Assembly (NCBI GenBank): GCA_043810775.1
Contig: JBDRNU010000025.1
Coordinates: 48,417-112,416, forward strand
Source of the DNA: an archaeon
Lineage (GTDB): Archaea; Nanobdellota; Nanobdellia; Pacearchaeales; GW2011-AR1
Reading direction: 5' to 3'
DNA length: 64,000 bases
Shown: one piece after another, positions 1 to 64,000 of the stretch
How positions within the stretch are numbered: the first letter of the stretch is position 1
How the letters are laid out: every line of letters starts with the position of its first letter
Notes under the pieces: model-generated
Database searches by the model: none
The model's input: the letters and a program-made list of their open reading frames with translations, nothing else
What the model was told of the DNA's origin: nothing
Made by a program: the position numbers and the translations under genes

Positions 1-249
1 AGAGCTTATTCAAGGCCAGTAAACCTGGCTAGATTTGATAAGCTAAACTGGACAACTTCTGGAGAAGATATTTGGTTTATTCCTGAGCATTTAGTTGATA
101 TCAAGCATTTTCCTATTATTGACAGGAAGCAGGTAGCTGGATTAATTGAGCCTCATCCTATTGAGGTAGCTATTGGAAAGATTGTTGAAAATAAAGATCC
201 TGTAAATAGAAATAAGGAAGAAAAAGTTTATAATGACTTGTTTCCATAG
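1..249 (+). CDS. 3' end of an unidentified CDS entering from upstream of the window
   Basis: Frame 1 is open from base 1 (RAYSRPVNLARFDKLNWTTSGEDIWFIPEHLVD...VYNDLFP) and ends at TAG 247-249. It has no start in the window, so it is absent from the ORF track. No family recognised. Confidence 0.4.
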   Translation, partial: RAYSRPVNLARFDKLNWTTSGEDIWFIPEHLVDIKHFPIIDRKQVAGLIEPHPIEVAIGKIVENKDPVNRNKEEKVYNDLFP

Positions 250-255
250 TTTACA

Positions 256-3200
256 ATGTTAAAAAGAGAGGTTTTTGCAGTATTTATTGTAGTTTTTATT
301 ATATTTTCACTAATGATTGTTTCTTCTCAAAATATTATAAAAAAACAGCGTTCTTTTAATATTACAGATGAGGGATTGATTCAGATAGATGAAAAGACTG
401 ATTATATTCCTGAAAAGCAGACTTATATTCTTGAATTTAAAGAAGAGCCGGTATTGAAAAAAGAGATACAGCTTGAAAATGAAATAAGGGAGCTTGAGAT
501 AAAAGCAATGGTACAGGCAGGCCAAGGAAAAATATCCGGTGCAAGCAGGACCGAATCTCAGGTTAATGCAAAGAAAACCCAGAAGCAACAGGAAATTTCT
601 AATTATAGAAAAAAGCTGGAAATTGAGCATGAATTTGCACTTGCTGACATAAAGAATAAGCTTGATAAGAAAACATTTATTGGAAATGTTATTTTTAATT
701 TAAAGAGCATTACTGGAAACGCAATTTTTATGATTTCAGATAATCTTATCTTCTTTTCCCCAGAAGAAAAAATTAAGCCAGAAAAAGAGTATTTCAATAC
801 ATTTAATGGAGCTGTAGTTGATTTAACCAGGGAGGAATTAGAAAAAGTAAAAAAATCTTCTTATGTTAAGGAGATTTATCCTGATGTTGAGCTTCAGGTG
901 ATTTTAGATGATTCAGTACCTCTGATGAATGCAGATGATGTCTGGAGGTTAGTTGATTGGGAGGGAAAAAATATTACTGGTCAAGGAATGACTATTGCTA
1001 TTGTTGATACTGGAATAAATTATACTCATTCTGATTTAGGAAGATGTACTAGTGAGGAGTTTTTAAATGGCAACTGTGAAAAGGTAATTGGAGGATATGA
1101 TTTTTTTAATGAAGACAGTGACCCAATGGATGACCATGGGCATGGAACTCACTGTGCAGCCACTGCTGCTGGAAAAGGAGATGAATCTCTTCAAGTAACT
1201 CTTAGAAATTCCAGCTCACTTGAATTTTCAATTGGGCCAGACTATATTGTAATGACTGGCGTGTTAAAAAATGGATATTTTCCAATATATTTAGTTTATG
1301 GAAATGGAACTTATTTTACAAATCCTGGAAGAAACGACTTAAATAAACTAGTTAGTTCTTCGACTAGTAATATTTTGTTTAATAGCAGTAGTGATGAACA
1401 GTTTATTGCAAGCTGGAACTCCAGTACAGGAGCTGAATCTTATGTCTTGAGTGCAACTATCACAACAAAAGATAGTGCAAATAGAACAACTATTATTAAT
1501 AAAATTACAACTAGTGATGTTTGCACTGATTTAACTGAAGGAGATACTTGTTATGTAGGAAATGTTGTCTTAACTGTAAATGAGGTGTATGTTATAGGAA
1601 ATACTAAGTGGGTGGATTTGAGTATAGGTGCAGGAGGAAGTTTTGACAAGGTTTTTGATGTAAACAGAACTTATATTTATCTTCCTTTGAAAGAAAATCT
1701 TCCTAATAGAACTTATGTTACTGAAATTTATAGCTCAGATGACAGTATTCTTAGTTCTTGTAATTATTATTGGTGGAGCGAAAATGTTGAGTTTGGTGCA
1801 TGTAGTGGTGGAGGGGGTGGAGGGGGTGGGGAAATTTATGTGGGATTAAATGGGGTGGCTCCAGATACTAAGATATATTCATATAAAGTGTGCAGTTCTG
1901 GTGGGAGTTGCCCAAGCGTAGATATTATGCAGGCTTTTGAGGCTGCAGTTGATCCTAATAATGATGGGGATTTTTCTGATATGGTTGATGTAGTTAGTGT
2001 AAGTTTAGGGGGCAATGGAAATCCAGATGATGTTCTAAGTAAATCTGCTGATACAATGGTTGAAGCAGGAGTAGTTGCAGTTATTGCAGCTGCTAATGCT
2101 GGACCGTTAGAAGGTACAATTGGCAGTCCAGGCACATCGAGAAAAGCAATTACAGTAGGAGCAAGTGATAAAAATGACATTATAGCTGTTTTTAGTTCTA
2201 GAGGGCCGGTAGTATGGGAAGATGAAAATAATATAAATAGAACAATGATTAAGCCAGATGTAGTTGCACCAGGAGTTAATATCTGTGCAGCACAACATGA
2301 TAGTGCTTGGCAGTATAGCAAGTGTCTTGATGATATACATGTTGCAATATCTGGAACTTCAATGGCAACCCCTCATGTTGCAGGAGCTGCTGCTTTAATA
2401 AAGCAGGCGCATCCTGACTGGACTCCAGCTCAAATAAAATCAGCCTTAAAGAATACTGCAGTTGATATTGGTGAAAATTTATTCACTCAGGGAGCAGGAA
2501 GAATTAATGTTTTAGAAGCTGTAAGTTTGAATAATTCTTTAGTTATTAATATGGATATTTATCAAGACGGAGAGAATATTATTATTAACACTGAAATAAC
2601 TGGAGAAAATTTAGACAGTTATATTCTTGATTATAAAATAGGGGAAAATGAGTGGAGTGGGTTTGACTCTGGCAGTTTAAATCCTTTTGGAGATGAATTA
2701 ATCTTTAGTTATGATTCAACTGAACTAGATAGTGGTTGGGTGTTTTTTAGAGTTAGTGTAAATGATTCAAGTAGTGAGAATTTTTTTGAGCAGGCTGTAT
2801 TTAAAATTGATAATTTTAAGATTGCCCAAGCTGGGACGGGGGGATATTTAGTTGAAAGCAGTGAAGATGTTTTTGCAGAGGTGACAAGTGGAGAGTATGT
2901 TAGTTATGATATTTATATGAGCAGGATGCTGTCTAGCGGTAATTATAGCGAGTGGTTTAGTGTTTATGCTTCTTCTCAGCCATTAGAAACAGGAAAAATT
3001 GCAACTTTAGATGTTGATTCTTTAGAAGATGGAAAATATCAGATGAAAATTGTGGCAATTACAGAGCAAGCTAATCAGGTAGAGGGTGAGATTTATAAGA
3101 AAGTAGTTGTATTAAAAAGTTTTAGAGGAGGAATAATTAGAGAGACTGTACAAATTGAGCCGGGTTATATTTCTGTTGAGAAAATTGAAGATGAGACAGA

Positions 3201-6200
3201 TATTATTTTAAGAAGCATGGCTCATGAAGGGATAGGGGGTGGATGGTATCTGCCTGTGGGAAGAATAGAGATATGGAGAAATGGTTCTTTGTATAAGTTG
3301 ATTAGTGATACTTCAAAAGATTCAGAATTTTTTTCAATTTATGGCAATGGACAGTTTAAGTATACTATTTATGAAAAAGACGGTGAAAAATATATTGTAA
3401 ACCATGATGCATATGAGGATCCTGAAATCAGCTGGAGAAAAGGCGGAATAATTGATTATACTGGGGAGTATTTATTTAACTGGCCTAAGCTTTTTGGATA
3501 TGCTCATAGAGAAGTTAATTGGGGGGAAGGCGAGACTGTGGTTTATGGTGATAAGATTATTTATATGCACCAGTATGAAAATTGGACTAATGAGAATAAT
3601 ATTTTAGAAGGATATCTTGTGAATTTTGAGTATAAAATAAATATTTATGGGAAAGATGGGGCACTTTTAGACCAGATTATTCTCAAGCCTTATGAGTTTG
3701 AGCTTGTGCCCGGGGCAGGAATTGAGGGGTGGAGAGAGGATATATCTATGACTGCTTTTAAAGATTCTGGAAAGGAGCTAGTTGCACTAGTTGAAAGAAA
3801 TACACTAGAGTATGCTTATGAAAACAGCTCCTTAAATAAAGATTGGATTTATGTGCAGTTAAATAATATTGAAACAGGAGCTAGTGAAGGAAATTTAGAG
3901 ATTCTGTTTGTGGGCGAATTATTAAATAATTTTAATGAGCCGATTTCTATTGTACAAGATGGCAAAGGCAGGATTGTATTACCAATTGAAACTTTTAATG
4001 AAACTTTATGGTTGGAAGAGCCTGGAAGGAAAGATGCATGGAGTGTAATTTTTTATTTTATTAATTCTTCTGCTAGTGTTGAAAATGAGGTCAGGATAAG
4101 TAATTATAGTTTGTATTCAACACTTGCAGCATTAGAGTATGAAAACCAGACTTATGTTTTGGCATCTATGAGAGATGATGAGTCTGATATGATTTTTATT
4201 TTTGATTTTGAAGGAAATATTGTAAGGCAGATTAATGTTTCTAATTCTATATATGAGAGTGTTCCTGTTTTATTGAGAACTGGGGATATTGATGCTGATG
4301 GAATACCTGAAATAGTAGCAGTTTCTTATGAGAGCATACCTTCAGGTGATTATTGGGAAAGGAATATATTAATCAGGGTGTATGATTTTTATGGAAATGA
4401 GGAAATGAGTTTTAGCATTCCAGTAGTTGAATTAGGAAGTAGCAGTATTAATGATATTGTTATTGCTGATTATAATGATAATGGACAGACTGACTTGATT
4501 TTTACTATGAGTAGTTTTGATGAGAATTGGAATGAGGTAAATCCTAAGTTGTTTGCTATTGATTTGGGGAGTGAATATAATAAAGATAAGATGTACTGGG
4601 CGTTTCAGAGGGGAGATATGCAGAGAAGTGCTTGCTTTGGATGTGTAGAAGAGCCTGACTTAAGAACAGGGTTATTTTTTAATCCAGTCACTGGCTTTGG
4701 AAATAATCATAGTTTAAGCTTGATTATTGAAAATAATTATATATACTTAAATAGTATGAATTATGAGGTTTCTTATTCAAAATGTGAGTATGCTGACAGG
4801 GCAAGCTGTGCTTATACTTTAGTTAATCAAGGAATTATATCAGGATTAGCGTCAGGGAACAATTATCAGAAAGATATGAGTGTTTTGTATCCTTTAGTTG
4901 GCGAGTATGTATTAAAGCTTAAAGTTAGCTCGAATAATGAAGAGTTTGAAAATATTACTAAGTATTATTCTGTAAATGTTAGGAGTTTTTATGCAGACTT
5001 GTATGCTTATATTTATTATTCTAGCTATTTTGTTAACAGTGAAAATGACATTCAGACTGAGATTTTTAATAAAGGCAATGAAGATACAGTTGCAAATGCT
5101 ACTTTATATGTTCAGGAAGGTTATTGTAGCAAGTTTACTAGTTGTGATAATTTAAGCTTAATTAGTTCTATGGAGTTTGAAGTTGGAGATAGGGAGTTTG
5201 AATATCCTGTTTTTTACTGGACTCCTTATGCTAGTGGAGAGTTTACTTTGGTTTTAAATGTAACTAGCAGTAATGATATTAATTTAGATGATAATGTTTA
5301 TTTTCGGAGTATAACTGTCAAAGAACCTGGGGCTGATTTATATGTATATATCCCTTATTTTGACATGTTTGCAAATTTTACTAATAATCTCAGCGCTAGA
5401 GTTTATAATTTTGGGACTGAAACTCCAGTTAATGCTACACTAGAGTTTTATTATCAAAAAGATTTTTGTTATTATTATGATGGTGAGTGCACTAATTTAA
5501 GCTTAATTGGCTCTAGAGATTTGGTTTTTAGTGAGTGGGAAGAAGCTGTTGAGTATTTTGATTGGTTTAGTGAAAATGAAGGATACTATACTTTTGTTGC
5601 AATTGCAAATGCAAGCAATGAGGTTTATCCTGAGGATAATTTTGACTGGAATTATGTATGGGTTAGGTCTAGTGGGCCGGACGTTGGTGTATATTTTTAT
5701 AATTTTTATGAATCTTATATGGTTGTTGGGCAGGAAAATGATATTCCTTTTATAGTTTATAATGAAGGAACTGAACCAGCTTTAAACATAAATTTAACTT
5801 TATATCGTGAGATTTATAATTTAAGTGAATGGTGGTACGAGTCTGTTGGCAGTGTTATTATAGGGAGTATAGAACCTGGAGAAGAGGTTTTTGCAAATAT
5901 TTCATTTAGTCCTATAGAAAAAGGTTATATTTATTTTATGGCAAATGCTTCAGCTGAAAATGATGTTTACTTTAATAATAATGATGCTTTTTATAGTAAA
6001 AATATTCTTAGTTTAGGAAGAGATGTTGGGATTGATTATGTATATTCTTCAAATGAGTTTGCAGTTGGACAGACTAGTGGCATGGTGGTTAGGATAAGCA
6101 ATGTTGGAAGTGAAAGTGTAGAGAATATTAATGCATCTCTTTATGTTGATGGGGAATTTATTACTAGCGAGGTTTATGACTTTTTATATTCAGAAGTTGA

Positions 6201-7830
6201 TGAAGAGTGGCCTACTTCTTATACTTTTCATCTTCAATATACTCCTTTAAGTGTTGGAGTAAAGTCAGCTATAATAAATGTAAGCATAGATGGAGATGTT
6301 GACTTGTCTGATAATAGCCAGAATTATCCTATTATAGTATATTCTTTAAGAAACCTGACTTTAAATATTGTGGATAGCTTGTGGAATCCTGTGCAAAGAT
6401 TGGTATTTCTTGAAAATGATGCATATGAAATAAATGGAAGCAATACTATTGAAGTTCCTGATTTACCTGAATTTAATAATTTTGGGCTGATTCATATACT
6501 TGAAGGAAGTATTTATTCTGGCGTTGGGGGAGCTGTTGGGATTTATACTGAAGAGGTTTTTTTAGGAGATAATGAAACTCTGATTTCAGAATTTTATGAG
6601 AGAATTGAAGATAATAATGAATATTATTATTCTGTTTTTGCTTATAATTTAAGCTTTCCTTTTTATGAAAATCAGTTGTTGATTTATCTGAATGAAACCT
6701 GGACTGAAAGAATAGGATTAAATTCAAGCTCACTTGAGGATTATACCTTGTTTTATTGCAAGAATTTTAATTTTGCAAGCAAGAGCTGTTTAAGTGGGTG
6801 GAAATCTGACTTTATATGGATGGATATTGATATTTACAAAGGTGAGGCTGAATATGAAGCAGTGCTTTATGAGCCTAGCATGGCTTTTGGGATTTCTATA
6901 GCAAATATACTTGATGGGGAAACTAGTGATTTAAGCTTAGTTCCAGACTTATTTAGTGGGTTGATACTTGAAAATACTGCTTTTGGCAGAGTTAGATTTT
7001 TAGATGAGATTAATGTCAGCAGATTAAGGAGCAATCCTTTAGTGTTAGATGATAATGTTAGATTTAGGCTGAGAAAAATTAATCTGGACACAAGCAACTT
7101 ACAAGAGCTTGGGAATAAGAGTGCTGAGATTTTAGTTAGAGCTGTTGATTATATTAATCCTGTGATATTATACAATGGGCAGAAGTGTATGCAATGTTCA
7201 AATGTTTATTATAACTCGAGCTTAAATTATATTATTTTCAATTCAACTGGATTTTCTGAATATCAGATTATAGAGGGATGTGGAGATGGTTATTGTGATG
7301 GATTGGAAAATACTGCTAATTGCGCTAGTGATTGTCAGGTTGGGGATGACGATGATGGTGGAGGAGGAGGAGGTGGTGGAGGAGGTGGTGGCGGGGATGA
7401 TAGTATTGCATCTAGGTTGAATATTACCAAGCCAGGAGGAATTACACCAACTGGGTGCAATGTAGGGGAGTGTGATTTAGTTGAGCATAGATATTGCGAT
7501 GAAAATAGAAACTGGCAAACTGACAGTTATTGCGAATATTGCAAGGAAGATGGAATTTGTGCAGAAGATACCTACTTGCCAAGAGATTATAATTTGCCAT
7601 TAGTTGCTCTTTTTATCTTCTTAGTAGCTGCTTCAGGTTTTGTAATTATTTTAATTGCTTGGAAATATGTTGAATTTTTAGAAGAAAATAAAACTCATAA
7701 ATCAAAAATGACTAAAGGCAGGGAAATTATCAGCAATGCAAGGAAATCAGGCTATACTAATGAGGAAATCAGAAGAAGATTTAGGGAAAATGGGTGGAAG
7801 GATAAAGATATTAACAAGATGATGAAGTAG
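256..7830 (+). CDS. Giant (2524 aa) membrane-anchored surface protein with a subtilisin-like S8 serine protease domain, FG-GAP/VCBS-like and CARDB-like repeats, and a Cys-rich C-terminal module + TM + basic tail
   Basis: N-terminal hydrophobic signal/anchor (VFAVFIVVFIIFSLMIVSS). S8 catalytic triad motifs are AIVDTGINYTHSDL (Asp), HGHGTHCAATAAG (His) and SGTSMATPHVAGAAALI (Ser). Repeated ADLY/PDVG...N.G.....N..LY segments look like CARDB. GDIDADGIPEIV and DYNDNGQTDLIF look like FG-GAP. Two poly-Gly linkers. C-terminal TM LPLVALFIFLVAASGFVIILIAW. Confidence 0.9.
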   Translation: MLKREVFAVFIVVFIIFSLMIVSSQNIIKKQRSFNITDEGLIQIDEKTDYIPEKQTYILEFKEEPVLKKEIQLENEIRELEIKAMVQAGQGKISGASRTESQVNAKKTQKQQEISNYRKKLEIEHEFALADIKNKLDKKTFIGNVIFNLKSITGNAIFMISDNLIFFSPEEKIKPEKEYFNTFNGAVVDLTREELEKVKKSSYVKEIYPDVELQVILDDSVPLMNADDVWRLVDWEGKNITGQGMTIAIVDTGINYTHSDLGRCTSEEFLNGNCEKVIGGYDFFNEDSDPMDDHGHGTHCAATAAGKGDESLQVTLRNSSSLEFSIGPDYIVMTGVLKNGYFPIYLVYGNGTYFTNPGRNDLNKLVSSSTSNILFNSSSDEQFIASWNSSTGAESYVLSATITTKDSANRTTIINKITTSDVCTDLTEGDTCYVGNVVLTVNEVYVIGNTKWVDLSIGAGGSFDKVFDVNRTYIYLPLKENLPNRTYVTEIYSSDDSILSSCNYYWWSENVEFGACSGGGGGGGGEIYVGLNGVAPDTKIYSYKVCSSGGSCPSVDIMQAFEAAVDPNNDGDFSDMVDVVSVSLGGNGNPDDVLSKSADTMVEAGVVAVIAAANAGPLEGTIGSPGTSRKAITVGASDKNDIIAVFSSRGPVVWEDENNINRTMIKPDVVAPGVNICAAQHDSAWQYSKCLDDIHVAISGTSMATPHVAGAAALIKQAHPDWTPAQIKSALKNTAVDIGENLFTQGAGRINVLEAVSLNNSLVINMDIYQDGENIIINTEITGENLDSYILDYKIGENEWSGFDSGSLNPFGDELIFSYDSTELDSGWVFFRVSVNDSSSENFFEQAVFKIDNFKIAQAGTGGYLVESSEDVFAEVTSGEYVSYDIYMSRMLSSGNYSEWFSVYASSQPLETGKIATLDVDSLEDGKYQMKIVAITEQANQVEGEIYKKVVVLKSFRGGIIRETVQIEPGYISVEKIEDETDIILRSMAHEGIGGGWYLPVGRIEIWRNGSLYKLISDTSKDSEFFSIYGNGQFKYTIYEKDGEKYIVNHDAYEDPEISWRKGGIIDYTGEYLFNWPKLFGYAHREVNWGEGETVVYGDKIIYMHQYENWTNENNILEGYLVNFEYKINIYGKDGALLDQIILKPYEFELVPGAGIEGWREDISMTAFKDSGKELVALVERNTLEYAYENSSLNKDWIYVQLNNIETGASEGNLEILFVGELLNNFNEPISIVQDGKGRIVLPIETFNETLWLEEPGRKDAWSVIFYFINSSASVENEVRISNYSLYSTLAALEYENQTYVLASMRDDESDMIFIFDFEGNIVRQINVSNSIYESVPVLLRTGDIDADGIPEIVAVSYESIPSGDYWERNILIRVYDFYGNEEMSFSIPVVELGSSSINDIVIADYNDNGQTDLIFTMSSFDENWNEVNPKLFAIDLGSEYNKDKMYWAFQRGDMQRSACFGCVEEPDLRTGLFFNPVTGFGNNHSLSLIIENNYIYLNSMNYEVSYSKCEYADRASCAYTLVNQGIISGLASGNNYQKDMSVLYPLVGEYVLKLKVSSNNEEFENITKYYSVNVRSFYADLYAYIYYSSYFVNSENDIQTEIFNKGNEDTVANATLYVQEGYCSKFTSCDNLSLISSMEFEVGDREFEYPVFYWTPYASGEFTLVLNVTSSNDINLDDNVYFRSITVKEPGADLYVYIPYFDMFANFTNNLSARVYNFGTETPVNATLEFYYQKDFCYYYDGECTNLSLIGSRDLVFSEWEEAVEYFDWFSENEGYYTFVAIANASNEVYPEDNFDWNYVWVRSSGPDVGVYFYNFYESYMVVGQENDIPFIVYNEGTEPALNINLTLYREIYNLSEWWYESVGSVIIGSIEPGEEVFANISFSPIEKGYIYFMANASAENDVYFNNNDAFYSKNILSLGRDVGIDYVYSSNEFAVGQTSGMVVRISNVGSESVENINASLYVDGEFITSEVYDFLYSEVDEEWPTSYTFHLQYTPLSVGVKSAIINVSIDGDVDLSDNSQNYPIIVYSLRNLTLNIVDSLWNPVQRLVFLENDAYEINGSNTIEVPDLPEFNNFGLIHILEGSIYSGVGGAVGIYTEEVFLGDNETLISEFYERIEDNNEYYYSVFAYNLSFPFYENQLLIYLNETWTERIGLNSSSLEDYTLFYCKNFNFASKSCLSGWKSDFIWMDIDIYKGEAEYEAVLYEPSMAFGISIANILDGETSDLSLVPDLFSGLILENTAFGRVRFLDEINVSRLRSNPLVLDDNVRFRLRKINLDTSNLQELGNKSAEILVRAVDYINPVILYNGQKCMQCSNVYYNSSLNYIIFNSTGFSEYQIIEGCGDGYCDGLENTANCASDCQVGDDDDGGGGGGGGGGGGGDDSIASRLNITKPGGITPTGCNVGECDLVEHRYCDENRNWQTDSYCEYCKEDGICAEDTYLPRDYNLPLVALFIFLVAASGFVIILIAWKYVEFLEENKTHKSKMTKGREIISNARKSGYTNEEIRRRFRENGWKDKDINKMMK

Positions 7831-8317
7831 TTTTTCCCCAGGTCATTTCTTTTCCTTGTTTTAAGTGTGCATCTAGAATTTCAAGCTCTTCATAGATACC
7901 TTCAATTAAATCATAACTGGAAGCTTCTTCTAGCGAGACCCACTTGAATTCTGTTAGTGCTTTACAAAGTTTGATGTCTTCTGATGCTGGTTCTGCATAT
8001 AAACTGATAATTAGGCAGGGAATATTATCAGGGCGAATATAAACCAGGCTAGTAACATACCCTATATTTTTAATTTCTAGGTTGACTTCTTCTTTTATCT
8101 CGCGCTTAAGTAATCTCTCTAGGATATTATACCAGTGAAACTCGGTATCTTTATTGCGAAGAGCATAATCCAGAACTTCAAGCTTGCCTCCTGGAACTGT
8201 CCACTTGCCTGGAAAGGCTTTTTCAAACTCTGCCCGCTTTGTTATAAGATATTTACAATCTTTTACTAGAATTCCGGTAACTACAATGTAGTGTGCCTGG
8301 TTTTTATCATATATCAT
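7811..8317 (-). CDS. Nudix hydrolase
   Basis: Near-canonical Nudix box (GGKLE ... REIKEEVNLEI). I prefer the internal start MIYDKNQAHYIVVTG (8317) over the track start (8377), whose extra 20 codons overlap the upstream ORF. The 3' end overlaps the convergent giant gene by 20 nt. Confidence 0.75.
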   Translation of the reverse strand: MIYDKNQAHYIVVTGILVKDCKYLITKRAEFEKAFPGKWTVPGGKLEVLDYALRNKDTEFHWYNILERLLKREIKEEVNLEIKNIGYVTSLVYIRPDNIPCLIISLYAEPASEDIKLCKALTEFKWVSLEEASSYDLIEGIYEELEILDAHLKQGKEMTWGKTTSSSC

Positions 8318-8660
8318 TTTTTTCTTGTAATAGTTTAATTGCGTTTTCTTGTATTTCCTGCAATAGAGTAATTTCAAATGGGCTAAAAATTTCTGCTTGT
8401 GTCTTGTCTATTTGAATATAAGGGCATCCTTCTGAGCTGGATAGAGCAGGCAGGCTTAAATAAATCTTAATTGAGTTGTATCCTAAATCTGGAGGATTAA
8501 ATGAGAGATTATTAACAAGACTTTGAGCAATTTCCTGTGCTGATGAATATACACCCCATCCTCTGCCTTTTTTTGTAATAATAGGATATTTAATAGCTGC
8601 TTTTTCATCATGGACTTTTTGGATACTAGTTATATAACAAAATAATTCTAAATCATGCAT
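8307..8660 (-). CDS. Hypothetical protein (117 aa), probably co-transcribed with the downstream Nudix gene
   Basis: Open frame with ATG, same strand as and overlapping the start region of the Nudix gene. No motif recognised. Confidence 0.4.
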   Translation of the reverse strand: MHDLELFCYITSIQKVHDEKAAIKYPIITKKGRGWGVYSSAQEIAQSLVNNLSFNPPDLGYNSIKIYLSLPALSSSEGCPYIQIDKTQAEIFSPFEITLLQEIQENAIKLLQEKNDI

Positions 8661-8768
8661 ATTTCAAGATAATTATATTTATATGTCAAAAATTCCCTCT
8701 AATTTTGAATTTTTGAGCATAGTCAAAAACCTCCTTATGGACTTAATAAGTTTTTGATATTTAAAGAA

Positions 8769-8789
8769 TTGCTCAAAAAATTTGAGCAA
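8769..8789. promoter_or_regulatory. 9-bp perfect inverted repeat TTGCTCAAA-aaa-TTTGAGCAA (candidate operator), plus an extra half-site TTTGAGCA at 8712-8719
   Basis: Read directly. It lies 12 nt upstream of the ATG of the wHTH-Nudix gene, in the divergent intergenic region 8661-8800. Confidence 0.4.
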
Positions 8790-8800
8790 ACTAGGGAAAA

Positions 8801-9400
8801 ATGGAGAAAGAAATTTTAGAATTATTTTTATTTAATAATAAGCTAAAGTTTAGCGAGATTGGAAAGCTCTTAAATATCAGAACAAATAAGCTGGCTTATC
8901 ACTTGAATAATCTTGTTAAGAAAGGAATTTTAGTTAAAGATAAACAGTCTTATTTTCTATCAGATATTTCTGAAAGCTTAATTCCTTATTTATCTGATAA
9001 AAAAGCAGTACTTCCTGTTATTTTAGTTTTAATTGGAGATAAAAAGAAAGCTTATCTGTATAAGAGATCTAAGAGGCCGTTTAAAGGATATTTTTCCTTG
9101 CCTGGGGGAAGAATTCAGATTGGAGAAAGTATAAGTGATGCTACTAAAAGGATAATGAAGAAGTTTGGGATTAAGGCTAAATTAGGAAGAGTAAATTCTG
9201 TAAGTTTAGAGCATGTAAAGAAGAAGGGAAAAATTATCCATAGTTTTATGCTGATTTTTGTTACAGCTACTTCTAAAGATAATGTTGATTTTGTTAGTGT
9301 TGAAAGGAAAAAAAGGCAGATAATTAAGAGTGATTATTATCTTTTAAGGCATAAATCAGATGAAGAATTAGATATAAATACTATTTTTTCAATTGATTGA
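8801..9400 (+). CDS. Winged-HTH (ArsR-like) domain fused to a Nudix-fold domain with a degenerate Nudix box; putative ligand-sensing regulator
   Basis: N-terminus FSEIGKLLNIRTNKLAYHLNNLVKKGILVK resembles an ArsR/wHTH recognition helix. C-terminal LPGGRIQIGESISDATKRIMKKFGI follows the G-x5-E-x7-R spacing but lacks the REUxEE glutamates. Confidence 0.65.
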   Translation: MEKEILELFLFNNKLKFSEIGKLLNIRTNKLAYHLNNLVKKGILVKDKQSYFLSDISESLIPYLSDKKAVLPVILVLIGDKKKAYLYKRSKRPFKGYFSLPGGRIQIGESISDATKRIMKKFGIKAKLGRVNSVSLEHVKKKGKIIHSFMLIFVTATSKDNVDFVSVERKKRQIIKSDYYLLRHKSDEELDINTIFSID

Positions 9401-9418
9401 ATTTCTTAGAAAGATTTA

Positions 9419-9440
9419 TATACTATAGTTATACTATAGT
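9419..9440. promoter_or_regulatory. Tandem 11-bp direct repeat (TATACTATAGT x2), each with the 8-bp palindrome ACTATAGT; candidate MazE/MazF operator
   Basis: Read directly. It ends 3 nt before the ATG at 9444. A TATA-like AAGATTTATATA overlaps its 5' edge. Confidence 0.4.
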
Positions 9441-9443
9441 CTT

Positions 9444-9674
9444 ATGGTAACAACAATTCAGCTTAATGAAAATGTAAAGAATGCTTTAGATAGATTAAAG
9501 TCAAGAAAGCAAACTTATGAAGATGTAATTTTAGAGCTTATGAGAGTTGCTGAACAATGTAAACGAGAGCAAGAACAATTGCTTATTGAAGGTTATAAAG
9601 AAATGGCTGAAGAAAGCTTGAAGATTAATAAGGAATTTGAATCTATTGAAGAAGACTTTGATTGGAAATGGTAG
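9444..9674 (+). CDS. Putative antitoxin of the MazF-family toxin (76 aa)
   Basis: Small acidic protein immediately upstream of the PemK/MazF-like gene, overlapping it by 13 nt. The pairing is typical of type II TA operons. Confidence 0.6.
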   Translation: MVTTIQLNENVKNALDRLKSRKQTYEDVILELMRVAEQCKREQEQLLIEGYKEMAEESLKINKEFESIEEDFDWKW

Positions 9675-10015
9675 AAATAAAAAGAGGAGATATAGTGCTT
9701 GTAAATTTAGAACCTGTAAAAGGAAGTGAACAAGGTGGAGTGAGGCCTTGTTTAATTATTCAAAATGATAAAGGGAATAAATACAGCCCTCTGGCAATAA
9801 TTGCACCCTTAACTTCAAAAGAGTTTACAAAAGAGTTTGCAACTAATGTATTTGTTTCTAAAGAAGATTCAAAATTAGACAAAGACTCTACAATATTACT
9901 AAACCAAATAAAAACAATTGACAAGCGAAGAATAGTAAAAAAGATAAGCTTTTTAGACAGCGAAATTATGAAAAAAATTGACATGGCTATTAAAATAAGC
10001 TTGGGTTTGGTGTAG
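9662..10015 (+). CDS. mazF: MazF/PemK-family endoribonuclease toxin
   Basis: IKRGDIVLVNLEPVKGSEQGGVRPCLIIQND...SPLAIIAPLTSK matches the PemK/MazF N-terminal SH3-like signature. Confidence 0.85.
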   Translation: MEMVEIKRGDIVLVNLEPVKGSEQGGVRPCLIIQNDKGNKYSPLAIIAPLTSKEFTKEFATNVFVSKEDSKLDKDSTILLNQIKTIDKRRIVKKISFLDSEIMKKIDMAIKISLGLV

Positions 10016-10026
10016 TTAATAATAGA

Positions 10027-10857
10027 ATGATAAAATTGAGAAACTTAAAGCTGAAAAATAGATATTTTCTTGCGCCTATGGCTGAAGTTAATGATATTGT
10101 TTTTAGATTGCTATGCAAGAAAGCTGGTGCAGGATTAACTTATACTGGAATGATTCATCCTTTATCCAGGCAAAAACTAGAATTAGATGATAAACCATCC
10201 TTGCAATTGTTTTCTTCAGATGAAAAAGGAATTAAAGAATTTATTAAAAAATATGATATGGAAGTCAGCTTATGGGATTTTAATTTAGGATGTCCTGTTA
10301 AAAGGGCTGGCGAAGGGGGTTATGGGTATTTCTTACAGGACTTAAAGATGATTGAGAGAATTTTGAAAGTTATGCGAGAAAGCACTAAAAAGCCGATTAC
10401 AGTTAAGCTTAGAAAGTCAAGTCAGGCATTGAAAATAGTTAAGATAGCTGAAAAATATTGTGATGCAATTTCAATTCATCCAAGGACATTGCAACAAGGT
10501 TATTCTGGCAAGGCTGATATTAGTTTTGCTGAGGATATTAAGAAAAAATCAAAATTACCTATTATCTATTCTGGAGATGTAAATGAAGCTAATGTTTTTG
10601 ATTTATTAGAGAAATTTGATTTTGTTATGATTGGTAGAGAAGCAATTGGAAATCCTAATATTTTTGCTAAACTCACTAATAGTAAGGTTAGCTTAGGATT
10701 TAATGATTATCTTAAGTTAACTAAGAAATATAAACTTCCTTTTAAGCAGGTTAAATTTCAAGCAATTAATTTCACTAAAAAAAGGGGAAATGCGAAGAAG
10801 TTAAGAATGGAATTGATGAACGCTAAAAACATTGAAGATATTAGTAAAATCATATAA
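10027..10857 (+). CDS. tRNA-dihydrouridine synthase (Dus family)
   Basis: LAPMAEVNDIVFRLLCKKAGAGLTYTGMI and NLGCPVKRA (catalytic Cys region) are Dus TIM-barrel hallmarks. Confidence 0.85.
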   Translation: MIKLRNLKLKNRYFLAPMAEVNDIVFRLLCKKAGAGLTYTGMIHPLSRQKLELDDKPSLQLFSSDEKGIKEFIKKYDMEVSLWDFNLGCPVKRAGEGGYGYFLQDLKMIERILKVMRESTKKPITVKLRKSSQALKIVKIAEKYCDAISIHPRTLQQGYSGKADISFAEDIKKKSKLPIIYSGDVNEANVFDLLEKFDFVMIGREAIGNPNIFAKLTNSKVSLGFNDYLKLTKKYKLPFKQVKFQAINFTKKRGNAKKLRMELMNAKNIEDISKII

Positions 10858-10983
10858 CTTTGAAATTTGCAAATATTGCTTTAAAAATATTTAAATAGAA
10901 TTTTAACTTTAGATATTAACATTAATAATTGAATATGAAAATAAAAGAATTAAAATTTAAAAAATAAAAAAAAAATTGAGAAA

Positions 10984-11718
10984 TTACTCGTAACCTAGTT
11001 TAGCAATATCAATAGGCATGCTGACATTTTTTCTCTCAAATCTAGCCCTGTAAGTTCCATCTCCGTTTTCAGTTAAAACTACATCAGCGTAGTCTTCCAT
11101 TCCGAAAACTCCGCCAATATCTTCGCAACTTGTAACTGGAGTTTTTCTACCAGTATTTACAGCAACTACTGCCATTGCTTCTAAAGAACCAGATTGTCCG
11201 CCTAAAACTGCTAGCTTTAAGTCAGGATTTTGAACTAGCTCGTAAATTACTTCTTTTAGCATTTGACCTCTGCTTTTACAGATTTCATTAAAAGGAGTTG
11301 TTTTTCCACCATGATATGAATTCATAGTTGGATTTGCAACTAAATCTCTTACGTAAGTGTCAGTGTCTACTTTTCCGCTTTTTACAGCATCTTCATTGTA
11401 TACAATTCCATCGTCCCCAAGTCTTTCATCTTCCATAAATGGTCTTTTTTCAACACCATTTTCAGAAGGGTCAATTCCTAGAGCACCTAAATAAATAGCA
11501 TTTGCAGTATGGGCAGTTCTATTTAATTTATTAGCTCTAAGTAAGACATTTTTTGGTCCAACTTGGTTTTGTTTGCAGTATCCACCTAGAGTTTTTCTTG
11601 AAGTGTCATAGATTCTTTTAGAAGAATCCCACTGCACTGTATCTTCTATTGTTACTCCATTTGCGTCTTTAGGAACAATTCCGTGCCTTGATATTCTTAT
11701 TCTTTTTTCTTTAATCAT
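10984..11718 (-). CDS. Hypothetical protein (244 aa from the preferred start), last gene of the swivel-domain array
   Basis: Track ORF is 10984..11745. The internal ATG (MIKEKRIRISRHG) is preceded by TAAGGAGAAGTAAA (SD-like GGAG). No family recognised. AVLGGQSGSLEAMAV only weakly recalls PGGxGTxxE-type Rossmann motifs, so it is left unassigned. Confidence 0.6.
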   Translation of the reverse strand: MIKEKRIRISRHGIVPKDANGVTIEDTVQWDSSKRIYDTSRKTLGGYCKQNQVGPKNVLLRANKLNRTAHTANAIYLGALGIDPSENGVEKRPFMEDERLGDDGIVYNEDAVKSGKVDTDTYVRDLVANPTMNSYHGGKTTPFNEICKSRGQMLKEVIYELVQNPDLKLAVLGGQSGSLEAMAVVAVNTGRKTPVTSCEDIGGVFGMEDYADVVLTENGDGTYRARFERKNVSMPIDIAKLGYE

Positions 11719-11795
11719 TTTACTTCTCCTTAATTTATTTAACATAATAGAGTATTTAAATCTTTCTATTTGTCACTATTATTTAATGGTGACAA

Positions 11796-13541
11796 TTACT
11801 TGTTTTTTCCTTTAATCTTTCTTACAGTGCCATGATTCATTCTTAGCTCGAGTTCATCTCCGTTTTTCAGTACTTTTGTGGCTATTTTTGTGCCTATTAT
11901 GCAAGGTTTATTCATTTCTCGAGAGACTATAGCTGCATGGCTTGTAATCCCCCCTATATCAGTTATTACTGCTCTTGCTTTTCTCATTAGTTGGACAAAA
12001 TCTGGACGAGTCATTGGAGTAATTAGAATTTCATCTTCTGAAATTGTTTCTTTATAGGGATTTAAAATTACTTTAGCTTTTCCTAAAATAATTGGATTTT
12101 CACCTCTACAAGCTATGATTCCTTGGAAATTTTCTGTTTCAGAATGTGAATTTTCTTTTAAGAGTATATTTTTAATTGGAATTACATCATTTCCTGTAAA
12201 AAAGCTAATCTTATTTTTATTTTGAGATACTATAAAAATACCTTCTCTTCTTTCATTCAGTATATTTATATCAAGGTTTTTTTCAAGTAAATCTGGGAGT
12301 TCACTTATTTTTGCGTAAGATGTTAGTTTTGGTTCTAGTCCTGTTCTTTTTCCAAATTCTTCAAAAAATCTGAACATATGATGCAGCATCATTAGAACTA
12401 TCTTTTTTCTTTCGTCTTTTATCCATGTTACATTTTGAATGTGCTGTAGTTCTTGGTCTATTTCTGAAGGTATTTTAAATTGTTTTATTATATTATTTCT
12501 TTTTTCTTTAATTGCTTCTGTATCTTCAAGTTCATTAAGTTCTTTTTTTAAATCAGTTAGGGTAAATTCTTTTAGTGCTCCTTTTATAAATTCAGTGAAT
12601 TCTATTATTGAGAGTATTGTCCATTGCCCATATGAATTCTGCACCCAATAATAATTTTGCTGATGCTCTTGTATTGCTCTGAATATTTCTGGATAATTCA
12701 TTTTTAGTTCTGCTAGATAATCTGCATAAGGTAGATTTTTTATAAGATTTCTTTGACGAGGGCTTTGAAAGTATTTTAAAATTAATCTTAGGAAGTCTCT
12801 TCTTTCTCTTGCTACAAATGATAATTCAAATGGAAGTGTTAGAGTTGCAAATGATTCTTTTGCTTTTTTTTCATCACCAATTAGCTTTGTAATTTTTGGC
12901 ATGTAATAATCATCTAAATAATGATTATATGGTTCAACTACTAGGCCTACTTCCCAGAATTTTCCTAGAACTTTGTTAAATTTATTAAATTCTTCAACTA
13001 GTGCTTCATTTGATAAAGAATCAATTTTAATGAATTCTAGTCTTTTTAGGAATTTTTCTGTTTTTTCATAAATCTCTTCATATTCTTTTAAGAAGATTTC
13101 AATTTTTTCTGGATCTTCTTTTACTGCTTTTATTTGCGCTTTACAGCTTTCTAGTGATTCTTGGATACTTAGAATTTGTTTCATGTAGTCTTTTTCTGTG
13201 TAAAATATTGAGTGTGATAAGCAGGGTTTGAAGTATTTTTCAGTGTCTGACATTTTTAAGATTCCTATTTCAAGAGTTAAAGGAAGGCCTGGAGCTTCGT
13301 CTGTCCAGAATTTTTCTGTTTTTATATAATTCATAAACTGGTCTTTATTAATTTCTTCTATTTCTTGTTTTTTATTTAGGAATTTATCAAGGTCTTGTTT
13401 TTTATAACGTCTATCTCCACGATTACCTATTCTAATTGCTTTTAAAATTCCAGAATTATCCCAGTTTCTTAGGGTTATTTTACTAACTCCAAGTAGTTTA
13501 GCTGCTGAACTTATATCAATTAAATCTGTATTTTTAACCAT
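11796..13541 (-). CDS. MerR-type HTH + helical middle region + C-terminal PEP-utilizer mobile (phosphohistidine swivel) domain protein (581 aa)
   Basis: N-terminus ISSAAKLLGVSKITLRNWDNSGILKAIRIGNRGDRRYKKQDL (MerR/excisionase-like HTH). C-terminus MTRPDFVQLMRKARAVITDIGGITSHAAIVSREMNKPCIIGTK (swivel domain with the His). Confidence 0.85.
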   Translation of the reverse strand: MVKNTDLIDISSAAKLLGVSKITLRNWDNSGILKAIRIGNRGDRRYKKQDLDKFLNKKQEIEEINKDQFMNYIKTEKFWTDEAPGLPLTLEIGILKMSDTEKYFKPCLSHSIFYTEKDYMKQILSIQESLESCKAQIKAVKEDPEKIEIFLKEYEEIYEKTEKFLKRLEFIKIDSLSNEALVEEFNKFNKVLGKFWEVGLVVEPYNHYLDDYYMPKITKLIGDEKKAKESFATLTLPFELSFVARERRDFLRLILKYFQSPRQRNLIKNLPYADYLAELKMNYPEIFRAIQEHQQNYYWVQNSYGQWTILSIIEFTEFIKGALKEFTLTDLKKELNELEDTEAIKEKRNNIIKQFKIPSEIDQELQHIQNVTWIKDERKKIVLMMLHHMFRFFEEFGKRTGLEPKLTSYAKISELPDLLEKNLDINILNERREGIFIVSQNKNKISFFTGNDVIPIKNILLKENSHSETENFQGIIACRGENPIILGKAKVILNPYKETISEDEILITPMTRPDFVQLMRKARAVITDIGGITSHAAIVSREMNKPCIIGTKIATKVLKNGDELELRMNHGTVRKIKGKNK

Positions 13542-13590
13542 TTTTAGCTAATTTTGTATATTTAAGTTGATATATATTTATAATTAATTA

Positions 13591-13605
13591 TTTATAAATG
13601 TTTCG
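13591..13605 (-). promoter_or_regulatory. BRE/TATA-like promoter element (minus-strand reading CGAAACATTTATAAA) upstream of the 581-aa gene
   Basis: Plus-strand TTTATAAATGTTTCG lies about 50 nt upstream of the start at 13541. The same motif recurs upstream of several minus-strand genes. Confidence 0.45.
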
Positions 13606-13619
13606 ATTTATACGAACTT

Positions 13620-14948
13620 TTAAAGAATCTTTATTACACCAGTATTAGCATCTACTTCAACTTCTTGGCCGTCCTTTAAGACTTGTGTAGCTATTTTAGT
13701 TCCTATAATACAAGGCTTTCTTAGTTCACGAGCTACTATAGCAGCGTGGCAAGTAATTCCACCTTCATCTGTTATTATAGCAGAAGCTTTTTTACAAGCT
13801 GTTATGATATTTGGACGTGTCATTTCACTAACTAAGACGTCTCCTTCTTGCATATTTTTTATTTTTTCCAAGTGATTGTCAGCGTTTCTATAGGAAAGCA
13901 CTATAACCTTACCTTTTACTTTTCCTTTGTTTGCTATAGCTCCTTTTAATTCTTTTAAATCTAATTTTACAGATAAACTTTCTTTAATCTCTTTAGCTTT
14001 ATTTCCTTCAAGTATATTTATTTCATTATTTTTTAAAATAAATATTGAGCTTTCTTTTCTTTCCTGTAATATGCTTTTTTCAATTTTCTTTCCTGTTTCA
14101 AGCATTTTAGCTATTTCTTGATAATTGCAAAGTCTAAGCTCTTCTTTTGATATCTTAAGCCTGGTTTTTATTTCTTCTAGGATCAATTCATTATAATATA
14201 GGGCTTGCATCCAGATAAGCCTCATTCTAAATCTTTGCTCAGTTATATTTCTTAAGATATCTGAAATTAATACAGCTTCTCCTGGAATTTCAGAATTTTG
14301 AATTAAGCTCATTCTTTCTTTTTGATCTGCATCCTCTTCTTTGAATAAGACTTTTTTATTAAGATTTTTGTCTATTTTAGCTTCTTCTGACTTAATTGAT
14401 TCTGCAAATGATTTTAAGAAAGGATTATTTTTTTCATTAATGATGAATCTCTTTTTAGGAGTAGTCAAAGCAATTATTATTCCATCTATATCTTTTATTC
14501 CTTGACTGGTTAATAAATCTCTTAATTTTTTTTCTATTTTACTTATATTATGTGGTTGAGTTGCAATGTAGCTTATAAAACACTCTTTTATTCCCCTTCC
14601 AAAAGTATCTAGTAAGTTACTTAACTCTTCATTGCTTATTTCTTTGAAATCTTGTTCAGCTAGTTTTTGCATTTGGGTCACTATCGAACTGTAAGCAGTT
14701 TTTACTTCTTTTTCAAATTTCTTGAATTTAGTAGTACTTCTGAAAAATTCATATCCTTCATTTTCAGCTTTTTTAAGTTCTTCTTCTTGAACATAAAATT
14801 CAGCATTAAATCCATTACCCCATACTAGTGCTTGGCTTATTCCAAATCCAAATCTTTCTTTTAGTCTTGGACCGTAATTTAGCAAGATACCATTTAAGTC
14901 ATAGTAATTCTGATTTTCATCTGCCCACATTAAAATATATTTATTCAT
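13620..14948 (-). CDS. X-swivel protein: unassigned helical N-terminal region + C-terminal PEP-utilizer mobile domain (442 aa)
   Basis: C-terminus MTRPNIITACKKASAIITDEGGITCHAAIVARELRKPCIIGTK. The start overlaps the stop of the upstream 251-aa gene by 8 nt. Confidence 0.85.
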   Translation of the reverse strand: MNKYILMWADENQNYYDLNGILLNYGPRLKERFGFGISQALVWGNGFNAEFYVQEEELKKAENEGYEFFRSTTKFKKFEKEVKTAYSSIVTQMQKLAEQDFKEISNEELSNLLDTFGRGIKECFISYIATQPHNISKIEKKLRDLLTSQGIKDIDGIIIALTTPKKRFIINEKNNPFLKSFAESIKSEEAKIDKNLNKKVLFKEEDADQKERMSLIQNSEIPGEAVLISDILRNITEQRFRMRLIWMQALYYNELILEEIKTRLKISKEELRLCNYQEIAKMLETGKKIEKSILQERKESSIFILKNNEINILEGNKAKEIKESLSVKLDLKELKGAIANKGKVKGKVIVLSYRNADNHLEKIKNMQEGDVLVSEMTRPNIITACKKASAIITDEGGITCHAAIVARELRKPCIIGTKIATQVLKDGQEVEVDANTGVIKIL

Positions 14949-15696
14949 TTTGTCCTCTTTCTGTATATTCTCTGCATCTAGCTCTTACTTTATTATCGCT
15001 TTCTTGCACATATGCACTCCATTTTTCATAATTTAGATACTTCAGTCTTCTTATACCTGAATAAGCATCTGCCCAGATTCTTTCACCCAATTTTCTTCCT
15101 TGAACTATAAGTTCGTGAGCTTCTTGATCTCTAGCTGCTTTATCTCCAGCACGGTATTCCCATCCATTCATTGAATAGTATCTTGCATCTGCAGGTTTAA
15201 GGTCTTCTGGAGTTTTTCCTTGTTTTTTAGGAATAACTACTCTATTTACAAAGTCATTAGGGACTTCTGTGTCATCCATATCTTTTCCATAAACTTTATG
15301 TGTGAATTTTGTTCCTTCAAGAACTGTTTTGTATTTTCTTCCTTTTCTTTGACCTGCTTGTTTTTGATATTCTCCAAGAATATGTGTGTCTACTGCATAA
15401 ACTTTATCAGCTTGTCTTAATTTTTCTCTTGTTGAAGCTTTTCTACCAGTATTCCTAAGGGCCTCTATGTCTAAGTTATATCTACCTATACTTTCTTCTA
15501 AAGCTTGAATATGCTTATCTTCAATAGGATGGTTTTCTTTATTTCCTATATAGTCTGGATGACCCATGCCTTCGGCTGTAATCTCTAATTCACCTAAATG
15601 TGCTAGTTCATCTATTCTAGTCTGAGCTATAGCAGCAAGAGTTGTCCCTCTCCTACCCCCATAACATCCGACCAGAGCTTTGTATTTGTTTTTCAT
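14941..15696 (-). CDS. Hypothetical protein with by-eye resemblance to the low-molecular-weight phosphatase (LMW-PTP/ArsC) fold; divergent P-loop
   Basis: KALVGCYGGRRGTTLAA resembles ILVVCvGNiCRSPtAE. EITAEGMG resembles the SAG motif. ADKVYAVDTHILGE resembles the aDlIlvMd..h segment. The P-loop is C-x4-R rather than the canonical C-x5-R. SD-like GAGGT lies upstream. Confidence 0.55.
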   Translation of the reverse strand: MKNKYKALVGCYGGRRGTTLAAIAQTRIDELAHLGELEITAEGMGHPDYIGNKENHPIEDKHIQALEESIGRYNLDIEALRNTGRKASTREKLRQADKVYAVDTHILGEYQKQAGQRKGRKYKTVLEGTKFTHKVYGKDMDDTEVPNDFVNRVVIPKKQGKTPEDLKPADARYYSMNGWEYRAGDKAARDQEAHELIVQGRKLGERIWADAYSGIRRLKYLNYEKWSAYVQESDNKVRARCREYTERGQNE

Positions 15697-15773
15697 TTTA
15701 TTTTTATACCTCTTAATAATAGTAACATCTTTATATATTTAAAAGCTTTTCCTTGTTTTTTGTGAATTATAGG

Positions 15774-15787
15774 GAAAGTTTATATAG
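15774..15787 (+). promoter_or_regulatory. BRE/TATA-like element (GAAAGTTTATATAG) about 25 nt upstream of the Lrp-like ATG (leaderless-type spacing)
   Basis: Read directly in the divergent intergenic region 15697-15807. Confidence 0.4.
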
Positions 15788-15807
15788 TATTCCATATTTT
15801 AACAATT

Positions 15808-16788
15808 ATGATAGATATTGATGTAAAAGATAGGAAAATATTGTATTATCTTTCCCAAGATGGAAGAGCTAGTAATACTCATCTTTCAAAGAAAGTTGGG
15901 TTGAGTAAAAATGCTGTTGCATATAGAATTGAGAGACTGAAAAAATTAAAAGTTATAAAACACTTTGCTTCAATTGTAAATCTTGGAAGCTTAAATTTCA
16001 CTACTTTTACTGTTTTGTTAAAGTTTAATGAGGATATATATGAAAATAGTTCTATTATTGAGTATTTTAAAAGCCATGATTATGTTGATTGGATGGTCAG
16101 CTTGTCTGGGCAGTGGGACCTTTTTATTGAGTTTGTTTCCAGGGATTTTAACCATTTGACTGAGATAATAGAGGAAATTATAAGTTATTTTAAAGATACG
16201 CTTGAAACTTATGAGTTATCTTATTCTAGGGTGACTTTAAGAGTTGAGCATCTTGTAAAGGATTTTTACCAGGACTTAAAACTCAGTCCTATTAAGACTA
16301 GTGAGAGAACTAAGCAGATCTTTAAGCTAGATAAGATTGATAAGCAGATACTAGAAGTTCTAAATAAAGATTCTTCTCTTCCTTATCTTAGTATTGCTGA
16401 GAAATTAAAGACCAGTATTGATGTTGTGAGATATAGGATTAGTAATTTAGTTAGTAAAGGAGTGATAGTTAAATTTTTCCCAGAAATATCCCTTCCCAAG
16501 TTAGGTTATACTGAGTATTTGTATAGTTTAAGATTAAAGAACTTATCTTCTGAAAAATTTAGGGATATTCAGAATGATATAAAAAATAATAACAATATAA
16601 CTTATGCGTTTGTAGATAGTGTTAGTTTAAGGATTATTTTTGTCTGTGCATTTAAATCTCCAGAAGCTATAGATCATTTATCCAGAGGCTTAAGAAAAAA
16701 GTATATGGGCAGTATAGATAAACAGGAGTATCTTATAATTAAGGAACAGATGCTGTTTAATTTATTTCCCAGGGGATTAACTAAATAA
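15808..16788 (+). CDS. Tandem (duplicated) Lrp/AsnC-family transcriptional regulator (326 aa)
   Basis: Two AsnC-type HTH units: DRKILYYLSQDGRASNTHLSKKVGLSKNAVAYRIERLKKLKVIKHF and DKQILEVLNKDSSLPYLSIAEKLKTSIDVVRYRISNLVSKGVIVKF. Each is followed by ~100 aa of the right length for a RAM-like domain. Confidence 0.8.
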   Translation: MIDIDVKDRKILYYLSQDGRASNTHLSKKVGLSKNAVAYRIERLKKLKVIKHFASIVNLGSLNFTTFTVLLKFNEDIYENSSIIEYFKSHDYVDWMVSLSGQWDLFIEFVSRDFNHLTEIIEEIISYFKDTLETYELSYSRVTLRVEHLVKDFYQDLKLSPIKTSERTKQIFKLDKIDKQILEVLNKDSSLPYLSIAEKLKTSIDVVRYRISNLVSKGVIVKFFPEISLPKLGYTEYLYSLRLKNLSSEKFRDIQNDIKNNNNITYAFVDSVSLRIIFVCAFKSPEAIDHLSRGLRKKYMGSIDKQEYLIIKEQMLFNLFPRGLTK

Positions 16789-18516
16789 TTATTTTATGAC
16801 TTTTATTAGCCCGTGATGCATTCTTATTTCAATTTCTTGACCTGATTGAAGAACTTTTGTAGCATTTTTAGTGCCTATAATGCATGGTTTGTTCATTTCT
16901 CTTGAAACTATAGCTGCATGACAAGTTATTCCACCTTCATCTGTAATTACTGCTCTTGCTTTTCTCATTAGTGGGACGAAATCAGGACGAGTCATACTAG
17001 TAACTAGTATTTCATCTTCTGAAATTGTTTCTTTGTTAGGGTTGAGAATTACTTTTACTTTCCCCCGTATAATTGGTTCGCTGCCCCTACATGCGACGTT
17101 TCCCTCTATTTCATATACAGTCTTAGTCTCAATATTTTTTGAGACTAGTTTTTTAAATTCTAGAAATTCATTTCCTACTAGTATGCTGAATTTGTTTGGT
17201 TTTTGAGATATAAACGAGCAGCCATTACGCCTTTGCTGTAAAGTGGAAATTGGCATTGAATTTTGGAGTATAAGGGGGATTTCTTCTGTTTTTGCATATC
17301 CTATTAGTTTTTCATTAATTCCTGTTCTTCTTGCAAATTCTTCTATAAATCCGTGTATATTATGTAGATATATTAAAATAACTCTTTTTCTATCATCTTT
17401 AATCCATGTAATATTTTTTATATATTCTAACTCCTTTACTACTTTTTCAGGGATTTTTAATTCTTTAATTAGCTCTTCTTGTTCTTTTTTAAGAGCATCA
17501 AAATTTGTTATTTTGTCTAGTTCTTGTCTAGCTTGTTCAATTGTAGATTCTTTTATAGAGTCCCTTAAAATATTCAGAAAATCAGTTACTTGCAAAATTG
17601 TTCTATCTAGATAATTGTTTTGAACCCAAAAAAATTCTCTTTGGTGTTTTAAAAGAGCTTCAAAGAATTTGGGTTCGTTAATTTTTATATATGTTAAGAA
17701 ATCTTCGTTTGAATCATTCATAATTTTTTTTCTTTTTTTATTATTGTTTAGATATTTTATAATCATATTTAGAAGGCTTTTTCTTTCTTCAGCTGTGAAT
17801 GAGGACTTTGTTGGAAGAGTCAGCAATGAAAAAGCATGTCTTGCTTTTTTCTTGTCACTTGCTTTTTTCTCAAAATCTAGGTAATAAAGGTCTGTAAATG
17901 GGTCGTGTGATTCAACAAGTAAATTAATATTCCAAAATTCAATTAAAGGCTTGTTAAATAAATTAAATTCTTTTAATAGTTCTTCTGTTGAAAGTTCTTT
18001 GAGTCTAATAAATTCTAAACGAGTCATTGCTGTTTCAAATTTTTTAGATCGCTTAGCCCATTCTTTAAAGAAATTTTCTATTTTTTTTGGATTTTTATTT
18101 ACTGCTTCAAACTGGGCCCTACAATTTTCAATAGATTCTGATAAACTTAAAGATTGGATTATAAAATCATTTTCTGATAAATGTGGGTAGAAGGTTACTC
18201 CTGGTTTAAACCAATTTTCCATTTTAGCGCCCTCTTTAATTCCTAGTTCTGCTGTAATAGGGAGTCCTGGAAGTTCTTGAAACCAGAAATCATTGTGTTT
18301 TACCCAGTTCCAGAAGAATTCTTTGTCAATTTCTGGACATTTTTCCTTATTTAAAAGCTTGTTTATATCCTCTTTTTTATAACGTCTATCTCCACGATTA
18401 CCTATTCTTACTGCTTTTAAAGTCCCAGAATTATCCCAGTTTCTAAGGGTTTTCTTACTAATCCCTAGCTGTTCTGCAGCTGTATTTATTCCAACTAATT
18501 CTTCATTTTTAGCCAT
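16789..18516 (-). CDS. MerR-type HTH + helical middle region + C-terminal PEP-utilizer mobile domain protein (575 aa)
   Basis: N-terminus INTAAEQLGISKKTLRNWDNSGTLKAVRIGNRGDRRYKKEDI. C-terminus MTRPDFVPLMRKARAVITDEGGITCHAAIVSREMNKPCIIGTK. Confidence 0.85.
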   Translation of the reverse strand: MAKNEELVGINTAAEQLGISKKTLRNWDNSGTLKAVRIGNRGDRRYKKEDINKLLNKEKCPEIDKEFFWNWVKHNDFWFQELPGLPITAELGIKEGAKMENWFKPGVTFYPHLSENDFIIQSLSLSESIENCRAQFEAVNKNPKKIENFFKEWAKRSKKFETAMTRLEFIRLKELSTEELLKEFNLFNKPLIEFWNINLLVESHDPFTDLYYLDFEKKASDKKKARHAFSLLTLPTKSSFTAEERKSLLNMIIKYLNNNKKRKKIMNDSNEDFLTYIKINEPKFFEALLKHQREFFWVQNNYLDRTILQVTDFLNILRDSIKESTIEQARQELDKITNFDALKKEQEELIKELKIPEKVVKELEYIKNITWIKDDRKRVILIYLHNIHGFIEEFARRTGINEKLIGYAKTEEIPLILQNSMPISTLQQRRNGCSFISQKPNKFSILVGNEFLEFKKLVSKNIETKTVYEIEGNVACRGSEPIIRGKVKVILNPNKETISEDEILVTSMTRPDFVPLMRKARAVITDEGGITCHAAIVSREMNKPCIIGTKNATKVLQSGQEIEIRMHHGLIKVIK

Positions 18517-18563
18517 TTTTTAATAATTTTAGCTTTTTTAGTTGGAATTAGTTGACCTTTGCA

Positions 18564-18592
18564 TTTATAAATGTTTCGGTTAAAGGGTATTT
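18564..18592 (-). promoter_or_regulatory. BRE/TATA-like promoter plus conserved upstream box (plus strand TTTATAAATGTTTCGGTTAAAGGGTATTTA)
   Basis: Lies between the stop of the 553-aa gene and the start of the 575-aa gene. GGTTAAAGGGTATTTA is repeated at 20313-20328. Confidence 0.45.
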
Positions 18593-18608
18593 AAAAAGAA
18601 GTTAGGGA

Positions 18609-20270
18609 CTACTTTTCTAGAATCCTAATTACTCCGTGATTTGCATCTACTTCAACTAAGTCACCTGTTTTTATTGTCCTAGTAGCAGATTTTGTACCTA
18701 CTATGCATGGAACTCCAAGCTCGCGAGAAACAATAGCAGCATGGCAAGTAATTCCTCCTTCATCTGTGACTAGGGCAGAGGCTTTTTTCATAGCTGGTAG
18801 AAAGTCAGGAGTAGTCATACCTGTAATTAGTATCTGGCCTGGTTTTATTTTATGAGTATTAGCTAGAGTAATAGCTACAAAAGCTTCTCCAACTACTTTT
18901 CCAGGTGAAGCACTAATACCTTGCAGATCTTTTACATCTCCAATATGATCTCCCAAGATTTTTTCATGCTCTTTTGAGGCATGAATTCCACTCCAGGTGG
19001 AGATTTTTCCATTGTTGTTAAAATAAAGAAAGTGTTCTTTTCTCTGGTTTATTTCGTTTTCATTTAACTCACCTTTTTGCAGTATTGAAATTATTTCTTC
19101 AGGGAGACACCAATCTAGTAGTGATGCATGAACTTTTGAGCGTTTTGAGATTTCATCAAGAATCTGAAATTCATAATAATTGTACTTCATCTGAACTTCT
19201 TTTCTAAAATCATGATAAATAAACAGCCTATCTAGGATTCTTAGGTATTCTGCAAGCTCTTTATCTTTTGATAAGTTATACTCCTTTTCAACAGCATTTT
19301 TTTCCTTTTTTGCTTTTTCTTTGTATTTTTGAATTTCATCAAGCTCATTTTGCACTTCTTTTTCTGATTTTTTATTACTTTTAATTTCTGAGTCAAAGTA
19401 TGAAAAATCTTTTCCTTTTTCTCTAGGCCAACCTAAATTTGTCCACCAGAATAGTTCAACTAGTTTTTGTATTCTTGCTTTAAATTCTTGTGAACTATTA
19501 ATAATTCTCCCAGATTTTAAATCTTTAATAGTTTCTAAAACCATTTTTCTTTCATCATTTAGATAAGAAAGCTGGCTTGGCATTGTAGATATATTATAAA
19601 TTCTGATAAATTCTCTTTCAGTGTATTTCTCTTTTAGTTTGTTTTTTAAGATGTTCTTAATTTTTTCATTTATATCAATTGCCAGACTTTCATCAGTTCC
19701 ATCAATTGCCATAACTATGCTATAAAATTCATAAATAATTTGAGCGAATTTTTTATAATGTAAAGCTAGTTCTGAGGTTTTCATTTTTTCAACTTTTTCT
19801 TTAGGAGTGTTTTTAATAAATGCTAGAAGCTCTGCTGATTTTTCATCCCATGATTTGAAGAAATTGTTTTCAAAATCTTTTGAGCTTAGGAATTTTTCAA
19901 TTACTTTTTTACCTATTTCATACAAATTATTTTTATCATAGTACCAGAACAAGGTGCTATTTTCAAAGTAATTCATTAAATATTTAGCATTAATATCAAA
20001 ATATTTTTTAATCCCACTTCTTAACGCTTCTAGTGGGTGTATTGATTGATGATAGCTTGTACCGCTTCGAATATATTCTAGCCATTCTATCTTCTTTTGT
20101 TTTGATTTTTCTAAGAATTCTAGGAGGTCTTGTTCTCTGTACTTTCTATCTCCTCTTGCACCTACTCTTACTGCTTTAAGCTTTCCCTCTCGATCCCATT
20201 TTCTTAAAGTTATGGGTTTGATGCCTAGCTTTTTAGCTGCTTCTTGTAAATTTAGTAGATTTTCAGCCAT
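18609..20270 (-). CDS. MerR-type HTH + helical middle region + C-terminal PEP-utilizer mobile domain protein (553 aa)
   Basis: N-terminus LQEAAKKLGIKPITLRKWDREGKLKAVRVGARGDRKYREQDL. C-terminus MTTPDFLPAMKKASALVTDEGGITCHAAIVSRELGVPCIVGTK. Confidence 0.85.
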   Translation of the reverse strand: MAENLLNLQEAAKKLGIKPITLRKWDREGKLKAVRVGARGDRKYREQDLLEFLEKSKQKKIEWLEYIRSGTSYHQSIHPLEALRSGIKKYFDINAKYLMNYFENSTLFWYYDKNNLYEIGKKVIEKFLSSKDFENNFFKSWDEKSAELLAFIKNTPKEKVEKMKTSELALHYKKFAQIIYEFYSIVMAIDGTDESLAIDINEKIKNILKNKLKEKYTEREFIRIYNISTMPSQLSYLNDERKMVLETIKDLKSGRIINSSQEFKARIQKLVELFWWTNLGWPREKGKDFSYFDSEIKSNKKSEKEVQNELDEIQKYKEKAKKEKNAVEKEYNLSKDKELAEYLRILDRLFIYHDFRKEVQMKYNYYEFQILDEISKRSKVHASLLDWCLPEEIISILQKGELNENEINQRKEHFLYFNNNGKISTWSGIHASKEHEKILGDHIGDVKDLQGISASPGKVVGEAFVAITLANTHKIKPGQILITGMTTPDFLPAMKKASALVTDEGGITCHAAIVSRELGVPCIVGTKSATRTIKTGDLVEVDANHGVIRILEK

Positions 20271-20298
20271 TTTAACTTGTTATAAGTTATTATAAGTA

Positions 20299-20328
20299 TA
20301 TATAAATCTTTTGGTTAAAGGGTATTTA
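20299..20328 (-). promoter_or_regulatory. BRE/TATA-like promoter plus conserved upstream box (plus strand TATATAAATCTTTTGGTTAAAGGGTATTTA)
   Basis: Upstream of the 553-aa gene start (20270). It overlaps the stop codon of the isochorismatase-like gene. Confidence 0.4.
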
Positions 20329-20922
20329 CATTGATGAAATTATTTCATCAGAATTAGAGATAATACAAATATTTGGAAAGATATTTTTTATAACAAAGTC
20401 GTGCAGTTCCTGGCTCATACTTGCGCAGCAGTCTTCTACAACTATGACTTGATGGTTTTCATCTGCAGCTCTTCGTGCAACTGCTTCAACTACCCAGTTT
20501 GTTGCTACTCCTGTTAAAAGTAGTGTTTGTATGCCTTGAATTTGCTTTTCAAAATCAGGGTTTGTGTATGGGCTTATTCTTGATTTTGAGATTACTGGTT
20601 CATTATCAAGAGGTTTTAGCTCTTCGTGGATTTCAGCTCCCCAGGTCCCTTTTAACATAGCTTTGAATTGGGGAGTCATTTTTTGAAGTGGCTCAAAGCT
20701 GGATTCAACTTCTGGGTAGCCTTCAGTGTATTCTACTTTTACAAAAACTACTTTTACTCCTAAAGAGCGAGCTTTTTCAAGTAGTTTCTTTGTGTTTTGT
20801 ATGGCATTCTGCTTTTTTGCGTGTTCCATAATGCCCATTCCAGCTACTTTGCCTTTTTCGTGGATCATGTCATTTTGCATATCTAGAACCAATAGAGCTG
20901 TATTTTCTTTATTTACTTCCAT
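20326..20922 (-). CDS. Isochorismatase-family (cysteine hydrolase) protein
   Basis: NTALLVLDMQNDMI near the N-terminus, LLLTGVATNWVVE, and VVEDCCAS (catalytic Cys region) are typical of the isochorismatase/nicotinamidase fold. Confidence 0.8.
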   Translation of the reverse strand: MEVNKENTALLVLDMQNDMIHEKGKVAGMGIMEHAKKQNAIQNTKKLLEKARSLGVKVVFVKVEYTEGYPEVESSFEPLQKMTPQFKAMLKGTWGAEIHEELKPLDNEPVISKSRISPYTNPDFEKQIQGIQTLLLTGVATNWVVEAVARRAADENHQVIVVEDCCASMSQELHDFVIKNIFPNICIISNSDEIISSM

Positions 20923-20959
20923 AAATTTTAAATAGATTTAGATTATTTAAGTTTTTCGA

Positions 20960-22390
20960 TTAGAGAATTCTTACTATACCTTTATCTGCGTCTATTTCAA
21001 CTAGGTCGCCTGTTTTTAGGATTTGAGAAGCTATTTTAGTGCCGACTATGCATGGAATTTTTAGTTCACGAGAGACAATGGCTGCATGACAGGTGACTCC
21101 TCCTTCATCTGTGATTATAGCTCCTGCAAACCTCATTAGTGGTGCAAATTCTGGACGAGTCATTCCAGTGACTAGGATTGTCCCTTGCTTAAAATCAGTT
21201 GCTTTAAATGGGTCTCTTACGATTCTTACTATTCCTTGAACTTTGCCTGGATAAGCTGACTGTCCTGTAATTAACTTATCTGATGATTTTTGTTTTTCTT
21301 GGGAAAGGTAGATTCTATCTATTTGTTGTTTTATTGTGTCAAAGGTATTATATTCTTCTTCTATTTGCCCGTTATAATATGCTATTATAGAGTATCCTTT
21401 TAGTCTTTTCTTAATATAATTTTTATTTTCTTTTAAGTAGCTTATTCCTTGAATTAGCTCTTCAAAATTATAATAATATATTAAGTCTTTTTCTAAACCA
21501 GCTTCATTAAACATTTTTTGAGCTACTCTAAACTGAATTGTGATTCCTTTGGAAATTGGGTCTTTTCTTGAGTCTCTTATATTAATTATCTCTTGTATGT
21601 AATGGACAAGTTTTTTTTCATCCTGGTTTAATTTATTTAAGAATTCTTGAAATTGATTTAGTTTTTCTTCTGATGCTTCTGGAATTTCTGAGTCTTCATA
21701 TTTTTCTTTTAATAGGTCTTGGACTATTTCTGGGCTTTCAACGTTTTTATAATCTGCAAACTGGTATTGGAGTTTTTCTGAGACTATTTGCCAGTTTTTG
21801 TGTTTTTTTGTAATTTCCATAGCAGCTAATTGCCTTTTTTTGTCAAATGAATCACTTATTGGAGTGGTAGCTTGGTCCCAGATTTGATTTAGCCTTTGTT
21901 TTGTAATTGGTATTTTAAGTTCTTTTATTAGTTTAATACACATTGACTTGTCAAATTGAGTTGCAAACCAGGCTAGGCAGTTTAAGTGACGTACAGAATC
22001 AATTATTTCTTTAAGATAGTTTAGAATTGTATCATAATTATTTTTTTGGATAAAGTCATAAGTAAGTTTATTGTATATTTTATCTATTTTATCACTAAAT
22101 TCTTTGAAAATTTTCTTTCTTTCTTGTAATTTATTTGGATTTTTCCAGTATTGCCTGAAAAAATCTTCAGCCATATTATTATAAGTTGTTTCTGACATGA
22201 ATACAATTCCTTCGTCTTGTTTCATTGTTATTAGAAAAGTCATGTTTAAAGGCAGTGTGTAATATAATTCATGAAAATTAGGGGCAAATCCTCCTGCTCC
22301 GTTTGCTAGCATTGTTACATTATGTACAGGTGGGTAGAATCTATGGCCTCTCATTATTTCTAGAAACTTATCCATTAGTGTAGGCTTCAT
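20960..22390 (-). CDS. X-swivel protein (476 aa): unassigned N-terminal region + C-terminal PEP-utilizer mobile domain
   Basis: C-terminus MTRPEFAPLMRFAGAIITDEGGVTCHAAIVSRELKIPCIVGTK. The start overlaps the upstream stop (ATGA). Confidence 0.85.
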   Translation of the reverse strand: MKPTLMDKFLEIMRGHRFYPPVHNVTMLANGAGGFAPNFHELYYTLPLNMTFLITMKQDEGIVFMSETTYNNMAEDFFRQYWKNPNKLQERKKIFKEFSDKIDKIYNKLTYDFIQKNNYDTILNYLKEIIDSVRHLNCLAWFATQFDKSMCIKLIKELKIPITKQRLNQIWDQATTPISDSFDKKRQLAAMEITKKHKNWQIVSEKLQYQFADYKNVESPEIVQDLLKEKYEDSEIPEASEEKLNQFQEFLNKLNQDEKKLVHYIQEIINIRDSRKDPISKGITIQFRVAQKMFNEAGLEKDLIYYYNFEELIQGISYLKENKNYIKKRLKGYSIIAYYNGQIEEEYNTFDTIKQQIDRIYLSQEKQKSSDKLITGQSAYPGKVQGIVRIVRDPFKATDFKQGTILVTGMTRPEFAPLMRFAGAIITDEGGVTCHAAIVSRELKIPCIVGTKIASQILKTGDLVEIDADKGIVRIL

Positions 22391-23925
22391 TTTTTCATAC
22401 CTATTTTTCTAATTATTCCAGTTGAACCGTGAATTTCAACTATTTCACCGTTTTTAAGCACTTTTGTACCAATCTTAGTGCCTACAACACAAGGAACTCC
22501 AAGCTCGCGAGAAACAATAGCAGCATGGCAAGTAATTCCCCCCTCGTCTGTTATGATTGCTGAAGCCAGCCTCATAGCTGGAACAAAATCAGGAGTAGTC
22601 ATTGTAGCCACTAGAATTTCACCTTTTTGCATTTCATTGACTTTGCTAGGATCTAGCAAGACTCTCACATTACCTAGAGCATTTCCAGGGTTGGCTGTTG
22701 TTCCTTTAATTTCTGTTACAGTTTGGTCTATTTTTTCTACAAATGCATCAAATATCTTGTCTGCTTCTTGTCCAGAATATGCTGAAAACTTTCCTTGGAT
22801 GCAGTAGAAAAATCCTTTTTCATTTCTTCTTTCAAGCTCTTTTTTATCAATTTTGTTTTTAAGCAGAGCTTCTTTTAGTTCATTAAATAAGAGCATGTTA
22901 AGTAATTGCCTTGGAATGTTAAGTCTTTTTGCTGTTTCTTTTCTCCAATTAATCATGTGATAATGAGATATAGTGTATTTCTCTTTTTTAAAGTCAAGAA
23001 GATAGCCTGAATCAGCGATTTCTTGGAATAATCTAACTATTTCTTTATGGAGTTTAAGTTCTGTTATAATTTGATTCTTTTTTGCTTTAATATTTTCAGA
23101 GTATTTTTCAAGTTCGCTTATCTTATCTTGCACTTTAATTTTGCTTTTTAATCTGTCTTTTATAACAGTTAGAAAATAATCCAAATCCCATATTGCACTT
23201 CCATAATCATATGGTACCCACGAGAATTTTTTTTCATGCTCTAAGAGTTTTTTGTAAAATGGTTGAAAATTTTTTAAAGATTCTTTAATTTTCTTTATTT
23301 CTTTAATATCAAATACCTTTTCTAGGGCTTTATTTCCTTTGACTTCTTTTATTAGCTTAAATAATTCTAGTTCTTCTTTATTGACAAAGCTTGGAGTATC
23401 AGGTGTTATCAGTGTTGTTATATATGAGTCTAGTATTTTTTTATCATTTATTTTATCTTGGATTTCTTTTTTCAGCTCTTCTACAAATCCAAACCTTAGT
23501 CCCCAACTAACCATTTCACTATATGGGTATGCTTCAAGGTATAACTTATAGTATTCCCTGTATATTTCAAATAGTTCTTCATTACTCTTCTTTGTCAAAT
23601 CTTTATTTGAAATTTCAAGCGTAAACTTATTCAGTGTTCCCACTTTTTCTTTGAAGTTTTTTATAAGATTTTTTACTGAAAGTTTATTGCTCTTTGCATT
23701 TTTGATTACTGTGTTTTCAAATTTACTAAAGAAATCTTCACGAAAAACCCAGTACATTCTTCCTTTTTTAAATGCTACTACTAAGTCTCTTAAACTTTCT
23801 CCTAAGACTTCTGCTACGTTTGAGGTTGCTCCTTCCATTATTGGTAGAGCTAGTATCATATTAACATCATTATTGCTTCTTTCTTGGGCTATTACTAATC
23901 CTTTTGGGCTTATTTTTATTTTCAT
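22387..23925 (-). CDS. X-swivel protein (512 aa)
   Basis: C-terminus MTTPDFVPAMRLASAIITDEGGITCHAAIVSRELGVPCVVGTK. ATGA overlaps at both junctions. Confidence 0.85.
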   Translation of the reverse strand: MKIKISPKGLVIAQERSNNDVNMILALPIMEGATSNVAEVLGESLRDLVVAFKKGRMYWVFREDFFSKFENTVIKNAKSNKLSVKNLIKNFKEKVGTLNKFTLEISNKDLTKKSNEELFEIYREYYKLYLEAYPYSEMVSWGLRFGFVEELKKEIQDKINDKKILDSYITTLITPDTPSFVNKEELELFKLIKEVKGNKALEKVFDIKEIKKIKESLKNFQPFYKKLLEHEKKFSWVPYDYGSAIWDLDYFLTVIKDRLKSKIKVQDKISELEKYSENIKAKKNQIITELKLHKEIVRLFQEIADSGYLLDFKKEKYTISHYHMINWRKETAKRLNIPRQLLNMLLFNELKEALLKNKIDKKELERRNEKGFFYCIQGKFSAYSGQEADKIFDAFVEKIDQTVTEIKGTTANPGNALGNVRVLLDPSKVNEMQKGEILVATMTTPDFVPAMRLASAIITDEGGITCHAAIVSRELGVPCVVGTKIGTKVLKNGEIVEIHGSTGIIRKIGMKK

Positions 23926-24974
23926 TTTGCTTTTTTTAGTATTTTAATTATACCTTTATCTGCATCTACTTCTACTATATCATTATCATTTAAAACTTTT
24001 GTGGCTATCTTAGTTCCTATAATGCATGGTATTTTCATCTCTCGGGCTACAATTGAGGCATGACAAGTTATACCTCCTTCATCTGTTACTATTGCAGCAG
24101 CTTTTTTTAAATATTTGACTATTTCAGGACGAGTCATTGGTGCTACTAAGATAAAATCTTTTTTGTTTTTGAAGATTTTTTTGTAATTTCCATAATCTTT
24201 TTCTGTTATTTTTATTACTTGGCCTTTTGCGAATCCAGTGTAAGCTGAATTTCCTGATATTTGGTTCTTTTCACTAAGTTTTGGTTCTTGATTTACTAAG
24301 AAATTTTCAATTTCTTCTGCTTCTTTATTCAAGTAAATATTGAATTGATTATTAATAATTGTAATTGCTAGGGGTCTATTTTCTGTTATTTTTATTTTAT
24401 TTCCTTTTAATATATTAATAATTTCTTCTGAGGTAGCTCTTTCAAGTTGTTTAATCTTATATTCTAATTTTTTTTGTATATACTTTATTATTTTATTATA
24501 TGCTCTCCATATTAGGTCTACAAATTTGGAAAGTTTTATTCTTATTTCTGGTAGCTCTTTTAATAATTTGGAGTCATTTGTGTCAAAATATTCTTCTGTG
24601 TAAAATAAGTATGTTTTATAAAGTTCAAGGCATTGGTTATTTAGAAAGTTCATTCCTTTAATTGCTTTATCTTTATCTAGTTTTGAATTAATGAAACTCT
24701 TTACTTTCTGCTTGTTATTTTTTATATATTTCAAGCTATCTGAATTTATTTTATTTATTAGTTTTTCATCAGAAAGCTTTATTTTTGAAGCTTGTTCATC
24801 CCAGACTTGAAAATTTTTATTTTGAAAAACTACCAAATTAGGTGTTTTGTTTGCAATAATCTTGTAATATGGATTATTAATATGTGCATGGCAGGCATAT
24901 TCCCATGATATGACTGGAGTTATTGAAAACACTTCATATTTACTGAATTTATGTGTTTTTAGAAGGGTTATCAT
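23922..24974 (-). CDS. X-swivel protein (350 aa)
   Basis: C-terminus MTRPEIVKYLKKAAAIVTDEGGITCHASIVAREMKIPCIIGTK. ATGA overlaps at both junctions. Confidence 0.85.
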   Translation of the reverse strand: MITLLKTHKFSKYEVFSITPVISWEYACHAHINNPYYKIIANKTPNLVVFQNKNFQVWDEQASKIKLSDEKLINKINSDSLKYIKNNKQKVKSFINSKLDKDKAIKGMNFLNNQCLELYKTYLFYTEEYFDTNDSKLLKELPEIRIKLSKFVDLIWRAYNKIIKYIQKKLEYKIKQLERATSEEIINILKGNKIKITENRPLAITIINNQFNIYLNKEAEEIENFLVNQEPKLSEKNQISGNSAYTGFAKGQVIKITEKDYGNYKKIFKNKKDFILVAPMTRPEIVKYLKKAAAIVTDEGGITCHASIVAREMKIPCIIGTKIATKVLNDNDIVEVDADKGIIKILKKAK

Positions 24975-26038
24975 TTTATAATTCTCACTATACCTTTATC
25001 TGCATCTACTTCAACCAAGTCTCCATCTTTTAATAGCTGAGTGGCTATTTTTGTGCCGATTACACAAGGAACTCCAAGCTCGCGAGAAACAATAGCAGCG
25101 TGTGATAGTAGGCCCCCCTCATCTGTTATAATAGCTGCTGCTTTTTTGCAGGCTAGAATAGTATCTGGGCGAGTCATTTCTGTAACTAGAATTTCACCTT
25201 TTTTAAATTTAAATACTTCTTTAAGGATGTTCTTTTTATTATGAAGAAGAATTCTTACTTTGCCGCTAGCTTTTCCTTTCATTGCTGTTTTACCTATAAG
25301 TTTATTTACTTTTTTAACAGATAGCATTTCCTTGTATATTTTTTTAAATTTTTTGCCAGTTATTAAGGACGGCTTGCCTTTTAGAGTGTAAAATAAGTAT
25401 CCTCTTGATCTTTCTTCAAGAATCTTGTGAGAAACTTTCTTACCATTGAAAATTTTTATGATCTCTTGATTATTATAAAAAAATAAATCTTTTACTTTAA
25501 CTTGAAATCTTCTTGAAATTTCTTTAAGCACTACACCTAGAAGAAAATAGAATAAAACCTCCCCTTCTTTTCTCAAAATAAATCTTAATTTGCTTAAATC
25601 TATAATTAAACTTTCATGTTTTGACGCTTCTTTTTCCAGGTTAAACAGGAAAAAATCCTCTGTTTTCATATAAATATTAGAATAATTAACTAAAGTTTTT
25701 AGAATATTATTAAAAAATAAACTTTTTAATTGGGAATTAGACAGATTTTTAATTTTTATATTATTAAAATATTGCTTTGTTTTTTCAATTTCCTTAAGTA
25801 TTTGTTGGACCTGCTTCTTGTAATTTTTAATATTTCCATTATTTGTGAAGAATTTATAGCCATATCCTGCTGTTTTCTTGTCTCTGTCATTTAAATAATA
25901 AACGTGAATGACTGAATTTTTGTAAAGAATGAGCATGTCATTTGCAAAAAGCTCTATGCTCTTATTGGATAGGAAAAATAGGGGTAGCCTAAGCTCCCTT
26001 GCCCAGAATGTTATTTTGTATATTCCTTTTGGCAACAT
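24971..26038 (-). CDS. X-swivel protein (355 aa)
   Basis: C-terminus MTRPDTILACKKAAAIITDEGGLLSHAAIVSRELGVPCVIGTK. The start lies 1 nt after the stop of the 1667-aa gene. Confidence 0.85.
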   Translation of the reverse strand: MLPKGIYKITFWARELRLPLFFLSNKSIELFANDMLILYKNSVIHVYYLNDRDKKTAGYGYKFFTNNGNIKNYKKQVQQILKEIEKTKQYFNNIKIKNLSNSQLKSLFFNNILKTLVNYSNIYMKTEDFFLFNLEKEASKHESLIIDLSKLRFILRKEGEVLFYFLLGVVLKEISRRFQVKVKDLFFYNNQEIIKIFNGKKVSHKILEERSRGYLFYTLKGKPSLITGKKFKKIYKEMLSVKKVNKLIGKTAMKGKASGKVRILLHNKKNILKEVFKFKKGEILVTEMTRPDTILACKKAAAIITDEGGLLSHAAIVSRELGVPCVIGTKIATQLLKDGDLVEVDADKGIVRIIK

Positions 26039-26039
26039 T

Positions 26040-29000
26040 TTATTTAGCTTTCTTTTTAGATAGGACTTTTACTACACCAATATCTGCATCTACTTCCACA
26101 ACTTCTCCTTCACCCAAAATATCTGTTGCATTTACTGTTCCTACTATTGTTGGTTTTTTTAGTTTCTCAGCAACAATTGCAGCATGACAGCTTCTTACTA
26201 TTCCTTCATCAGCGTCAACTTCAACTCTTTTTCCTTCTTGCAAAAATTCTGTTGCTATTTTAGTGCCTATTATTGTAGGTTTTTTAAGCTCACGGGCTAC
26301 TATAGCTGCATGGCAGGTAATTCCCCCTTCATCTGTTACAATTCCTCCTGCCAGTTTCATGGCTGGTACGTATCTTGGATCAGTCATACTTGTAACTAGA
26401 ATATCTCCTTTTTCAATTTTTTTTGCATCTTCTATTTTTCTTATAATTCTGACTCTTCCTATAGCTTTTCCTTTATATGCTGAGACGCCTTTAATTTCTT
26501 GGTTTTCTTTTTTTTCATTAAGTTCATCCCATAAAGATTCTTTGTAAAATATTTCTTGACCTTTCGAGGTATATTTTATGATGCAAAATTTTTTTCTTTT
26601 TTCAATATCTGGAATTTTCTTGGTTTTAAGGAATTCTTCAAATTCATCTATTGTGAGGTATTTTAAAGAGCCTTTTTTAGTATTGTACTTTTTTTCAAGT
26701 TTTGTTAGTATTTTTTCCTCGATTATGAAACTTCTTTTATGCACATCTTCATATGCTCTTCTTATTTCTAGGGCTATATCATTAATTTCTTTTGGAATAT
26801 CTTCTCCATAGTACATTGGAACTTCATATCCTGAAAGAATAACATTTGTAAAGTCAACAAATGTTTTGTAGAGTTTTACTGCTGCTTTTTCTGGGTTTTT
26901 GTAGCTATCTTTGTAAAATTTGTTAAATTCAGTGAGTTTTTTGTCATATTGCTTTTTTATTTTTCTAAAATCCTCTAAAGTATTTCTTTGGATAAGGCTT
27001 TTACTTCTTTTTCTTCCATCTTCTTTTGATGTATAGTGGTAGAGGATGTCATCTCTCATTGTTATATAACATGGACTTGATCCTACTCCAAAAAATTCCT
27101 TATTTTCATTAAATAAACCTTTAAAGACACAAGTTGTTCCTAAAATAGAATAGTCTCTTTGATGTCTGTCATAATCAAGAGACTTGTCAAATTCTAAAAG
27201 AGTTGTTTTTTTATCATGTCTGTGCTGGCTTTTTTCTAATATTATTACTTGGGCGTGATTTGCTTTTACTTCAACTAAATCCCTGTCTTTAAGGATTTTT
27301 GTTCCAACTTTTGTGCCAATTATACAAGGTATTCCAAGTTCACGAGAGACAATTGCAGCATGGCAAGTCATTCCTCCTTCATCTGTAACTATTGCTGATG
27401 CTCGTTTCATAGCTGGAAGATATTCTGGGCGAGTCATTCCAGTTACAAGTATCTTCCCTTGTTCAAAGTTCTTAATGTCCTCTAGTGTTTTGCAGATTGA
27501 AACCTCCCCTATTGCCTGTCCTGTAGATGCACATGTTCCACTTATTGTTGTTGACTCGATAATTTTTTCTTGATCTGAAATTTTCTCATATATTTCTTTT
27601 GCTTTATCCCCGCTAAAAATTATTATATTATTTGGAAGAGAGGGATTCATAATCCATATGAACATTTCTTCTCTATTTTTGATTTCTTTCTGAAATTCTT
27701 TATCTAAAAACTTCTTGCTTTCAATTTCCCGAGGCATTAGATAATAGAGTTTTTTAACAGGAATTTTATATTTTTCTGCTATTTTGTGCAAGACTTTATC
27801 ATGCTCGCATACAGCTTTCATAATATTTTCTTTTCTTTCATCTTGCCAGAGTGTACAAAATGAGAGAAGATTAGCAAGATTTTGAGTTTTTCGATCTATA
27901 TTGTATTTTTTAATTATTTGTTTTTTTGCAACTCTTATTTTAATAAAGTGATCTTTTGGTAGCAATTTAATTGAATCTTTTTGCTCAAGTAGCTCCTTTA
28001 TTGTTAGAGGATCAGTTCCAGCATAACTGCTTTTAATCCATTCAAATTTTTCAAGGTGTTTTTCAAGAAGTTTTTTTTGCTTATTCTTATCTTTAGATTT
28101 AAATGCTTTTAATAGACTTTCATCATGGCGATTGTTAAATGATTCTTCTTCTGGCATGGTTAATACATTTAACGCTTCATTAAGCTGTTTTAAATCTTTT
28201 ATTTTTTTATCAAGCAAATGTTTTAATACATGGCTTTGAGTTAAGGAAAATGCTTCAATTACATGACCTGTTCCTACTCCATAACCAATTAGGTCAAAAG
28301 TTATCTTAAATACCTCTAACAATTCTTTCTCTGAATAATCTGTTTTAGCTTTTGATTTTAGCTTGTTGTATTGCTTTGAAAATTGGTTGCTGTAGATTAT
28401 TCTGGTTTTTTGAAAATATTTTTCATCTTTTTTTAATTTATTAAGTATAATCTCTCCAACTCTCTCTAAGTCAGATTTTATGTAAGACATGTCCCCAAAG
28501 TCTTTTTCTGACTTGAACATAAATTTCTCATAGCTATATCCTAAAGGATCCTTCATTTTATCTGTTGAGTCTACAGCTGCATTAAAGAATACTGGATATG
28601 CAGAGCCTTGTTGAGTTATTCTCTCTTCTTTTAGTATTTTTTCGATAATTTCGCTACTTGGGTTCTGGTCATTAAGTATTTTTACTATACCTTTATCTGC
28701 ATCCACTTCGACTTCCTGGCCGTCTTTAAGTACCTTTGTAGCTATATTAGTGCCAATTATACAGGGTTTTTTTAGCTCACGAGAAATAATAGCTGCATGA
28801 CATAAAATTCCCCCCATATCTGTTATAATAGCAGCTGCTTTTTTCATCAATGGAACATAATTTGGATCTGTCATACTACACACAAGAATCTCCCCTTCTT
28901 TAAATTTTAAAAAGTCATGACTTCCAAGCACTATTTTAATATTTCCTTTAACAACTCCTTTATAGGTTGGTGTGCCTGTGAAATCTTTTGTTTCTTTTAG

Positions 29001-31043
29001 TATGGTATCAAGATAATCCTTTTTTAGCTTGTCTAAATCTTTTTTGCATAATAAATAGTTATTATTTATAGAAATCATAGCCACATCATTTCCTAGACAA
29101 GAATCTTCTAAAGTGAGTTTCTTTCTTTCCAATAACTTATAAAATTGATCAAGTGGCAGAGATAACAATTTTTCGTAAGATATTTTATTCGCTGATGCAA
29201 TTTTTTTAAAAACAGGTTTTAAATTGTATACTGCTTTGTTAGTCACTTCATTATTAAGAATTCTTCCTACTGAAAAGATGTTTAGGATTTTAATTAATTC
29301 ATTTAATTTTTTATCTTTAAAATTATGTTTTTCAAATCCTCTTTTTTCATTATCTGCTCTCTTAATCTGTTCTAGAATATCTTGTTTAGTGTAACCTTCT
29401 CCAGATAGAAAGTATTGGTTTAAATAACTGTATTCTTCAATCACTTTATCTATATCTTTTGAACTAAATTTTCCTTTTTCTCTTAATCTTGCTATTTCAG
29501 TCTCAAGTTTAAATGCATCTGATTCTTCATCTTTATCTAATAATTCTGGCACTGTAATTTGTTTTATTTTTAGTTCATCAAATCTTTTCAATATTGATTC
29601 TTCAAGATAATTACTCATATCCCTTAATATTTCAAATACAACAAGAATTGTTAATACTTTCTCTAGGATATTTGATACTGATTTTTCATTATAGTTTTTC
29701 TTTTTAGATATTTCCCCTATTTCTTTCTCAAGTTCTTTTCTGAATTTCTCTTGATTTTTATTAAAATTATAAATAAAACTAAAGTCTCCTGAATCTATTC
29801 TTCCAACTACTTTTTTTTCAATTATTTCAAGTTCTTTTTCTGCGACGTAAACATCATAACCTGCTGATAAATATTTAATAGGAGGAATATCTTGAATTCC
29901 ATATTTTTTTAAATAAAATCTAGATTGTGAACTATTGAATATATCAAACATTAATCTTGGAACTCTCCAACTACCTACTTTTTTCCAATTATCTTTTTTG
30001 TATTTATCAATAAATTCTTTGTATGAAATTTGTTCACTTTCTTTAAATGGAGTTTCAGAATAAGTCACTTCATCTTTTTTTTTAGGCTCTTCCTCTTCTA
30101 AGGAAGTTAGAGTAGTAATTGGGCGAGATTGAGTTATGTATAGCTTACCTTTTTCCATTGCCCATTCAACATCTACTGGGAATCCATAATGGTTTTCTAT
30201 CTTAGCTATTAGTTTTGAAAGTTCAATTATTTCTTTATCTGTTAAAATCTGTTTGTTTCCTTCTTCTCCTAGCTCTCGCCACTCATTTCCCCCACCCTTT
30301 ACTCTGAATAAACCTCTTGATTGTTCTGAGATATTTTTATCAATAATATGCCAGTCCTGCTTGTCTATAACATAGCTATCTGGAGTTATCTGGCCTGAGA
30401 CTATTGCTTCTCCTAAGCCTAGACCTGCTTCAATTATTAGCTGGTTTCTGTCTTGAGTTACAGGATGAACTGAGAATGCTATTCCAGATTCTTCACTAGC
30501 AACCATTTTTTGAACTACTACTGCTACTGATATTTTTTGATTGTGGAGTTTTTGCTCAAATCTATAGAATATTGCTCTTGGAGTGAAAAGTGAGGCCCAG
30601 CATTTTTTTACGTTTTCAAGCAAGCTGGATTTTGTAGTGTTTAGATAAGATTCAAGCTGGCCTGCCCAGGCTGCTGAAGCTGAATCTTCTGCAGTTGCGC
30701 TGGAACGGACTGCTACATATTCTGCACCTAGTTTTTTAAATTCTACTAGAATCTCGGTTTCAATATCTTTAGGCATTTCTGCATTAAGAATTAGAGCTTT
30801 TATTGTTTCTGAAGCTTCTTCTGATGTATGCACTTCTTCTGTATTGACAGTGTCCATGGCTGCGTCAATTTCTGTTATGAGATCCGCTTCTTCAATGAAT
30901 TTTTCAAAAGCATCTGATAATATAACAAATCCTTCTGGAACAGGAATTCCTGCCTGAGTCATTTCACCTAAACTAGCTCCCTTACCACCAGCTATATTTG
31001 CATCATTTTTACTAATTTTGGAAAAATTGAGTGTAAATTGCAT
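26040..31043 (-). CDS. 1667-aa multi-module protein: PpsA/PPDK-type ATP-grasp nucleotide-binding domain + three (helical region + swivel) modules + one C-terminal half swivel; no PEP/pyruvate TIM barrel recognised
   Basis: N-terminus IAGGKGASLGEMTQAGIPVPEGFVI ... VEWAMEKGKLYITQSRPIT (PPDK_N-like, ~aa 1-312, nt ~30108-31043). Swivel His motifs: ITDMGGILCHAAIISRE (His ~aa 749, nt 28797-28799), VTDEGGMTCHAAIVSRE (~aa 1228, nt 27360-27362), VTDEGGITCHAAIVARE (~aa 1578, nt 26310-26312) and the truncated copy SCHAAIVAEKLKKPTIVGT (~aa 1620, nt 26184-26186). Confidence 0.9.
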   Translation of the reverse strand: MQFTLNFSKISKNDANIAGGKGASLGEMTQAGIPVPEGFVILSDAFEKFIEEADLITEIDAAMDTVNTEEVHTSEEASETIKALILNAEMPKDIETEILVEFKKLGAEYVAVRSSATAEDSASAAWAGQLESYLNTTKSSLLENVKKCWASLFTPRAIFYRFEQKLHNQKISVAVVVQKMVASEESGIAFSVHPVTQDRNQLIIEAGLGLGEAIVSGQITPDSYVIDKQDWHIIDKNISEQSRGLFRVKGGGNEWRELGEEGNKQILTDKEIIELSKLIAKIENHYGFPVDVEWAMEKGKLYITQSRPITTLTSLEEEEPKKKDEVTYSETPFKESEQISYKEFIDKYKKDNWKKVGSWRVPRLMFDIFNSSQSRFYLKKYGIQDIPPIKYLSAGYDVYVAEKELEIIEKKVVGRIDSGDFSFIYNFNKNQEKFRKELEKEIGEISKKKNYNEKSVSNILEKVLTILVVFEILRDMSNYLEESILKRFDELKIKQITVPELLDKDEESDAFKLETEIARLREKGKFSSKDIDKVIEEYSYLNQYFLSGEGYTKQDILEQIKRADNEKRGFEKHNFKDKKLNELIKILNIFSVGRILNNEVTNKAVYNLKPVFKKIASANKISYEKLLSLPLDQFYKLLERKKLTLEDSCLGNDVAMISINNNYLLCKKDLDKLKKDYLDTILKETKDFTGTPTYKGVVKGNIKIVLGSHDFLKFKEGEILVCSMTDPNYVPLMKKAAAIITDMGGILCHAAIISRELKKPCIIGTNIATKVLKDGQEVEVDADKGIVKILNDQNPSSEIIEKILKEERITQQGSAYPVFFNAAVDSTDKMKDPLGYSYEKFMFKSEKDFGDMSYIKSDLERVGEIILNKLKKDEKYFQKTRIIYSNQFSKQYNKLKSKAKTDYSEKELLEVFKITFDLIGYGVGTGHVIEAFSLTQSHVLKHLLDKKIKDLKQLNEALNVLTMPEEESFNNRHDESLLKAFKSKDKNKQKKLLEKHLEKFEWIKSSYAGTDPLTIKELLEQKDSIKLLPKDHFIKIRVAKKQIIKKYNIDRKTQNLANLLSFCTLWQDERKENIMKAVCEHDKVLHKIAEKYKIPVKKLYYLMPREIESKKFLDKEFQKEIKNREEMFIWIMNPSLPNNIIIFSGDKAKEIYEKISDQEKIIESTTISGTCASTGQAIGEVSICKTLEDIKNFEQGKILVTGMTRPEYLPAMKRASAIVTDEGGMTCHAAIVSRELGIPCIIGTKVGTKILKDRDLVEVKANHAQVIILEKSQHRHDKKTTLLEFDKSLDYDRHQRDYSILGTTCVFKGLFNENKEFFGVGSSPCYITMRDDILYHYTSKEDGRKRSKSLIQRNTLEDFRKIKKQYDKKLTEFNKFYKDSYKNPEKAAVKLYKTFVDFTNVILSGYEVPMYYGEDIPKEINDIALEIRRAYEDVHKRSFIIEEKILTKLEKKYNTKKGSLKYLTIDEFEEFLKTKKIPDIEKRKKFCIIKYTSKGQEIFYKESLWDELNEKKENQEIKGVSAYKGKAIGRVRIIRKIEDAKKIEKGDILVTSMTDPRYVPAMKLAGGIVTDEGGITCHAAIVARELKKPTIIGTKIATEFLQEGKRVEVDADEGIVRSCHAAIVAEKLKKPTIVGTVNATDILGEGEVVEVDADIGVVKVLSKKKAK

Positions 31044-31064
31044 ATAGGAATAATGAAAAAAGGC

Positions 31065-31079
31065 ATTAAATAGCTTTCG
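31065..31079 (-). promoter_or_regulatory. BRE/TATA-like element (minus-strand reading CGAAAGCTATTTAAT), ~25 nt upstream of the ATG of the 1667-aa gene
   Basis: Read directly. The spacing is consistent with a leaderless or short-leader transcript. Confidence 0.4.
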
Positions 31080-31083
31080 TTAA

Positions 31084-31098
31084 ATGAATGCTCCTGCC
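31084..31098 (-). repeat. 15-nt exact direct repeat of the tRNA-Glu 3' end plus trailer (ATGAATGCTCCTGCC; second copy at 31231-31245)
   Basis: Read directly. A T-arm-like fragment CGGGATTCGAA (31152-31162) also copies 31245-31255 of the intact tRNA. The sequence between does not fold into a tRNA. Confidence 0.7.
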
Positions 31099-31235
31099 AG
31101 CTCGCTTTCCCACTCGTTATTTAATTAATAAGATTGCCTCGTGAAAAAGCTCGGGATTCGAAACCATCACTTTCAAAATACTCTCCCCAAAACCAGTAAG
31201 GGTCATATAGGATTTCGCAAGCTTAATCCTATGAA

Positions 31236-31308
31236 TGCTCCTGCCGGGATTCGAACCCGGATTTCAAGCGCGAGAGGCTCGCGTCCTTAGCCGTTAGACT
31301 ACAGGAGC
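31236..31308 (-). tRNA. tRNA-Glu (anticodon CUC)
   Basis: Manual cloverleaf: acceptor GCTCCTG/CAGGAGC, D-arm GTCT..GGAC, anticodon stem CGAGC/GCTTG with loop CTCTCGC (U33, CUC), T-arm CCGGG-TTCGAAT-CCCGG, discriminator A. No encoded CCA. Confidence 0.85.
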
Positions 31309-31340
31309 TTTCTAAAATATAGAAAAAATGGTTTTTAAAA

Positions 31341-31595
31341 TTATGCTACTAAAAATACTTTGTCATTTGGGCGCACTTTATCAGGGACTTTTATTCCAAT
31401 GTGGTCTCCTTTTTTTGCTTTTTGCACGTCTTTTCTTTCAATTTGCATGCTGTCTACTCCAATTTCAAAGTCAGTTGTATTTCCCTTGATATGGACTTTA
31501 TCCCCTACTTTTAAGCCCGCCTTAAGCTTTATTGCAGCTACGCCTACATGACTAAAGTATGTTGAAATTTCTCCAATTTCTTTTTCTTTTGCCAT
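31341..31595 (-). CDS. Small EF-Tu domain-2-like beta-barrel protein (translation elongation factor-like protein, 84 aa)
   Basis: ISTYFSHVGVAAIKLKAGLKVGDKVHIKGNTTDFEIGVDSMQIERKDVQKAKKGDHIGIKV matches from memory the widespread stand-alone GTP_EFTU_D2-like family. Confidence 0.6.
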   Translation of the reverse strand: MAKEKEIGEISTYFSHVGVAAIKLKAGLKVGDKVHIKGNTTDFEIGVDSMQIERKDVQKAKKGDHIGIKVPDKVRPNDKVFLVA

Positions 31596-31721
31596 ATTTT
31601 ATTAAAGAATAAGGTATATTTAAGCTTAGCGTACTAAGAAGTTTATTATTTCTTTAATTTATGTTACTAAGAAGTAGTTACAATTAGGAAGGTTTATATA
31701 CTCTTAAAACTGCTAAATTTT

Positions 31722-32765
31722 ATGGTAAATATAGAGGATATAAAGGATGTTTTAAGAGGGGAATTAGGCGAAGATATAGAGATAACTGGATTTCAAAAAA
31801 TAGGAGAAGGATATCATTCAGACGGATTTAAAATTTCTACAAATAAAGGAGAATTTTTTCTTAAAAAAGTAAAATCAGAAGACCTTGGTTTTGAGCTTCC
31901 AGAAAGAAAGATTTACTCTTTATTAGTAAGTGATGGAATGCAAAAAAGAGCAAAATCTAGTCCCAAGGCTGTAGGAGTTTTTATTTCTAATAATGGAAAA
32001 ATTTCAAAGATTCCTAGAATAGACAATCAAACAGAAATTTTTCATATTCAAGAATTTGGCGGGAATGGAAAAAACTATTGGGATATTTTACAAGAAAAAA
32101 AATACAAAAAACAAATAGATAAAAAAGATATTGAAGAAATTGAAAAACTTACTGATTTTATTAGTAAAATACATTTAATAAAATACCCTTCTAATGATAA
32201 AAAAAAGCTTAATGCAGTTTATAATGACTGTTTAAGAAATACCATAATCAATCCTGAATTAACTATGGTCTTACTGCAAGATTTTCCAAATGATCATGTT
32301 GTTTTTCCTCTTGAAGCTCAGAAAAAATATCTTGCTTTAATGTATGATTTAATTACCAGATTTAAAGACAGATCAGAAAGGTTGAATGCTCTTCATGGGG
32401 ATTTTTGGGGGAGTAACTGTATTTTTAATGAGCAGGGAGAGTTATGGGTAATTGATTATTCTAGAATGCCTTGGGGAGATCCGGGAATTGATATTGGATG
32501 GTTTATTTGCCAGTATTTATGGCTTTATCATGAAACTAAGAATGATTATTTTAAAGAGTTGGGAGAATTATTTTTAAAAAAGTATGAAGAAAAAACAGAA
32601 GATAAGCAAATAAGAGAAGGAATAAGCTTAATAGTTGGTTTTCAGGGAATTGTTTATCTTTTTCCTAAATTTTATCCAGATAGAGATAAAAAAACAAGTG
32701 AAAGATTTTTGCAAAATATAATTGATATCATGAAAGAGGGGAGGTTCAAATGGAATCAAATTTAA
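31722..32765 (+). CDS. Protein-kinase-like fold phosphotransferase (APH/choline-kinase family)
   Basis: LHGDFWGSNCIFNEQGELWVIDYSRMPWGDPGIDIGWF contains the HGDxxxxN catalytic loop and the xIDxs metal-binding motif of APH-family kinases. Confidence 0.7.
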   Translation: MVNIEDIKDVLRGELGEDIEITGFQKIGEGYHSDGFKISTNKGEFFLKKVKSEDLGFELPERKIYSLLVSDGMQKRAKSSPKAVGVFISNNGKISKIPRIDNQTEIFHIQEFGGNGKNYWDILQEKKYKKQIDKKDIEEIEKLTDFISKIHLIKYPSNDKKKLNAVYNDCLRNTIINPELTMVLLQDFPNDHVVFPLEAQKKYLALMYDLITRFKDRSERLNALHGDFWGSNCIFNEQGELWVIDYSRMPWGDPGIDIGWFICQYLWLYHETKNDYFKELGELFLKKYEEKTEDKQIREGISLIVGFQGIVYLFPKFYPDRDKKTSERFLQNIIDIMKEGRFKWNQI

Positions 32766-33451
32766 AGTTAGAAGAGGCTGATGGTGTTTTAGTTAGGCAT
32801 GGGGAGGCTAAATATGAGCAGGGAATTGTAAGTAGCTTAGGATTAGCTTATGACTTGACTTTTAATGGTTCTATAAAAGTGATGTTAGAGGCATATAACT
32901 TTTATAAAAGATTAGGAGAAGCAAAAAAGCCCTTTAAAGTATTTTATTCAGATTATGGGAGGACTGCAGAAACTGCCAGAATATGGAGAGACACTGCCAG
33001 AATTGAAGGTAAAGTACCTATTGGAGAAATGTTTTCTAGAAAAGGATTAAGAGAGGTTGAGAATTTTGATTTAGCTTTGACTTTAGCTTTGGTTAATGGA
33101 GGGGAATATGTCTTAAATGGAAAGAAGGTTATGATTAATAAGGAAAAAACTAATCCTTTTGATTTAGATATTGGAGATTTTTGGATTTCTGGAGCTTATT
33201 TAAGACTTCCAGATGACTTGCCTGAAGCAATTATTGGGAAGATGAGAATTTTGGAAAGTTATGAAGCAGTTAATACTAGATTTAATAGAGAGATTCAAGA
33301 ATTAAGAGGACTATCTAAAGATTCAAGAGTTATTGTAGTAACTCATTTAGGTTTAATTGATAAATTAGCAAAAAAAGCAGGAATTTCTGAAACTTTGGGC
33401 TCTGGAGATTATTTACCATTTAAATGGGGAGAAAGGGATTTAATTGTTTAA
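32750..33451 (+). CDS. Histidine phosphatase superfamily (phosphoglycerate-mutase-like) protein
   Basis: N-terminal VLVRHGEAKYE (RHG motif) and a later VVTHLGLI (second His). Overlaps the upstream kinase-like gene by 16 nt. Confidence 0.7.
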   Translation: MESNLKLEEADGVLVRHGEAKYEQGIVSSLGLAYDLTFNGSIKVMLEAYNFYKRLGEAKKPFKVFYSDYGRTAETARIWRDTARIEGKVPIGEMFSRKGLREVENFDLALTLALVNGGEYVLNGKKVMINKEKTNPFDLDIGDFWISGAYLRLPDDLPEAIIGKMRILESYEAVNTRFNREIQELRGLSKDSRVIVVTHLGLIDKLAKKAGISETLGSGDYLPFKWGERDLIV

Positions 33452-33452
33452 G

Positions 33453-33583
33453 AATAGCCCTGCAAGGCACTCAACAATTTTCTGATAAAATTCTTGGTGA
33501 TTTTAACTCTTACGAATTAAAGTATTCGAACCTGGGAATCCAGGTTTAATGATGCCTACGGCATCATAAATAGCCCCGCCAGG
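33453..33583 (-). other. Cluster of tRNA-Gln-like 3' fragments and hairpins (not a foldable tRNA)
   Basis: AATAGCCCTGCAAGG (33453-33467). ATTCGAACCTGGG (33524-33536, a T-arm copy). 8-bp-stem hairpin ATGATGCC-tac-GGCATCAT (33549-33567). ATAAATAGCCCCGCCAGG (33566-33583) matches the tRNA-Gln 3' end at 37137-37154 in 17 of 18 positions. Confidence 0.6.
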
Positions 33584-33713
33584 GTCCTGTACCATCGTGA
33601 CCATTTCTTGGGATGTTATTTATCAATGTTTCGGCAGTATGATGTCTTGAATCTGGCTTTATTTATAAATCTTGTCGAGAAGGAGTATATGGATAGATTT
33701 ATTTCTTAGGATA

Positions 33714-34469
33714 TTAATGCCAAATTTTGTTGAAAAACTCTCTGAACATTTTTGAAATTTGTTCTGATACTATTAAATAACCTACTGGCTTTTCCTCCCA
33801 CGAAAAGATTGCCACTTTGTTATTATGTACACTTATATTTGAAGGTATTGGGTAATCAGTAAATTTCATCTTAAGATGCTTTCTATCTTTAAATAGTCCT
33901 TTAAGCTCTTTTGGCGCTAACCCCTTTACAATTAGTCCCTTAGCTTTTCTTTTTGAATCATACATTTGAAAAAAATCTTGGATTTCTTTATTTTTCTCAT
34001 TTACATTTACAGTGAAGAATATGTACTCATCATTTTTTTTAGTATCTTCTATGAGGAGATTTAAAAGAGCCATTATTCCTTTTGTTCCTTCAAATATTTC
34101 TGCTTCCTGCTTTTCTTTTGAAGTTCTTTGCTTAGATTCAAGCTCTGGTAGGATGTTAATTAATCTCTGTTTTTTGTCATCTAAGAAGGATACAAGCTGT
34201 TTTGGTGAAATTGCTTCATAATATTTGATTTTTCCTTTTTTTACATATGAAACAAGACCTTTTTCAATTAGTGAATTCAATGAATTATGTACAGCAGAAC
34301 TTGCCATGCTTGATTTTTCAATTAAGGCTCCTACTTTACATTCCCCAATACTTAGCAAGGAAAGATAAACTTTTACTTCTCCTTTACTTAAACCTAATTC
34401 TTCAAGTATTGATGTATTCATGGACTGCATAATATTAAAGTGTTTATAAATCTTACTATAACTCTCCAA
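33714..34469 (-). CDS. TrmB-family transcriptional regulator
   Basis: LEELGLSKGEVKVYLSLLSIGECKVGALIEKSSMASSAVHNSLNSLIEKGLVSYVKKGKIKYYEA is a typical TrmB wHTH. The true start may be an internal Met (34430 or 34421). Confidence 0.75.
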   Translation of the reverse strand: MESYSKIYKHFNIMQSMNTSILEELGLSKGEVKVYLSLLSIGECKVGALIEKSSMASSAVHNSLNSLIEKGLVSYVKKGKIKYYEAISPKQLVSFLDDKKQRLINILPELESKQRTSKEKQEAEIFEGTKGIMALLNLLIEDTKKNDEYIFFTVNVNEKNKEIQDFFQMYDSKRKAKGLIVKGLAPKELKGLFKDRKHLKMKFTDYPIPSNISVHNNKVAIFSWEEKPVGYLIVSEQISKMFREFFNKIWH

Positions 34470-34539
34470 TTTTAGAGAGTTATCAATTAAATATAGAATT
34501 TTCTTGAGTTTATTAACTAAATATTATGGAGGAAATAAA

Positions 34540-34917
34540 ATGAAAGATGGATGGACAGAACGTGTAAGAAAAGAAGCTCTGAGAAACAGAGATAGTCTAG
34601 AAAGGACTTTTGAAGATGGCACCAAGAAATATACCTTTAGCTTTGCTGATATAGATGCCCATTCTTATGGACCATGCATGCCTGATTATAACTTAGTTGC
34701 AGATATAAAGATAGCAGATGAAGCTACATGTAAAATTGAGCGTTTATGGAATCAAGCTCTTGGAAGTGGAGTTAAGCCACAAGCAAGAGAGTCAGTTCCA
34801 TTTGGGCAGGAGTATTTTGATGGTGTAAAGCCAATCTTATCCAAAATTGTTGAAAGGGAGCTTAGAAGGAACAATGAAGAGTTAGTTGAAGCTATTGAGA
34901 GAATTAGACGAATCTAG
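34540..34917 (+). CDS. Hypothetical protein (125 aa)
   Basis: Track ORF starts at 34504 (non-ATG). The ATG at 34540 is preceded by GGAGG 8 nt upstream. No family recognised. Confidence 0.5.
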   Translation: MKDGWTERVRKEALRNRDSLERTFEDGTKKYTFSFADIDAHSYGPCMPDYNLVADIKIADEATCKIERLWNQALGSGVKPQARESVPFGQEYFDGVKPILSKIVERELRRNNEELVEAIERIRRI

Positions 34918-34942
34918 AAATAAATTTAATCTCTTTTCAAAA

Positions 34943-35371
34943 ATGAAAGACAAAATAAAGAAAATAGCAGAAAAAGCTAAAGAATTGCTTTATTGGGATT
35001 TATTTTATACAATAGGATACAGCAGTTCAGCTGGACTAGCAAATGGATTAGCTAATTCAAGGGGGGATGAAGATTTTAGTGAAGGATTTGGTCAAGCCTA
35101 CTGTAACAATTTCCCATTAGGAATTGCCATGAATCTGGCTTATCCATTAGTATTTAATCAGCTTAAAAAAACAAAGCATTATAGATTATATTCTAATTTA
35201 TTTACGATAGCTGTAAATACTGGATTTTTAGCTTGGCACCATTATGCTGGAACAGAGCATCCTATTGAAGCAATGGGTCTTAATACTGCTATTGGACTAG
35301 CTATGGCTAATAGAAATGTTTCTGAAACTAAGAATCTTGAAACTGAAGTTGTTGAAGATTTCAGAGATTAA
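34943..35371 (+). CDS. Hypothetical, probably membrane-associated protein (142 aa)
   Basis: Track ORF starts at 34886, inside the previous gene. The first ATG (MKDKIKK) at 34943 follows the upstream stop. Contains hydrophobic stretches (LFYTIGYSSSAGLANGLA, FTIAVNTGFLAW). Confidence 0.45.
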   Translation: MKDKIKKIAEKAKELLYWDLFYTIGYSSSAGLANGLANSRGDEDFSEGFGQAYCNNFPLGIAMNLAYPLVFNQLKKTKHYRLYSNLFTIAVNTGFLAWHHYAGTEHPIEAMGLNTAIGLAMANRNVSETKNLETEVVEDFRD

Positions 35372-35423
35372 TTTTCCTTATACATCCACATCAGCAACTC
35401 CGCCGCCCAAATCCCCTCAAATA

Positions 35424-35449
35424 ACAATTTTGTAAGAAAAATTAAGATG
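35424..35449 (-). repeat. 26-nt direct repeat AACAATTTTGTAAGAAAAATTAAGAT, copy 1 (at the 3' end of the HEPN/MNT cassette)
   Basis: Exact second copy at ~36531-36556. Coordinates are +/-1 nt. Confidence 0.7.
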
Positions 35450-35921
35450 ACATAATCTCTATTTGTTTTCTGATATTCAAAATATCCTTTTCATTAATCA
35501 TTGATAAAACATCTTTGGATTTATTTAAGAAACTTTGTGCTTTGGAAAAAATAAACTCCATATCTTCTTTTGCAATAATTTTATCAACATAATACTGAGA
35601 GGTGTTTCTTATATCAAAAGCCTTACTTATAATTTTGTAATCTTCCTTTGAATAAAATTCCATTAAGAGCTTCTTCATAATTTCAAGAGTGCATGCATGA
35701 ATTTCACACTTAATTCCTATCTTCATCAAAACTGAATAAAGCGAATAATACATAGAATAATAACAGGCAGATATTGCAAATTGGTTGTTTAATGTTTTTT
35801 CACGATTCATAGTCCCAATCGCATTTTCAGCCATCTGAATATATCCTTTAGAAAGATTGTGATTTGACTCAATTAGCTTAATTCCCTCTTTCTTATTACA
35901 ACACCATTTTAAACTTACCAT
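35442..35921 (-). CDS. HEPN-domain protein (putative toxin of a HEPN/MNT pair)
   Basis: Helical protein with AISACYYSMYYSLYSVLMKIG ... RNTSQYY, resembling archaeal HEPN. It overlaps the stop of the upstream nucleotidyltransferase gene. Confidence 0.65.
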   Translation of the reverse strand: MVSLKWCCNKKEGIKLIESNHNLSKGYIQMAENAIGTMNREKTLNNQFAISACYYSMYYSLYSVLMKIGIKCEIHACTLEIMKKLLMEFYSKEDYKIISKAFDIRNTSQYYVDKIIAKEDMEFIFSKAQSFLNKSKDVLSMINEKDILNIRKQIEIMSS

Positions 35922-36472
35922 ATTAAATCAATAAATTCTTCAACTCCTTTTAAGACTATATGATTTTTCATGACTTCTTTTATAAAAATGTCTTCTTTAT
36001 TAAATTTATCCTTACCTGATTTAACGAGATTTATTTTTATTCCATATTTTTCATCTAAATCCTCTAATTCTTTAATTTTTCCTATTAAAAAAACATCTAA
36101 ATCTGATTTTTCATTGCTTGTAAAATTAGCATAACTTCCGAAAATAACAAGCATTCCAGAAGCTCTTTTTTCAAGTTCAATAAGCAATTCTTTAATCTTT
36201 GCATATCTTTTAATAAAATCATTTTTTCTTCCAATTTCTATAATTTTAAGTATATCTTGAATTTGTGGATCTAGTCTATTTAGAAAATAGTATTTATTTT
36301 TCCCCTCTGTAGAATATTTAAGGATATTCTGTTTTTCAAGAGAATTAAGTATATTTGAAACAGTTTTCTGGTTCATTTTTAGCTTTTTTGCAACTTGTCC
36401 ACCATAAATCCTTTTAGAATAATCAGAGCTAAATTCTGCTAATATTTTGAATGCATTATCATTAAGTAACAT
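35915..36472 (-). CDS. wHTH + minimal nucleotidyltransferase (MNT) protein, partner of the HEPN protein
   Basis: MLVIFGSYANFTSNEKSDLDVFLIG matches the GSxxxG..x..SDxD NTase motif. The N-terminal VAKKLKMNQKTVSNILNSLEKQNILK is HTH-like. Confidence 0.75.
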   Translation of the reverse strand: MLLNDNAFKILAEFSSDYSKRIYGGQVAKKLKMNQKTVSNILNSLEKQNILKYSTEGKNKYYFLNRLDPQIQDILKIIEIGRKNDFIKRYAKIKELLIELEKRASGMLVIFGSYANFTSNEKSDLDVFLIGKIKELEDLDEKYGIKINLVKSGKDKFNKEDIFIKEVMKNHIVLKGVEEFIDLIW

Positions 36473-36530
36473 ATTACTTATGTAAGTAATAAGGTATTTA
36501 AATCTTCCTGTTTTCTAAATTTTTGCAAAG

Positions 36531-36556
36531 AACAATTTTGTAAGAAAAATTAAGAT
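36531..36556 (-). repeat. 26-nt direct repeat, copy 2 (just 3' of the RelE/AbrB cassette)
   Basis: Identical to 35424-35449. The minus-strand reading contains the T-rich run ATCTTAATTTTTCTT, a possible terminator. Confidence 0.7.
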
Positions 36557-36566
36557 CTTTTTTCTT

Positions 36567-36821
36567 TTAATCATTATAAACTTTCTTTCTGTGATCAAAC
36601 TTCAAAAGAATAAGTTCATCTTCTTTTAATGTATAAATTAATCTAAATGGTTTAATATAAAGCGACCTTTCTCCTCTTTTATATTTTAGTGGCTTCCCAA
36701 CTTCGGGATTTTCAATTATCTTTTGTATTTGTTTTTTAATTTTTTCAAGAAGAAAGGAATCCAATTTTTTAGTATTTTTAATAAATTTTGGAGATCTTGT
36801 AACTTTTTGAATAGTCACCAT
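36567..36821 (-). CDS. RelE/ParE-family type II toxin (84 aa)
   Basis: GKPLKYKRGERSLYIKPFRLIYTLKEDELILLKFDHRKKVY is the typical C-terminal pattern of RelE-like toxins. It overlaps the upstream antitoxin gene. Confidence 0.7.
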   Translation of the reverse strand: MVTIQKVTRSPKFIKNTKKLDSFLLEKIKKQIQKIIENPEVGKPLKYKRGERSLYIKPFRLIYTLKEDELILLKFDHRKKVYND

Positions 36822-37066
36822 TTTTTCATTTCATCTAAAAAATCTTCAACCTTTTGAGTAGTACCCTTACCTTCATCAATGTCTTTCCATATTTTATCAA
36901 GCTCTTTCATTTCTTTCATCTCTTTTTCTGTAAGTCCTTCTACTTTTTTTAATATTATTAAATCATTTTGTTTTGAAACAATAAATGCTGTACCTTCTGC
37001 CAATCCTTTTCTTATTCCTTCTGGAATAACTACTTGTCCTTTTGTGCTTATTTTTGTTATTTCCAT
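36815..37066 (-). CDS. AbrB/SpoVT/MazE-fold antitoxin (83 aa)
   Basis: MEITKISTKGQVVIPEGIRKGL is a swapped-hairpin AbrB-type DNA-binding N-terminus. Confidence 0.75.
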   Translation of the reverse strand: MEITKISTKGQVVIPEGIRKGLAEGTAFIVSKQNDLIILKKVEGLTEKEMKEMKELDKIWKDIDEGKGTTQKVEDFLDEMKKW

Positions 37067-37087
37067 GTTGTAAGATAATCTTACTTA

Positions 37088-37101
37088 TTTATAAATGTTT
37101 C
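37088..37101 (-). promoter_or_regulatory. BRE/TATA-like promoter (plus strand TTTATAAATGTTTC) upstream of the AbrB/RelE operon
   Basis: Same motif as at 13591, 18564 and 51821. It lies ~25-35 nt upstream of the start at 37066. Confidence 0.45.
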
Positions 37102-37141
37102 TGTTTTAGAAAATACTCTGCGAAAATGCCATAATGATAAA

Positions 37142-37214
37142 TAGCCCCACCAGGATTCGAACCTGGGTCACAACCTCCAGAGGGTCGTATCTTTGACCAC
37201 TAGACTATGGGGCT
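37142..37214 (-). tRNA. tRNA-Gln (anticodon CUG)
   Basis: Manual cloverleaf: acceptor AGCCCCA/TGGGGCT (A1-U72, as in archaeal tRNA-Gln), D-arm GTCT..AGAT, anticodon stem CGACC/GGTTG with loop CTCTGGA, T-arm CCAGG-TTCGAAT-CCTGG, discriminator A. Confidence 0.85.
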
Positions 37215-37290
37215 TCAAGAGGGATTTTCCTAGATATACTAGCATGAAAAAAGTATTTAAATATTAGGTTCTTATAAAATATAGGAAAAG

Positions 37291-37617
37291 ATGGGATTAT
37301 TATTTTGGCTTGTTGGAATAGGATTAATCTTAGTTATATTCATGTTCTTGAAAGCTAAGGATATGAGGCATAAGATATATGCTATTACTATAGTTTTATT
37401 GATATTATTTTTTTATATAAGTGCTAGCAAGATTTTTACAGCAAGTCCGGTTGATGTTAAGAGTTTTGATGGGGTGGTGCAAGGTGGAAAGCTGTATTTT
37501 TCTTGGTTAGGGCATGCTTTTTCAATTGCAAAAGATATAACTGGGAAGGTTGTAAGTGCTGATTGGTCAGGCAATTCTACGAAAATTGATGATAAAGATA
37601 CTAAAAAATCAAAATGA
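37291..37617 (+). CDS. Small membrane protein (108 aa), paralog of the next gene
   Basis: Two N-terminal TM segments. Shares GGKLYFSWLGHAFSIAKDITGKVVSADW with the neighbour's FGGLYFDWMGGVFNNGIEATGYVVKMDW. Confidence 0.55.
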   Translation: MGLLFWLVGIGLILVIFMFLKAKDMRHKIYAITIVLLILFFYISASKIFTASPVDVKSFDGVVQGGKLYFSWLGHAFSIAKDITGKVVSADWSGNSTKIDDKDTKKSK

Positions 37618-37823
37618 AAATTATAATGTTTATAGTAATGTTCTTGATTATAGGAGGATTATTTATTATTTCTGAAAATAGACTGGCTTTAAGGAACCCA
37701 GAAAACTTTACTAAGTTTGGAGGCCTTTATTTTGATTGGATGGGTGGTGTTTTTAACAATGGAATTGAGGCTACAGGATATGTTGTAAAAATGGATTGGC
37801 TACCTGATGAAACTGGCAGTTAA
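37614..37823 (+). CDS. Small membrane protein (69 aa), paralog of the previous gene
   Basis: One TM segment (IIMFIVMFLIIGGLFII). ATGA overlap with the upstream gene. Confidence 0.5.
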   Translation: MKIIMFIVMFLIIGGLFIISENRLALRNPENFTKFGGLYFDWMGGVFNNGIEATGYVVKMDWLPDETGS

Positions 37824-37876
37824 GTTTTTATATTAATTTTCTTGTTTAATTCTGTTAAAATTCAGTAAATTTTAAA

Positions 37877-37950
37877 GCCTCGATAGCTCAGTTGGTTAGA
37901 GCGCATGCTTGGTAAGCATGAGGTCCCGAGTTCAACTCTCGGTCGAGGCT
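37877..37950 (+). tRNA. tRNA-Thr (anticodon GGU)
   Basis: Manual cloverleaf: acceptor GCCTCGA/TCGAGGC, D-arm GCTC-AGTTGGTTA-GAGC, anticodon stem CATGC/GCATG with loop TTGGTAA, T-arm CCGAG-TTCAACT-CTCGG, discriminator T. Confidence 0.85.
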
Positions 37951-39581
37951 TAAAAAATCTCATCAAGCCCCATTTCAAGAGCTGCAACTGGCATTTTAAG
38001 GTGAGAGTTTTTAAGAACTGTTGGGGAGATTTCACCCATAATTCCAATAGTCTTTCCGTTAAATATTATACTTCCAGTTCTTCCAGTAATAAATGACTGG
38101 TTTTCTGTTTCTTGGACTTCAAATTTAGTGTCAAGCATATTTCCCAAATAATCTAGAATTCTTTTAATTTCAGTAAAATTTGAAGGAATCAGCGCAATTG
38201 AAATCTTATTTTTCTCGATAATTCCTGTTTCTTGCTTTTGGTCTAGACTGAAAACTTTTCCGATTTCAAATATTTTTTGAGGGTATTCAGCATCAACGTT
38301 TTCTGAAAGTACCTTAAGTGCTAGATGAAGCAAGTTTTGCCTTAGAATATTATAATCTGTTTTTGAACTTTCAACTTCTATAATATCCTGAGCTTTTTGC
38401 ACCATTTTTTTAAACTGGTCTTCTTTTTTAGTTAGATGGTAAGTTGAAATCTCAATAAGTCCAAGTCCAGTAAGTATGTCTGAAATCTTTCTTTTCATTA
38501 TTTCTTTAGGGTCTTCTTGGCCAATTGTTGCAATTTCTGGAATTTCTGGCTGGAATTTTTCAAATCCATAACCTATTGCAATATCTTCGTAGATATCTAC
38601 AGGATGCAAGATATCAACTCTCCATGCAGGTATTTGCACTATTGAGTTTTTGTAGTCATATCCCATTTTATCAAGACTTTCTTTAACTTTTTTTTCATTA
38701 AGTTCTATACCTAATAGTTTTTCAGCATCTTTAATATTTATTTTAACTTTTTCAGGAGTAAGGTCTGGAGTTTTTTCTGGTTGTTTGTATTGAAGATTCA
38801 TCTGGTATATTGAACCACCCATATCTGCCATCATAGTTACTATTATATTTAGCGTTTTTTTCAAGGAGTCTAGGTTAAATCCTGAGCATTCAATAAACAC
38901 ATCTCTTGTGTTTTCAGTGATTTTTCCTGTATTTTGCGAGTTTATTATTGGAGGCATGCTTAGTATTTTTCCTGCAGAGTCTACAAATACAGGATACTTG
39001 TCATATCCTCTTAAAAGGTGAGCATAATCTCTGCCTGTAGATGTTTTAGTAAGTATTTGAGGAGCTGTCATTTCTTTGGTTTCTTCTAATGGTATAAATT
39101 TAATTTCTTCTGGTTTCATAGCCAGGAATTTAATTGGAAGTTTAATTTTCTCAAGAGGATATATCCCTATAGCTATTTTTTTCCTATTTCTTCCAAATGT
39201 GGTATGTATTTTTTCCTGCACATCGACAATTTCCTTGATTTTTTCATTATCAAACTTTATTCCTTTCACTATTGCACATGCTGTAAATGGACGTATTTTT
39301 TCCAGATTTTTGTCAATAACTACTTCAAAGTCTTTTTGTGGAGGATTAATCTTATAGTTTCTCAGTCCTTTTTCTTTTCCTAAGAAAGCTTTTAGTGCAC
39401 GAATATAACCTTGAAATGAGAGTAAATCTGGTCTATTTGGGAAAATTTCAAGTTCAATTTCATTATCATTAAGATTTTCCAGGGGAGTGCCTAGGTAAGG
39501 TATTTTTTCCTGCACATCGCTAGATAGCTTTATATGCTTTTCAAATTCTTTTCGTGAAAATTTTACATTTGCGATTTTTAT
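37950..39581 (-). CDS. pheT: Phenylalanine--tRNA ligase beta subunit (archaeal type); 5' end extended beyond the track ORF
   Basis: NRPDLLSFQGYIRALKAFLG and the overall length and order fit archaeal PheT. The frame stays open 22 codons upstream of the track's GTG (39515) and encodes (I)KIANVKFSRKEFEKHIKLSSD, which aligns by eye with the conserved PheT N-terminus. There is no canonical start in that stretch. Confidence 0.8.
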   Translation of the reverse strand: MKIANVKFSRKEFEKHIKLSSDVQEKIPYLGTPLENLNDNEIELEIFPNRPDLLSFQGYIRALKAFLGKEKGLRNYKINPPQKDFEVVIDKNLEKIRPFTACAIVKGIKFDNEKIKEIVDVQEKIHTTFGRNRKKIAIGIYPLEKIKLPIKFLAMKPEEIKFIPLEETKEMTAPQILTKTSTGRDYAHLLRGYDKYPVFVDSAGKILSMPPIINSQNTGKITENTRDVFIECSGFNLDSLKKTLNIIVTMMADMGGSIYQMNLQYKQPEKTPDLTPEKVKINIKDAEKLLGIELNEKKVKESLDKMGYDYKNSIVQIPAWRVDILHPVDIYEDIAIGYGFEKFQPEIPEIATIGQEDPKEIMKRKISDILTGLGLIEISTYHLTKKEDQFKKMVQKAQDIIEVESSKTDYNILRQNLLHLALKVLSENVDAEYPQKIFEIGKVFSLDQKQETGIIEKNKISIALIPSNFTEIKRILDYLGNMLDTKFEVQETENQSFITGRTGSIIFNGKTIGIMGEISPTVLKNSHLKMPVAALEMGLDEIF

Positions 39582-39934
39582 TTAGTCTCCTCGTTCCAGT
39601 CTATTTTTGTTCCTTTTCTTTGAGCATTTTCTAGGGAGAATCCTTGAGGATAGCGTTTCTTTAGTTTTTGCATATTTTCTTCAAGTATATTGGCAAAGTC
39701 CCATCCAAAAAAGTTGCAAATCATAGCTGAATACCATAAAGTATCTCCTAAATTTTCTTTTATACCCTCTTCTGCTGCTTTATTTTCATGAGCAAAGGTT
39801 TTCTTAATGCAAGAAGCTACGTCTCCAGCTTCTCCCGCTATTCCAAGACCCCAAGTGGATATTTCTAGATCTTTGTTTTCAAATTTTTTTGCAGTTTCCT
39901 TGCAAAATTCCTGATATTCTTTTAAGCTAGTCAT
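39578..39934 (-). CDS. MazG-like nucleoside triphosphate pyrophosphohydrolase (118 aa)
   Basis: GLGIAGEAGDVASCIKK and ENLGDTLWYSAMICNFFGWD match the EAGE / E..LGDxLWY helices of the all-alpha NTP-PPase (MazG) fold. Confidence 0.7.
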   Translation of the reverse strand: MTSLKEYQEFCKETAKKFENKDLEISTWGLGIAGEAGDVASCIKKTFAHENKAAEEGIKENLGDTLWYSAMICNFFGWDFANILEENMQKLKKRYPQGFSLENAQRKGTKIDWNEETK

Positions 39935-41454
39935 GTTTTTATCCAGTGCTTAATTTTTCTTAGCTGATTTATATCATTTTTATAGAGTTCGCGGATGTCC
40001 TGGATTTTATAGTAATCCATTAAAGCTCTGTCAAATCCAGGCCCCCATGCAAGGACTGGGATGTATTCTCCTAATAAAGGTATAACTACTTCTGGGCGGA
40101 ATATTCCTGAACCTCCAAGCTCTAACCAGACTTTTTTTTCAGGATGAAACCAGTTTATTTCTACACTAGGTTCGGTATATGGGAAATAAGCAGGTGTAAA
40201 TCTTACTTTTTCAAAACCCATTTTTTTAAAGAATTCCTTTAGGTAGCCTAGCAGGTGGCGCAAATTTGCATTTGGGTCAATTACTATTCCATCTGTTTGA
40301 TTAAACTCGAAAGCATGGCTCCAGTCAACTGTTTCGTTTCTAAAGCATTTTCCTATGGAAAAGTATTTTCCTTTTTTGTCTTTAATGTCTCTTAGACTAG
40401 CTAGAGTAGCTGCTGATAGGCAGGTAGTGTGGGTTCTTAAAACTGGTTTTTTAGCTTCATCTTCTTTCCAGGAATATTGCCATCCTTTACTTCCACTGAC
40501 TCCGGTTTCGTGTGCTTGAGATACTGTTTTTAGTATTTTCTTGTCTGGAAGCTTGGTTTTTAGGTCTTTAATATAGAATGTATCATGCATTTCCCTTACA
40601 GGATGGTCTTGAGCTGTGAAAAGGGCATCGAAGTTCCAGAAGCTTGTTTGTACTAAACTGCCAGACATTTCCTTAAATCCCATTTCTGTCCATATTTTTC
40701 TTCCATGATCTATTGCCAAGTTTACGAAGTGGCGTTTTCCACCGTAAATTGTTGGCACTTTGCTTTTAATGTCATATCTTCTAAATTTTTTACCTTTCCA
40801 CGAGCTTGATTTAATCATTTCAGGTGTTAAAGACTCAATTAGCTTGTCAGTTTTGCTTAAGTCTATTTTTAGAAGATTTTCGCCAAGAGGGGTTACTTGA
40901 AATGTAATTTGTTTTTTATTTTCTATTCTTATTATGTCTTTTCTGTTTTCTAGTGATTTAAGGGCGTGCTGTTGTTCTGGTTTAAGCTTCTCCAAGTCTA
41001 TAGGAAGAGCTTCAATTAGCTTTTCTTCCAGGCTTTTTTTAATGACTTCTTCCATTGATGATGCAAGGAATATGCGCTTTTCTTTCATTTCCACCATCGC
41101 TTTCTTTTTTAGAGCACCTAAAGCTGCCTTGAATTCATTATCAGATAGTTTTGACTCTTTTTGCGCTGTTTCTAGAGTTAGGTTTTGTTTTTCTCCGATT
41201 ATATTTAGGAGTTTTCTTTCAGGCAGGCCATTTTTTAGGTAGAGAACCCCATTAGTTCCTAAGTCTACTACTTTTTTTTCCTGGGTTTTTGTTATTATTA
41301 TTCCCTTATTTTCAAGAAATTGCAGTGCTCGAAGCGCCGAAGTTTCATCTAGGCCAGATTTTTCAATTATAACTTTTAGATTACCTTCTTTTAGATAGGG
41401 AGTAATCTTTCTTTCAATTGGAGATAGGGATTCTATTAGTTCATCTGTGCTCAT
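39931..41454 (-). CDS. pheS: Phenylalanine--tRNA ligase alpha subunit (archaeal/eukaryal type)
   Basis: HPVREMHDTFYI (motif 1 region), FRNETVDWSHAFEFNQTDG (motif 2) and WGPGFDRALM (motif 3). Confidence 0.9.
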   Translation of the reverse strand: MSTDELIESLSPIERKITPYLKEGNLKVIIEKSGLDETSALRALQFLENKGIIITKTQEKKVVDLGTNGVLYLKNGLPERKLLNIIGEKQNLTLETAQKESKLSDNEFKAALGALKKKAMVEMKEKRIFLASSMEEVIKKSLEEKLIEALPIDLEKLKPEQQHALKSLENRKDIIRIENKKQITFQVTPLGENLLKIDLSKTDKLIESLTPEMIKSSSWKGKKFRRYDIKSKVPTIYGGKRHFVNLAIDHGRKIWTEMGFKEMSGSLVQTSFWNFDALFTAQDHPVREMHDTFYIKDLKTKLPDKKILKTVSQAHETGVSGSKGWQYSWKEDEAKKPVLRTHTTCLSAATLASLRDIKDKKGKYFSIGKCFRNETVDWSHAFEFNQTDGIVIDPNANLRHLLGYLKEFFKKMGFEKVRFTPAYFPYTEPSVEINWFHPEKKVWLELGGSGIFRPEVVIPLLGEYIPVLAWGPGFDRALMDYYKIQDIRELYKNDINQLRKIKHWIKT

Positions 41455-41569
41455 TTTTCTTTGCTCTTTATATATGGATGATACTATGTTTTAAAAAGCT
41501 TGCTTCCCCCTAGCCCTTGTCAGGAATGGCATATAGTTAAATTTATATTGTCTTTTTCTGTTTAGTATT

Positions 41570-44500
41570 ATGCAAAAACGAGGGGTTAGTGAAAAGTTAG
41601 TTGTAATTGTAATTATTGGAATATGTCTTGTAGCTTTATACTTCTTAGTTAATAATCCTTATACTGCTCAAGTAATTTCTGGAAATGTTGTGAGTGATGG
41701 AGGGAGGAGTGGCGGGGTGGTGGAAAGGGGGATTTCTGGTTTTAGTATTTTTGAGTGGGTGAGTAGTTTATTTGGCGGCGGGGAGGAGGTGATGTTGCAA
41801 CCAGCACCAATTTGCGAGGCAACAGGTCCTGGAGAATGTTTTTATGTCGCAACAGATGGTTTAGATACAAATGCTGGAACATTTGATTTTCCATTTGGAA
41901 CTTTGAAAAGAGCAATTCAGGGAATTGGACCAGGAGATGTTGTATATTTAAGAGGTGGAGTTTACAATGCTACTCAGAGGATTGATGGATGTGGTGATTC
42001 TGGGGGGTGGGGTACTCATAATTGTTTTGCTTATATAAATAATAAAGATGGGGCATTTCAAGATTGGATAAAAATTAAGTCTTATCCAGGAGAAAAAGCA
42101 ATTTTAGATCAGGGAATGTATAATGAAGTCCCTACTAATCCAAATATACAAATTGATTATTCTTCTTATTTTATTATAGAAGATTTAGAATTGAAAAATG
42201 GATATGGTGCAAATTTAATGGATGACAGCAACCATGATATGATATATAGGAACTTGGAGGTTCATGGGAAAAGAGGAGGTTATGAATTGTCAGGGGGATT
42301 TGTGGTTTCAGGTCCTTTGTATAATTATGTGATTGAAAATAATCTTATTTATGATAATCTTTGGGGTGCAGGAAATTCTATGTGCTCTATGAATATAGTT
42401 GAATTATTGCTTGGCGGAAGTGATATTGAGGGAAGGGGGGGAAGAAACATTACAGTTAGGAATAATTTAGTTAAAAATGGGTGTACTGGTATAAGAACCA
42501 AGCATTCTGACAGCGGTCCTCTTTATATTTATAATAATACAATAATAAATATGACTGATAATCATGGGGGGGGATGGGGTATTGGAACTATTGACTGGCA
42601 TAATGTTTATATTTCTAGAAATTTAATAAAAGATGTTACATTTGGACTTGGAAAAGCATTTTGGGGCTCCCCAATGTATACTAATCAGAATGTTACATAT
42701 GAGTATAACACAGTTTATAATTGTGCACAGGCAGGATTTGAATTTTATTCTGGAGGCAATGTAACATTAAGAAATAATATCTTTTATGAGTGCACTTCAA
42801 ATTCGCCTGGACCTTTTTCTTTTTATAGTTACTTTAATGACATCCCCACAAATCCAGATGATATTGATACAGACTATAATTGCATTTATCATACAACTTC
42901 TATACCTTATTTTGTTGGAGAGGGTTGGAATGCTCAAGTTTGGGATTATCCTTATGCAAGGGACAATTGGGGCTATGATGCTCATTCTGTAATGTGGCAG
43001 AATCCGCAAATACTTTCAACAACTTATGGAAGTCCTGATTTTTTAAGGCCGGCAAGTGGAAGTCCTTGCATAGATATGGGTTATTATGCAGGAGAGGCTC
43101 CTCCAGCACCAATTTGCGAAGCAACTGGAAGTGGGCAATGTTATTATATTGCAACAGATGGGTTAGATACAAATGCTGGAACATTTGATGAGCCCTTCTT
43201 AACCCTTGATCATGCAATAACATTGATTGGACCAGGAGATGTTGTATATTTAAGAGGAGGAACTTATGATGCAACTCAAAGAATTGGAGATTGTCTTGGA
43301 GGAGTTAATAATTGTTTTGCCGCAATTAATAATAAACATGGAACTGAAACTGATTGGATAACAATTAAAAGTTATCCAGGAGAGTGGGCTATTTTAGATC
43401 AAGGGCATTATTGTTATAATGGGATGGCTATGAATCCTTGTATGGAGATACATTCTAGCTCATTTATGAAAATTGAGAGTTTTGAATTAAAAAACGGTCA
43501 TGGGTCTACCTTAGGTGGTGGAGAAAATCATGATATGATTTTCAGGGATTTGGAAATTCATGGAACTAGAAGTGTAGCTGGAAGTTTTGGAGAGCCGTGT
43601 GTTGCGGATATAAAAAGTGGATTTGTAATGGGTCTTAATGGTCCAAGCTCAGATAATTATCTTATTGAAAATAATAAGATTTATGATAATATTATGGGTA
43701 TAGGCGGACCAGCTTGCGCAGTAAATGTTGCAGAAATTCATTTAGGAAGTGATGATCAGGTAACAAGTGGGAATAATATTACTATAAGGAATAATTTAAT
43801 TATGAATGGGTGTGAGGGAATAAGACAGAAACATTCTGGGGGAGGTCCTGTATATATTTATAATAATACTATAATTAATATGACTTGGGGTTGTGGAATA
43901 TCTAATATTGGCTTTGATAATACTTATGTTTATAGGAATTTATTATATAATGTTAGAAGAGGAATGGAAAATGGATTTTTTTCTGGAAGAGGGCATTCCA
44001 AAAATAATTTATTTGAGTATAATACTATTTATTGCAGGCCTGACAGTACTGCAGGTTTTGATTTTTGGTCTGGAGATAATCTTACTGTAAGGAGGAATAT
44101 TTTTGTTAATTGTAATGGTGGAGCTGAGGATATAAGATTTTATACTGTTATGACTGGATATGTACCTGATAATACTTTTGTAAATTTATCTACTGATGAA
44201 AATTGCATTTACCATACCACTAATGTAAATGATTATGTGTTTAAAGATTATGTTAAATATAATTATATTTATGCAAGAGATAACTGGGGCTATGATGTAA
44301 ATTCTGTGATGTGGCAGAATCCCCAAATACTTTCTACAACTTATGGAAGTCCTGATTTTTTAAGGCCTGCAAGTGGAAGTCCTTGCATAGATATGGGTTA
44401 TTACGCAGGGGAAGCACCAATTCAAACATGCGATGAGCAATTAGGAAATACATGCACATCTACTCAGGAATGTGATGGAAGCTGGACAGCTGCAAGTGAT

Positions 44501-47500
44501 ACTTCTTATTGTTGTTTAGGAACATGTGTTGATTGTACTGATATTGATGGAGATACTTATAATATTGAAGGAGGGGTTTGTGGTTTGGTTGATTGTAACG
44601 ATACAAATGAGTATATTAATCCCGGGAGTTCTCAGCCAAATTGTGATTGTGTTGGAACCCCAGAAGTTAGTGAGGTTGGTTTATGTACAAATACAATAGA
44701 TGATGATTGTGATGGTTTAACTGATTGTGTAGATGATGATTGTTCTATTGATGCAAATTGTGTTTGCACTGATAATGATGGAGATAATTATGGGGTGGGA
44801 GGAGGTTGTTTAGGAACTGATTGTGATGATAATAATATAAATGTTTGGGGTTTAGTTAGTTGCAATTATGATGGTGCTTCATGTGGGAATTATAATTTAT
44901 GTTTAATAGCTTGTCCAACTCCTCCTGCAGAAAATTGTTCAAATACAATAGATGATGATTGTGATGGTTTGGGTGATGCAAGTGATCCTGACTGTGGGGC
45001 ATCAACTTTAACAACAGGACTTGAAGCATATTATAGTTTTGATGTTGATGCAAATGATGATACTGGAAACGGGCACAATGGAGTAGTAACCGGAGCAACC
45101 CACTTGATAAGTAGTGGAAAATTAAATGGGGCTTATAGTTTTAATGGACCCTCATTAAGTAATTGTATTAATATTGCTGACTTTTATGTTCCTGAGATTA
45201 CAATTTCAGCTTGGGTGTGGAAAGATTCATCATATACTGCAACAGGTTATGCAGGAATTGTTAGTAAATGGGATAATGATTATTTTATGGGAATTACCAA
45301 TGGAATGTATTCTTTTTGGTTAACACCTGGTGTTACAATTGATACATCAATTACTTTTCCAAATGATGTCTGGACACATGTTGTAATGACTAAAAATGCA
45401 ACTACATTTAGAGTGTACAGAAATGGTGTTGAATTTGGTGCTCCTTTTCCTGTTTTAAGTTCTGGTTCAATTGTTGATGGCAGTCATATAATTAATATTG
45501 GATGTAATGATTATGCATCTAGCTTTTTTGGAGGAGATATAGATGAAGTTGGAATTTGGAATAGGGCTTTAGATGCTAGTGAGGTTTCACAATTATATAA
45601 TGGAGGGGTTGGATTGAATCCTTTAGAAAGTGGGCCAGAGTGTGTTATTGATAGTCCTGATTGTGATTATTTAGATGGGAATAGTTGTTCTGGAACTGAT
45701 TTTATGGATGATAATGGAGTTTGTAATGTTGGAGTATGTGAAGTTAGTTCAACATTAAATCAAGCTTGTGATGATGGAGCATTTTGTAATGGTGCTGAAA
45801 CCTGCGATTCTGTTGCAGGATGCTTGGCAGGAAGCAATCCTTGTCTTGGCCAGTCTTGTGATGAGATTGGTGATTTTTGTTATTTTCCTTGCACCCTTGA
45901 CACAGCAACATGGAATCCAACTGGCTTAGTTGATGAGGGAACTTTGATGACTTTAGAAGTTACTGGAACAAATTGCGATGGAGAGACAATTAACTTTGAA
46001 ATTTGGGAAGATGATTTAATTAATGGTGAAGATGCGTCTGATGATCCTGTAATAAATAATCCATTAAGTGTAACTTTTTCAGGAACAACTGCAACAGGAA
46101 CTTGGACTGCAGAATATCAAGACGATGTTGTTGGAAATCCTGAATATTATTTTATTGCAGAAGTTGATTCAAATCCAAGTGAAACAATTACTTCAGCTAG
46201 TGATTTACAAGTTCAGGAAATTGTTGCTCCTTATTGTGGTGATTTAACTTGTAATGGTGATGAAATTTGTGGAGATACAGATAATGCTCCTGAATGCAAT
46301 ACTGATTGTGATGTTTGTGGAACTGAAGAAACCATTGAAAACCTAACATCAGATAACTTCAAGTTTAGATTATACCACAATACTCCTGGAGAATTTGGAG
46401 TAGAAGTTTATAATGGCACTGATTTATTATTTGATAATCTTGTTATGGACTTGAGTGTTCCATTTGAGGAGTATTATTCAGATTATTCTGATGATTATAT
46501 TGTTAAGAAATATAATGGAACTTATTTTCAGTATAAGTTTAATGTTACAATGAATATTAGTTTAGCTGGAGGAGATAAATTAACTATTTATTCAGATATT
46601 CGACAAGAAAATCCCTCTTTAAGTTCAATTGCTTTGCAGCCAACTTTATTTGATTTTATTATCCAAAGAGATGAAGATATGCCTTATAGATTTTCTCCTA
46701 TTGATTTTACTGACATGATGGCAATGGGGCCTGTTGATTATACTAGTGAGTGGATTGGAAACTGCAGGGAAATATATGCTCCTTCTATAGGAGCTTTTTC
46801 AGATAATTTAGGAATTGTTGCAACTCAGATTGCACCTGATTTTTTAAATTATGAGCAAGATATATGTTTAGGTTATAAGAGAAAGCTAGGAGATAATGAT
46901 CTTGTAAAAATACATCACAGTTTTTATGATACCTCCACTGATAATTTTGGTGTATTAAATTTAAGTTCTGGAATTCCTGAATATTTTGGATATATAATTG
47001 AACCTTTTTACTTAAATGAAGTTAGATTAAATCCAAGAATCCCAGATGCAGATGCAATGAAAGTAATGAGTATTTCTGCTGATCATGTAAAAGAGTATAT
47101 TTTTACTAGTGAAAGTCAAAATACATATGATATTAATGGAAATGTTGTTGGTTATATACAGCCATTTAATAATGATTCTGCAGATAAGTTTGTTGATATA
47201 GGGACTGTTGCAACAGAAAGCCAGTTTAGAGATAGTGTTTTTGAAGATTGTGGTCCTCATCCAGGAGGAATTTCTTGTGTAAGTGAGGATGGAGCAGGGG
47301 GATTAAGCCAGAATATGATTGAAAATGTTACAGGGTTTTCACAAAAAGGAATTGATATTTTTGCTTATGTTAATATAGGTGTTCTAAAGAATAGCTCAAC
47401 TGAGCTGTTTGAGAAATATAATGGTTGTTTAGCTAAAAATTCAACAGGTGATTTTTATATAAATTCTTTCTTCCCAACTAGTCACGAAATTGATTATAGA

Positions 47501-49210
47501 AATTCTACATGTAGGGAGTGGATTAAAAATAAAATGGTGGATGAATATTTATATTATAATCAGGATGTGAATAGATTTGCAGGATATAGATTTGATGCGA
47601 TTATGGGAGAAGCAGAAGTTGTTGATAATTTTGGTAATGGGCAGAGGACTATAACTGAACCTGCATTCAAGACTTTTATTGATTATTATGTATATGATTT
47701 ATTTCCTGCATTGAAATTAGCAGACCCTGAAATAAAATTACTAGTCAACCCTCCATTTATCTTACAAACCGGTGATTTAGGAGATGGTTATGGTGTAGGG
47801 GATAGACAGGCAGCAAAAGAAGAATATCCTTATTTCCATCTATATGATAGAAATTTATTGCCTTACTTACAGATGTTGACTAATAAGACTTTATTAAACA
47901 TATATGGTAGGCATCATGATGGTCAGAGGGCCATGGTTTATAGATTACCTCTACCTGTTTATGAATTTGGAAATATGATGTTTGATGATAGAGAAATTTT
48001 CTTAGAAAAAACTAATGAGATTGCTTTTGAAAAAGGTGGTTTTGATGTTGTTGAAGAAACAATCTTGTATCCTGGAGGGAATGAAATAATCCCTTATAAT
48101 TCTTATGAATTAGTCTTGCTAGGAAAATTAAAAACAACTGATGATGGAAGTGAGTATTTATTTATAGGGTCTTTTAACAAAAATTTGAATTTTACATATT
48201 CAAATATTTCTAGTATTTATTTTATGCAAGGCAAAAATATCACAAATGCAGTTGATAATTCTGGAATTAAAGAAATAAGTGCAGAGATTCTTGCAGATGG
48301 TTTAATAATAGCAAGCCCTGTTCCTTTAAATGTAGTTAGTGACAATGAGGTTAATTTAAGAGTTTATAGTTATACTCAAGAAAAAGTTAATCTTAATATT
48401 GATGGAACAGGTAATCTAACACTAGAATTTAAGGAGCTTTTACCTAGCGCAAAATATAATGTAACTGCTACAACAAACTATTCTTCTAATACTAATGTAA
48501 ATGGAGATTTATTATTTGATATTGAATTAACTGAGGAGGTATTTATTGAACTTGTTTTAGATTCAGAACTTCCTCAAGAAACATGCTCTGATGGAATTCA
48601 GAACCAGGGGGAGACAGGAGTTGATTGTGGAGGTCCTTGTATAGCCTGTTCTAGTGATGATGATTCTAGCGGAGATGATAGTAGTGGGGGTGGCGGAGGT
48701 CCTAGTTTTCCTCCTGGGAATGTAACTACTCCTACAAATCAGTCTCAGACTAATATTACTATACCTGAAGGAATTGAGTGCATTCCTGGAACTTGTAATT
48801 TTACTAGCAAGATGCACTGCTCTGATTTTGGGTACTGGGTTGAAGAAGAGTATTGCAGTTATTGTGAAGATGATGTATGCCAGAAGGATTATTGCGGTGA
48901 TGGGATATGCCAAAAGTACTTAGATGAGGATTTTAGAAGCTGTATGGCAGACTGCAAAACAGACTTAATAGTTCCAATTATTTCTGCAATAATTATCTTT
49001 ACTATAATATTGTTTAATGTAATCTCTATTGTAAGGTCTAAGCCAAAAACTAAATTTATTACTTCAAAAGACACTAAATATTTTAATGTATTAAAACCAT
49101 TTTTAGAAAAAGCTATTCAAAAAGGGTATAAAAAAGAGCAGATTAGAAAATTACTGCTTGAAAAGAAGTGGCCTAAAGATATTGTTGATAAGGCGCTAAG
49201 GGTATTATAA
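41570..49210 (+). CDS. Giant (2546 aa) membrane-anchored surface protein: two tandem right-handed beta-helix units, Cys-rich MopE-like metal-binding repeats, a LamG/ConA-like lectin domain, a large unassigned region, and a Cys-rich C-terminal module + TM + basic tail
   Basis: N-terminal anchor LVVIVIIGICLVALYFLV. YVATDGLDTNAGTFDFPFGTLKRAI..GPGDVVYLRGGVY and NITVRNNL repeats (beta-helix), present twice. DCNDTNEYINPG / DCDGLTDCVDDDC motifs. LEAYYSFD...GNGHNG...DEVGIWNRALDASEVSQLYN (LamG-like). TM LIVPIISAIIIFTIILFNVISIV. Confidence 0.9.
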   Translation: MQKRGVSEKLVVIVIIGICLVALYFLVNNPYTAQVISGNVVSDGGRSGGVVERGISGFSIFEWVSSLFGGGEEVMLQPAPICEATGPGECFYVATDGLDTNAGTFDFPFGTLKRAIQGIGPGDVVYLRGGVYNATQRIDGCGDSGGWGTHNCFAYINNKDGAFQDWIKIKSYPGEKAILDQGMYNEVPTNPNIQIDYSSYFIIEDLELKNGYGANLMDDSNHDMIYRNLEVHGKRGGYELSGGFVVSGPLYNYVIENNLIYDNLWGAGNSMCSMNIVELLLGGSDIEGRGGRNITVRNNLVKNGCTGIRTKHSDSGPLYIYNNTIINMTDNHGGGWGIGTIDWHNVYISRNLIKDVTFGLGKAFWGSPMYTNQNVTYEYNTVYNCAQAGFEFYSGGNVTLRNNIFYECTSNSPGPFSFYSYFNDIPTNPDDIDTDYNCIYHTTSIPYFVGEGWNAQVWDYPYARDNWGYDAHSVMWQNPQILSTTYGSPDFLRPASGSPCIDMGYYAGEAPPAPICEATGSGQCYYIATDGLDTNAGTFDEPFLTLDHAITLIGPGDVVYLRGGTYDATQRIGDCLGGVNNCFAAINNKHGTETDWITIKSYPGEWAILDQGHYCYNGMAMNPCMEIHSSSFMKIESFELKNGHGSTLGGGENHDMIFRDLEIHGTRSVAGSFGEPCVADIKSGFVMGLNGPSSDNYLIENNKIYDNIMGIGGPACAVNVAEIHLGSDDQVTSGNNITIRNNLIMNGCEGIRQKHSGGGPVYIYNNTIINMTWGCGISNIGFDNTYVYRNLLYNVRRGMENGFFSGRGHSKNNLFEYNTIYCRPDSTAGFDFWSGDNLTVRRNIFVNCNGGAEDIRFYTVMTGYVPDNTFVNLSTDENCIYHTTNVNDYVFKDYVKYNYIYARDNWGYDVNSVMWQNPQILSTTYGSPDFLRPASGSPCIDMGYYAGEAPIQTCDEQLGNTCTSTQECDGSWTAASDTSYCCLGTCVDCTDIDGDTYNIEGGVCGLVDCNDTNEYINPGSSQPNCDCVGTPEVSEVGLCTNTIDDDCDGLTDCVDDDCSIDANCVCTDNDGDNYGVGGGCLGTDCDDNNINVWGLVSCNYDGASCGNYNLCLIACPTPPAENCSNTIDDDCDGLGDASDPDCGASTLTTGLEAYYSFDVDANDDTGNGHNGVVTGATHLISSGKLNGAYSFNGPSLSNCINIADFYVPEITISAWVWKDSSYTATGYAGIVSKWDNDYFMGITNGMYSFWLTPGVTIDTSITFPNDVWTHVVMTKNATTFRVYRNGVEFGAPFPVLSSGSIVDGSHIINIGCNDYASSFFGGDIDEVGIWNRALDASEVSQLYNGGVGLNPLESGPECVIDSPDCDYLDGNSCSGTDFMDDNGVCNVGVCEVSSTLNQACDDGAFCNGAETCDSVAGCLAGSNPCLGQSCDEIGDFCYFPCTLDTATWNPTGLVDEGTLMTLEVTGTNCDGETINFEIWEDDLINGEDASDDPVINNPLSVTFSGTTATGTWTAEYQDDVVGNPEYYFIAEVDSNPSETITSASDLQVQEIVAPYCGDLTCNGDEICGDTDNAPECNTDCDVCGTEETIENLTSDNFKFRLYHNTPGEFGVEVYNGTDLLFDNLVMDLSVPFEEYYSDYSDDYIVKKYNGTYFQYKFNVTMNISLAGGDKLTIYSDIRQENPSLSSIALQPTLFDFIIQRDEDMPYRFSPIDFTDMMAMGPVDYTSEWIGNCREIYAPSIGAFSDNLGIVATQIAPDFLNYEQDICLGYKRKLGDNDLVKIHHSFYDTSTDNFGVLNLSSGIPEYFGYIIEPFYLNEVRLNPRIPDADAMKVMSISADHVKEYIFTSESQNTYDINGNVVGYIQPFNNDSADKFVDIGTVATESQFRDSVFEDCGPHPGGISCVSEDGAGGLSQNMIENVTGFSQKGIDIFAYVNIGVLKNSSTELFEKYNGCLAKNSTGDFYINSFFPTSHEIDYRNSTCREWIKNKMVDEYLYYNQDVNRFAGYRFDAIMGEAEVVDNFGNGQRTITEPAFKTFIDYYVYDLFPALKLADPEIKLLVNPPFILQTGDLGDGYGVGDRQAAKEEYPYFHLYDRNLLPYLQMLTNKTLLNIYGRHHDGQRAMVYRLPLPVYEFGNMMFDDREIFLEKTNEIAFEKGGFDVVEETILYPGGNEIIPYNSYELVLLGKLKTTDDGSEYLFIGSFNKNLNFTYSNISSIYFMQGKNITNAVDNSGIKEISAEILADGLIIASPVPLNVVSDNEVNLRVYSYTQEKVNLNIDGTGNLTLEFKELLPSAKYNVTATTNYSSNTNVNGDLLFDIELTEEVFIELVLDSELPQETCSDGIQNQGETGVDCGGPCIACSSDDDSSGDDSSGGGGGPSFPPGNVTTPTNQSQTNITIPEGIECIPGTCNFTSKMHCSDFGYWVEEEYCSYCEDDVCQKDYCGDGICQKYLDEDFRSCMADCKTDLIVPIISAIIIFTIILFNVISIVRSKPKTKFITSKDTKYFNVLKPFLEKAIQKGYKKEQIRKLLLEKKWPKDIVDKALRVL
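41801..44412 (+). repeat. Intragenic tandem duplication of ~1.3 kb (unit 1 41801-43102, unit 2 43103-44412) encoding the two beta-helix units
   Basis: Both units start CCAGCACCAATTTGCGA(G/A)GCAAC... (APICEATG). Both end with an almost identical ~100-nt segment (42992-43092 vs 44309-44409; 4 mismatches counted by eye). Confidence 0.8.
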
Positions 49211-50022
49211 TGAGAAAGTGTGTAGTAGCTGGCCAGTTTTATCCAAAAGACAAGGATGAGCTAATGGAAATTATTGATATTTTTCTTAGTGAGGTTCAAA
49301 GCGTTGAGAGACATAAGATAATTGGGGGAGTAGTACCTCATGCAGGTTATATATTTTCAGGCAAGACTGCTGGTTACTTTTTTAAGAGTTTAATTGATAG
49401 TAATTTTGACACTTTTATTATTCTTGGGACTAATCATTCTGGTTTAGGTGATAAAATTGCACTAAGTTTGGAAGATTTTGAAACTCCATTAGGAATAGTT
49501 AAAAATGATAAGAAGCTAAGTGAAGAGCTACTAAAGTATTTTAAGCTAAATGAACAGGCCCACAAGTCAGAACATAGTATTGAGGTTCAGCTTCCTTTTT
49601 TGCAAGTTGTCAAGAAAAAATTTACATTTGTTCCGATTTTAGTAAAAGACTTGAATTTAGAAGATATAAAAGATTATTCTGAAAAAATAGCTAGCTCTAT
49701 TGGAAGGCATAGTGGCAAGGTTTGCATAATTGCTAGCAGTGATTTTACTCATTATGGGCGAGTTTATGGATTTACTAGCAAGGAGGATATAAAAACTATT
49801 GATAAGAGGGTAATTGATAAGATTTTAGAGTATAGTGTTGGCGGTTTTTTAAAAGAAGCTGGCAAAACTAGTGTTTGTGGCAAGGATGCTATTGCTTTAT
49901 GTATGGAAGTTTGCATGAGGCTTGGCTCGAAAAAGGCCAAGGAACTGAAGTATTCTACTTCTGCTGAAGTTTCTGGAGATAAAAATATAGAAGTGGGATA
50001 TGCTAGTCTAGTGTTTGTATAG
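49210..50022 (+). CDS. Memo-like protein (AmmeMemoRadiSam system protein B family)
   Basis: VVAGQFYPKDKDEL ... GGVVPHAGYIFSGKTAGYFF ... FIILGTNHSG are the Memo-family signature. The start shares one base with the giant gene's stop (TAATG). Confidence 0.8.
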   Translation: MRKCVVAGQFYPKDKDELMEIIDIFLSEVQSVERHKIIGGVVPHAGYIFSGKTAGYFFKSLIDSNFDTFIILGTNHSGLGDKIALSLEDFETPLGIVKNDKKLSEELLKYFKLNEQAHKSEHSIEVQLPFLQVVKKKFTFVPILVKDLNLEDIKDYSEKIASSIGRHSGKVCIIASSDFTHYGRVYGFTSKEDIKTIDKRVIDKILEYSVGGFLKEAGKTSVCGKDAIALCMEVCMRLGSKKAKELKYSTSAEVSGDKNIEVGYASLVFV

Positions 50023-50455
50023 ATTTCTTAGCTAAGTCTGTGCCCAATCCAAGAGTTAAAAGCAAAGCTCGAGCATTATGTTCATCCTTATAATTAATAA
50101 TTTTTAAACTAGCTTTATATTTTTTAATTAGCTTTAGATTTTGCATTACACGAGCGAGAATTTTTGCTCTTTCTTGATATTTATTTCTTAGTATTTCATT
50201 AAAGTCCAAGATAAGGGTGATGTTATTATCGCGAGCTATCTTGCATAGAACTTGGTTTAATCCAGAATCTCGCTGTTTTAGCTTATCGTGTTTATTTTCA
50301 TGATTTAAGATTAAGGCTGAAACTTTCTTATTTTCAAGAATCTTGCGATTAAACTCTATATCTTTTCCTTGCACTATAACTTTTTCTTTTTTTGAAGAAA
50401 TTTTATCAATTTGCTTTCTTGCTTGATTTATATTAGAAGAATCTATAATTTCCAT
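50003..50455 (-). CDS. RNase P protein component 3 (Rpp30)-like, short form (150 aa)
   Basis: By-eye alignment of VSALILNHENKHDKLKQRDSGLNQVLCKIARDNNITLILDFNEIL...RAKILARVMQNLKLIKKYKASLKIIN...ARALLLTLGLG with the C-terminal two-thirds of archaeal Rpp30 (recalled from memory). Confidence 0.5.
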   Translation of the reverse strand: MEIIDSSNINQARKQIDKISSKKEKVIVQGKDIEFNRKILENKKVSALILNHENKHDKLKQRDSGLNQVLCKIARDNNITLILDFNEILRNKYQERAKILARVMQNLKLIKKYKASLKIINYKDEHNARALLLTLGLGTDLAKKSIQTLD

Positions 50456-51139
50456 TTATCTTGATATTGTTGTACCTTTAAATTTCTTATTATTTAGGAA
50501 ATTATCTAAATTTTTAAGATCTAGTCCAAAAATATAAGCTGGAATTTTGTTATCGCGGATTATCTTAGCTGAAGTCTGGTCTAGGGGAAAATGCTGTCCC
50601 GGCTTGAATGCGAACTTGTTCACCATTTTATAAAAATCCTCCCAGGATATTTCAGATATAAATTTTGCATTTTTGAATTTCTGAGGATTTTTATCATATA
50701 ATCCCTGAACATTAGTTATATTTATAAAAATTGTATTAAAATATGCAGCTATTTCGCAAGCAGTTGAATCAGTTGTCTGCTTAACTTTATAGCCAAGGGC
50801 GCCACAAATTGCAATATCTTGTTTTTTAATCAGTTTCTTTAGCTTCTTCATTGTAGTAGGAATAACCTGTTCTGGGTCTTGATTGAAGTAAACTGAGACA
50901 AATTTAGCATTTGCCCGAGTAGCAGCTATTCCTGCTGTACTTTGAATTTTATATGAGTTATTTTTTAAAGCTGAAATATATTTTCTTGCAAGGCTTCCTC
51001 CTCCAGTTACTAAAATGAACTTGTAATTTTTAGTGTTTTTATTTATTATTTTCTTAAATTTTTCCAGGAAGTTTGAATTAACTTCGTCTGGAATAATCAT
51101 GCTTCCCCCAAGACTTATTACTATTATCCTCCTTTTCAT
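50456..51139 (-). CDS. pyrH: UMP kinase (archaeal type)
   Basis: RRIIVISLGGSMIIP ... FILVTGGGSLARKYI ... ATRANAKF ... NVQGLYDKNP fit the amino-acid-kinase fold of archaeal PyrH. I prefer the internal start MKRRIIV (51139) over the track start 51160, which overlaps the toxin gene. Confidence 0.85.
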   Translation of the reverse strand: MKRRIIVISLGGSMIIPDEVNSNFLEKFKKIINKNTKNYKFILVTGGGSLARKYISALKNNSYKIQSTAGIAATRANAKFVSVYFNQDPEQVIPTTMKKLKKLIKKQDIAICGALGYKVKQTTDSTACEIAAYFNTIFINITNVQGLYDKNPQKFKNAKFISEISWEDFYKMVNKFAFKPGQHFPLDQTSAKIIRDNKIPAYIFGLDLKNLDNFLNNKKFKGTTISR

Positions 51140-51140
51140 G

Positions 51141-51503
51141 TTATTTAGATTTGTAACCAAATATTCTATTATAATCTTTATGATTTGTGATATTTAGTAT
51201 AAAGCAAATTACGTCAATTTCATCTCCTTTAATTGTATAGATCATTCTCCAAAAATTTGTTAATTCAACTCGCCATAAATTTGAAACATTAAATTTTTTA
51301 GGTATTAGCTCTTTCTTAATATTATCCCCATAAAATGGATTTTCTTTAATTAATTCTACTTTATTTTTAATTGATTTAAATAGTTGCATCTCTTGTGAAT
51401 TTGTTTTTCCAGATTCTAATTGCTTTCCTACAATTTCATTTAATTTTATAAATGATTCTTTTGCATCGTCCAGTAAAATTACTTTTACTGGCTTGTTTAT
51501 CAT
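51141..51503 (-). CDS. RelE/ParE-superfamily toxin-like protein (120 aa)
   Basis: NPFYGDNIKKELIPKKF..SNLWRVELTNFWRMIYTIKGDEIDVICFILNITNHKDY is the typical RelE/YoeB-like C-terminal pattern. ATGA-type overlap with the upstream small gene. Confidence 0.6.
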   Translation of the reverse strand: MINKPVKVILLDDAKESFIKLNEIVGKQLESGKTNSQEMQLFKSIKNKVELIKENPFYGDNIKKELIPKKFNVSNLWRVELTNFWRMIYTIKGDEIDVICFILNITNHKDYNRIFGYKSK

Positions 51504-51772
51504 ATTTCCAAACCTCTTTTTATCAGTTTATTAAGCTCTTCTCTTGGTGTATAAATCCAGACAACCCCTTTTGTTGATATTAAAATTTTTCCACTTATTT
51601 GCAAATAATCAATAATTTTGAGCAGGGTTGAATGCATTATCTTTTTTGGAAGCCTTCTTTTTAATTCTGCTATAGATATTACTTCTTTTGCATTTCTTAA
51701 TTCTTTTTCAACCATTAAAACAGTGTTTAAAGTTGGGGAGTGTTCAATTTTGTTTATTATTTCTTGTTTCAT
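51500..51772 (-). CDS. Putative antitoxin / small wHTH-like protein (90 aa)
   Basis: Position immediately upstream of and overlapping the RelE-like gene. No clear family. Confidence 0.45.
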   Translation of the reverse strand: MKQEIINKIEHSPTLNTVLMVEKELRNAKEVISIAELKRRLPKKIMHSTLLKIIDYLQISGKILISTKGVVWIYTPREELNKLIKRGLEI

Positions 51773-51820
51773 ACAGTGTATTATTTATATAATTTAGATA
51801 TATTTATATACCTTTTAAAT

Positions 51821-51838
51821 ATATAAATGTTTCTGTTT
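51821..51838 (-). promoter_or_regulatory. BRE/TATA-like promoter (plus strand ATATAAATGTTTCTGTTT) upstream of the antitoxin/toxin/pyrH operon
   Basis: Same motif family as 13591, 18564 and 37088. Confidence 0.4.
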
Positions 51839-51867
51839 CAAAACTTCAGTAGTAAAACATTTGTATC

Positions 51868-52158
51868 TCATTTAATTGTAAATAGCTTACTGTCTTGTAC
51901 ATTGAATATACCTAGCCTAGCTCCAGAGTCAAGCCAGCCGTGGGCGTAGTTAATAGAGGCAAAGGCATTAACGTAATGGCCTTGTTTTTCAAAATAGTGA
52001 GCGTCTTGCAAGTAATTAGATACCATTTCAATAATCTCACGAGCTTCACTTTCCTTTCCTTTAATTATTGATTTTTTAGCTATTTTAAGTGCTTCTTCAG
52101 TTACAGAAAAGTATTTCTTAAGCCTTCTATTACAGATTAGATTTATTTTCCTTTCCAT
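51868..52158 (-). CDS. DUF357-like small archaeal protein (96 aa)
   Basis: YFEKQGHYVNAFASINYAHGWLDSGARLG resembles the conserved YA.GWLD.G core of DUF357 (from memory). Confidence 0.5.
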   Translation of the reverse strand: MERKINLICNRRLKKYFSVTEEALKIAKKSIIKGKESEAREIIEMVSNYLQDAHYFEKQGHYVNAFASINYAHGWLDSGARLGIFNVQDSKLFTIK

Positions 52159-52208
52159 ATATATTATATCTTAATAATATATATAAATCTCACTATATTT
52201 GCCTAAAC

Positions 52209-53303
52209 ATGCTAAAAAATAAGGTTAAAGTATCTGTTATACTGCCTGTTAGAGATGAAGAACAAGCTATTCAATCATGTGTTGAGCAGATAAAGCAAGT
52301 TTTTAAGGAGAGCAAGATTAGCGGGGAGATTATTGTTTCTGATTCTTCGAGAGATAGGAGCCATGAAATTGCTGAAAAACTGGGTGTTAAAATAGTAAAG
52401 CATAATAAAGAGGGCTATGGTGCTGCTTATCAAGAGGGTTTTAAGTCTGCTGATGGAAAGTATATATTTATGGCAGATGCAGATGGAAGTTATGATTTTA
52501 GGAATATTCCTAAGTTTTTAAGCTGTTTAGATGAGGGTTATGACTTAGTTATTGGAAATAGATTTAGGGGGCATATTCATAAGGGGGCAATGCCTTTTTT
52601 TAGAAGATATATTGGAAATCCTGTTCTTTCTTCTATGTTTAGATTATTCTTTAGTTCAAATATTGGTGATGTTCACTGTGGAATGAGGGCTATGACTAGA
52701 GAGGCACTGGAAAAACTTAATTTAAGGACTATTGGAATGGAATATGCTTCTGAGATGATTATTAGGTCTGTAAATATGAAGTTAAAAATTTGGGAAGTCC
52801 CTATTAATTATTATAAAAGGAAGGGAAAGTCAAAATTAAGGATTTTTAGTGATGGTTGGAGGCACTTAAGATTTATGCTGATGTTTGCTCCAGCTTATTT
52901 ATTTTTAGTTCCAGGATTAATGTTTTTTTTGTTAGGATTATTGTTTTTTGAATTTTTATTTTTTGAGTATGGAAGACTGGTTATATTAGGAAGTTTTTTT
53001 GTTATATTAGGGTATCAGATAATTAGTTTGGGTTTGTATGCTAAGGCTTATATGAAATCAACTGGCTTTATTGAGTCTGATAGATTACTTGATTTTATTG
53101 CAAGGACTATTAGCTTTGAAATAGGTATATATTTAGGTTTGGTATTTTTAGGAGCTAGTTTTATATTAGCTTTAGGATTTGTTGTTTTTTCAGGGAATTT
53201 AGACAATAATACTATTTTGATAGTATTGACTTTAGCTGTATTGGGGGTTCAGACTATCTTTTCTGCGTTTTTGCTAAGTATAATGTTAGTTGAAAAAAAA
53301 TAA
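52209..53303 (+). CDS. Family 2 glycosyltransferase with C-terminal transmembrane domain (dolichyl-phosphate sugar synthase-like)
   Basis: VSVILPVRDEEQAI, MADADGSYD (DxD-like), and four or more hydrophobic helices at the C-terminus. Confidence 0.8.
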   Translation: MLKNKVKVSVILPVRDEEQAIQSCVEQIKQVFKESKISGEIIVSDSSRDRSHEIAEKLGVKIVKHNKEGYGAAYQEGFKSADGKYIFMADADGSYDFRNIPKFLSCLDEGYDLVIGNRFRGHIHKGAMPFFRRYIGNPVLSSMFRLFFSSNIGDVHCGMRAMTREALEKLNLRTIGMEYASEMIIRSVNMKLKIWEVPINYYKRKGKSKLRIFSDGWRHLRFMLMFAPAYLFLVPGLMFFLLGLLFFEFLFFEYGRLVILGSFFVILGYQIISLGLYAKAYMKSTGFIESDRLLDFIARTISFEIGIYLGLVFLGASFILALGFVVFSGNLDNNTILIVLTLAVLGVQTIFSAFLLSIMLVEKK

Positions 53304-53304
53304 A

Positions 53305-54042
53305 ATGATATTAGATGAGAAAATAGCTGTGGTGACTGGGGGGGGAGGGGGTATTGGAAGAATTATATGTTTAGATTTAGCCAGGCATGGAGCGAGTGTG
53401 ATTATTTTGGCAAGAAGCAGAAATGAAATTGAAAGAACCAAAGAGTTAATTTTAAAGAATGAGGGGGCTGCTATTTCTTACGTTTGTGATGTTTCCAATG
53501 AAAAGGATGTTAAAAAAACAGTTTTGAAAATTGTCAAGAAATACGGGAAGATTGATATTTTAATTAACAATGCTGGAGTTAAATTTAAAAAAAGCTTGGT
53601 TGAAACTTCTTTAGAAGATTATGAGAGAATTATGAATACAAATCTGAAAGGCACTTTTTTATTAAGCAAATATATCTTGCCATATATTCCTAAAAATGAC
53701 AAAGGAGTTATTATAAATATTTCATCTGGTGCAGGAAAACTTGGCATAAAAGATTTGTCTGTTTATTGTGCTTCAAAGTTTGCAGTAATTGGCTTAACTG
53801 AAGCCCTGGCTTTAGAGTTGATTAGTAAAGTTAAAGTATATACTGTATGTCCTGGTGATGTTGAGCCATCTCCTTATCATAGCTTATCAAAAAAAATAAA
53901 TCCTCACGCTATTTCTGAGAAAGTTGTAGAGTTAGCTAGTGGAAAGAGCAGGTTTCCAAGTGGGTTTTCAGTTGGAGTGTATAATCGGAGAGACTTTTGG
54001 CTTTATTTCAGAAGTAAAATTGCCTTGTTTTTTAACAGATAA
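53305..54042 (+). CDS. Short-chain dehydrogenase/reductase (SDR)
   Basis: VVTGGGGGIGR (TGxxxGxG) and YCASKFAV (YxxxK). The ATG at 53305 is preferred over the track's non-ATG start at 53290, which lies inside the previous gene. Confidence 0.85.
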   Translation: MILDEKIAVVTGGGGGIGRIICLDLARHGASVIILARSRNEIERTKELILKNEGAAISYVCDVSNEKDVKKTVLKIVKKYGKIDILINNAGVKFKKSLVETSLEDYERIMNTNLKGTFLLSKYILPYIPKNDKGVIINISSGAGKLGIKDLSVYCASKFAVIGLTEALALELISKVKVYTVCPGDVEPSPYHSLSKKINPHAISEKVVELASGKSRFPSGFSVGVYNRRDFWLYFRSKIALFFNR

Positions 54043-54043
54043 A

Positions 54044-55126
54044 ATGAAAATAGCTATTTTTCATAATTTTATGGATAATATCGGCGGAGCTGAAAAAGTA
54101 GATTTAATTTTAGCAAGAGAGCTAAAAGCAGATATATACACTACTAATATTGATGCAAATAAGATTAAGAAAATGGGCTTTTCTACAGAAAATATATTTA
54201 GTATTGGTAAGATTCCTGTAAATGCTCCATTTAAGCAGGAGATGGCTTACAGGAAGTTTAGGAAGCTTGATTTAAGAAATAAATATGATTTTTATATTAT
54301 AGGGGGGGATTGGGCAATGTCTTCTTCTTTGAACAATAAACCAAATTTATGGTATGTTTATTCACCAATAAGAGAAATTTGGGATTTGTACAGATATACT
54401 AGGAGAAACACAGTTCCTTTTTATTGCAGGCCTTTTTTTGATTTATGGGCAGATTATCACAGGAAAATGAATATAAATAATATAAATCATGTCGATAAGA
54501 TTGTTGCAATATCTGAAAATGTCAGAGATAGAATTAAAAAATATTTGAACAGGCAGGCAAGCGTGGTTTATCCGCCGACTGACACTAAAAAATTTAGATA
54601 TAAAAAAAATGGAGATTTTTGGCTTTCTGTGAATAGGCTAATTAGCCATAAGAGAGTTGATATGCAGATAAGGGCGTTTAAAAAAATTCCTGAAGAAAAA
54701 TTAGTAATTATTGGAAGCTATGAGATGTCTCGGCATTTTCAAAAATATGCCAGTTATATTAAAAGAATAAAGCCTGTTAATGTAGATATTATCAGTTGGG
54801 TTGATGATGAGAGTTTAAGAGAGCTTTATTCCAATTGCAAGGGTTTTATTACGACTTCATTAAATGAGGATTATGGTATGAATGCTGTTGAAGCCATGGC
54901 TAGTGGAAAGCCAGTAATTGCTCCGGATGAAGGTGGATATAAAGAGACTATGATTGGAGGTAAGACTGGAAAACTAATTGAAGATATTAATGAAGATAAG
55001 ATTGTTAGTGCAGTAAAAGAAATTAGAGAGCATCCAAGAAAATATAAAGAAGACTGCCTGAAGCAAGCTAAAAAATTTGATGTTAAGATATTTATCAATA
55101 AAATGAAAAGAGAAATTCAAGCATGA
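54044..55126 (+). CDS. GT-B fold glycosyltransferase (family 1/4-like)
   Basis: MKIAIFHNFMDNIGGAEKV and EDYGMNAVEAMASGKPVIAPDEGG (E-x7-E region). The track ORF start (53939) lies inside the SDR gene. The ATG at 54044 directly follows the SDR stop. Confidence 0.8.
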   Translation: MKIAIFHNFMDNIGGAEKVDLILARELKADIYTTNIDANKIKKMGFSTENIFSIGKIPVNAPFKQEMAYRKFRKLDLRNKYDFYIIGGDWAMSSSLNNKPNLWYVYSPIREIWDLYRYTRRNTVPFYCRPFFDLWADYHRKMNINNINHVDKIVAISENVRDRIKKYLNRQASVVYPPTDTKKFRYKKNGDFWLSVNRLISHKRVDMQIRAFKKIPEEKLVIIGSYEMSRHFQKYASYIKRIKPVNVDIISWVDDESLRELYSNCKGFITTSLNEDYGMNAVEAMASGKPVIAPDEGGYKETMIGGKTGKLIEDINEDKIVSAVKEIREHPRKYKEDCLKQAKKFDVKIFINKMKREIQA

Positions 55127-56038
55127 AAATAGCAATTATGGGGTATGGGCGTTCTGGCACACTTTTACTGAATAAAATTCTGTCTGCTCACCCTAAGATT
55201 TTTTTCCCAAGTGATGAATTTGATAATTTTCCTTTTTTTTTACAGACATCAAAACATGTATAATAAGTATGGAAAGAAAAAATATGGAATTATTTCAAAA
55301 GATATACATAAAGGGTTGTGGCAGAGTACTTATTCAATTGAAGCCCGTAACTTTAGGGAGTTTGTTGATAAGTTATGTTCAATATACTGCAGTGAGTCTA
55401 AAGCTGAGGTAATTGGAGTAAAAATTGCAGGAAATATGAAGGATAATGTCAGCTTAATTAAAAATATTTTTCCTGATGCTTATTGCATTCATATTATAAG
55501 AGACCCTAGAGATATACTTGTTTCATTAAGAAAAGTTCCGTTTGAAACAAAAAGTGCTTATATATTGGGAAAAAACTGGATACAAACAATTAATGCAATT
55601 AGGCAGTTGAGAAAACTGCCCAATTATTATGAAATTAGGTATGAGTCTCTTTTAACTGATCCTGTTAAGGAAATTAAAGGCATTTGCAAGTTTCTTAATC
55701 TAAAGTATAATAAGAAAATGCTTGATTTTCATAAAAATATAACTGGGAAGCATAGTTTTAACACTTTAATTAGAAATAAAATTGCAAAGGATAATACTGG
55801 TAAGTGGAAAAAAGTGTTAAGTAAAAAAGACTTGAAATTATTATATTCAGTAGCAAGCAAAGATATGTTCAGTGAGGGTTATTTAGACAGAGTTTATTAT
55901 ATTCATATAGGTATTTTTGATAATATAAGCGAGTATTTGAAAGATTTTATCAGAAAGCTGAGATATTTTGATTATGATTTGCCAAACAGAATATACCTTA
56001 AAGAGCTGTTATTTTTAAGAGGAATTGGGGTAAAATAA
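55123..56038 (+). pseudogene. Sulfotransferase split by a +1 frameshift in a T9 run (55233-55241); may be a pseudogene, a phase-variable gene or a homopolymer sequencing error
   Basis: The 5' piece (ATG 55123, ATGA overlap with the upstream stop) encodes MKIAIMGYGRSGTLLLNKIL (PAPS 5'-phosphosulfate-binding loop) and stops at 55261-55263. Track ORF 55211..56038 carries IIRDPRDILVSL (3'-phosphate-binding motif). Removing one T joins them into one ~305-aa ORF. Confidence 0.7.
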
Positions 56039-56049
56039 GGGAGTTTATA

Positions 56050-56661
56050 ATGGTTGAAGGATGGTTAAATAATAATGAGGCTGAATTGCTTTTTAATCTT
56101 GCTAAAAATGTAAAAAATGGAGTTATTGTAGAGATTGGCTCTTATAAGGGCAAGTCAGCACTAGCATTGGGGAGAGGAGCTAAAGTTAAAGTATATACTG
56201 TTGATTGTGATAAGTCTAATTTAAAAGAGCTTAATGATAATATTAAAAAAGCCAAACTGAAAAATATAATTTCTATTAGTAAGTATTCTAAGGAAGCAGC
56301 TGAGAGTTTTAATGATAAGATTGGGATGTTATTTATTGATGGCAACCATAGTTATGAATCTATAAGCGAGGATTTTTTGAGCTGGAAGGACAAGGTAATT
56401 TCTGGAGGAATAATTGCCTTTCATGATGTACACTACTCTTGGAATGATGTGACAAAGTTTGTTAGAGAGATAATTTTTAGGAGAGATTTAGCTGATTTTG
56501 AGATATTTGAAACAATAGTTTATTGCAGGAGAAAAGATAAGCTCAACTTAGCTGACAGGTTAATGAACAGGTTTTTTTACTTTAAATTTTTAATGCATAC
56601 TACTTACTCGCTAAGATTTATTGACAGATTAGTGGGAAATATAGGGAAATTGATAAAATGA
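56050..56661 (+). CDS. Class I SAM-dependent methyltransferase (Methyltransf_24-like)
   Basis: GVIVEIGSYKGKSALAL, LFIDGNHSYES and GGIIAFHD. Confidence 0.75.
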   Translation: MVEGWLNNNEAELLFNLAKNVKNGVIVEIGSYKGKSALALGRGAKVKVYTVDCDKSNLKELNDNIKKAKLKNIISISKYSKEAAESFNDKIGMLFIDGNHSYESISEDFLSWKDKVISGGIIAFHDVHYSWNDVTKFVREIIFRRDLADFEIFETIVYCRRKDKLNLADRLMNRFFYFKFLMHTTYSLRFIDRLVGNIGKLIK

Positions 56662-57515
56662 AAGTTTCAGTTGTAATTCCAGTTCATAATGGCGAAAAAA
56701 CTCTTGAAAATTGTTTGAATTCTGTTTTAAACCAGACATACAAGAATTATGAAATCATCGTGGTTGATAATAATTCAACAGATAATACTAAAAAAATAGT
56801 GGATAAATTTAAAAGAGATTCTAATAAAATCAAGTATTTTTTTGAGAAAAAAATTGGGAGGGGTGCTACTCGAAATACAGGAATTAAAAATTCTAAAGGG
56901 AGCATTATAGTAATGATTGATTGTGACTGTGTTGCTCCCAGCCATTGGCTAAAGGAATTAACTAAACCAATTATAGATGGGGAGGAAGAAATTGTTATGG
57001 GTGGTGAAAAAGATTTAGTAGGCAATTTTTGGACTAAAAACATTCAGGAAGCAAACCTTAGATTTATTAAAAGAAATTTAAGAGGGAAGTATTCAGGGCA
57101 TATTGATACTAAGAATTTTGCCATTAAATCCTCCATTATTAAGAAATTTATGTTTGATTCTGAAATTGGAAATATGGAAGATTTAGACTTGTATTTAAGA
57201 ATAAAAGACAGATATAATATTCTTTTCCTGAAAAATGCTGATGTTGGCCATTATCACAGAAATTCTTTTTTAGATTTTATAAAAACTAATTTTGACAGAT
57301 CTTATTGGGTTTTTAAAATTTATGAAAAACATAAATCTAGAGAAAATCCTATAGCATATCCTATGTTTGACAGCCTTAATTTTAAGAATTTATTTTTAAC
57401 TCCATTATGGGTAATGCTGCAATTTTTTAAAAAATCTTTTAAAGAGGCACTTTTTATTATTGTTTCTGAACTTTCTTGGAGAGTTGGACTACTTATAGCA
57501 TATTTTAAGAAATAG
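56658..57515 (+). CDS. Family 2 glycosyltransferase
   Basis: VSVVIPVHNGEKTLENCLNSVLNQTYKNYEIIVVDNNSTDNT and MIDCDC (DxD-like). Confidence 0.85.
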   Translation: MKVSVVIPVHNGEKTLENCLNSVLNQTYKNYEIIVVDNNSTDNTKKIVDKFKRDSNKIKYFFEKKIGRGATRNTGIKNSKGSIIVMIDCDCVAPSHWLKELTKPIIDGEEEIVMGGEKDLVGNFWTKNIQEANLRFIKRNLRGKYSGHIDTKNFAIKSSIIKKFMFDSEIGNMEDLDLYLRIKDRYNILFLKNADVGHYHRNSFLDFIKTNFDRSYWVFKIYEKHKSRENPIAYPMFDSLNFKNLFLTPLWVMLQFFKKSFKEALFIIVSELSWRVGLLIAYFKK

Positions 57516-57520
57516 CCTAT

Positions 57521-58231
57521 TTAAGAATTTTTTTTAATGTCTTTAAGATAAGATTTGACTATTTCCTTGTTTTCACCAATTGCTTTTATTTCTCCATTAT
57601 CCATCCATAGGACTTTATGGCAGTGCTTTAATAAATCAAGGTTGTGTGTCACTATTATTACTGTTGTTCCTTTTCTTGAAAGTTCAATATGCTTTTTTGT
57701 TGCTTTTTGCACAAATTTTTTATCCAGAATCATATCTACATCATCCAGGAGAATTATGTCCGAATTTGCGTGCAGGCTGATTGCACTTATTAGCCTGACT
57801 TTCATCCCATCAGAAAGCTGGTACAGCTTTGTATTTTCGTATCTTTCCAATTCAGCAAATTTGAGTATTGTCTTTAACTTTTGATTTATCTGGTTTTTTG
57901 TCAGTTTATAAAGAGTGCAAAATAAGAATATATTATCTTTTACTGACAGTCTTTCCTGAAGGCCAATATTTAAGCCAAGTACTGATATTAGTTTTCCGTT
58001 TGTTTCTAGAGTACCAGAATCTTTTTGATAAATTCCTGCAATTATTCTTAGCAAGGTTGATTTGCCTGCTCCATTTTTTCCTATTATCCCTATTTTTTCA
58101 CCTGTTTTAAGCTCTAGATTTATGTTTTTTAGGGCTAGAAATTCCTTTTTTTGCTCTTTTCCTAAAATTCTTGAGCTTTTTGTCCCAATGTAAAATTTTT
58201 TTGAAACATTTTTTATGATTATTGATTTCAT
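57521..58231 (-). CDS. ABC transporter ATP-binding protein (polysaccharide/teichoic-acid exporter type, Wzt/TagH-like)
   Basis: Walker A GKNGAGKST, signature LSDGMKVRL, Walker B IILLDDV. Confidence 0.85.
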   Translation of the reverse strand: MKSIIIKNVSKKFYIGTKSSRILGKEQKKEFLALKNINLELKTGEKIGIIGKNGAGKSTLLRIIAGIYQKDSGTLETNGKLISVLGLNIGLQERLSVKDNIFLFCTLYKLTKNQINQKLKTILKFAELERYENTKLYQLSDGMKVRLISAISLHANSDIILLDDVDMILDKKFVQKATKKHIELSRKGTTVIIVTHNLDLLKHCHKVLWMDNGEIKAIGENKEIVKSYLKDIKKNS

Positions 58232-58986
58232 CTTATTACCTCAGCGAATTTTTTATCCAGTTTTTTGAATATTAGTATTCCCAGTGCAAGAAATATTAGT
58301 GTATGCAAAAGAGCGCCTGTAAATAGCCACATTTCTGGCAGAGAATTATAAATTATAATTTCTCTTGTTATAGTGATAAAATAGTAAAGAGGATTTAATA
58401 AGTTAATTATAAATAGTTTTGAGTTATTAGAGATAGTATAGAAAATTGGGGTGGCAAACCATATAAGCTTAGATAAAAAAGCCCATATGTTATCTAAGTC
58501 TGTAAAAAATACATTCAGTGACGAGAGAATTAGAGATATTCCAAAAATTAACATCATAAAAAATAAAATTATTATTGGGTAAAAAATTATTGTCAGTGTT
58601 AATTTACCCATTATTATAAGAATTAATATGAATATTATTAATTCAAAAACATGGGTAAAAAGTGTTTTGAGGACTGCTGCTGCAACTAATGCTTGCCGAG
58701 GGAATTTTATTGACTTAATTATCCCCTTGTAAGAACTAAGTATTTTTGTTGAGTCTATTGTTATTTGCTGGAAAATGTTTGCCATTATTATTCCCAATAA
58801 CAAGTAAAGGGTGTAATTTTCAATATTAGTTCCGATATTTTTTGAAAATATAAATAATAAAAGCATAAAAACAAGGAGAGGATTTAGAATGTACCATAAT
58901 ATTCCAAGATATTTCCCTTCATTTTTAACTTTAAACTCGGCTTTTGCTAAAGTATAGCTTAGCTTTACAAAGTATTTTAGTGTCAT
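58228..58986 (-). CDS. ABC-2 type transporter permease (Wzm/TagG-like)
   Basis: Six predicted hydrophobic helices. ATGA-type overlap with the ATPase gene. Confidence 0.75.
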   Translation of the reverse strand: MTLKYFVKLSYTLAKAEFKVKNEGKYLGILWYILNPLLVFMLLLFIFSKNIGTNIENYTLYLLLGIIMANIFQQITIDSTKILSSYKGIIKSIKFPRQALVAAAVLKTLFTHVFELIIFILILIIMGKLTLTIIFYPIIILFFMMLIFGISLILSSLNVFFTDLDNIWAFLSKLIWFATPIFYTISNNSKLFIINLLNPLYYFITITREIIIYNSLPEMWLFTGALLHTLIFLALGILIFKKLDKKFAEVIR

Positions 58987-60164
58987 TTTTTTGTGTTTCT
59001 TATTTTTTCATCTTTCATTAGTGCGTCAAAAAAACAGCTTATATTATTATCTAGTGTGTAGTGGTCTAATTCACAAATATCGTGTTCAGATAAGTCTATA
59101 TCATATTTGTCAGGCCATTTAAATAGATTTATTATTAGAAAGGGGCAGCTTTTTTTAGCTAGCTTGCTGTAGAGTATTCTGATTATATTTTTTAAGTAAA
59201 GGTGTTTAGCTAGGTAGATTAGATATAGGGGATATTTTAGAATTGAGCTTTTCAGTTTCCTTGCTTTTTTTGTATTAAATATAAAATCATAATAGTTTAT
59301 ACTATATCTATACTGATTTGCCGGCATTTTTGATTTTGGCCAGTAATCTATAAATTCCTTATAATCTATTCCTGTTGATTTTGCAAGTAGACTGGCAAAA
59401 TCAGACAAAAACGGCTTTTCGTAGTTTTTGTGGCGGCCTATCATTGAGTAGGTTCTGCATCTTAGTTCGTGAACAAAATTGTTATTTTTTAGTGCAAGTT
59501 TAAAGACTTTTTTAAATTCTGAATCATTTATACCTTTTAGCCAGCTAAATGATAGTATGAGCTTTAGTTTTAGCTTTTCTGCGTTTTTGAATGCTTTTTT
59601 CTTCAGCATTAGCAGGGGTTTTCCCTCAATTTTTTCAAAAATTTTATCATCCAGGGCATTAAGTGAAAACAATGCATAATCAAGGCCAGCATTTTTCAAG
59701 CTTTTTGCATATTCGAGTGAAGAGAGTTTTATGCAGTTTGAAAGAATACAGGTTGATTTTCCTTGTAATTTAGCATATTCTATCAGCTCTTGAAGCTCTT
59801 TTCTTAGTGTTGGCTCTCCACCAGAAAAGCCGATTGTTTTGTGTTTTGAAGATTTTATTAGTGATTTTATTTTAGTTAATGGAATATCTTTTTGTTTTCT
59901 GTCAGGGAGATAGCAGTATCTGCAGTTAAGATTGCATTTATATGTAACTGGTATTATTAGAGTTCTAGGCTGAATTTTCTGCTTTTTCCATATATTTTGG
60001 GAGCTTTTGTAAAAAATTGCATTTTTTTCAACTATGCTTGAGAAATAGCCATGATTTTTGCAGGATTTTTTCATAATTATCTTGTTATTATGTTCGTATA
60101 AATCAGCACTTATTTTTTTAAAGCATTTAGGGCAGATTGATTTTGTTTTTTTTATCAGTTTCAT
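58983..60164 (-). CDS. Radical SAM protein with N-terminal Cys-pair (zinc-ribbon-like)
   Basis: CPKCFKK ... TYKCNLNCRYCY (CxxxCxxC) ... GFSGGEPT. Confidence 0.8.
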   Translation of the reverse strand: MKLIKKTKSICPKCFKKISADLYEHNNKIIMKKSCKNHGYFSSIVEKNAIFYKSSQNIWKKQKIQPRTLIIPVTYKCNLNCRYCYLPDRKQKDIPLTKIKSLIKSSKHKTIGFSGGEPTLRKELQELIEYAKLQGKSTCILSNCIKLSSLEYAKSLKNAGLDYALFSLNALDDKIFEKIEGKPLLMLKKKAFKNAEKLKLKLILSFSWLKGINDSEFKKVFKLALKNNNFVHELRCRTYSMIGRHKNYEKPFLSDFASLLAKSTGIDYKEFIDYWPKSKMPANQYRYSINYYDFIFNTKKARKLKSSILKYPLYLIYLAKHLYLKNIIRILYSKLAKKSCPFLIINLFKWPDKYDIDLSEHDICELDHYTLDNNISCFFDALMKDEKIRNTKK

Positions 60165-60217
60165 GCATTTAATAAGATACAGTTAAATTTAAATAACTTT
60201 CATTTGGATTTATAGTT

Positions 60218-61258
60218 ATGCCAATGGACTTTTTATTTAAACTGCCATTTTTAAGATATTACTATAATCGATATAAACTGGGTGTTCCTGAGACTTTTTT
60301 TATTCCTTTTAGATTGTTTATGTGGTTTGAGCTAAGAAGAGCTTTTGGTCAAAAAGTGATTCCTGGCATGTTTTTGTCTCCTTCTCAGACATGCAATTGT
60401 GATTGCAAGCACTGTTATGAGGTTTATGATGGGAAAAGAATAAAAGAGAGTTTAACATTAAAAGAGATTAAAAGTGTTATTGACCAGTTTAAGTCAATGG
60501 ATGGGAGATATATTGTTTTTTGCAGTGGTGAGTTTTTGCTTAGGAAAGATGCTTTAGAAATTATAAATTATGCTTTTAATAAGGAAATATTTACTATTTT
60601 AGTCACTAATGGCCTGCTGATTAATGAAGCAAGTATAAAAGAGCTAAAAAAAGCCGGTCTTAGAGAAGTGGTTGTATCAATTGACAGTATGAATGCTGAA
60701 AAACATGATGAATTAAGGGGTGTAAAGGGGTGCCATAAAAAAGCAATTAATTCGTTGAAACTAGCTAAAAAGTGCGGTTTAGAAACTTCTATATGGACTT
60801 ATATATCTAGAAGTAATATTCACGAACTTGAGGAAATTGAGAAATTAGCTATTGAGCTAGATATTACAGATGTATTTTGTTATTTTCCCTTGCTTTCTGG
60901 GAAATTTTTCAATAAGCCAGATGAAAATCTTACTTTTGAAGAGAGAGAGGATATAAGGAAAAAATTCAAGAATTCAAAAAAATTCTTTTTGGAGTTTGCA
61001 ACTGAAGATACTCTTTGTACTGCTGCTGCAGAGTATCACTTAAATGTAAATCCTGCTGGCGAGGTTACTTTTTGCCCGCCTGTTCCATATTCTTATGGGA
61101 ACATAAAAAATGAGCCTTTAAAGAAGATATATGCTAGGATGAGGAAGGATTTTAAAAGATTCAGGTATTTTAAAGGCCAGTGCCCTGTGAATAATCCAGA
61201 TTATAGGAGAAGATGCAAAGCGAGAAAAATAGTTGAAGTTGATAATAAGTTAAAATGA
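60218..61258 (+). CDS. Radical SAM protein with C-terminal Cys-rich (SPASM/twitch-like) extension
   Basis: SQTCNCDCKHCY (CxxxCxxC), FCSGEFLL, and later CTAAAEYHLNVNPAGEVTFCPP...GQCP. Confidence 0.8.
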   Translation: MPMDFLFKLPFLRYYYNRYKLGVPETFFIPFRLFMWFELRRAFGQKVIPGMFLSPSQTCNCDCKHCYEVYDGKRIKESLTLKEIKSVIDQFKSMDGRYIVFCSGEFLLRKDALEIINYAFNKEIFTILVTNGLLINEASIKELKKAGLREVVVSIDSMNAEKHDELRGVKGCHKKAINSLKLAKKCGLETSIWTYISRSNIHELEEIEKLAIELDITDVFCYFPLLSGKFFNKPDENLTFEEREDIRKKFKNSKKFFLEFATEDTLCTAAAEYHLNVNPAGEVTFCPPVPYSYGNIKNEPLKKIYARMRKDFKRFRYFKGQCPVNNPDYRRRCKARKIVEVDNKLK

Positions 61259-61815
61259 AATTTAAAAATAAAATTATTGAATGCATTTATACAAGGAGGT
61301 CTATTAGGGAATATAAAGATAAATCAGTTTCTAAGGAATTGATTGACGAATTGCTTAAATCTGCTGTAATGGCTCCAAGCGCAAAAAACAGACAGCCATT
61401 GCATTTTACAATTGTTGAAGGCAAGGATAAAGTTAGATATTTTGGCGAAATTGCTTATAAAAATCTGATTATGCAAGAGTTAGAAAGAAAATCCGGATAT
61501 GGACTAAAAAGTGCTGAACAGATTTTTTATAATGCTCCTTTGTTAATTATTATTTCTGGCAAAAAAGGCTACAATTGGCTTAAGGCAGATGCGAATTTAG
61601 CTGTGCAAAATATGTTTTTAGCTGCAAATTCCTTGGGTTTGGGAAGCTGCTGGATAGGATATGCAATGCCTTTAAATAATGATAAAAAAGTAATGAGGGA
61701 GCTGGGAGTTCCTGATGATTTTGAGATTGTTGCCCCCTTAATTTTTGGGTATCTTAAAAAGAAAATTATATCAATTCCTAAAAGAGAGCCAAAAATTTTA
61801 AAGTGGATTAGCTGA
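61255..61815 (+). CDS. Nitroreductase-family protein
   Basis: RRSIREYKDKSVSKELIDELLKSAVMAPSAKNRQPLHFTIV. Confidence 0.8.
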   Translation: MKFKNKIIECIYTRRSIREYKDKSVSKELIDELLKSAVMAPSAKNRQPLHFTIVEGKDKVRYFGEIAYKNLIMQELERKSGYGLKSAEQIFYNAPLLIIISGKKGYNWLKADANLAVQNMFLAANSLGLGSCWIGYAMPLNNDKKVMRELGVPDDFEIVAPLIFGYLKKKIISIPKREPKILKWIS

Positions 61816-63373
61816 AATTGTATTCTATTATTTGAGTATCTGGCTGGTCTGCTGAGCTTCCAAATAGTTTTATTCTTGCATTAAGCATTAAGGCTCTGAA
61901 GATTAGTATTGGTGCGAGTAATTTCTGGTTTGCTGTTCTTTTTCCAAGATTTTTTTCAATTTCCTTTATCAGATTAGATATATTATTTTTTATTTTCTTA
62001 TTTACAAATAGCTTTGAGGTGTATACTAATGGCAATAAGTTATGGCATTCTAATCCTGCCTCTTTTGCATTTCTTGCAAGGAATTTATTTCCTGAATTTT
62101 TGTATTTTTTATAGCGTAAAAGTTTTGTTTCAATAAATCTTATTAGTGAAGGGCCTGAATCTTTAAGCTCATTTTTTTTAATATTTATCTTTATTTTTTC
62201 AAGCTCTTTTTTTGAGAAATAAGGGTGTTTAAACATGAGGTGAGATGCATCATACTCTTTCCAGGGCCTGTTAAGGAGCTTGTTTTGTTTTTTTAAACTG
62301 CTGTATAGTGGAGTTCCAGGGGGCGCGGTGTATATATGATATTGTTTAAATTCTCCGCTTAGTGACAGAAAATAATTTATATCTTCTTTTAATTTTTCTT
62401 TATTATGGAATGGATAACCTATTATAAATGAAATAATAAGATGAATCCCTGAGTTATGCAGGGAGCTTGTAAGTTTTTTTATGTCTATTTTGTGCAGTTT
62501 TGGATATTTTACAAATTTTGATTCAGCTGAAATCCAGATTTTATTTATCCCGATTTCCAGCAATTCTTCTGGAGTATATTCTGAAACTGCTTTTAGTGTT
62601 CCAAAACACATTAGATCAAATGAATCGTTGTTTTTCTTAATTATTTTTCCCAGACTTTTAACTAGTTTTTTATTTTCTAAAAAATTTTCATCAACAATCA
62701 TTATATAATTTGTATTTTGATGTTTTAGTGCTTTGTAGATTTCTTCTGCTGTTTTTAGTATATAGATTTTCTTTTTATGAAAAAAGTAACTTGTATTACA
62801 GAATTCACAGCCTCCAGTGCATCCTAAAGCTACTAAAACTAGCCCTGGTTTTGTTTTTTTTGACATAAGTTTGGTTCCCATTATTGAGTACTTTGAGTTA
62901 TATGGCTCCCAGGCTTGCTTTATTTCTGAAAATTTTTTTTCATTTAGCAGATTTTTCATGAAATTCACGCCCTCTTCCCTGCATACATAATCTGCTATTT
63001 CTGAAGCTTCTGGGATAACTGTTCCGTAGCCTCCAAGCACAATTTTAGAGCTTGGAGAGTATTTTCTGACTAGCTTGCACATATCCCTTACTTTTTCAAA
63101 TGCAAGACTCATGAATCCTATACAAACATAATCATAATTTTTCCTGATTTCTTTTATAAATTCTTTTCTTGTGGGAAAGTCAAGAACTGTTGAGGGAGTT
63201 TCTATGTTTTGAGCCAGGTACTGTAAGGAATAAGTTGGCTCTATTGCCCTTATTGTAAATAATCCTTCATCTCCTATATTTGACATAAAAAATTCCATGG
63301 GAGCAGAGGGGCAGTTGTAAAAGTCATTTGTGCCAAAAGGCTTGTAAACAGATGTAAATAATAACTTTGTCAT
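61808..63373 (-). CDS. B12-binding-domain radical SAM protein
   Basis: N-terminal Rossmann-like DYVCIGFMSLAFEKV...KIVLGGYG, then LGCTGGCEFCNT (CxxxCxxC). Confidence 0.7.
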   Translation of the reverse strand: MTKLLFTSVYKPFGTNDFYNCPSAPMEFFMSNIGDEGLFTIRAIEPTYSLQYLAQNIETPSTVLDFPTRKEFIKEIRKNYDYVCIGFMSLAFEKVRDMCKLVRKYSPSSKIVLGGYGTVIPEASEIADYVCREEGVNFMKNLLNEKKFSEIKQAWEPYNSKYSIMGTKLMSKKTKPGLVLVALGCTGGCEFCNTSYFFHKKKIYILKTAEEIYKALKHQNTNYIMIVDENFLENKKLVKSLGKIIKKNNDSFDLMCFGTLKAVSEYTPEELLEIGINKIWISAESKFVKYPKLHKIDIKKLTSSLHNSGIHLIISFIIGYPFHNKEKLKEDINYFLSLSGEFKQYHIYTAPPGTPLYSSLKKQNKLLNRPWKEYDASHLMFKHPYFSKKELEKIKINIKKNELKDSGPSLIRFIETKLLRYKKYKNSGNKFLARNAKEAGLECHNLLPLVYTSKLFVNKKIKNNISNLIKEIEKNLGKRTANQKLLAPILIFRALMLNARIKLFGSSADQPDTQIIEYNFS

Positions 63374-63429
63374 AAATTGAGTTAATACATTTAACTTATA
63401 AAGATTATTGTGTTTAAAACCTTAAATTT

Positions 63430-64000
63430 TTAATTTTTGGCTATTATTTGACCAAGTATTTTAGCCTTTTGAATTAAAATTTTTGATTTTACAAAAGTTA
63501 TGTTTTGAGAAATAAAGGCATAAATTTTATCTATATTTAGAAGTAATTTATGGTGCTTTTGAATTTCATTAATTAGATTTGGATTAAGAAGATATTTTAT
63601 CATAAATCCTGGAAGTGCCCCGTATTTTTTCTGTGTTGATTTTCCTTTCATAAGATATAAGATGCAGTTGAGATATAGATTATTTTTTTTAATTCTGAAA
63701 TTTGAATATACTTCGGATAAATTTATATTATCTTTACCAAGTATTTTTATATTAAGCAGATTATTTTTAAGTGCTTTATAGTATAGGGGCATTCCTGGAT
63801 CAAATACTAAACTATAAACATACAAACAATATGGTTTAGGTATTTCTAACAGGAAATTAATTGTTTGAAGAATATCTTCTTTTGTTTCGTAAGGATTATT
63901 TATGATAATCTCATATATTAAGGGTTCTATATCTTCTTTATATTTATTTATTAGCTGAATAGCTTTTAGCGTCTGCTGTTTTGTAATTGGCCTTCCATAA
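63430..64000 (-). CDS. C-terminal part of another radical SAM-like protein; the 5' end lies beyond the window
   Basis: The frame stays open from the track ORF (63430..63825, TTG) up to base 64000 (YGRPITKQQTLKAIQLINKYKEDIEPLIYEIIINNPYETKEDILQTINFLLEIPKPYCLYVYSLVFDPGMPLY). This resembles the post-barrel region of B12-binding radical SAM enzymes. Confidence 0.5.
   Translation of the reverse strand, partial: YGRPITKQQTLKAIQLINKYKEDIEPLIYEIIINNPYETKEDILQTINFLLEIPKPYCLYVYSLVFDPGMPLYYKALKNNLLNIKILGKDNINLSEVYSNFRIKKNNLYLNCILYLMKGKSTQKKYGALPGFMIKYLLNPNLINEIQKHHKLLLNIDKIYAFISQNITFVKSKILIQKAKILGQIIAKN

What the first reader, a model, noticed from the sequence alone, without database searches (positions are those of the whole stretch)
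10984..31043. Array of nine genes with 11.5 phosphohistidine swivel domains, one ATP-grasp and no PEP/pyruvate-binding barrel
Seen: nine minus-strand genes between 11796 and 31043 each end in a ~100-aa domain reading MT(R/T)P(D/E)..P.M..A.A(I/V)(I/V)TDEGG(I/V/M)T(C/S)HAAIV(S/A)RE(L/M)..P(C)(I/V)(I/V)GT. This is the PEP-utilizer mobile (swivel) domain, and the phospho-accepting His is conserved in every copy. There are eight single-domain genes, plus three full copies and one half copy in the 1667-aa gene. The only PpsA/PPDK-type ATP-grasp (GGKGASLGEM..GIPVP.GF) sits at the N-terminus of the 1667-aa protein. I recognise no PEP/pyruvate TIM-barrel domain anywhere in the window. The regions before each swivel are lysine/glutamate-rich and share a recurring motif by eye (ITWIKDERKK, ITWIKDDRKR, TLWQDERKE, INIRDSRKD), so they look like diverged paralogs. 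Four junctions overlap as ATGA or abut, which suggests translational coupling. Established: in PpsA, PPDK, PTS enzyme I and rifampin phosphotransferase the swivel His carries phosphate between an ATP-grasp and a substrate-binding domain. Inference: one charging module serves many (variable domain + swivel) acceptor modules. That could be a battery of small-molecule dikinases or a branched His-phosphorelay. I do not know a described system with this layout, and it occupies ~20 kb of what looks like a small archaeal genome.
Basis: partly seen in the sequence, partly recalled or inferred. Interest (0 to 1): 0.92.

Follow-up and report, generated by a model that had tools for sequence, protein, structure and literature searches.

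The report
One ATP-grasp, eleven rifampin-phosphotransferase-like dikinase modules
A small archaeal genome spends about 17 kb on one ATP-binding domain plus eleven diverged "acceptor-binding domain + phosphate-carrying histidine" modules of the rifampin-phosphotransferase kind, and I found this one-to-many enzyme layout throughout ultra-small bacteria and archaea but in no paper.

Summary
Nine minus-strand genes (11796-31043) carry 11 complete PEP-utilizer swivel domains with the catalytic His, plus one half copy. The 64-kb window holds one PPDK_N ATP-grasp and no PEP/pyruvate TIM barrel. DNA copies are only 60-78% identical, so this is not an assembly artefact.

The "variable" pre-swivel regions are not novel. 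They are the acceptor-binding domain of the rifampin phosphotransferase (RPH) superfamily. AlphaFold models (pLDDT 93-95) match only RPH over their full length.

Split versions of this enzyme (PpsAB, CreHI, HpeHI) are already characterised, as 1:1 pairs. The new feature is the 1:n layout, and it recurs widely in CPR bacteria and DPANN archaea:
- stand-alone grasp genes (311-321 aa, 56-70% identical to this one) sit inside arrays of up to 10 module genes;
- 120 of 120 close homologues of the 1667-aa protein have one grasp and 2-6 modules;
- one ORF has eight modules.

Module subfamilies are conserved across genomes (39-57% identity) but are ≤28% identical within the array, apart from the A/C pair.

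Most likely this is a battery of ATP-dependent water dikinases that share one charging domain. Substrates are unknown. It is a new variant of a known kind.

The parts
30069..31043 (-). ATP-grasp (PPDK_N) of protein I, aa 1-325. It is the only nucleotide-binding/charging domain in the window.
   Evidence: Pfam PF01326 covers residues 16-324, E 2.2e-97. PDB sequence hits to PEP synthase and RPH ATP-grasp domains, E 1e-87 to 1e-97. It is 56-70% identical over aa 1-312 to stand-alone 311-321-aa grasp genes inside CPR arrays, and those genes end where this domain ends. It is the only grasp found by tblastn in the window.
29022..30068 (-). I module 1, acceptor-binding region (aa 326-674). The catalytic motif is degenerate here (GRILNNE).
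   Evidence: The I1 unit (binding region + swivel) matches the F-family profile at E 2.3e-66. The N-terminal part matches only weakly.
28662..29021 (-). I swivel 1 (His749; Leu at His-2)
   Evidence: PF00391 stretch 714-785; motif checks.
27585..28661 (-). I module 2, full-length acceptor-binding domain with the motif LWQDERKE (aa 1065-1072)
   Evidence: The I2 unit (binding domain + swivel) matches profile positions 13-505 at E 3e-101. Motif column. An external relative is 39% identical.
27225..27584 (-). I swivel 2 (His1228)
26535..27224 (-). I module 3, short acceptor-binding domain (about 230 aa). It lacks the middle helical subdomain.
   Evidence: Profile match to the N- and C-terminal parts only. 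It is 51% identical to an ORF of a Komeilibacteria (CPR) locus, L009.
26190..26534 (-). I swivel 3 (His1578)
26043..26189 (-). Half swivel (aa 1619-1667): a diverged in-frame 126-nt tandem duplication of the C-terminal half of swivel 3. It is probably a vestigial tail.
   Evidence: 85/126 nt and 28/42 aa identical to the preceding 42 aa. It occurs in 1 of 120 giant homologues.
24971..26038 (-). H: stand-alone short module (355 aa, His313), one nucleotide downstream of I
   Evidence: PF00391 E 1e-25. The ortholog group is 50-57% identical and mostly from CPR. AF2 pLDDT 94.7. Foldseek top hits are RPH, E 2e-12, TMq 0.38-0.43. hhalign against the F family gives E 2.7e-70; H lacks F residues ~140-290 and the motif Asp.
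23922..24974 (-). G: stand-alone short module (350 aa, His305)
   Evidence: PF00391 E 4e-25. Profile match E 5.7e-59. An external relative is 40% identical.
22387..23925 (-). F: stand-alone full-length module (512 aa, His467; motif LLDFKKE at about aa 310-316)
   Evidence: AF2 pLDDT 93.3. Foldseek finds RPH 5FBU/5FBT/5HV1 at E 1e-13, TMq 0.55-0.60 over ~570 columns; all other hits match the swivel only. More than 5000 homologues. The pre-swivel part alone finds 897 50%-identity cluster representatives.
20960..22390 (-). E: stand-alone module (476 aa, His435; motif IRDSRKD)
   Evidence: An external relative is 49% identical.
20326..20922 (-). Isochorismatase-family hydrolase embedded in the array; a possible accessory enzyme
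   Evidence: PF00857 E 4e-44. A 44%-identical copy is embedded in the Woesearchaeota array L027.
18609..20270 (-). D: HTH_17/MerR + full-length module (553 aa, His510; motif YHDFRKE)
   Evidence: An external relative is 52% identical.
16789..18516 (-). C: HTH_17/MerR + full-length module (575 aa, His533; motif WIKDDRKR)
   Evidence: It is 44% identical to A in the pre-swivel region.
13620..14948 (-). B: stand-alone module (442 aa, His401; the motif is reduced to basic residues, RFRMR)
11796..13541 (-). A: HTH_17/MerR + full-length module (581 aa, His535; motif WIKDERKK)
14941..15696 (-). 251-aa orphan ORF whose stop overlaps the start of B by 8 nt. Its membership of the system is uncertain.
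   Evidence: No Pfam, NCBIfam, PADLOC or PDB hit. No homologue in the 83 related loci then fetched.
15808..16788 (+). Tandem-duplicated Lrp/AsnC-type regulator (two HTH_AsnC units) on the opposite strand inside the array; a candidate regulator
   Evidence: Pfam HTH_AsnC-type with two stretches, E 7e-25. NCBIfam LysM/LrpA-like.
18563..18581 (-). Conserved BRE/TATA-like promoter element (minus strand AACCGAAACATTTATAAAT) upstream of C. Equivalent copies lie at 13590-13608 (upstream of A) and 20298-20316 (upstream of D).
   Evidence: Direct-repeat families D9 and D11. Alignment of the upstream regions.
32750..33451 (+). His_Phos_1 (RHG) phosphatase/mutase-family gene, overlapping an APH-like kinase gene (31722-32765), 1.7 kb upstream of I. 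It is a possible accessory.
   Evidence: Pfam PF00300 and PF01636. His_Phos_1 genes are embedded in or next to arrays in six other loci.

Best explanation
The locus encodes a modular, multi-specificity set of ATP-dependent water dikinases of the rifampin-phosphotransferase (RPH) / PpsAB / HpeHI superfamily.

Proposed mechanism, one step at a time:
- The single ATP-grasp (protein I, aa 1-~320) binds ATP.
- The His of a swivel domain attacks the beta-phosphate.
- The gamma-phosphate leaves as Pi and AMP is released.
- The phospho-His swivel returns to the helical acceptor-binding domain of its own module.
- It passes the phosphate to a bound acceptor hydroxyl, helped by the acid-x-basic-basic motif (the RPH Arg666-Glu667...Lys670 block).

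Three modules are charged in cis because they are fused to the grasp. The eight stand-alone module proteins would be charged in trans, as HpeH is by HpeI. Because the eleven binding domains are old, strongly diverged paralogues, each module probably phosphorylates a different compound.

Shown: domain identities, fold, conserved His and motif, the 1:n layout and its recurrence.
Inferred: charging in trans, dikinase stoichiometry, and distinct substrates.
Unknown: the substrates and the physiological role. Possibilities include trapping or salvage of host-derived compounds, detoxification, or activation for later steps.

The three HTH-fused modules (A, C, D) may also couple ligand or phosphorylation state to transcription.
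For: 1. Domains. There is one PPDK_N and 11 PF00391 domains with the catalytic His.

2. Fold. AF2 models of F (pLDDT 93.3) and H (pLDDT 94.7) match RPH as the top PDB hit, and RPH is the only entry that extends beyond the swivel. E is 1e-13 and 2e-12; TMq is 0.55-0.60 and 0.38-0.43, against ≤0.28 for every non-RPH entry.

3. One fold family. All 11 modules match one profile, E 6e-59 to 4e-187. The H and F families align by hhalign at E 2.7e-70.

4. Catalytic motif. The profile aligns the motif on RPH-Lm 655-672, so that D corresponds to Glu667 and K to Lys670. Arg666Ala and Glu667Ala abolish the second phosphotransfer in RPH, and distant RPH clades keep this block while changing substrate (PMC4844700).

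5. Precedent for action in trans. HpeI (grasp) plus HpeH (binding + swivel) form a two-component dikinase. H581Q abolishes activity, and the two proteins form no stable complex (PMC12167813).

6. The 1:n design recurs.
- 120 of 120 best homologues of I have one N-terminal grasp and 2-6 swivels.
- L047 is a single ORF with a grasp and 8 swivels.
- Among 35 loci with 3 or more module genes, those with a grasp in range have a single grasp. It is often a stand-alone 311-321-aa gene: L013 has 10 modules + G313, L032 has 8 + G314, L070 has G316 + 9. L084 and L085 have a 311-aa PPDK_N gene followed by 2-3 modules.
- These stand-alone grasps are 56-70% identical to I 1-312 and stop there.

7. Same layout in bacteria. 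A giant protein, stand-alone modules and HTH-fused modules occur together in the CPR bacterial loci L086 and L087.

8. Old, conserved module subfamilies. D, E, F, G, I2 and I3 have external relatives at 39-52% identity, and H at 50-57%. In-window paralogues are ≤28% identical over comparable alignment lengths, except A/C at 44%.
Against: - No biochemical data exist for any member of these CPR/DPANN clades.
- The acid-basic motif is degenerate in B, H and I1 and unresolved in G and I3. Some modules may therefore be inactive or work differently.
- 22 of 35 arrays have no grasp within the fetched ±10 kb, for example L005 with 12 modules. Many of those loci are cut by contig ends.
- The swivels carry Thr at His-2 like PEP synthase, not Met as in RPH/HpeH (PMC12167813). 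That leaves room for charging or regulation by another route.
- The rest of this genome was not available, so other grasp genes cannot be excluded.
- The TM-scores to RPH are moderate.
Confidence: 0.6

Rival explanations
1. Regulatory phosphorelay. The swivel proteins are phospho-His carriers or receivers in a branched signalling network, not enzymes. The HTH-fused members (A, C, D) would be transcription factors whose DNA binding is set by phosphorylation or ligand binding.
For: A, C and D carry an N-terminal HTH_17/MerR domain. Each has its own conserved BRE/TATA-like promoter. HTH-fused modules recur elsewhere: P0019, and L087 with HTH_26 and MerR types. An Lrp/AsnC regulator sits inside the array.
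Against: Eight of 11 modules have no DNA-binding domain. A, C and D have the clearest copies of the catalytic acid-x-basic-basic motif that RPH uses for transfer to a small molecule. No receiver-type partner (HPr, EIIA/B, REC) was found in the window. The two readings can coexist for A, C and D.
Confidence: 0.12
2. Grasp-independent modules. The stand-alone proteins are not charged by the ATP-grasp. They would take phosphate from PEP, from a genuine PEP synthase/PPDK, or from phosphorylated metabolites, and act as transphosphorylases or in the ATP-forming direction.
For: The swivel sequences score best against PEP synthase swivels and keep its Thr at His-2. HpeH alone catalyses phosphate exchange between two substrates (PMC12167813). 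Many arrays have no grasp within 10 kb.
Against: Wherever a grasp lies in or next to an array, it belongs to the specific subfamily that is 56-70% identical to the one here, not to a PEP synthase. It is fused to 2-8 modules in thousands of proteins. No PEP-binding TIM barrel occurs in the window.
Confidence: 0.1
3. Antibiotic-resistance battery. The modules are rifampin-phosphotransferase-like enzymes that inactivate a range of antibiotics made by hosts or neighbours. This is a special case of the best explanation, concerning physiological role only.
For: RPH is the closest solved structure. Some database entries are auto-named 'rifampicin phosphotransferase'. A CPR resistome survey counted rph-like genes (PMC8651080).
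Against: Identity to RPH in the binding domain is 15-20%. The NCBIfam RIF_Ptrans_rph score is 490, against a cut-off of 999. Distant RPH clades do not confer rifampin resistance (PMC4844700). The same cluster occurs in archaea and bacteria with 60-70% identical grasp domains. From my own knowledge, rifamycins target bacterial RNA polymerase.
Confidence: 0.1
4. Artefact or decay. The array is a misassembly of repeats, or fragments or pseudogenes of ordinary ppsA/ppdK genes.
For: It is a highly repetitive domain content in a metagenome-assembled genome. There is an odd half-domain at the end of protein I.
Against: The copies are only 60-78% identical in DNA. All ORFs are intact, with conserved His and high-confidence folds. 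Each module type has conserved orthologues in independent assemblies. Syntenic arrays exist in many genomes. There is no TIM-barrel remnant. The half-domain is a diverged in-frame duplication.
Confidence: 0.02

Closest known systems
Rifampin phosphotransferase (RPH-Lm; PDB 5FBS/5FBT/5FBU, 5HV1)
   Same: It has an ATP-grasp, a helical acceptor-binding domain and a C-terminal swivel His domain. It is the only PDB fold that matches the modules beyond the swivel. Its catalytic Arg-Glu...Lys block aligns with the D-x-(R/K)-K motif here. Its mechanism is that of a water dikinase.
   Different: RPH is one chain with one module. Here one grasp is followed by three modules in the same chain and eight more in separate genes. 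Identity in the binding domain is 15-20%. The short modules lack a subdomain. His-2 is Thr, not Met. The NCBIfam RPH cut-off is not reached.
Two-component small-molecule dikinases: phenylphosphate synthase PpsAB, CreHI, HpeHI (PMC12167813)
   Same: The ATP-grasp and the (binding + swivel) part are separate polypeptides that interact transiently. The catalytic His is essential. This is the direct precedent for the stand-alone modules here and for the stand-alone grasp genes in related CPR arrays.
   Different: They are 1:1 gene pairs in aromatic-catabolism operons of free-living bacteria. Here the ratio is 1:11 in the window, and 1:2 to 1:10 elsewhere. The grasp is fused to some modules. The hosts are CPR/DPANN symbionts with no aromatic-catabolism context. 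NCBIfam PRK08296 models match only the swivel part.
PEP synthase (PpsA) and pyruvate phosphate dikinase
   Same: The ATP-grasp and swivel domains are homologous. The swivel sequences here, including Thr at His-2, are closest to PpsA.
   Different: The PEP/pyruvate-binding TIM barrel (PF02896) is absent from every protein in the window. An RPH-type helical domain takes its place, positioned before the swivel.
Prodigiosin/undecylprodigiosin ligases PigC, RedH, HapC
   Same: They belong to the same superfamily and have the same three-domain order. NCBIfam PigC/RedH models align to the modules beyond the swivel, for example F 188-506 against PigC 545-880.
   Different: They are single-module enzymes that activate an aldehyde for C-C condensation in pigment pathways. 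The scores here are far below their cut-offs, and no such pathway genes are present.
PTS Enzyme I
   Same: It has a homologous swivel phospho-His domain. It also shows the idea of one charged His domain feeding several downstream branches.
   Different: EI is charged by PEP through a TIM barrel and passes phosphate to the protein HPr. Neither a TIM barrel nor HPr/EII proteins are present here.

Membership tests
RPH superfamily of ATP-dependent water dikinases (RPH, PigC/RedH, PpsAB/CreHI/HpeHI) | PPDK_N-type ATP-grasp domain | tested here: met
   Protein I residues 16-324, PF01326, E 2.2e-97. RPH and PEP synthase grasp domains match at E 1e-87 to 1e-97.
RPH superfamily of ATP-dependent water dikinases (RPH, PigC/RedH, PpsAB/CreHI/HpeHI) | C-terminal swivel domain with the catalytic His in a T/S..GG...H motif within ~50 residues of the module end | tested here: met
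   All 11 modules meet this.
RPH superfamily of ATP-dependent water dikinases (RPH, PigC/RedH, PpsAB/CreHI/HpeHI) | RIF-BD-type helical acceptor-binding domain preceding the swivel | tested here: met
   For the F model, RPH is the only full-length PDB match (TMq 0.55-0.60, E 1e-13). For the H model, RPH is the top hit with partial coverage (TMq 0.38-0.43). All 11 modules match one profile. G, H and I3 are shortened versions.
RPH superfamily of ATP-dependent water dikinases (RPH, PigC/RedH, PpsAB/CreHI/HpeHI) | Block-9 Arg-Glu...Lys residues needed for the second phosphotransfer | tested here: inconclusive
   An acid-x-basic-basic motif aligned to RPH 666-670 is clear in A, C, D, E, F and I2. 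Only basic residues remain in B and H. The motif is absent from I1. G and I3 could not be aligned reliably.
RPH superfamily of ATP-dependent water dikinases (RPH, PigC/RedH, PpsAB/CreHI/HpeHI) | Reaction ATP + acceptor + H2O -> AMP + Pi + acceptor-phosphate via phospho-His | not testable with these tools
   This needs enzymology.
Two-component dikinases (PpsAB / CreHI / HpeHI subfamily) | Grasp and (binding + swivel) parts encoded as separate proteins | tested here: met
   Eight stand-alone module genes are in the window. Stand-alone grasp orthologues occur in related arrays. In this window the grasp itself is fused to three modules.
Two-component dikinases (PpsAB / CreHI / HpeHI subfamily) | One grasp gene paired with one module gene | tested here: not met
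   The ratio is 1 grasp to 11 modules in the window, and 1 to 2-10 in related loci.
Two-component dikinases (PpsAB / CreHI / HpeHI subfamily) | Met at His-2, and close sequence similarity of the binding domain (~45% among HpeH, CreH and PpsA) | tested here: not met
   His-2 is Thr in 9 modules and Leu in 2. NCBIfam PRK08296-type models align only to the swivel region, and scores are far below the cut-offs. No direct comparison with the HpeH sequence was made.
PEP synthase / PPDK | C-terminal PEP/pyruvate-binding TIM barrel (PF02896) | tested here: not met
   There is no PF02896 hit in any of the nine proteins or in any other ORF of 120 aa or more. PEP synthase models are matched only up to about position 460 of 784-798.
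Genuine rifampin phosphotransferase (clade A RPH) | More than 42% identity to RPH-Lm and the RIF-binding signature blocks; NCBIfam NF041857 cut-off of 999 bits | tested here: not met
   Identity in the structural alignments is 15-20%. The NF041857 score is 490 for protein I and 32-81 for the stand-alone modules.
MerR-family transcription regulators (for A, C, D) | N-terminal MerR/HTH_17 helix-turn-helix | tested here: met
   PF12728, PF00376 and PF13411 all score above their gathering cut-offs in A, C and D.
MerR-family transcription regulators (for A, C, D) | Dimerisation coiled coil plus C-terminal effector-binding domain; binding to promoter spacer DNA | not tested
   The region after the HTH is the RPH-type domain. 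DNA binding cannot be tested with these tools.

The most novel reading that the evidence does not exclude
A single ATP-grasp acts as a common charging hub for a dozen different phospho-His carrier modules, in cis and in trans. The resulting branched dikinase network would be a signature shared by CPR bacteria and DPANN archaea. These genome-reduced symbionts would use it in place of many dedicated kinases or transporters, to trap, salvage or neutralise host-derived compounds irreversibly at the cost of ATP -> AMP. The HTH-fused modules would report the charging or ligand state to transcription.
Probability: 0.3. Interest if true: 0.85.

Novelty: new variant of a known kind. Interest (0 to 1): 0.7.

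Why it matters
Organisms with very small genomes rarely keep large paralogue families. This archaeon nevertheless devotes about 16.5 kb of coding sequence to eleven diverged modules of one enzyme type. The same clusters, with 56-70% identical charging domains, occur across CPR bacteria and DPANN archaea, and thousands of proteins are auto-annotated merely as "PEP-utilizing enzyme".

If one ATP-grasp really charges many acceptor modules, three things follow:
- It would be a new organisational principle for swivel-domain enzymes, a hub-and-spoke dikinase.
- It would provide a large source of unexplored small-molecule phosphorylating activities.
- It would be a concrete handle on what these uncultured symbionts take from, or defend against, their hosts.

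It also warns against reading these genes as PEP synthase or PPDK in metabolic reconstructions, or as rifampin resistance genes in resistome surveys.

Tried and rejected
- **Misassembly or repeat collapse:** rejected. DNA copies are 60-78% identical, and independent assemblies carry orthologues and syntenic arrays.
- **Fragments of ppsA:** rejected. There is no TIM barrel, and the pre-swivel regions have the RPH fold.
- **Anti-phage defence system:** PADLOC hit only the HTH.
- **Structured RNAs in the region:** Rfam and ARAGORN found only three tRNAs, none inside the array.
- **Second grasp in the window:** none found by tblastn.
- **The 251-aa and 253-aa ORFs:** they are not related to each other. 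They have no Pfam, NCBIfam, PADLOC or PDB hit and no homologue in the 83 related loci then fetched. My impression of a low-molecular-weight phosphatase-like CX4R loop in the 251-aa ORF is unsupported by any tool.
- **Source contig:** looking it up by exact protein failed for F and for P0121.
- **Literature:** seven searches found no paper describing these arrays or multi-module proteins in CPR/DPANN (plus a check of PMC8204110). The only mention was rph-like genes counted in a CPR resistome survey.
- **Compositional anomaly (recent transfer):** GC is 28-35% across the whole window, with no step at the array.
- **Caveats on my locus census:** ORFs were called crudely (stop to stop, first Met). 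Loci are limited to ±10 kb or to contig ends. Taxon names are those in the record titles; some bins are labelled Gammaproteobacteria or Methanosarcinales, and I did not check those labels.

Full report
**Observation**

The region holds nine minus-strand ORFs that each end in a Pfam PEP-utilizers (PF00391) domain, with E-values from 8.5e-22 to 2.5e-26:
- A 11796-13541, 581 aa
- B 13620-14948, 442 aa
- C 16789-18516, 575 aa
- D 18609-20270, 553 aa
- E 20960-22390, 476 aa
- F 22387-23925, 512 aa
- G 23922-24974, 350 aa
- H 24971-26038, 355 aa
- I 26040-31043, 1667 aa

Protein I has four PF00391 stretches and a PPDK_N ATP-grasp at residues 16-324 (E 2.2e-97). A, C and D start with an HTH_17/MerR domain.

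The catalytic His in the GG..(C/S)H motif is present in all 11 complete copies.

tblastn with the grasp and with a swivel finds exactly one grasp and 11 full swivels in the 64-kb window. Pfam scans of every other ORF of 120 aa or more show no second PPDK_N and no PEP-utilizers_C TIM barrel.

The half copy at the end of I is an in-frame 126-nt tandem duplication of the C-terminal half of the third swivel. It has since diverged to 85/126 nt and 28/42 aa, and it is found in only this one of 120 homologous giant proteins.

The swivel copies are 60-78% identical in DNA and 38-70% in protein. Repeat-driven misassembly is therefore not credible. Proteins I and H are on record at NCBI with identical sequences, from a 123-kb contig labelled 'MAG: archaeon'.

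The window is archaeal: it encodes RNase P p30, archaeal-type PheRS alpha and beta, and TrmB. GC is uniformly about 30%.

**What the pre-swivel regions are**

By BLASTP they are very diverged paralogues. A and C are 44% identical, every other pair is ≤28% over any long alignment, and many pairs are undetectable.

NCBIfam models of the RPH/PigC/RedH/'PRK06241' group align to them well beyond the swivel. Examples are C 171-575 against NF004882 432-820, and F 188-506 against PigC 545-880.

I collected homologues of F; more than 5000 had E ≤ 1e-5, mostly named 'PEP-utilizing enzyme' or 'phosphohistidine swiveling domain-containing protein' from Nanoarchaeota, Woesearchaeota, Micrarchaeota and CPR phyla. 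I aligned 57 of them (A1).

The AlphaFold2 model of F has mean pLDDT 93.3. Against the PDB, the only entries that match over the whole protein are the Listeria rifampin phosphotransferase structures 5FBU, 5FBT and 5HV1 (E about 1e-13, TMq 0.55-0.60, about 570 columns). All other hits (PPDK, pyruvate kinase, Enzyme I) match the swivel alone, with TMq below 0.2.

A profile of A1 matches all eleven modules (E 6e-59 to 4e-187). G, H and I3 lack the middle ~150 residues.

H has its own tight orthologue group (about 355 aa, 50-57% identity, mostly CPR bacteria). Its model has pLDDT 94.7 and again has RPH as top hit (E 2e-12, TMq 0.38-0.43, against ≤0.28 for every non-RPH entry). The H and F families align profile-to-profile at E 2.7e-70 over 321 columns. 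H lacks F residues ~140-290.

**The motif**

The A1 profile aligns to RPH-Lm 655-866.

In RPH, Glu667 holds the phospho-His825 and Arg666 binds the transferred phosphate. The Arg666Ala and Glu667Ala mutants lose rifampin phosphorylation but keep the ATP half-reaction. Distant clades of the RPH superfamily keep this block while losing the rifampin-binding signatures (PMC4844700).

The acid-x-basic-basic form is clear in A, C, D, E, F and I2. B and H keep only basic residues, I1 has none, and G and I3 could not be placed reliably.

**Known precedent**

Two-component dikinases in which the ATP-grasp (HpeI, PpsB, CreI) and the binding + swivel part (HpeH, PpsA, CreH) are separate proteins have been characterised. 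HpeH is modelled as the RIF-BD + swivel half of RPH. H581Q abolishes activity, the two proteins form no stable complex, and HpeH alone exchanges phosphate between substrates (PMC12167813).

The stand-alone genes here are therefore HpeH-like components, and splitting as such is not new. That paper also notes that RPH/HpeH-type swivels have Met at His-2, whereas PEP synthase, PPDK and EI have a regulatory Thr. The window's swivels have Thr in 9 of 11 copies and Leu in 2. Their swivel sequences score best against PEP synthase.

**The one-to-many layout recurs**

- Homologues of protein I number more than 2000. The best 120 range from 1013 to 2908 aa, come from both DPANN and CPR, and have grasp domains about 60-74% identical to the window's. 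Every one has a single N-terminal grasp followed by 2-6 swivel units.
The best 79 loci are almost all from CPR or DPANN bins.
- With a crude ORF call and HMMs for the swivel and the grasp, 35 of 83 loci have 3 or more module genes. Nearly all of these genes are co-directional and tightly packed, with up to 12 in 21 kb (L005, Nealsonbacteria). Thirteen of the 35 have a grasp inside the fetched stretch, and in each of them it is a single grasp.
- Gene orders include L013 (10 modules, then a 313-aa grasp), L032 (8 modules + G314), L070 (G316 + 9 modules), L059 (G314 + 5 modules) and L069 (G317 + 3 modules). L047 is one 3761-aa ORF with a grasp and eight swivels.
- L084 and L085, both CPR, have a 311-aa PPDK_N gene followed directly by two or three short modules, the first being the H orthologue.
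- The stand-alone grasp genes are 56-70% identical to I residues 1-312 and end exactly there. True PEP synthases in the same data set are only 38-46% identical.
- Two CPR bacterial loci reproduce the window's layout. L086 lies next to FtsW, MurG and MraY; L087 lies next to L35p, L20 and IF3. Each has a 1640-1660-aa grasp + 3-module protein, collinear with I at 33-36% identity, followed by stand-alone modules. L087 also has HTH_26- and MerR-fused modules.

**Age of the paralogues**

For D, E, F, G, I2 and I3, the pre-swivel region has relatives in other genomes at 39-52% identity. I3 is 51% identical to a Komeilibacteria ORF. H has orthologues at 50-57%. The closest in-window paralogue is never above 28% over a comparable alignment length; short local matches reach about 33%. 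Only A/C looks like a recent duplication.

The pre-swivel part of F alone, without the swivel, finds 897 representatives of 50%-identity clusters at E ≤ 1e-3 and 318 at E ≤ 1e-10.

The array is therefore a collection of old, separately conserved module types. That is what distinct specificities would predict.

**Mechanism proposed**

ATP binds the grasp. A swivel His attacks the beta-phosphate, and Pi and AMP leave. The phospho-His domain swings back to its own helical domain and phosphorylates a bound acceptor.

Modules I1-I3 are served in cis. A-H would be served in trans, as in HpeHI and as must be the case in arrays whose grasp is a stand-alone gene.

The fold, the residues and the layout are shown. 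Trans charging, stoichiometry and substrates are inferred.

Accessory genes give only weak hints:
- An isochorismatase-family hydrolase lies inside the array, and a 44%-identical copy lies inside a Woesearchaeota array.
- His_Phos_1 genes lie in or beside arrays in six other loci and next to this one.
- HAD hydrolases flank L084, L085 and L087, and one database protein (P0065) carries HAD Pfam domains together with PF00391.

**Regulation**

A, C and D each have a conserved BRE/TATA-like element (AACCGAAACATTTATAAAT) about 45 nt upstream of the ATG. I-H-G-F-E look like one translationally coupled operon. The HTH fusions may make A, C and D ligand- or phosphorylation-responsive regulators as well as enzymes; this is untested.

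**Novelty**

Seven literature searches found nothing on these arrays or multi-module proteins. The only related mention was rph-like genes counted in a CPR resistome survey.

I rate the finding as a new variant of a known kind. The enzyme superfamily and the split form are known. The hub-and-spoke 1:n organisation, the multi-module polyproteins and their prevalence in CPR/DPANN have not, as far as I could search, been described.

Noticed in passing
window 14941-15696 (-): A 251-aa orphan ORF is translationally coupled to module gene B by an 8-nt overlap (ATGAATAA). It has no Pfam, NCBIfam, PADLOC or PDB hit and no homologue in the 83 related loci then fetched. By eye, its N-terminus (VGCYGGRRGT ... 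ADKVYAVD) resembles a low-molecular-weight phosphatase/EIIB-like Cys loop, but no tool supports this.
   Followed up: partly
It has no family hit and is unrelated to the 251-aa ORF.
   Followed up: partly
window 30069-31043 versus L069, L070, L059, L084, L085: The archaeal ATP-grasp is 56-70% identical to stand-alone grasp genes of CPR bacteria. Module types H and I3 are 50-57% identical to CPR proteins. Whole-cluster layouts also match CPR loci L086 and L087. This suggests transfer of these clusters between the two domains of ultra-small symbionts.
   Followed up: partly
L006, L016, L046, L067, L070, L075; window 32750-33451; L084/L085/L087; P0065: Phosphatase/mutase-family genes (His_Phos_1 with the RHGE motif, and HAD hydrolases) recur inside or beside the arrays. 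One database protein (P0065) carries HAD Pfam domains together with PF00391. This hints at a paired phosphorylation/dephosphorylation or mutase step.
   Followed up: partly
L003/L004, L084, L085: In three CPR loci the arrays lie near BacA (undecaprenyl-diphosphatase). In L084 and L085, CofD-like and PdaC genes lie between the array and BacA in the same order. This may be local synteny or a hint of a lipid-carrier or cell-envelope link.
   Followed up: no
window 13590-13608, 18563-18581, 20298-20316: A near-identical BRE/TATA-like element sits about 45 nt upstream of each of the three HTH-fused module genes (A, C, D). The other upstream regions aligned with them (the 251-aa ORF, I and the isochorismatase gene) do not share it.
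   Followed up: partly
window 256-7830 (+) and 41570-49210 (+): Two giant ORFs are present. One is 2524 aa (subtilase S8 + FG-GAP + CARDB). The other is 2546 aa (beta-helix + laminin-G/concanavalin-like). From my own knowledge, such huge surface proteins are common in DPANN and CPR genomes.
   Followed up: no
window 9662-10015 (+), 35442-36472 (-), 51141-51503 (-): There are several toxin-antitoxin-type genes: a MazF/PemK toxin, a HEPN + nucleotidyltransferase pair, and a weak YoeB-like hit. Two NUDIX genes (7811-8377 and 8801-9400, the latter with a weak, sub-threshold HTH match) lie just before the array.
   Followed up: no
window 15808-16788 (+): A 326-aa protein made of two tandem Lrp/AsnC units lies on the opposite strand inside the array. 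An AsnC-type regulator and an isochorismatase also lie a few kb from the single module gene P0014 in another genome.
   Followed up: no
window 52209-63373: A cluster of glycosyltransferases, a sulfotransferase, methyltransferases, an ABC-2 exporter and three radical SAM/SPASM/B12-binding enzymes. It looks like a surface-glycan or modified-peptide locus unrelated to the finding.
   Followed up: no
Pfam columns (P0122-P0240): Many giant homologues carry precomputed hits to PF02350 (Epimerase_2) and PF01989 (aconitase X swivel). In the window proteins the Epimerase_2 hit falls on the swivel domain and is below its cut-off. These are most likely cross-hits to the swivel fold rather than extra domains.
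   Followed up: partly

What the first reader, a model, noticed from the sequence alone, without database searches (positions are those of the whole stretch)
11796..20270. Three MerR-type HTH proteins fused to a phosphohistidine swivel domain
Seen: the 581-, 575- and 553-aa proteins (11796-13541, 16789-18516, 18609-20270) start with (A)A..LG(I/V)S..TLR.WD..G.LKA(V/I)R(I/V)G.RGDR.Y...D, a MerR/excisionase-like HTH. They end in an intact swivel domain. Each has its own BRE/TATA-like promoter, unlike the tightly overlapping HTH-less members. Inference: a DNA-binding domain coupled to a phospho-His carrier suggests transcription control by His phosphorylation, or DNA-tethered phosphotransfer. That would be a signalling logic distinct from two-component systems and from PTS-regulated PRD proteins. 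I know of no characterised MerR-swivel fusion.
Basis: partly seen in the sequence, partly recalled or inferred. Interest (0 to 1): 0.8.

Follow-up and report, generated by a model that had tools for sequence, protein, structure and literature searches.

The report
DNA-binding subunits of a split dikinase
Three genes fuse a DNA-binding domain to the substrate-binding and phospho-histidine half of a rifampin-phosphotransferase-like kinase, and a repeat conserved across their own promoters in archaea and bacteria suggests they switch their own kinase gene cluster on and off.

Summary
All three ORFs (581, 575 and 553 aa) score above Pfam thresholds for HTH_17/MerR at the N-terminus and for PEP-utilizers at the C-terminus.

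The ~400-aa middle plus the swivel fold like the rifampin-binding and swivel domains of rifampin phosphotransferase. The HTH superposes on BldC and Xis.

The proteins are therefore the substrate-binding/phospho-His half of a split HpeHI/PpsAB-type dikinase. The ATP-grasp half occurs once in the cluster, at the start of the 1667-aa ORF. Five HTH-less paralogues sit nearby.

The same cluster recurs in Woesearchaeota and in CPR-like bacterial contigs, usually with one HTH member. Phased AAGTT/AACTT half-sites exactly 10 bp apart lie over the core promoter of the HTH gene in 9 of 17 loci. Shuffles gave at most 2, and controls gave 1 of 130. The 553-aa gene carries such a site at 20274-20298. This points to autoregulation.

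The catalytic His is kept in 25 of 26 fusions. Control of DNA binding by His phosphorylation remains untested.

Verdict: an uncharacterised variant of known parts, moderately interesting.

The parts
18609..20270 (-). 553-aa protein: HTH (about aa 3-56), RIF-binding-domain-like middle (about aa 60-445), swivel with His510 (about aa 449-552)
   Evidence: Pfam. AF2 model pLDDT 90.1. Foldseek top hit RPH-Lm 5fbu, E 2e-15; HTH matches BldC 6amk at rmsd 1.2 A.
16789..18516 (-). 575-aa protein: HTH (about aa 5-58), RIF-binding-domain-like middle, swivel with His533
   Evidence: Pfam. AF2 model pLDDT 90.2, pTM 0.84. Foldseek: RPH-Lm E 1.7e-14; Xis 4j2n at rmsd 1.2-1.3 A (chains A and C); BldC.
11796..13541 (-). 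581-aa protein with the same architecture, 49% identical to the 575-aa protein
   Evidence: Pfam. Alignments A1 and A2. Own domain HMMs.
20274..20298 (-). Candidate operator of the 553-aa gene. Three half-sites in 10-bp register, reading TACTT-N5-AACTT-N5-AAGTT on the coding strand, between the TATA box and the ATG.
   Evidence: Only perfect AACTT/AAGTT spacing-10 pair in the 64-kb window. Phased one-mismatch third site. The same element precedes homologous genes in 8 other loci.
18539..18553 (-). Degenerate version of the operator (AACTA-N5-AACTA), 10 nt downstream of the TATA box of the 575-aa gene
   Evidence: Sequence reading. Sits at about the position of the perfect sites, which lie 11 nt after the TATA box in L002, L003, L008 and L167. 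Weak: two mismatches.
20298..20312 (-). BRE/TATA-like promoter of the 553-aa gene
   Evidence: Pattern match.
18563..18577 (-). BRE/TATA-like promoter of the 575-aa gene
   Evidence: Pattern match.
13590..13604 (-). BRE/TATA-like promoter of the 581-aa gene. No phased operator pair follows it.
26040..31043 (-). 1667-aa ORF: PPDK_N ATP-grasp (aa 16-324, the only one in the cluster), three middle+swivel modules and a truncated fourth swivel. Presumed phospho-donor for all swivel proteins.
   Evidence: Pfam PPDK_N 327 bits; 4 PEP-utilizers stretches. Own HMMs. A stand-alone or fused PPDK_N is present in L001, L004, L007, L008, L035 and L169.
13620..14948 (-). 442-aa HTH-less middle+swivel paralogue
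20960..26038 (-). Four overlapping or abutting HTH-less middle+swivel paralogues of 476, 512, 350 and 355 aa
18578..18593 (-). Specific to this window; function unknown.
20313..20328 (-). Overlaps the stop codon of the isochorismatase gene.
20326..20922 (-). Isochorismatase-family hydrolase. A recurrent neighbour, also present in L007.
32750..33451 (+). His_Phos_1 phosphatase-family protein. A recurrent neighbour of these clusters (L003, L004, L008, L088).

Best explanation
**What the proteins are.** Each of the three proteins is the substrate-binding plus phospho-His ('swivel') half of a split ATP-dependent dikinase of the rifampin-phosphotransferase / HpeHI / PpsAB kind. An N-terminal BldC/Xis/MerR-type winged HTH has been added.

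**Proposed mechanism.**
- The ATP-grasp half, encoded once in the cluster at the N-terminus of the 1667-aa ORF, loads the conserved His. This step is inferred from the family mechanism.
- The swivel then delivers the phosphate to a small molecule held in the rifampin-binding-domain-like middle. The substrate is unknown.
- The HTH binds AAGTT/AACTT half-sites spaced one helical turn apart. These lie over the transcription start region of the protein's own gene or operon, so the HTH-fused paralogue represses itself and acts as the cluster's dedicated regulator. The conservation and position of the site are shown; binding is inferred.
- All fusion members but one keep the catalytic His and the family's D-x-R-K motif. 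They are therefore most likely 'trigger enzymes'. Substrate occupancy and/or the phosphorylation state of the swivel would change the availability or oligomeric state of the HTH and relieve repression. This last step is inferred and untested.
For: **Domains**
- Pfam scores are above threshold for both end domains.
- Two AF2 models have pLDDT 90.
- Foldseek top hits are RPH-Lm 5fbu/5fbt/5hv1, E 1e-14 to 2e-15 over about 580 columns. The HTH matches Xis 4j2n and DNA-bound BldC 6ama/6amk at rmsd 1.1-1.7 A.
- The HTH profile hits Xis, MerR regulators and BldC by sequence.

**Split-dikinase precedent**
- HpeI is the ATP-grasp component. HpeH carries the RIF-BD-like and swivel domains, and the same GGxT(S/C)HAA motif lies near its C-terminus (PMC12167813; PMC4844700).

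**Conserved cluster**
- One PPDK_N, several middle+swivel genes and one HTH member recur in L001-L004, L007, L008, L035, L088, L167 and L169.
- In L035, L088 and L169 the HTH gene leads the operon.
- Window paralogues share 53% identity in the swivel but 20% in the middle. This fits one shared ATP-grasp partner and diversified ligand pockets.

**Operator**
- Perfect half-site pairs occur in 9 of 17 upstream regions.
- In the first 14 regions there are 8 perfect pairs at spacing 10 and none at any other spacing from 5 to 17.
- Shuffles gave at most 2 regions in 5000 trials. Control upstream regions gave 1 of 130.
- 10 of the 12 perfect pairs in about 203 kb lie in those 1.4 kb.
- In L002, L003 (one mismatch), L008 and L167 the site starts 11 nt after the TATA box. 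In bacterial-type promoters it lies over or after the -10.

**Catalytic residues**
- His533, D374, R376, K377 and R429 are kept in 25 of 26 fusion proteins.
Against: - No binding, phosphorylation or activity data exist.
- The operator motif was defined from the same loci on which it was then counted.
- 8 of 17 loci lack a perfect pair. These include the 581-aa gene (none) and the 575-aa gene (only a two-mismatch version).
- Half-site orientation varies between inverted, everted and direct, which is unusual for a symmetric dimer.
- One fusion representative (P0027) has Tyr in place of the His. Phosphorylation may therefore be dispensable for at least some members.
- I could not superpose coordinates, so the position of D-x-R-K opposite the His is not shown. 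A sequence alignment to an RPH-like protein did not place RPH's Arg666/Glu667 on it.
- A crude NJ tree does not make the HTH members one clade.
Confidence: 0.6

Rival explanations
1. Ligand-sensing regulator that no longer works as an enzyme. The dikinase body serves only as a small-molecule sensor, as the sugar-kinase fold does in ROK repressors. The swivel is a structural remnant, and phosphorylation plays no part in control.
For: - The operator evidence applies equally to this reading.
- P0027 has lost the His.
- HTH members make up only about 7% of the nearest relatives (10 of 150 representatives), as expected for a specialised offshoot.
Against: - 25 of 26 fusions keep the His, the preceding Thr and the D-x-R-K and R429 residues. 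These are also near-invariant in the HTH-less family.
- The swivel is as conserved in HTH members as in the enzymes.
Confidence: 0.2
2. DNA-directed enzyme. The HTH tethers the phosphotransfer module to DNA so that DNA, or something bound to it, is the phosphate acceptor. This resembles the way the carbohydrate-binding modules of glucan, water dikinase target a polymer, and is the reader's 'DNA-tethered phosphotransfer'.
For: - The HTH is Xis/BldC-like, and such domains also serve in non-transcriptional DNA transactions.
- A DNA alkylation repair gene lies next to the cluster in L035.
Against: - The conserved sites are sequence-specific and confined to the proteins' own promoters, at repressor-like positions.
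- The middle domain has the closed helical pocket fold of a small-molecule binder.
- HTH-less paralogues with the same body are the majority.
Confidence: 0.08
3. The AAGTT repeats are bound by some other factor or are a promoter-architecture element. The fused HTH would then have a different role, such as protein-protein contact or binding to another site like the reader's 16-bp box.
For: - No binding data exist.
- TrmB- and Lrp-type regulators lie near some clusters: window 15808-16788 and 33714-34469, and L010.
- The 16-bp box is exact at two adjacent promoters in the window.
Against: - The HTH-fusion gene is the only gene common to all loci that carry the repeats, in both archaeal-type and bacterial-type promoters.
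- Neighbouring regulators vary between loci.
- The 16-bp box is absent from all other loci.
- The HTH is the most conserved part of the protein outside the swivel.
Confidence: 0.1

Closest known systems
Two-component small-molecule dikinases HpeHI, PpsAB and CreHI, and single-chain rifampin phosphotransferase (RPH)
   Same: - The middle and swivel domains fold like RPH's RIF-binding and swivel domains.
- The GGxT(C/S)HAA phospho-His motif lies within about 50 residues of the C-terminus.
- The ATP-grasp is encoded as a separate unit nearby, as for HpeI and PpsB (PMC12167813; PMC4844700).
   Different: - An N-terminal DNA-binding HTH is present.
- Up to nine swivel-bearing ORFs share one ATP-grasp.
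- The ATP-grasp is fused to three further modules in a 1667-aa protein.
- The hosts are DPANN archaea and CPR-like bacteria rather than aromatic-degrading bacteria.
- No NCBIfam model reaches its cutoff.
- The substrate is unknown.
BldC and Xis-type (HTH_17) MerR-like winged-helix proteins
   Same: - The fold matches at rmsd 1.1-1.7 A with 26-39% identity.
- There is no MerR coiled-coil dimerisation helix.
- The candidate sites are variable numbers of short repeats in helical register, like the BldC sites (PMC5859096).
   Different: - BldC and Xis are free-standing proteins of about 55-70 aa.
- Here the domain is fused to a roughly 500-aa enzyme body.
- The half-site is AAGTT, whereas BldC recognises AATT-N4-C.
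- Inverted arrangements occur as well as direct ones.
Enzyme-regulator fusions ('trigger enzymes'): BirA, PutA, NadR and ROK repressors such as Mlc and NagC (from my own knowledge)
   Same: An HTH is fused to an enzyme or enzyme-derived ligand-binding body, and it autoregulates the pathway's own genes.
   Different: The enzyme fold and chemistry are unrelated. None of these uses a mobile phospho-His carrier loaded by a separate ATP-grasp protein.
PTS-controlled PRD regulators such as LicT, MtlR and LevR, and the PPDK-derived regulatory His kinase VadK
   Same: His phosphorylation from a PEP-utilizer-family chain is used for regulation (VadK: PMC13400623).
   Different: - There are no PRD, EIIA or EIIB domains.
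- The phosphate would come from ATP through an ATP-grasp, not from PEP through EI and HPr.
- VadK has no DNA-binding domain and was reported not to act transcriptionally.

Membership tests
Classical MerR family | N-terminal winged HTH of MerR type | tested here: met
   PF00376 at 30-31 bits (cutoff 28.2) and PF13411 at 29-33 bits (cutoff 21.6). The profile hits MerR regulators 5e01 and 5d8c at E 7e-5. Foldseek matches HiNmlR at rmsd 2.0 A.
Classical MerR family | Long C-terminal coiled-coil dimerisation helix followed by an effector-binding region | tested here: not met
   In both AF2 models the HTH (ending about aa 55-57) is followed by a low-confidence linker and then a beta/alpha subdomain of the RIF-BD-like body. 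There is no MerR-like alignment beyond about aa 61.
Classical MerR family | Palindromic operator inside an over-long (19-20 bp) -35/-10 spacer | tested here: not met
   Candidate sites lie downstream of the TATA box or over and after the -10. Promoters with TTGACA have spacers of about 17 nt, as read in L009 and L088.
BldC / Xis-like HTH_17 proteins | MerR-like winged HTH without a dimerisation helix | tested here: met
   PF12728 at 38-39 bits (cutoff 27). Xis 4j2n at E 3e-6. BldC 6amk at rmsd 1.2 A.
BldC / Xis-like HTH_17 proteins | Binding to short repeats in helical register | not testable with these tools
   Only indirect evidence: conserved AAGTT/AACTT half-sites exactly 10 bp apart upstream of 9 of 17 genes.
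RPH / two-component small-molecule dikinase (HpeH, PpsA, CreH component) | C-terminal swivel domain with the GGxT(S/C)HAA phospho-His motif | tested here: met
   PF00391 at 77-92 bits. The motif is invariant.
RPH / two-component small-molecule dikinase (HpeH, PpsA, CreH component) | Rifampin-binding-domain-like helical substrate domain N-terminal to the swivel | tested here: met
   Foldseek: RPH-Lm is the top hit for both models, E 1e-14 to 2e-15, about 580 aligned columns, TM(query) 0.48-0.52. NCBIfam RIF_Ptrans_rph aligns to aa 290-551 of the 553-aa protein, below cutoff.
RPH / two-component small-molecule dikinase (HpeH, PpsA, CreH component) | Separate ATP-grasp (PPDK_N) partner encoded nearby | tested here: met
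   PPDK_N at aa 16-324 of the 1667-aa ORF. Stand-alone PPDK_N genes of 312-333 aa occur in L004, L007, L035 and L169.
RPH / two-component small-molecule dikinase (HpeH, PpsA, CreH component) | Phosphotransfer residues of the substrate domain (RPH Arg666/Glu667/Lys670) | tested here: inconclusive
   A near-invariant D-x-R-K motif and a conserved Arg exist in the family.
RPH / two-component small-molecule dikinase (HpeH, PpsA, CreH component) | ATP-dependent phosphorylation of a small molecule via phospho-His | not testable with these tools
   Needs biochemistry.
PEP synthase / PPDK (the database name of these ORFs is 'PEP-utilizing enzyme') | PEP/pyruvate-binding TIM-barrel domain (PF02896) and a central, not C-terminal, swivel | tested here: not met
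   No PF02896 hit in any cluster ORF. NCBIfam PEP synthase models score 83-128 bits against cutoffs of 598-740.
PTS-regulated PRD transcription regulators | PRD and EIIA/EIIB-like domains | tested here: not met
   No such Pfam hits.

The most novel reading that the evidence does not exclude
The HTH-fused paralogues are transcription factors whose DNA binding is set by the phosphorylation state of a mobile swivel histidine. That histidine is loaded in trans by a shared ATP-grasp protein and discharged onto a small-molecule ligand. This would be a signalling scheme distinct from two-component systems and from PTS/PRD control, and it would be shared between DPANN archaea and CPR bacteria together with its operator.
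Probability: 0.25. Interest if true: 0.8.

Novelty: new variant of a known kind. Interest (0 to 1): 0.6.

Why it matters
- **A large unstudied family.** The profile search gave 1,825 clusters at 50% identity with E <= 1e-10. Among the 150 best, ATP-grasp-less 'substrate domain + swivel' modules predominate. They come from the contigs of small-genome archaea and bacteria and are currently labelled only 'PEP-utilizing enzyme'.
- **A reading of what they are.** They look like interchangeable acceptor subunits of a split rifampin-phosphotransferase-like dikinase.
- **An experimental handle.** The HTH-fused member and its conserved operator allow the inducer of the operator to be sought, and that inducer should point to the substrate.
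- **A possible new mode of control.** If phospho-His controls DNA binding, this would be a new way of coupling ATP-dependent phosphotransfer to transcription.
- **Transfer between domains of life.** The same operator sits under archaeal BRE/TATA promoters and bacterial -35/-10 promoters. A regulator and its site therefore appear to have moved between domains and stayed functional.

Tried and rejected
TAAATACCCTTTAACC is exact twice in the window, but matches with up to 3 mismatches are at chance level (3 found, 1.8 expected). It is absent near every homologous gene in 1.87 Mb of fetched loci. I rejected it as the family's operator. It remains unexplained locally.
2. **Sequence search of the middle domain against PDB.** Neither the single protein nor the profile hit anything beyond the HTH and swivel. 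Only fold comparison found RPH.
3. **Mapping RPH catalytic residues.** hhalign of the HTH+middle profile against an RPH-like Bacillus protein gave probability 0.2. An HMM alignment put D-x-R-K opposite D-D-H-H.
4. **Anti-phage defence system.** PADLOC matched only the HTH, to the small mad1 protein. The other cluster proteins gave nothing.
6. **Metagenome and genome scans.** They yielded few extra full-length members: L007-L010, L035 and L087-L089. Most hits were HTH-only proteins of Patescibacteria.
7. **Monophyly of HTH members.** A crude NJ tree splits them into at least two groups plus singletons. It is too weak to decide between one fusion event and several.
8. **Palindrome-only model.** AACTT-N5-AAGTT was too narrow. 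Allowing either orientation of the half-site revealed the pattern.

Full report
**1. The observation**

The three ORFs are as described: 11796-13541, 16789-18516 and 18609-20270, all on the minus strand, of 581, 575 and 553 aa.

- Pfam places HTH_17, MerR and MerR_1 above their curated cutoffs at about aa 5-58 of each protein.
- Pfam places PEP-utilizers at 77-92 bits at each C-terminus.
- The phospho-His motif GGIT(C/S)HAAIVSRE is intact.
- Each gene follows a 55-92 nt gap containing a BRE/TATA-like match. The window has 12 such matches against 4.1 expected.

NCBI names all three only 'MAG: PEP-utilizing enzyme [archaeon]'.

**2. The middle 400 residues**

No sequence library names this region.

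- AlphaFold2 models of the 575-aa and 553-aa proteins are confident: pLDDT 90.2 and 90.1, pTM 0.84 and 0.82.
- For both, the six best Foldseek hits in the PDB are the Listeria rifampin phosphotransferase structures, at E 1e-14 to 2e-15 over about 580 columns. PPDK, PEP synthase and Enzyme I match only the swivel.
- The N-terminal ~50 residues superpose on mycobacteriophage Xis (rmsd 1.2 A, 39% identity) and on DNA-bound BldC (rmsd 1.1-1.7 A). A profile of the HTH hits Xis, MerR regulators and BldC by sequence.

The architecture is therefore a BldC/Xis-type wHTH, a RIF-binding-domain-like substrate domain and a swivel. There is no ATP-grasp in the chain.

**3. The surroundings**

The minus-strand stretch 11796-31043 holds nine ORFs ending in a swivel domain. 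Only one PPDK_N ATP-grasp is present, at the start of the 1667-aa ORF. That ORF continues with three more middle+swivel modules.

Among the eight smaller paralogues, the swivels are 53% identical on average and the middles only 20%. This is the pattern expected if all swivels dock on one ATP-grasp while the substrate pockets have diverged.

Split enzymes of this kind are known. In HpeHI, PpsAB and CreHI the ATP-grasp protein loads a His on a separate RIF-BD-like + swivel protein, which then phosphorylates a phenolic substrate (PMC12167813). RPH is the single-chain version (PMC4844700).

**4. Relatives**

A word-based search found only 11 full-length relatives, all with the same HTH-to-swivel architecture.

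An exhaustive profile search with HTH+middle found 7,690 representatives at E <= 1e-3 and 1,825 at E <= 1e-10. The architectures of the best 150 were as follows.

| Architecture | Count among best 150 |
|---|---|
| Middle + swivel only | 111 |
| HTH + middle + swivel | 10 |
| Multi-module fusions | about 20 |
| RPH-like ATP-grasp + middle + swivel | 1 |

Named genome hits are Candidatus Woesearchaeota (45% identity) and, for the 553-type, a Parcubacteria MAG and other bacterial MAGs. The 553-aa protein is closest to members on bacterial-looking contigs: 47% to L088 and 40% to L035.

The gene neighbourhood is conserved. One PPDK_N, several middle+swivel genes and one HTH member recur. A His_Phos_1, HD or isochorismatase-family hydrolase often accompanies them. 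In L035, L088 and L169 the HTH gene is the first gene of the operon that holds the rest.

**5. A conserved DNA element**

Reading the upstream regions of the HTH genes side by side showed AAGTT or AACTT half-sites exactly 10 bp apart. The extended consensus is (T/A)(A/T)T-AAGTT-A. Orientation can be inverted, everted or direct, and some loci have three sites in register.

- Perfect pairs occur in 9 of 17 independent upstream regions.
- In the first 14 regions there are 8 perfect pairs at spacing 10 and none at any other spacing from 5 to 17.
- 5000 composition-preserving shuffles gave at most 2 regions, and 0 in 97% of trials. Only 1 of 130 other upstream regions has a pair.
- 10 of the 12 perfect pairs in about 203 kb lie in these 1.4 kb.

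In the window, the 553-aa gene has three phased half-sites at 20274-20298, running from the 3' edge of its TATA box to 4 nt before the ATG. The 575-aa gene has a two-mismatch version (AACTA-N5-AACTA, 18539-18553) at about the usual distance from its TATA box. The 581-aa gene has none.

In L002, L003, L008 and L167 the site begins 11 nt after the TATA box. In L009, L010, L035, L088 and L169 it lies over or just after the -10 of TTGACA-type promoters. Both placements are repressor-like.

The only gene common to all these loci is the HTH fusion itself, so autoregulation by its HTH is the simplest reading.

**6. Enzyme or sensor?**

25 of 26 HTH-fusion proteins keep the phospho-His, the preceding Thr, and D374, R376, K377 and R429 (575-aa numbering). 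R376, K377 and R429 are also near-invariant across the HTH-less family; D374 is the majority residue there but below that level. One representative, P0027, has Tyr instead of His.

I could not show that D-x-R-K faces the His, because no coordinates were available and the sequence alignments to RPH were uninformative.

Retention of the catalytic set favours a bifunctional 'trigger enzyme' over a dead sensor. It does not show that phosphorylation controls DNA binding.

**7. Verdict**

- **Confirmed:** the observation.
- **Partly supported:** the interpretation. A DNA-binding, probably autoregulatory role is supported by new evidence.
- **Corrected:** the proposed operator, which is not the 16-bp box.
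- **Reframed:** the proteins are halves of a small-molecule dikinase rather than bare phospho-carriers.
- **Open:** phospho-control of DNA binding.

I found no description of this fusion in the papers searched or in NCBIfam.

It is a new variant built from known parts, in a large uncharacterised family of DPANN and CPR organisms.

Noticed in passing
window 26040-31043 (-): The 1667-aa ORF is PPDK_N plus three middle+swivel modules. It ends with a truncated extra swivel copy (...GIVRSCHAAIVAEKLKKPTIVGT...), which looks like a partial tandem duplication. Similar multi-module giants of 1500-2309 aa exist among the representatives (P0035, P0037, P0041, P0075).
   Followed up: partly
window 14941-15696 (-): A 251-aa ORF overlaps the start of the 442-aa paralogue by 8 nt, so the two are probably co-translated. 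It has no Pfam, NCBIfam or PADLOC hit. Its N-terminal VGCYGGRRGT resembles a phosphatase P-loop; this is from memory and untested.
   Followed up: partly
window 10984-11745 (-); L007 8913-9656: The 253-aa ORF just downstream of the 581-aa gene has no family hit. It does have a 29%-identical homologue downstream of the HTH-fusion gene in a Woesearchaeota MAG.
   Followed up: partly
window 18578-18593 and 20313-20328: An exact 16-bp repeat TAAATACCCTTTAACC (coding strand) lies directly 5' of the BRE of two adjacent promoters. With the BRE/TATA, the two promoters match at 29 of 32 positions. The repeat is not seen in other loci. It may be a local promoter duplication or a site for another regulator, such as the adjacent double Lrp/AsnC protein.
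   Followed up: partly
P0056 (623 aa) and P0096 (193 aa): These proteins consist of 8 and 3 tandem copies, respectively, of the same HTH_17-type domain.
   Followed up: no
P0027 (579 aa): This HTH-fusion representative has Tyr in place of the phospho-His, with K377R and T509P as well. It may be a member that has given up phosphotransfer.
   Followed up: no
L009, L010, L035, L088, L169 versus window, L002, L003, L008, L087, L167: The same AAGTT operator and HTH-fusion gene sit under bacterial TTGACA/-10-type promoters in some contigs and under archaeal BRE/TATA promoters in others. This suggests the system has moved between CPR-like bacteria and DPANN archaea. The HTH alone is 50-67% identical to HTH_17 proteins of Patescibacteria.
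   Followed up: partly
window 256-7830 (+) and 41570-49210 (+): Two giant secreted or surface proteins (2524 and 2546 aa) end in a transmembrane segment followed by a similar short basic tail (...GY..E(E/Q)IR.....W.KDI...).
   Followed up: no
window 15808-16788 (+): A 326-aa protein carries two AsnC-type HTH domains in tandem. It is transcribed divergently from the 251/442/581 gene string and abuts the stop codon of the 575-aa gene.
   Followed up: no
window 9662-10015 (+): A MazF/PemK-type toxin gene (117 bits) has no obvious antitoxin ORF of at least 100 aa upstream.
   Followed up: no

Follow-up and report, generated by a model that had tools for sequence, protein, structure and literature searches.

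To our knowledge, the characterised enzymes that use a swivelling phosphohistidine (PEP synthase, PPDK, Enzyme I, RPH and HpeHI) each combine a single site for nucleotide or PEP with a single carrier and a single site for the acceptor. In PEP synthase and PPDK a central His domain, the only swivel of the chain, is followed by a PEP-utilizers_C TIM barrel, and these enzymes share their swivelling-His mechanism with RPH-Lm, in which an ATP-grasp domain, a helical substrate domain and a C-terminal swivel His follow one another in a single chain (PDB 5FBS/5FBT/5HV1; Stogios et al. 2016, PMC4844700) and R666-E667-x-x-K670 is essential for phosphotransfer (PMC4844700). The PigC/RedH prodigiosin-condensing enzymes (NCBIfam NF052631, NF052632) have the same layout from ATP-grasp to swivel and, like RPH, one module per chain. 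A two-component arrangement is found in HpeHI, CreHI and PpsAB, which come from aromatic-degrading bacteria and not from CPR bacteria or DPANN archaea, and in which a separate polypeptide made of a pre-swivel region (X) and a swivel is charged in trans by the ATP-grasp protein, one ATP-grasp protein per X-swivel protein (PMC12167813).

The locus described here departs from all of these in its numbers. Within the window (the whole stretch of DNA that was analysed, 64 kb), one chain consists of a single ATP-grasp head, then three complete X+swivel modules and then a partial swivel, whereas RPH has one module per chain, and a further eight modules are encoded separately on the same strand. The ratio of ATP-grasp domains to X-swivel units is 1:11 rather than the 1:1 of the two-component dikinases, with the ATP-grasp fused to three of the modules. 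NCBI annotates the protein as 'PEP/pyruvate-binding domain-containing protein [archaeon]', and its features are the following:

26040..31043, (-): whole open reading frame, 1667 aa, NCBI MFH1308259.1
30072..30998, (-): ATP-grasp nucleotide-binding domain (PPDK_N), aa 16-324, from Pfam (E 2e-97), RPH-Lm residue mapping and Foldseek
28944..30071, (-): X1, predicted helical domain of acceptor-binding type, aa 325-700, from hhalign, motif alignment and the model of aa 1-790
28674..28943, (-): swivel 1 (phosphohistidine carrier), aa 701-790, His749 (codon 28797-28799), from the swivel HMM and Pfam
27507..28673, (-): X2, aa 791-1179, from relatives, model and motif alignment
27237..27506, (-): swivel 2, aa 1180-1269, His1228 (codon 27360-27362), from the swivel HMM
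26457..27236, (-): X3, short-type X domain, aa 1270-1529, from clustering and hhalign
26193..26456, (-): swivel 3, aa 1530 to about 1617-1619, His1578 (codon 26310-26312), from the swivel HMM
26043..26192, (-): truncated fourth swivel, aa 1618-1667, from S-C-H1620, covering HMM positions 48-90 only

The frame opens with ATG and runs through 1667 codons with zero internal stops, and an open frame of about 5 kb in DNA of 30% G+C cannot have arisen by chance. Pfam adds four stretches of PF00391 PEP-utilizers to the PPDK_N match and detects neither PEP-utilizers_C (PF02896) nor another barrel in the 1667 aa, even at E<=1. Swivel HMM searches and residue mapping place the three complete swivels at precisely the histidines named in the initial annotation (749, 1228 and 1578), each C-terminal to its X domain as in RPH-type enzymes, and the X regions that precede them (376, 389 and 260 aa) are mostly helical in AlphaFold models. 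The initial annotation, which had described one uninterrupted chain with an N-terminal PPDK_N, a helical region before each swivel and no terminal barrel, was therefore accurate on every one of these points.

The eight stand-alone genes provide what the two-component dikinases have in separate form, namely an X+swivel polypeptide encoded in the locus of the ATP-grasp, and HpeHI, CreHI and PpsAB are a direct precedent for them; the free-standing ATP-grasp-only subunit of those systems is absent from the window, where the sole ATP-grasp is the fused one. In order from the chain, the genes are:

24971..26038, (-): X-swivel gene, 355 aa, short X, 1 nt past the stop of the large frame
23922..24974, (-): X-swivel gene, 350 aa, short X, overlapping its neighbour by 4 nt
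22387..23925, (-): X-swivel gene, 512 aa, overlapping its neighbour by 4 nt
20960..22390, (-): X-swivel gene, 476 aa, of an X type that is fused inside multi-module chains in other genomes
18609..20270, (-): MerR/excisionase HTH + X + swivel gene, 553 aa, with 12 homologues
16789..18516, (-): MerR HTH + X + swivel gene, 575 aa
13620..14948, (-): X-swivel gene, 442 aa, its start overlapped over 8 nt by an upstream 251-aa orphan ORF
11796..13541, (-): MerR HTH + X + swivel gene, 581 aa, sharing 43% identity with the 575-aa paralogue

Each of the first four genes lies 1 nt after the chain or overlaps the preceding gene by 4 nt. The 553-aa protein was compared with its 12 homologues, which come from other contigs at 29-57% identity, and these sequences (n=13) show no variation in the HTH residues, in an H-D-x-R-K-E-x-Q motif or at the swivel His. 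Two orphan ORFs, of 251 aa and 253 aa, gave neither Pfam nor PDB-sequence matches and are not homologous to each other, and the 251-aa ORF also has no NCBIfam match. PADLOC-DB defence models did not match the chain, a free module or the neighbours, the sole PADLOC match being that of the generic HTH of the 553-aa gene to mad1, and a scan for bacterial-type promoters and terminators, a model unsuited to an archaeon, gave nothing above shuffles.

The catalytic residues of the ATP-grasp and of the swivels are intact, as judged by motif and residue mapping. K21, R113, S132, E293, Q305 and R307 of the ATP-grasp, the only such domain in the 64-kb window, correspond to K22, R117, T136, E297, Q309 and R311 of RPH-Lm, and the domain alone matches 5hv6 (TM 0.86) and HpeI 9goj (TM 0.75) by Foldseek. 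All 11 complete swivels of the window keep T-x-x-G-G-x-x-x-H, in the form T-D-E/M/I-G-G-x-x-C/S-H, with the RPH motif G-G-L-M-T-H reading G-G-I-T-C-H here; both the ATP-grasp and the swivels are nearer in sequence to PEP synthase than to RPH, PEP synthase and PPDK being their nearest sequence relatives. The total of 11 given in the initial annotation agrees with our count of complete swivels (three in the chain, eight stand-alone), to which a partial twelfth is now added. This truncated fourth swivel of the chain, absent from the earlier account, consists of the C-terminal half only (28/43 aa and 67% of nt identical to the C-terminal half of swivel 3), is unique to the 1667-aa chain among 240 homologues inspected, and is an old partial duplication or deletion scar. 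Concerted evolution within chains was not found (0.58 for same-chain versus 0.56 for different-chain comparisons).

The X domains are far more diverse, with 523 sampled X regions falling into 67 clusters, and yet profile-profile comparison shows homology of all 11 X regions of the window: most pairs reach 91-100% by hhalign, the family of the 350-aa gene gives weaker values (6-97%), and X1, the most divergent, matches other X families with a probability of 97-100% over 300-358 columns. X3 clusters with 91 other short X regions, which are fused at positions 1-5 in other chains. With respect to fold, module 2 was modelled with high confidence (AlphaFold pLDDT 95, pTM 0.93), and RPH-Lm is its best match and the only PDB entry that spans the whole module (E 1.7e-11, TM 0.52-0.55, 464-577 columns), the remaining matches covering the swivel alone at TM <=0.21. 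Full-length RPH-Lm is also the best Foldseek match (E 1.4e-35), and the only one over the full length, to the model of aa 1-790 (pLDDT 76), such that the RPH domain order proposed for these residues in the initial annotation extends to the fold.

At the level of sequence, a profile comparison limited to the X domains gave no significant match to the rifampin-binding domain of RPH, and we found no evidence for rifamycins as substrates of the present chain. NCBIfam profiles for RPH, PigC and PRK06241 do extend 250-400 residues into several X domains, and the predicted relationship of X to RPH draws on these partial overlaps together with structure (a moderate TM of about 0.55). With the exception of one short module, the PRK08296 models, which we take to represent HpeH/PpsA-like proteins, match nothing beyond the swivel part. 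In the 512-aa stand-alone module the PigC alignment covers aa 188-506, reaching far into the X domain; PigC/RedH scores are, however, far under the family cut-offs here, and pyrrole-pathway genes are absent.

The catalytic R-E-x-x-K of RPH aligns with Q-D-E-R-K of X2 (WQDERK, aa 1066-1071, nt 27831-27848), with the Arg shifted one helical turn away, in a stretch where alignment confidence is low. The D, R and K of this motif are invariant in 82/82 sequences (module 2 and 81 stand-alone relatives). In the same low-confidence stretch, 6/11 X domains (X2 and those of five stand-alone modules) carry [RKQH]-D-x-[RK]-K, while X1, X3 and the 355-, 350- and 442-aa modules have an Arg at the R666 column only, without the acid and Lys of the motif. 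To go by these residues, some modules may be inactive or may perform a different chemistry.

Multi-swivel chains proved to be common outside the window. The initial annotation had stated that PEP-utilizer enzymes carry one swivel per chain, which is right for characterised enzymes and wrong for CPR/DPANN sequence data, where chains with 2-6 swivels are frequent: by swivel HMM, 118/119 other homologues listed, from independent assemblies (NCBI, JGI, ENA, Logan), have 2-6 complete swivels, and at least two are present in all of the top 150 of 1.84 billion cluster representatives. Our literature search for multi-swivel chains found no published description, and a CPR resistome paper counted rph-like hits and nothing further. 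At least one ATP-grasp chain adjoins modules in 8/8 loci examined, the window included, and no constant accessory gene, pathway context or acceptor was found across them. Nor was a conserved repertoire of X types found when the window was compared with six other loci, most best matches being <=28% identical, with two pairs at 36-40% as exceptions.

With regard to the origin of the internal modules, the earlier proposal, by which modules 2 and 3 arose through fusion of the next genes downstream, survives in one part: they are the same type of unit, given the homology of all 11 X regions by profile-profile comparison. The choice of parent genes does not survive, as identity of the X regions to any neighbour is <=27% and the swivels group more closely with orthologues of other genomes (63-73% identical) than with the window paralogues (median 54%). 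A recent duplication of the downstream genes is rejected on the same identities and on the absence of concerted evolution within chains, and modules 2 and 3 are old, distinct subtypes. Module 2 has as its closest relatives elsewhere stand-alone proteins of about 475 aa (35-47% identity), the first Met of which aligns at residues 791-798, 0-8 residues past swivel 1; because this Met falls right after swivel 1, module 2 is an end-to-end gene fusion, and we conclude that modules 2 and 3 are once-independent X-swivel genes that have been joined end to end. Across genomes a given module type undergoes both fusion and fission: the same X types are found both free and fused (positions 1-5), and one locus is wholly unfused, with an 806-aa single-module chain and five free modules. 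Four candidates for full-length three-module orthologues (P0035, P0053, P0068 and P0092) were rejected, since they are collinear over 97-100% because conserved ATP-grasp and swivels are similarly spaced, and yet their X regions are 22-27% identical.

We consider it on balance probable that the locus encodes a modular ATP-dependent 'water dikinase' of RPH/HpeHI type with one hub and many spokes. The N-terminal ATP-grasp would bind ATP and pass its beta-phosphate to a swivel His with release of AMP and Pi; the charged swivel would return to its own tethered helical X domain, and the phosphate would then move onto a predicted acceptor held there, most likely a hydroxyl-bearing small molecule. As the three X domains of the chain are different, three different acceptors would be expected. 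The eight stand-alone modules would receive phosphate in trans from this one ATP-grasp, in the way that HpeH is charged by HpeI, and the three modules with an HTH would probably couple dikinase chemistry to transcription. A single ATP-grasp shared by fused and free modules is plausible by analogy with HpeHI/PpsAB and from the co-location in 8/8 loci, and we likewise infer phosphotransfer both in cis and in trans, acceptors of small-molecule nature and a regulatory role for the HTH modules. The nearest conceptual parallel is the PTS, where Enzyme I loads HPr (one loader, many carriers) and the Enzyme I His domain is homologous to the swivel, although HPr, EII and the PEP-binding domain are all absent here; PKS/NRPS megasynthases, with several carriers per polypeptide, are an analogy only. 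Several findings count against this scheme: five of the X domains lack the acid and Lys of the phosphotransfer motif, the X domains by themselves show no significant sequence-profile match to the RPH substrate domain, neither an acceptor nor a pathway context or constant accessory gene was found, the junctions between modules have essentially zero linker, which raises the question of how swivels 2 and 3 would reach the ATP-grasp, and 79/130 newly retrieved multi-swivel representatives are without any ATP-grasp. Each phosphorylation would also cost two phosphoanhydride bonds, an expensive outlay for energy-poor symbionts. Reverse operation (ATP synthesis from phospho-esters) is dismissed on thermodynamic grounds.

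Other readings assign the phosphate a different destination. The system could be mainly a sensory or regulatory histidine phosphorelay in which the ATP-grasp keeps the swivels charged, a ligand on X drains the phosphate, the signal lies in whether the swivel is phosphorylated or docked, and HTH-X-swivel proteins read it out in the control of transcription, like 'trigger enzymes' or PTS-controlled regulators. Such a relay would account for the MerR/excisionase HTH in 3/8 free modules, for the retention of that fusion with invariant HTH residues in the 12 homologues, for the HTH_26-X-swivel and MerR-X-swivel genes directly upstream of a multi-module chain in a CPR locus, and for the phosphatase-type genes (HD, HAD, His_Phos_1, the families differing) that recur near module clusters. 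We nevertheless find it unlikely, as most modules, including all three of the large chain, have no output domain, and the HTH modules keep both H-D-x-R-K-E-x-Q and the His and so look like working enzymes too; the relay fits the dikinase scheme as an addition and not as a replacement for it. A broader version, possible but not probable, would see here a third type of histidine phosphorelay in CPR/DPANN beside two-component systems and the PTS, in which one ATP-grasp 'charger' serves 5-11 interchangeable carriers, the set being particular to each genome; fusion, splitting and shuffling of these modules would be unrestricted, with some of them acting as enzymes on diverse acceptors, and HTH-X-swivel modules would turn acceptor availability directly into transcription control. 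The acceptors might also be macromolecules (surface glycans, proteins or nucleic acids). Plant glucan, water dikinase applies the same ATP-grasp and His-carrier chemistry to a polymer, the HTH fusions would put some modules on DNA, and a small-molecule pathway context was seen in none of the loci examined; we still regard macromolecular acceptors as quite unlikely, since the only structural match of X is the small-molecule pocket domain of RPH, since RPH, HpeH, CreH, PpsA and PigC/RedH (by NCBIfam) all use small molecules, and since no carbohydrate- or nucleic-acid-binding domains were found besides the HTH.

The remaining readings concern the ATP-grasp itself, the integrity of the chain and its identity. 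HpeH alone moves phosphate from 4-phosphoacetophenone to a second substrate (PMC12167813), and by that precedent the free modules, perhaps also modules 2 and 3, could be ATP-independent transphosphorylases between phospho-metabolites and acceptors, as the many multi-swivel chains without an ATP-grasp would allow. This is very doubtful in view of the ATP-grasp chain that adjoins modules at every locus examined, and the contrast between swivels (median identity 54% among window paralogues) and X regions (<=27%) fits a common docking partner. A long chain produced by faulty assembly or sequencing out of what are really three or four cistrons is suggested by the occurrence of the exact protein on only one contig and by the spacing of the neighbouring module genes, among which a single indel would produce a fusion; it is hardly credible given the multi-swivel homologues in independent assemblies and among the top 150 cluster representatives, an open frame across 5 kb with no remnant stop or start at a junction, and a partial swivel that, at 67% nt identity to swivel 3, is not a collapsed repeat. 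Identity as a phosphoenolpyruvate synthase has next to no chance of being correct: the NF005057 whole-protein score of 724 bits exceeds the cut-off of 598, and the ATP-grasp and swivels are closest to those enzymes in sequence, but the score is the sum of the ATP-grasp and four swivel stretches, the regions between the swivels share the fold of the RPH substrate domain, and the missing pyruvate/PEP-binding PEP-utilizers_C barrel refutes the assignment.

This last point has a practical consequence, as additive domain scores that pass the NCBIfam 'phosphoenolpyruvate synthase' equivalog cut-off mean that such chains can be miscounted as gluconeogenic in metabolic reconstructions of CPR/DPANN. 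More broadly, one ATP site is encoded here with 11 carrier-and-acceptor units, of which its own chain holds three, and this layout is met again in both of the large radiations of ultra-small symbiotic prokaryotes, groups with a poorly understood metabolism. If one ATP-grasp does serve all of these modules, a reduced genome would phosphorylate many compounds via one ATP-using domain, the X regions would represent a large pool of uncharacterised acceptor-binding domains, and the HTH fusions would point to bifunctional enzyme-regulators.

The open reading frame at 26040..31043 (-) runs from an ATG start through 1667 stop-free codons, and an identical protein is deposited at NCBI as MFH1308259.1, labelled '[archaeon]'. 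Pfam assigns aa 16-324 to an ATP-grasp domain (PPDK_N, E 2e-97) and four stretches of this chain to the PEP-utilizers mobile ('swivel') domain, with no other credible family and no PEP-utilizers_C barrel even at E<=1. With a profile HMM trained on the swivel domains of the window itself, three of these stretches proved complete (aa 701-790, 1180-1269 and 1530-1619), with catalytic histidines H749, H1228 and H1578. Each swivel follows a mostly helical X region to form a module (X1-X3), and linkers between modules are absent. These searches confirm and extend the initial annotation, which had read the chain as an ATP-grasp plus three swivels at these same histidines without a terminal barrel. 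That count overlooked a partial fourth swivel, matched at aa 1617-1661 over HMM positions 48-90 only:

26043-26192, (-): half swivel closing the chain, aa 1618-1667, beginning S1618-C-H1620, C-terminal half

This piece matches the corresponding half of swivel 3 at 28 of 43 amino acids and 67% nucleotide identity, shares with it an unusual K-K-P-T, and occurs in no other protein among 240 homologues inspected; it stems either from an old partial duplication or from a deletion that left a scar.

Eight stand-alone genes, named here by length, lie on the same strand, each encoding a variable region with a swivel at its C-terminal end, which brings the 64 kb to 11 complete swivels and a partial one for a single ATP-grasp. 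Spacings from the large ORF through the first four are 1, -4, -4 and -4 nt. The locus is laid out as follows:

355, 350, 512, 476 aa, (-): first group of stand-alone modules, directly after the large ORF
553, 575 aa, (-): second group, past the isochorismatase-family gene
442, 581 aa, (-): third group, past the divergent Lrp/AsnC-type gene and the 251-aa orphan
20326-20922, (-): isochorismatase-family gene (Pfam E 4e-44), separating stand-alone modules four and five
15808-16788, (+): double Lrp/AsnC-type HTH protein, 326 aa, between both module-gene blocks
14941-15696 and 10984-11745, (-): orphan ORFs of 251 and 253 aa, flanking the second block of module genes
31722-32765 and 32750-33451, (+): APH/fructosamine-kinase-like phosphotransferase and His_Phos_1 histidine phosphatase, divergent from the large ORF
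31236-31308, (-): tRNA-Glu(CTC), ~190 nt upstream of the large ORF, same strand
37142-37214, (-): tRNA-Gln(CTG)
37876-37951, (+): tRNA-Thr(GGT)
9662-10015, (+): PemK/MazF-like toxin (Pfam E 6e-34), toxin-antitoxin-type
35442-36472, (-): HEPN protein and nucleotidyltransferase, adjacent pair, toxin-antitoxin-type
256-7830 and 41570-49210, (+): two predicted giant surface proteins

The window (G+C ~30%) encodes TrmB and Lrp regulators and phenylalanyl-tRNA synthetase subunits resembling the archaeal type (read from the domain list), and the relatives come from Woesearchaeota, Nanoarchaeota and Micrarchaeota; the DNA is archaeal. The first 8 nt of the 442-aa module gene are shared with the 251-aa orphan; neither orphan has a Pfam or PDB-sequence match or resembles the other, and the 251-aa ORF has no NCBIfam match. 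A homologue of the 326-aa Lrp/AsnC protein (45% identical) lies at 5658-6641 of locus L001, a few kb from a Woesearchaeota multi-swivel chain, and could be a linked regulator or merely shared synteny. By eye, the isochorismatase-family protein reads T-N-W-V-V at the usual catalytic Cys position. One giant surface protein (2524 aa) is predicted to carry a subtilase S8 domain, CARDB and FG-GAP repeats, the other (2546 aa) a beta-helix and a Laminin_G_3 lectin-like domain.

Structure comparison tied the ATP-grasp and module 2 to rifampin phosphotransferase of Listeria (RPH-Lm). By alignment, the ATP-grasp residues K21, R113, S132, E293, Q305 and R307 correspond to RPH-Lm K22, R117, T136, E297, Q309 and R311, so that the positions which bind nucleotide phosphates and Mg in RPH-Lm are retained. 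In an AlphaFold model of aa 1-790 (pLDDT 76), the ATP-grasp superposes on the RPH ATP domain at TM 0.86 and on HpeI at 0.75, and the top matches of the whole model are full-length RPH-Lm (E 1.4e-35, ~910 aligned columns), in agreement with the RPH-type domain order first proposed for this region; the global TM is low (0.38), as expected for a model of several domains whose relative positions are uncertain (pTM 0.49). Module 2 (aa 791-1270), modelled from an 82-sequence alignment, reached pLDDT 95 and pTM 0.93, and the swivel is therefore confidently docked on X2 in the model. Among PDB structures, only RPH-Lm aligned over the whole module (E 1.7e-11, TM 0.52-0.55, 464-577 columns), the remaining matches covering the swivel alone (TM <=0.21). 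Profile-profile comparison found all eleven X regions of the window homologous, the eight long ones at 97-100% probability over 300-480 columns, and the short ones (X3 and those of the 355- and 350-aa genes) chiefly through ~95 swivel-adjacent residues, with longer matches to some long types. NCBIfam profiles for RPH, PigC/RedH and PRK06241-type 'PEP synthase' extend 250-400 residues into several X domains, all under family cut-offs, and X alone gave no significant profile match to the RPH rifampin-binding-domain sequence.

Transfer from His825 to rifampin in RPH-Lm requires R666 and E667, whose hydrogen-bond network also includes K670 and Q337 (PMC4844700). Both of our alignments to Listeria rph (global hhalign, and MAFFT of the last 150 X residues plus swivel) set W-Q-D-E-R-K of X2 (aa 1066-1071) opposite RPH Y-R666-E667-Y-P-K670, and its D, R and K are among the only invariant X-domain positions across 82 sequences (module 2 and 81 stand-alone relatives). 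At low alignment confidence, [RKQH]-D-x-[RK]-K also appears in the 512-, 476-, 553-, 575- and 581-aa modules, and X1, X3 and the 355-, 350- and 442-aa modules have just an Arg at the R666 column. Given that confidence, the putative RPH-like motif, seen in six of the eleven X domains, is supportive, not decisive.

Three stand-alone modules start with a further domain, in the order MerR/excisionase-type HTH, X, swivel:

18609-20270, (-): 553 aa
16789-18516, (-): 575 aa
11796-13541, (-): 581 aa

The fusion is kept in 12 homologues on other contigs, and across these and the 553-aa protein (13 sequences) HTH residues, H-D-x-R-K-E-x-Q and the swivel His are invariant; the DNA-binding and catalytic-type parts are therefore both under selection. 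At 8223-11704 of the CPR locus L008, HTH_26-X-swivel and MerR-X-swivel genes stand directly upstream of a multi-module chain. These proteins may be enzyme-regulator hybrids, the HTH modules having a putative regulatory role.

Modules 2 and 3 had been proposed to be in-frame fusions of the adjoining stand-alone genes. The best matches to module 2 are indeed stand-alone proteins of ~470-480 aa, found in Woesearchaeota, Nanoarchaeota and Patescibacteria, that cover 98-99% of it at 35-47% identity and whose first Met falls at residues 791-798 of the chain, 0-8 residues past swivel 1; this junction is therefore a former gene boundary, and modules 2 and 3 are fusions of genes of this kind. They are not, however, recent fusions or copies of the neighbours, because X identity among window paralogues is <=27% (except the 575/581 pair, 43%) and swivels lie closer to orthologous modules elsewhere (63-73% identical) than to window paralogues (median 54%), such that internal modules do not group with the genes next door and the paralogues are old. 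Clustering 523 X regions cut from the 240 homologues, we found the X2 type free in 119 cases and fused at positions 1-5 in 48, the X3 type fused at positions 1-5 in 92, and the type of the stand-alone 476-aa gene elsewhere always fused (36 cases); an 833-aa protein joins a 476-type and an X3-type module without ATP-grasp. Fused and free modules are interchangeable.

Several swivels per chain had seemed unusual, yet the layout is not rare in databases: by swivel HMM, 118 of 119 other listed chain homologues (1000-2900 aa; NCBI, JGI, ENA and Logan assemblies) have 2-6 complete swivels, a stricter sequence-motif count having overlooked a few. Searching 1.84 billion cluster representatives with the swivel profile gave 34,596 matches, of which all the best 150 carry at least two swivel stretches (maximum six, in a 2648-aa protein). 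An ATP-grasp is present in 51 of 130 newly retrieved representatives, in one case behind three modules; the other 79 carry two or three swivels but lack it. Architectural variants include proteins P0243, P0176, P0244 and P0258. Matches into the X2-type domain in GTDB species genomes fall mostly in Patescibacteria (Nealson-, Falkow-, Buchanan-, Uhr- and Woesebacteria, Moraniibacteriota) and DPANN (Woese-, Micr- and Nanoarchaeota); some matches on short contigs assigned to other groups, few in number, may reflect contamination. At least one ATP-grasp chain sits beside modules in all eight loci examined, with 5-11 modules each and a varying fused/free ratio.

Fused + free modules at eight loci
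Window: 3+8
L001 (Woesearchaeota): 4+1
L003 (CPR, two chains): 3 and 4 fused + at least 3 free
L005 (CPR): 3+4
L006 (archaeon): 6+0
L007: 5+1
L008 (CPR): 3+5
P0374 locus (archaeal): 1+5

No accessory gene is constant across these eight, phosphatase-type genes (HD, HAD, His_Phos_1) recur near the clusters of the window, L003, L008 and P0374, and the X repertoire differs strongly from genome to genome. ATP-grasp domains of archaeal (DPANN) and bacterial (CPR) chains share ~65-75% identity, and module 2 has orthologues in both (35-47% identity), which suggests gene exchange between the two radiations.

The small-molecule dikinases HpeHI, CreHI and PpsAB are two-component systems in which an X-swivel protein receives its phosphate from a distinct ATP-grasp protein; by itself, HpeH can also move phosphate from one substrate to another (PMC12167813). 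Considering the architecture, fold and homology, the intact catalytic residues of ATP-grasp and swivels, and the co-location of ATP-grasp with modules, a hub-and-spoke dikinase is the best-supported mechanism: the ATP-grasp would load the ATP beta-phosphate on any swivel histidine, acting in cis on its own chain's three modules and in trans on free ones, and the charged swivel would return to its own X domain and phosphorylate the acceptor bound there, presumably a small molecule. The divergence of X1, the short X types, the missing linkers and the numerous chains with no ATP-grasp sit less easily with this reading. The chemistry is probably conventional; what sets the system apart from characterised RPH/HpeHI-type dikinases is the one-to-many layout and the HTH-bearing members.

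Rival readings are a mainly regulatory phosphorelay, polymer rather than small-molecule acceptors, and ATP-independent transphosphorylation. A PEP synthase would agree with the 724 bits that the chain scores (cut-off 598) with NF005057, the NCBIfam equivalog for 'phosphoenolpyruvate synthase', but that score is reached only by summing the ATP-grasp and four swivel stretches, an annotation trap, and with the PEP-binding barrel absent from the chain this identity is effectively excluded. So is an assembly artefact, the nucleotide divergence of the fourth swivel piece ruling out a collapsed-repeat error. A literature search of incomplete coverage returned no paper on multi-swivel chains or their CPR/DPANN distribution, which is absence of evidence only. 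To specialists in PEP-utilising enzymes the multi-module architecture would come as a surprise, and it points to a large uncharacterised enzyme pool in CPR and DPANN.
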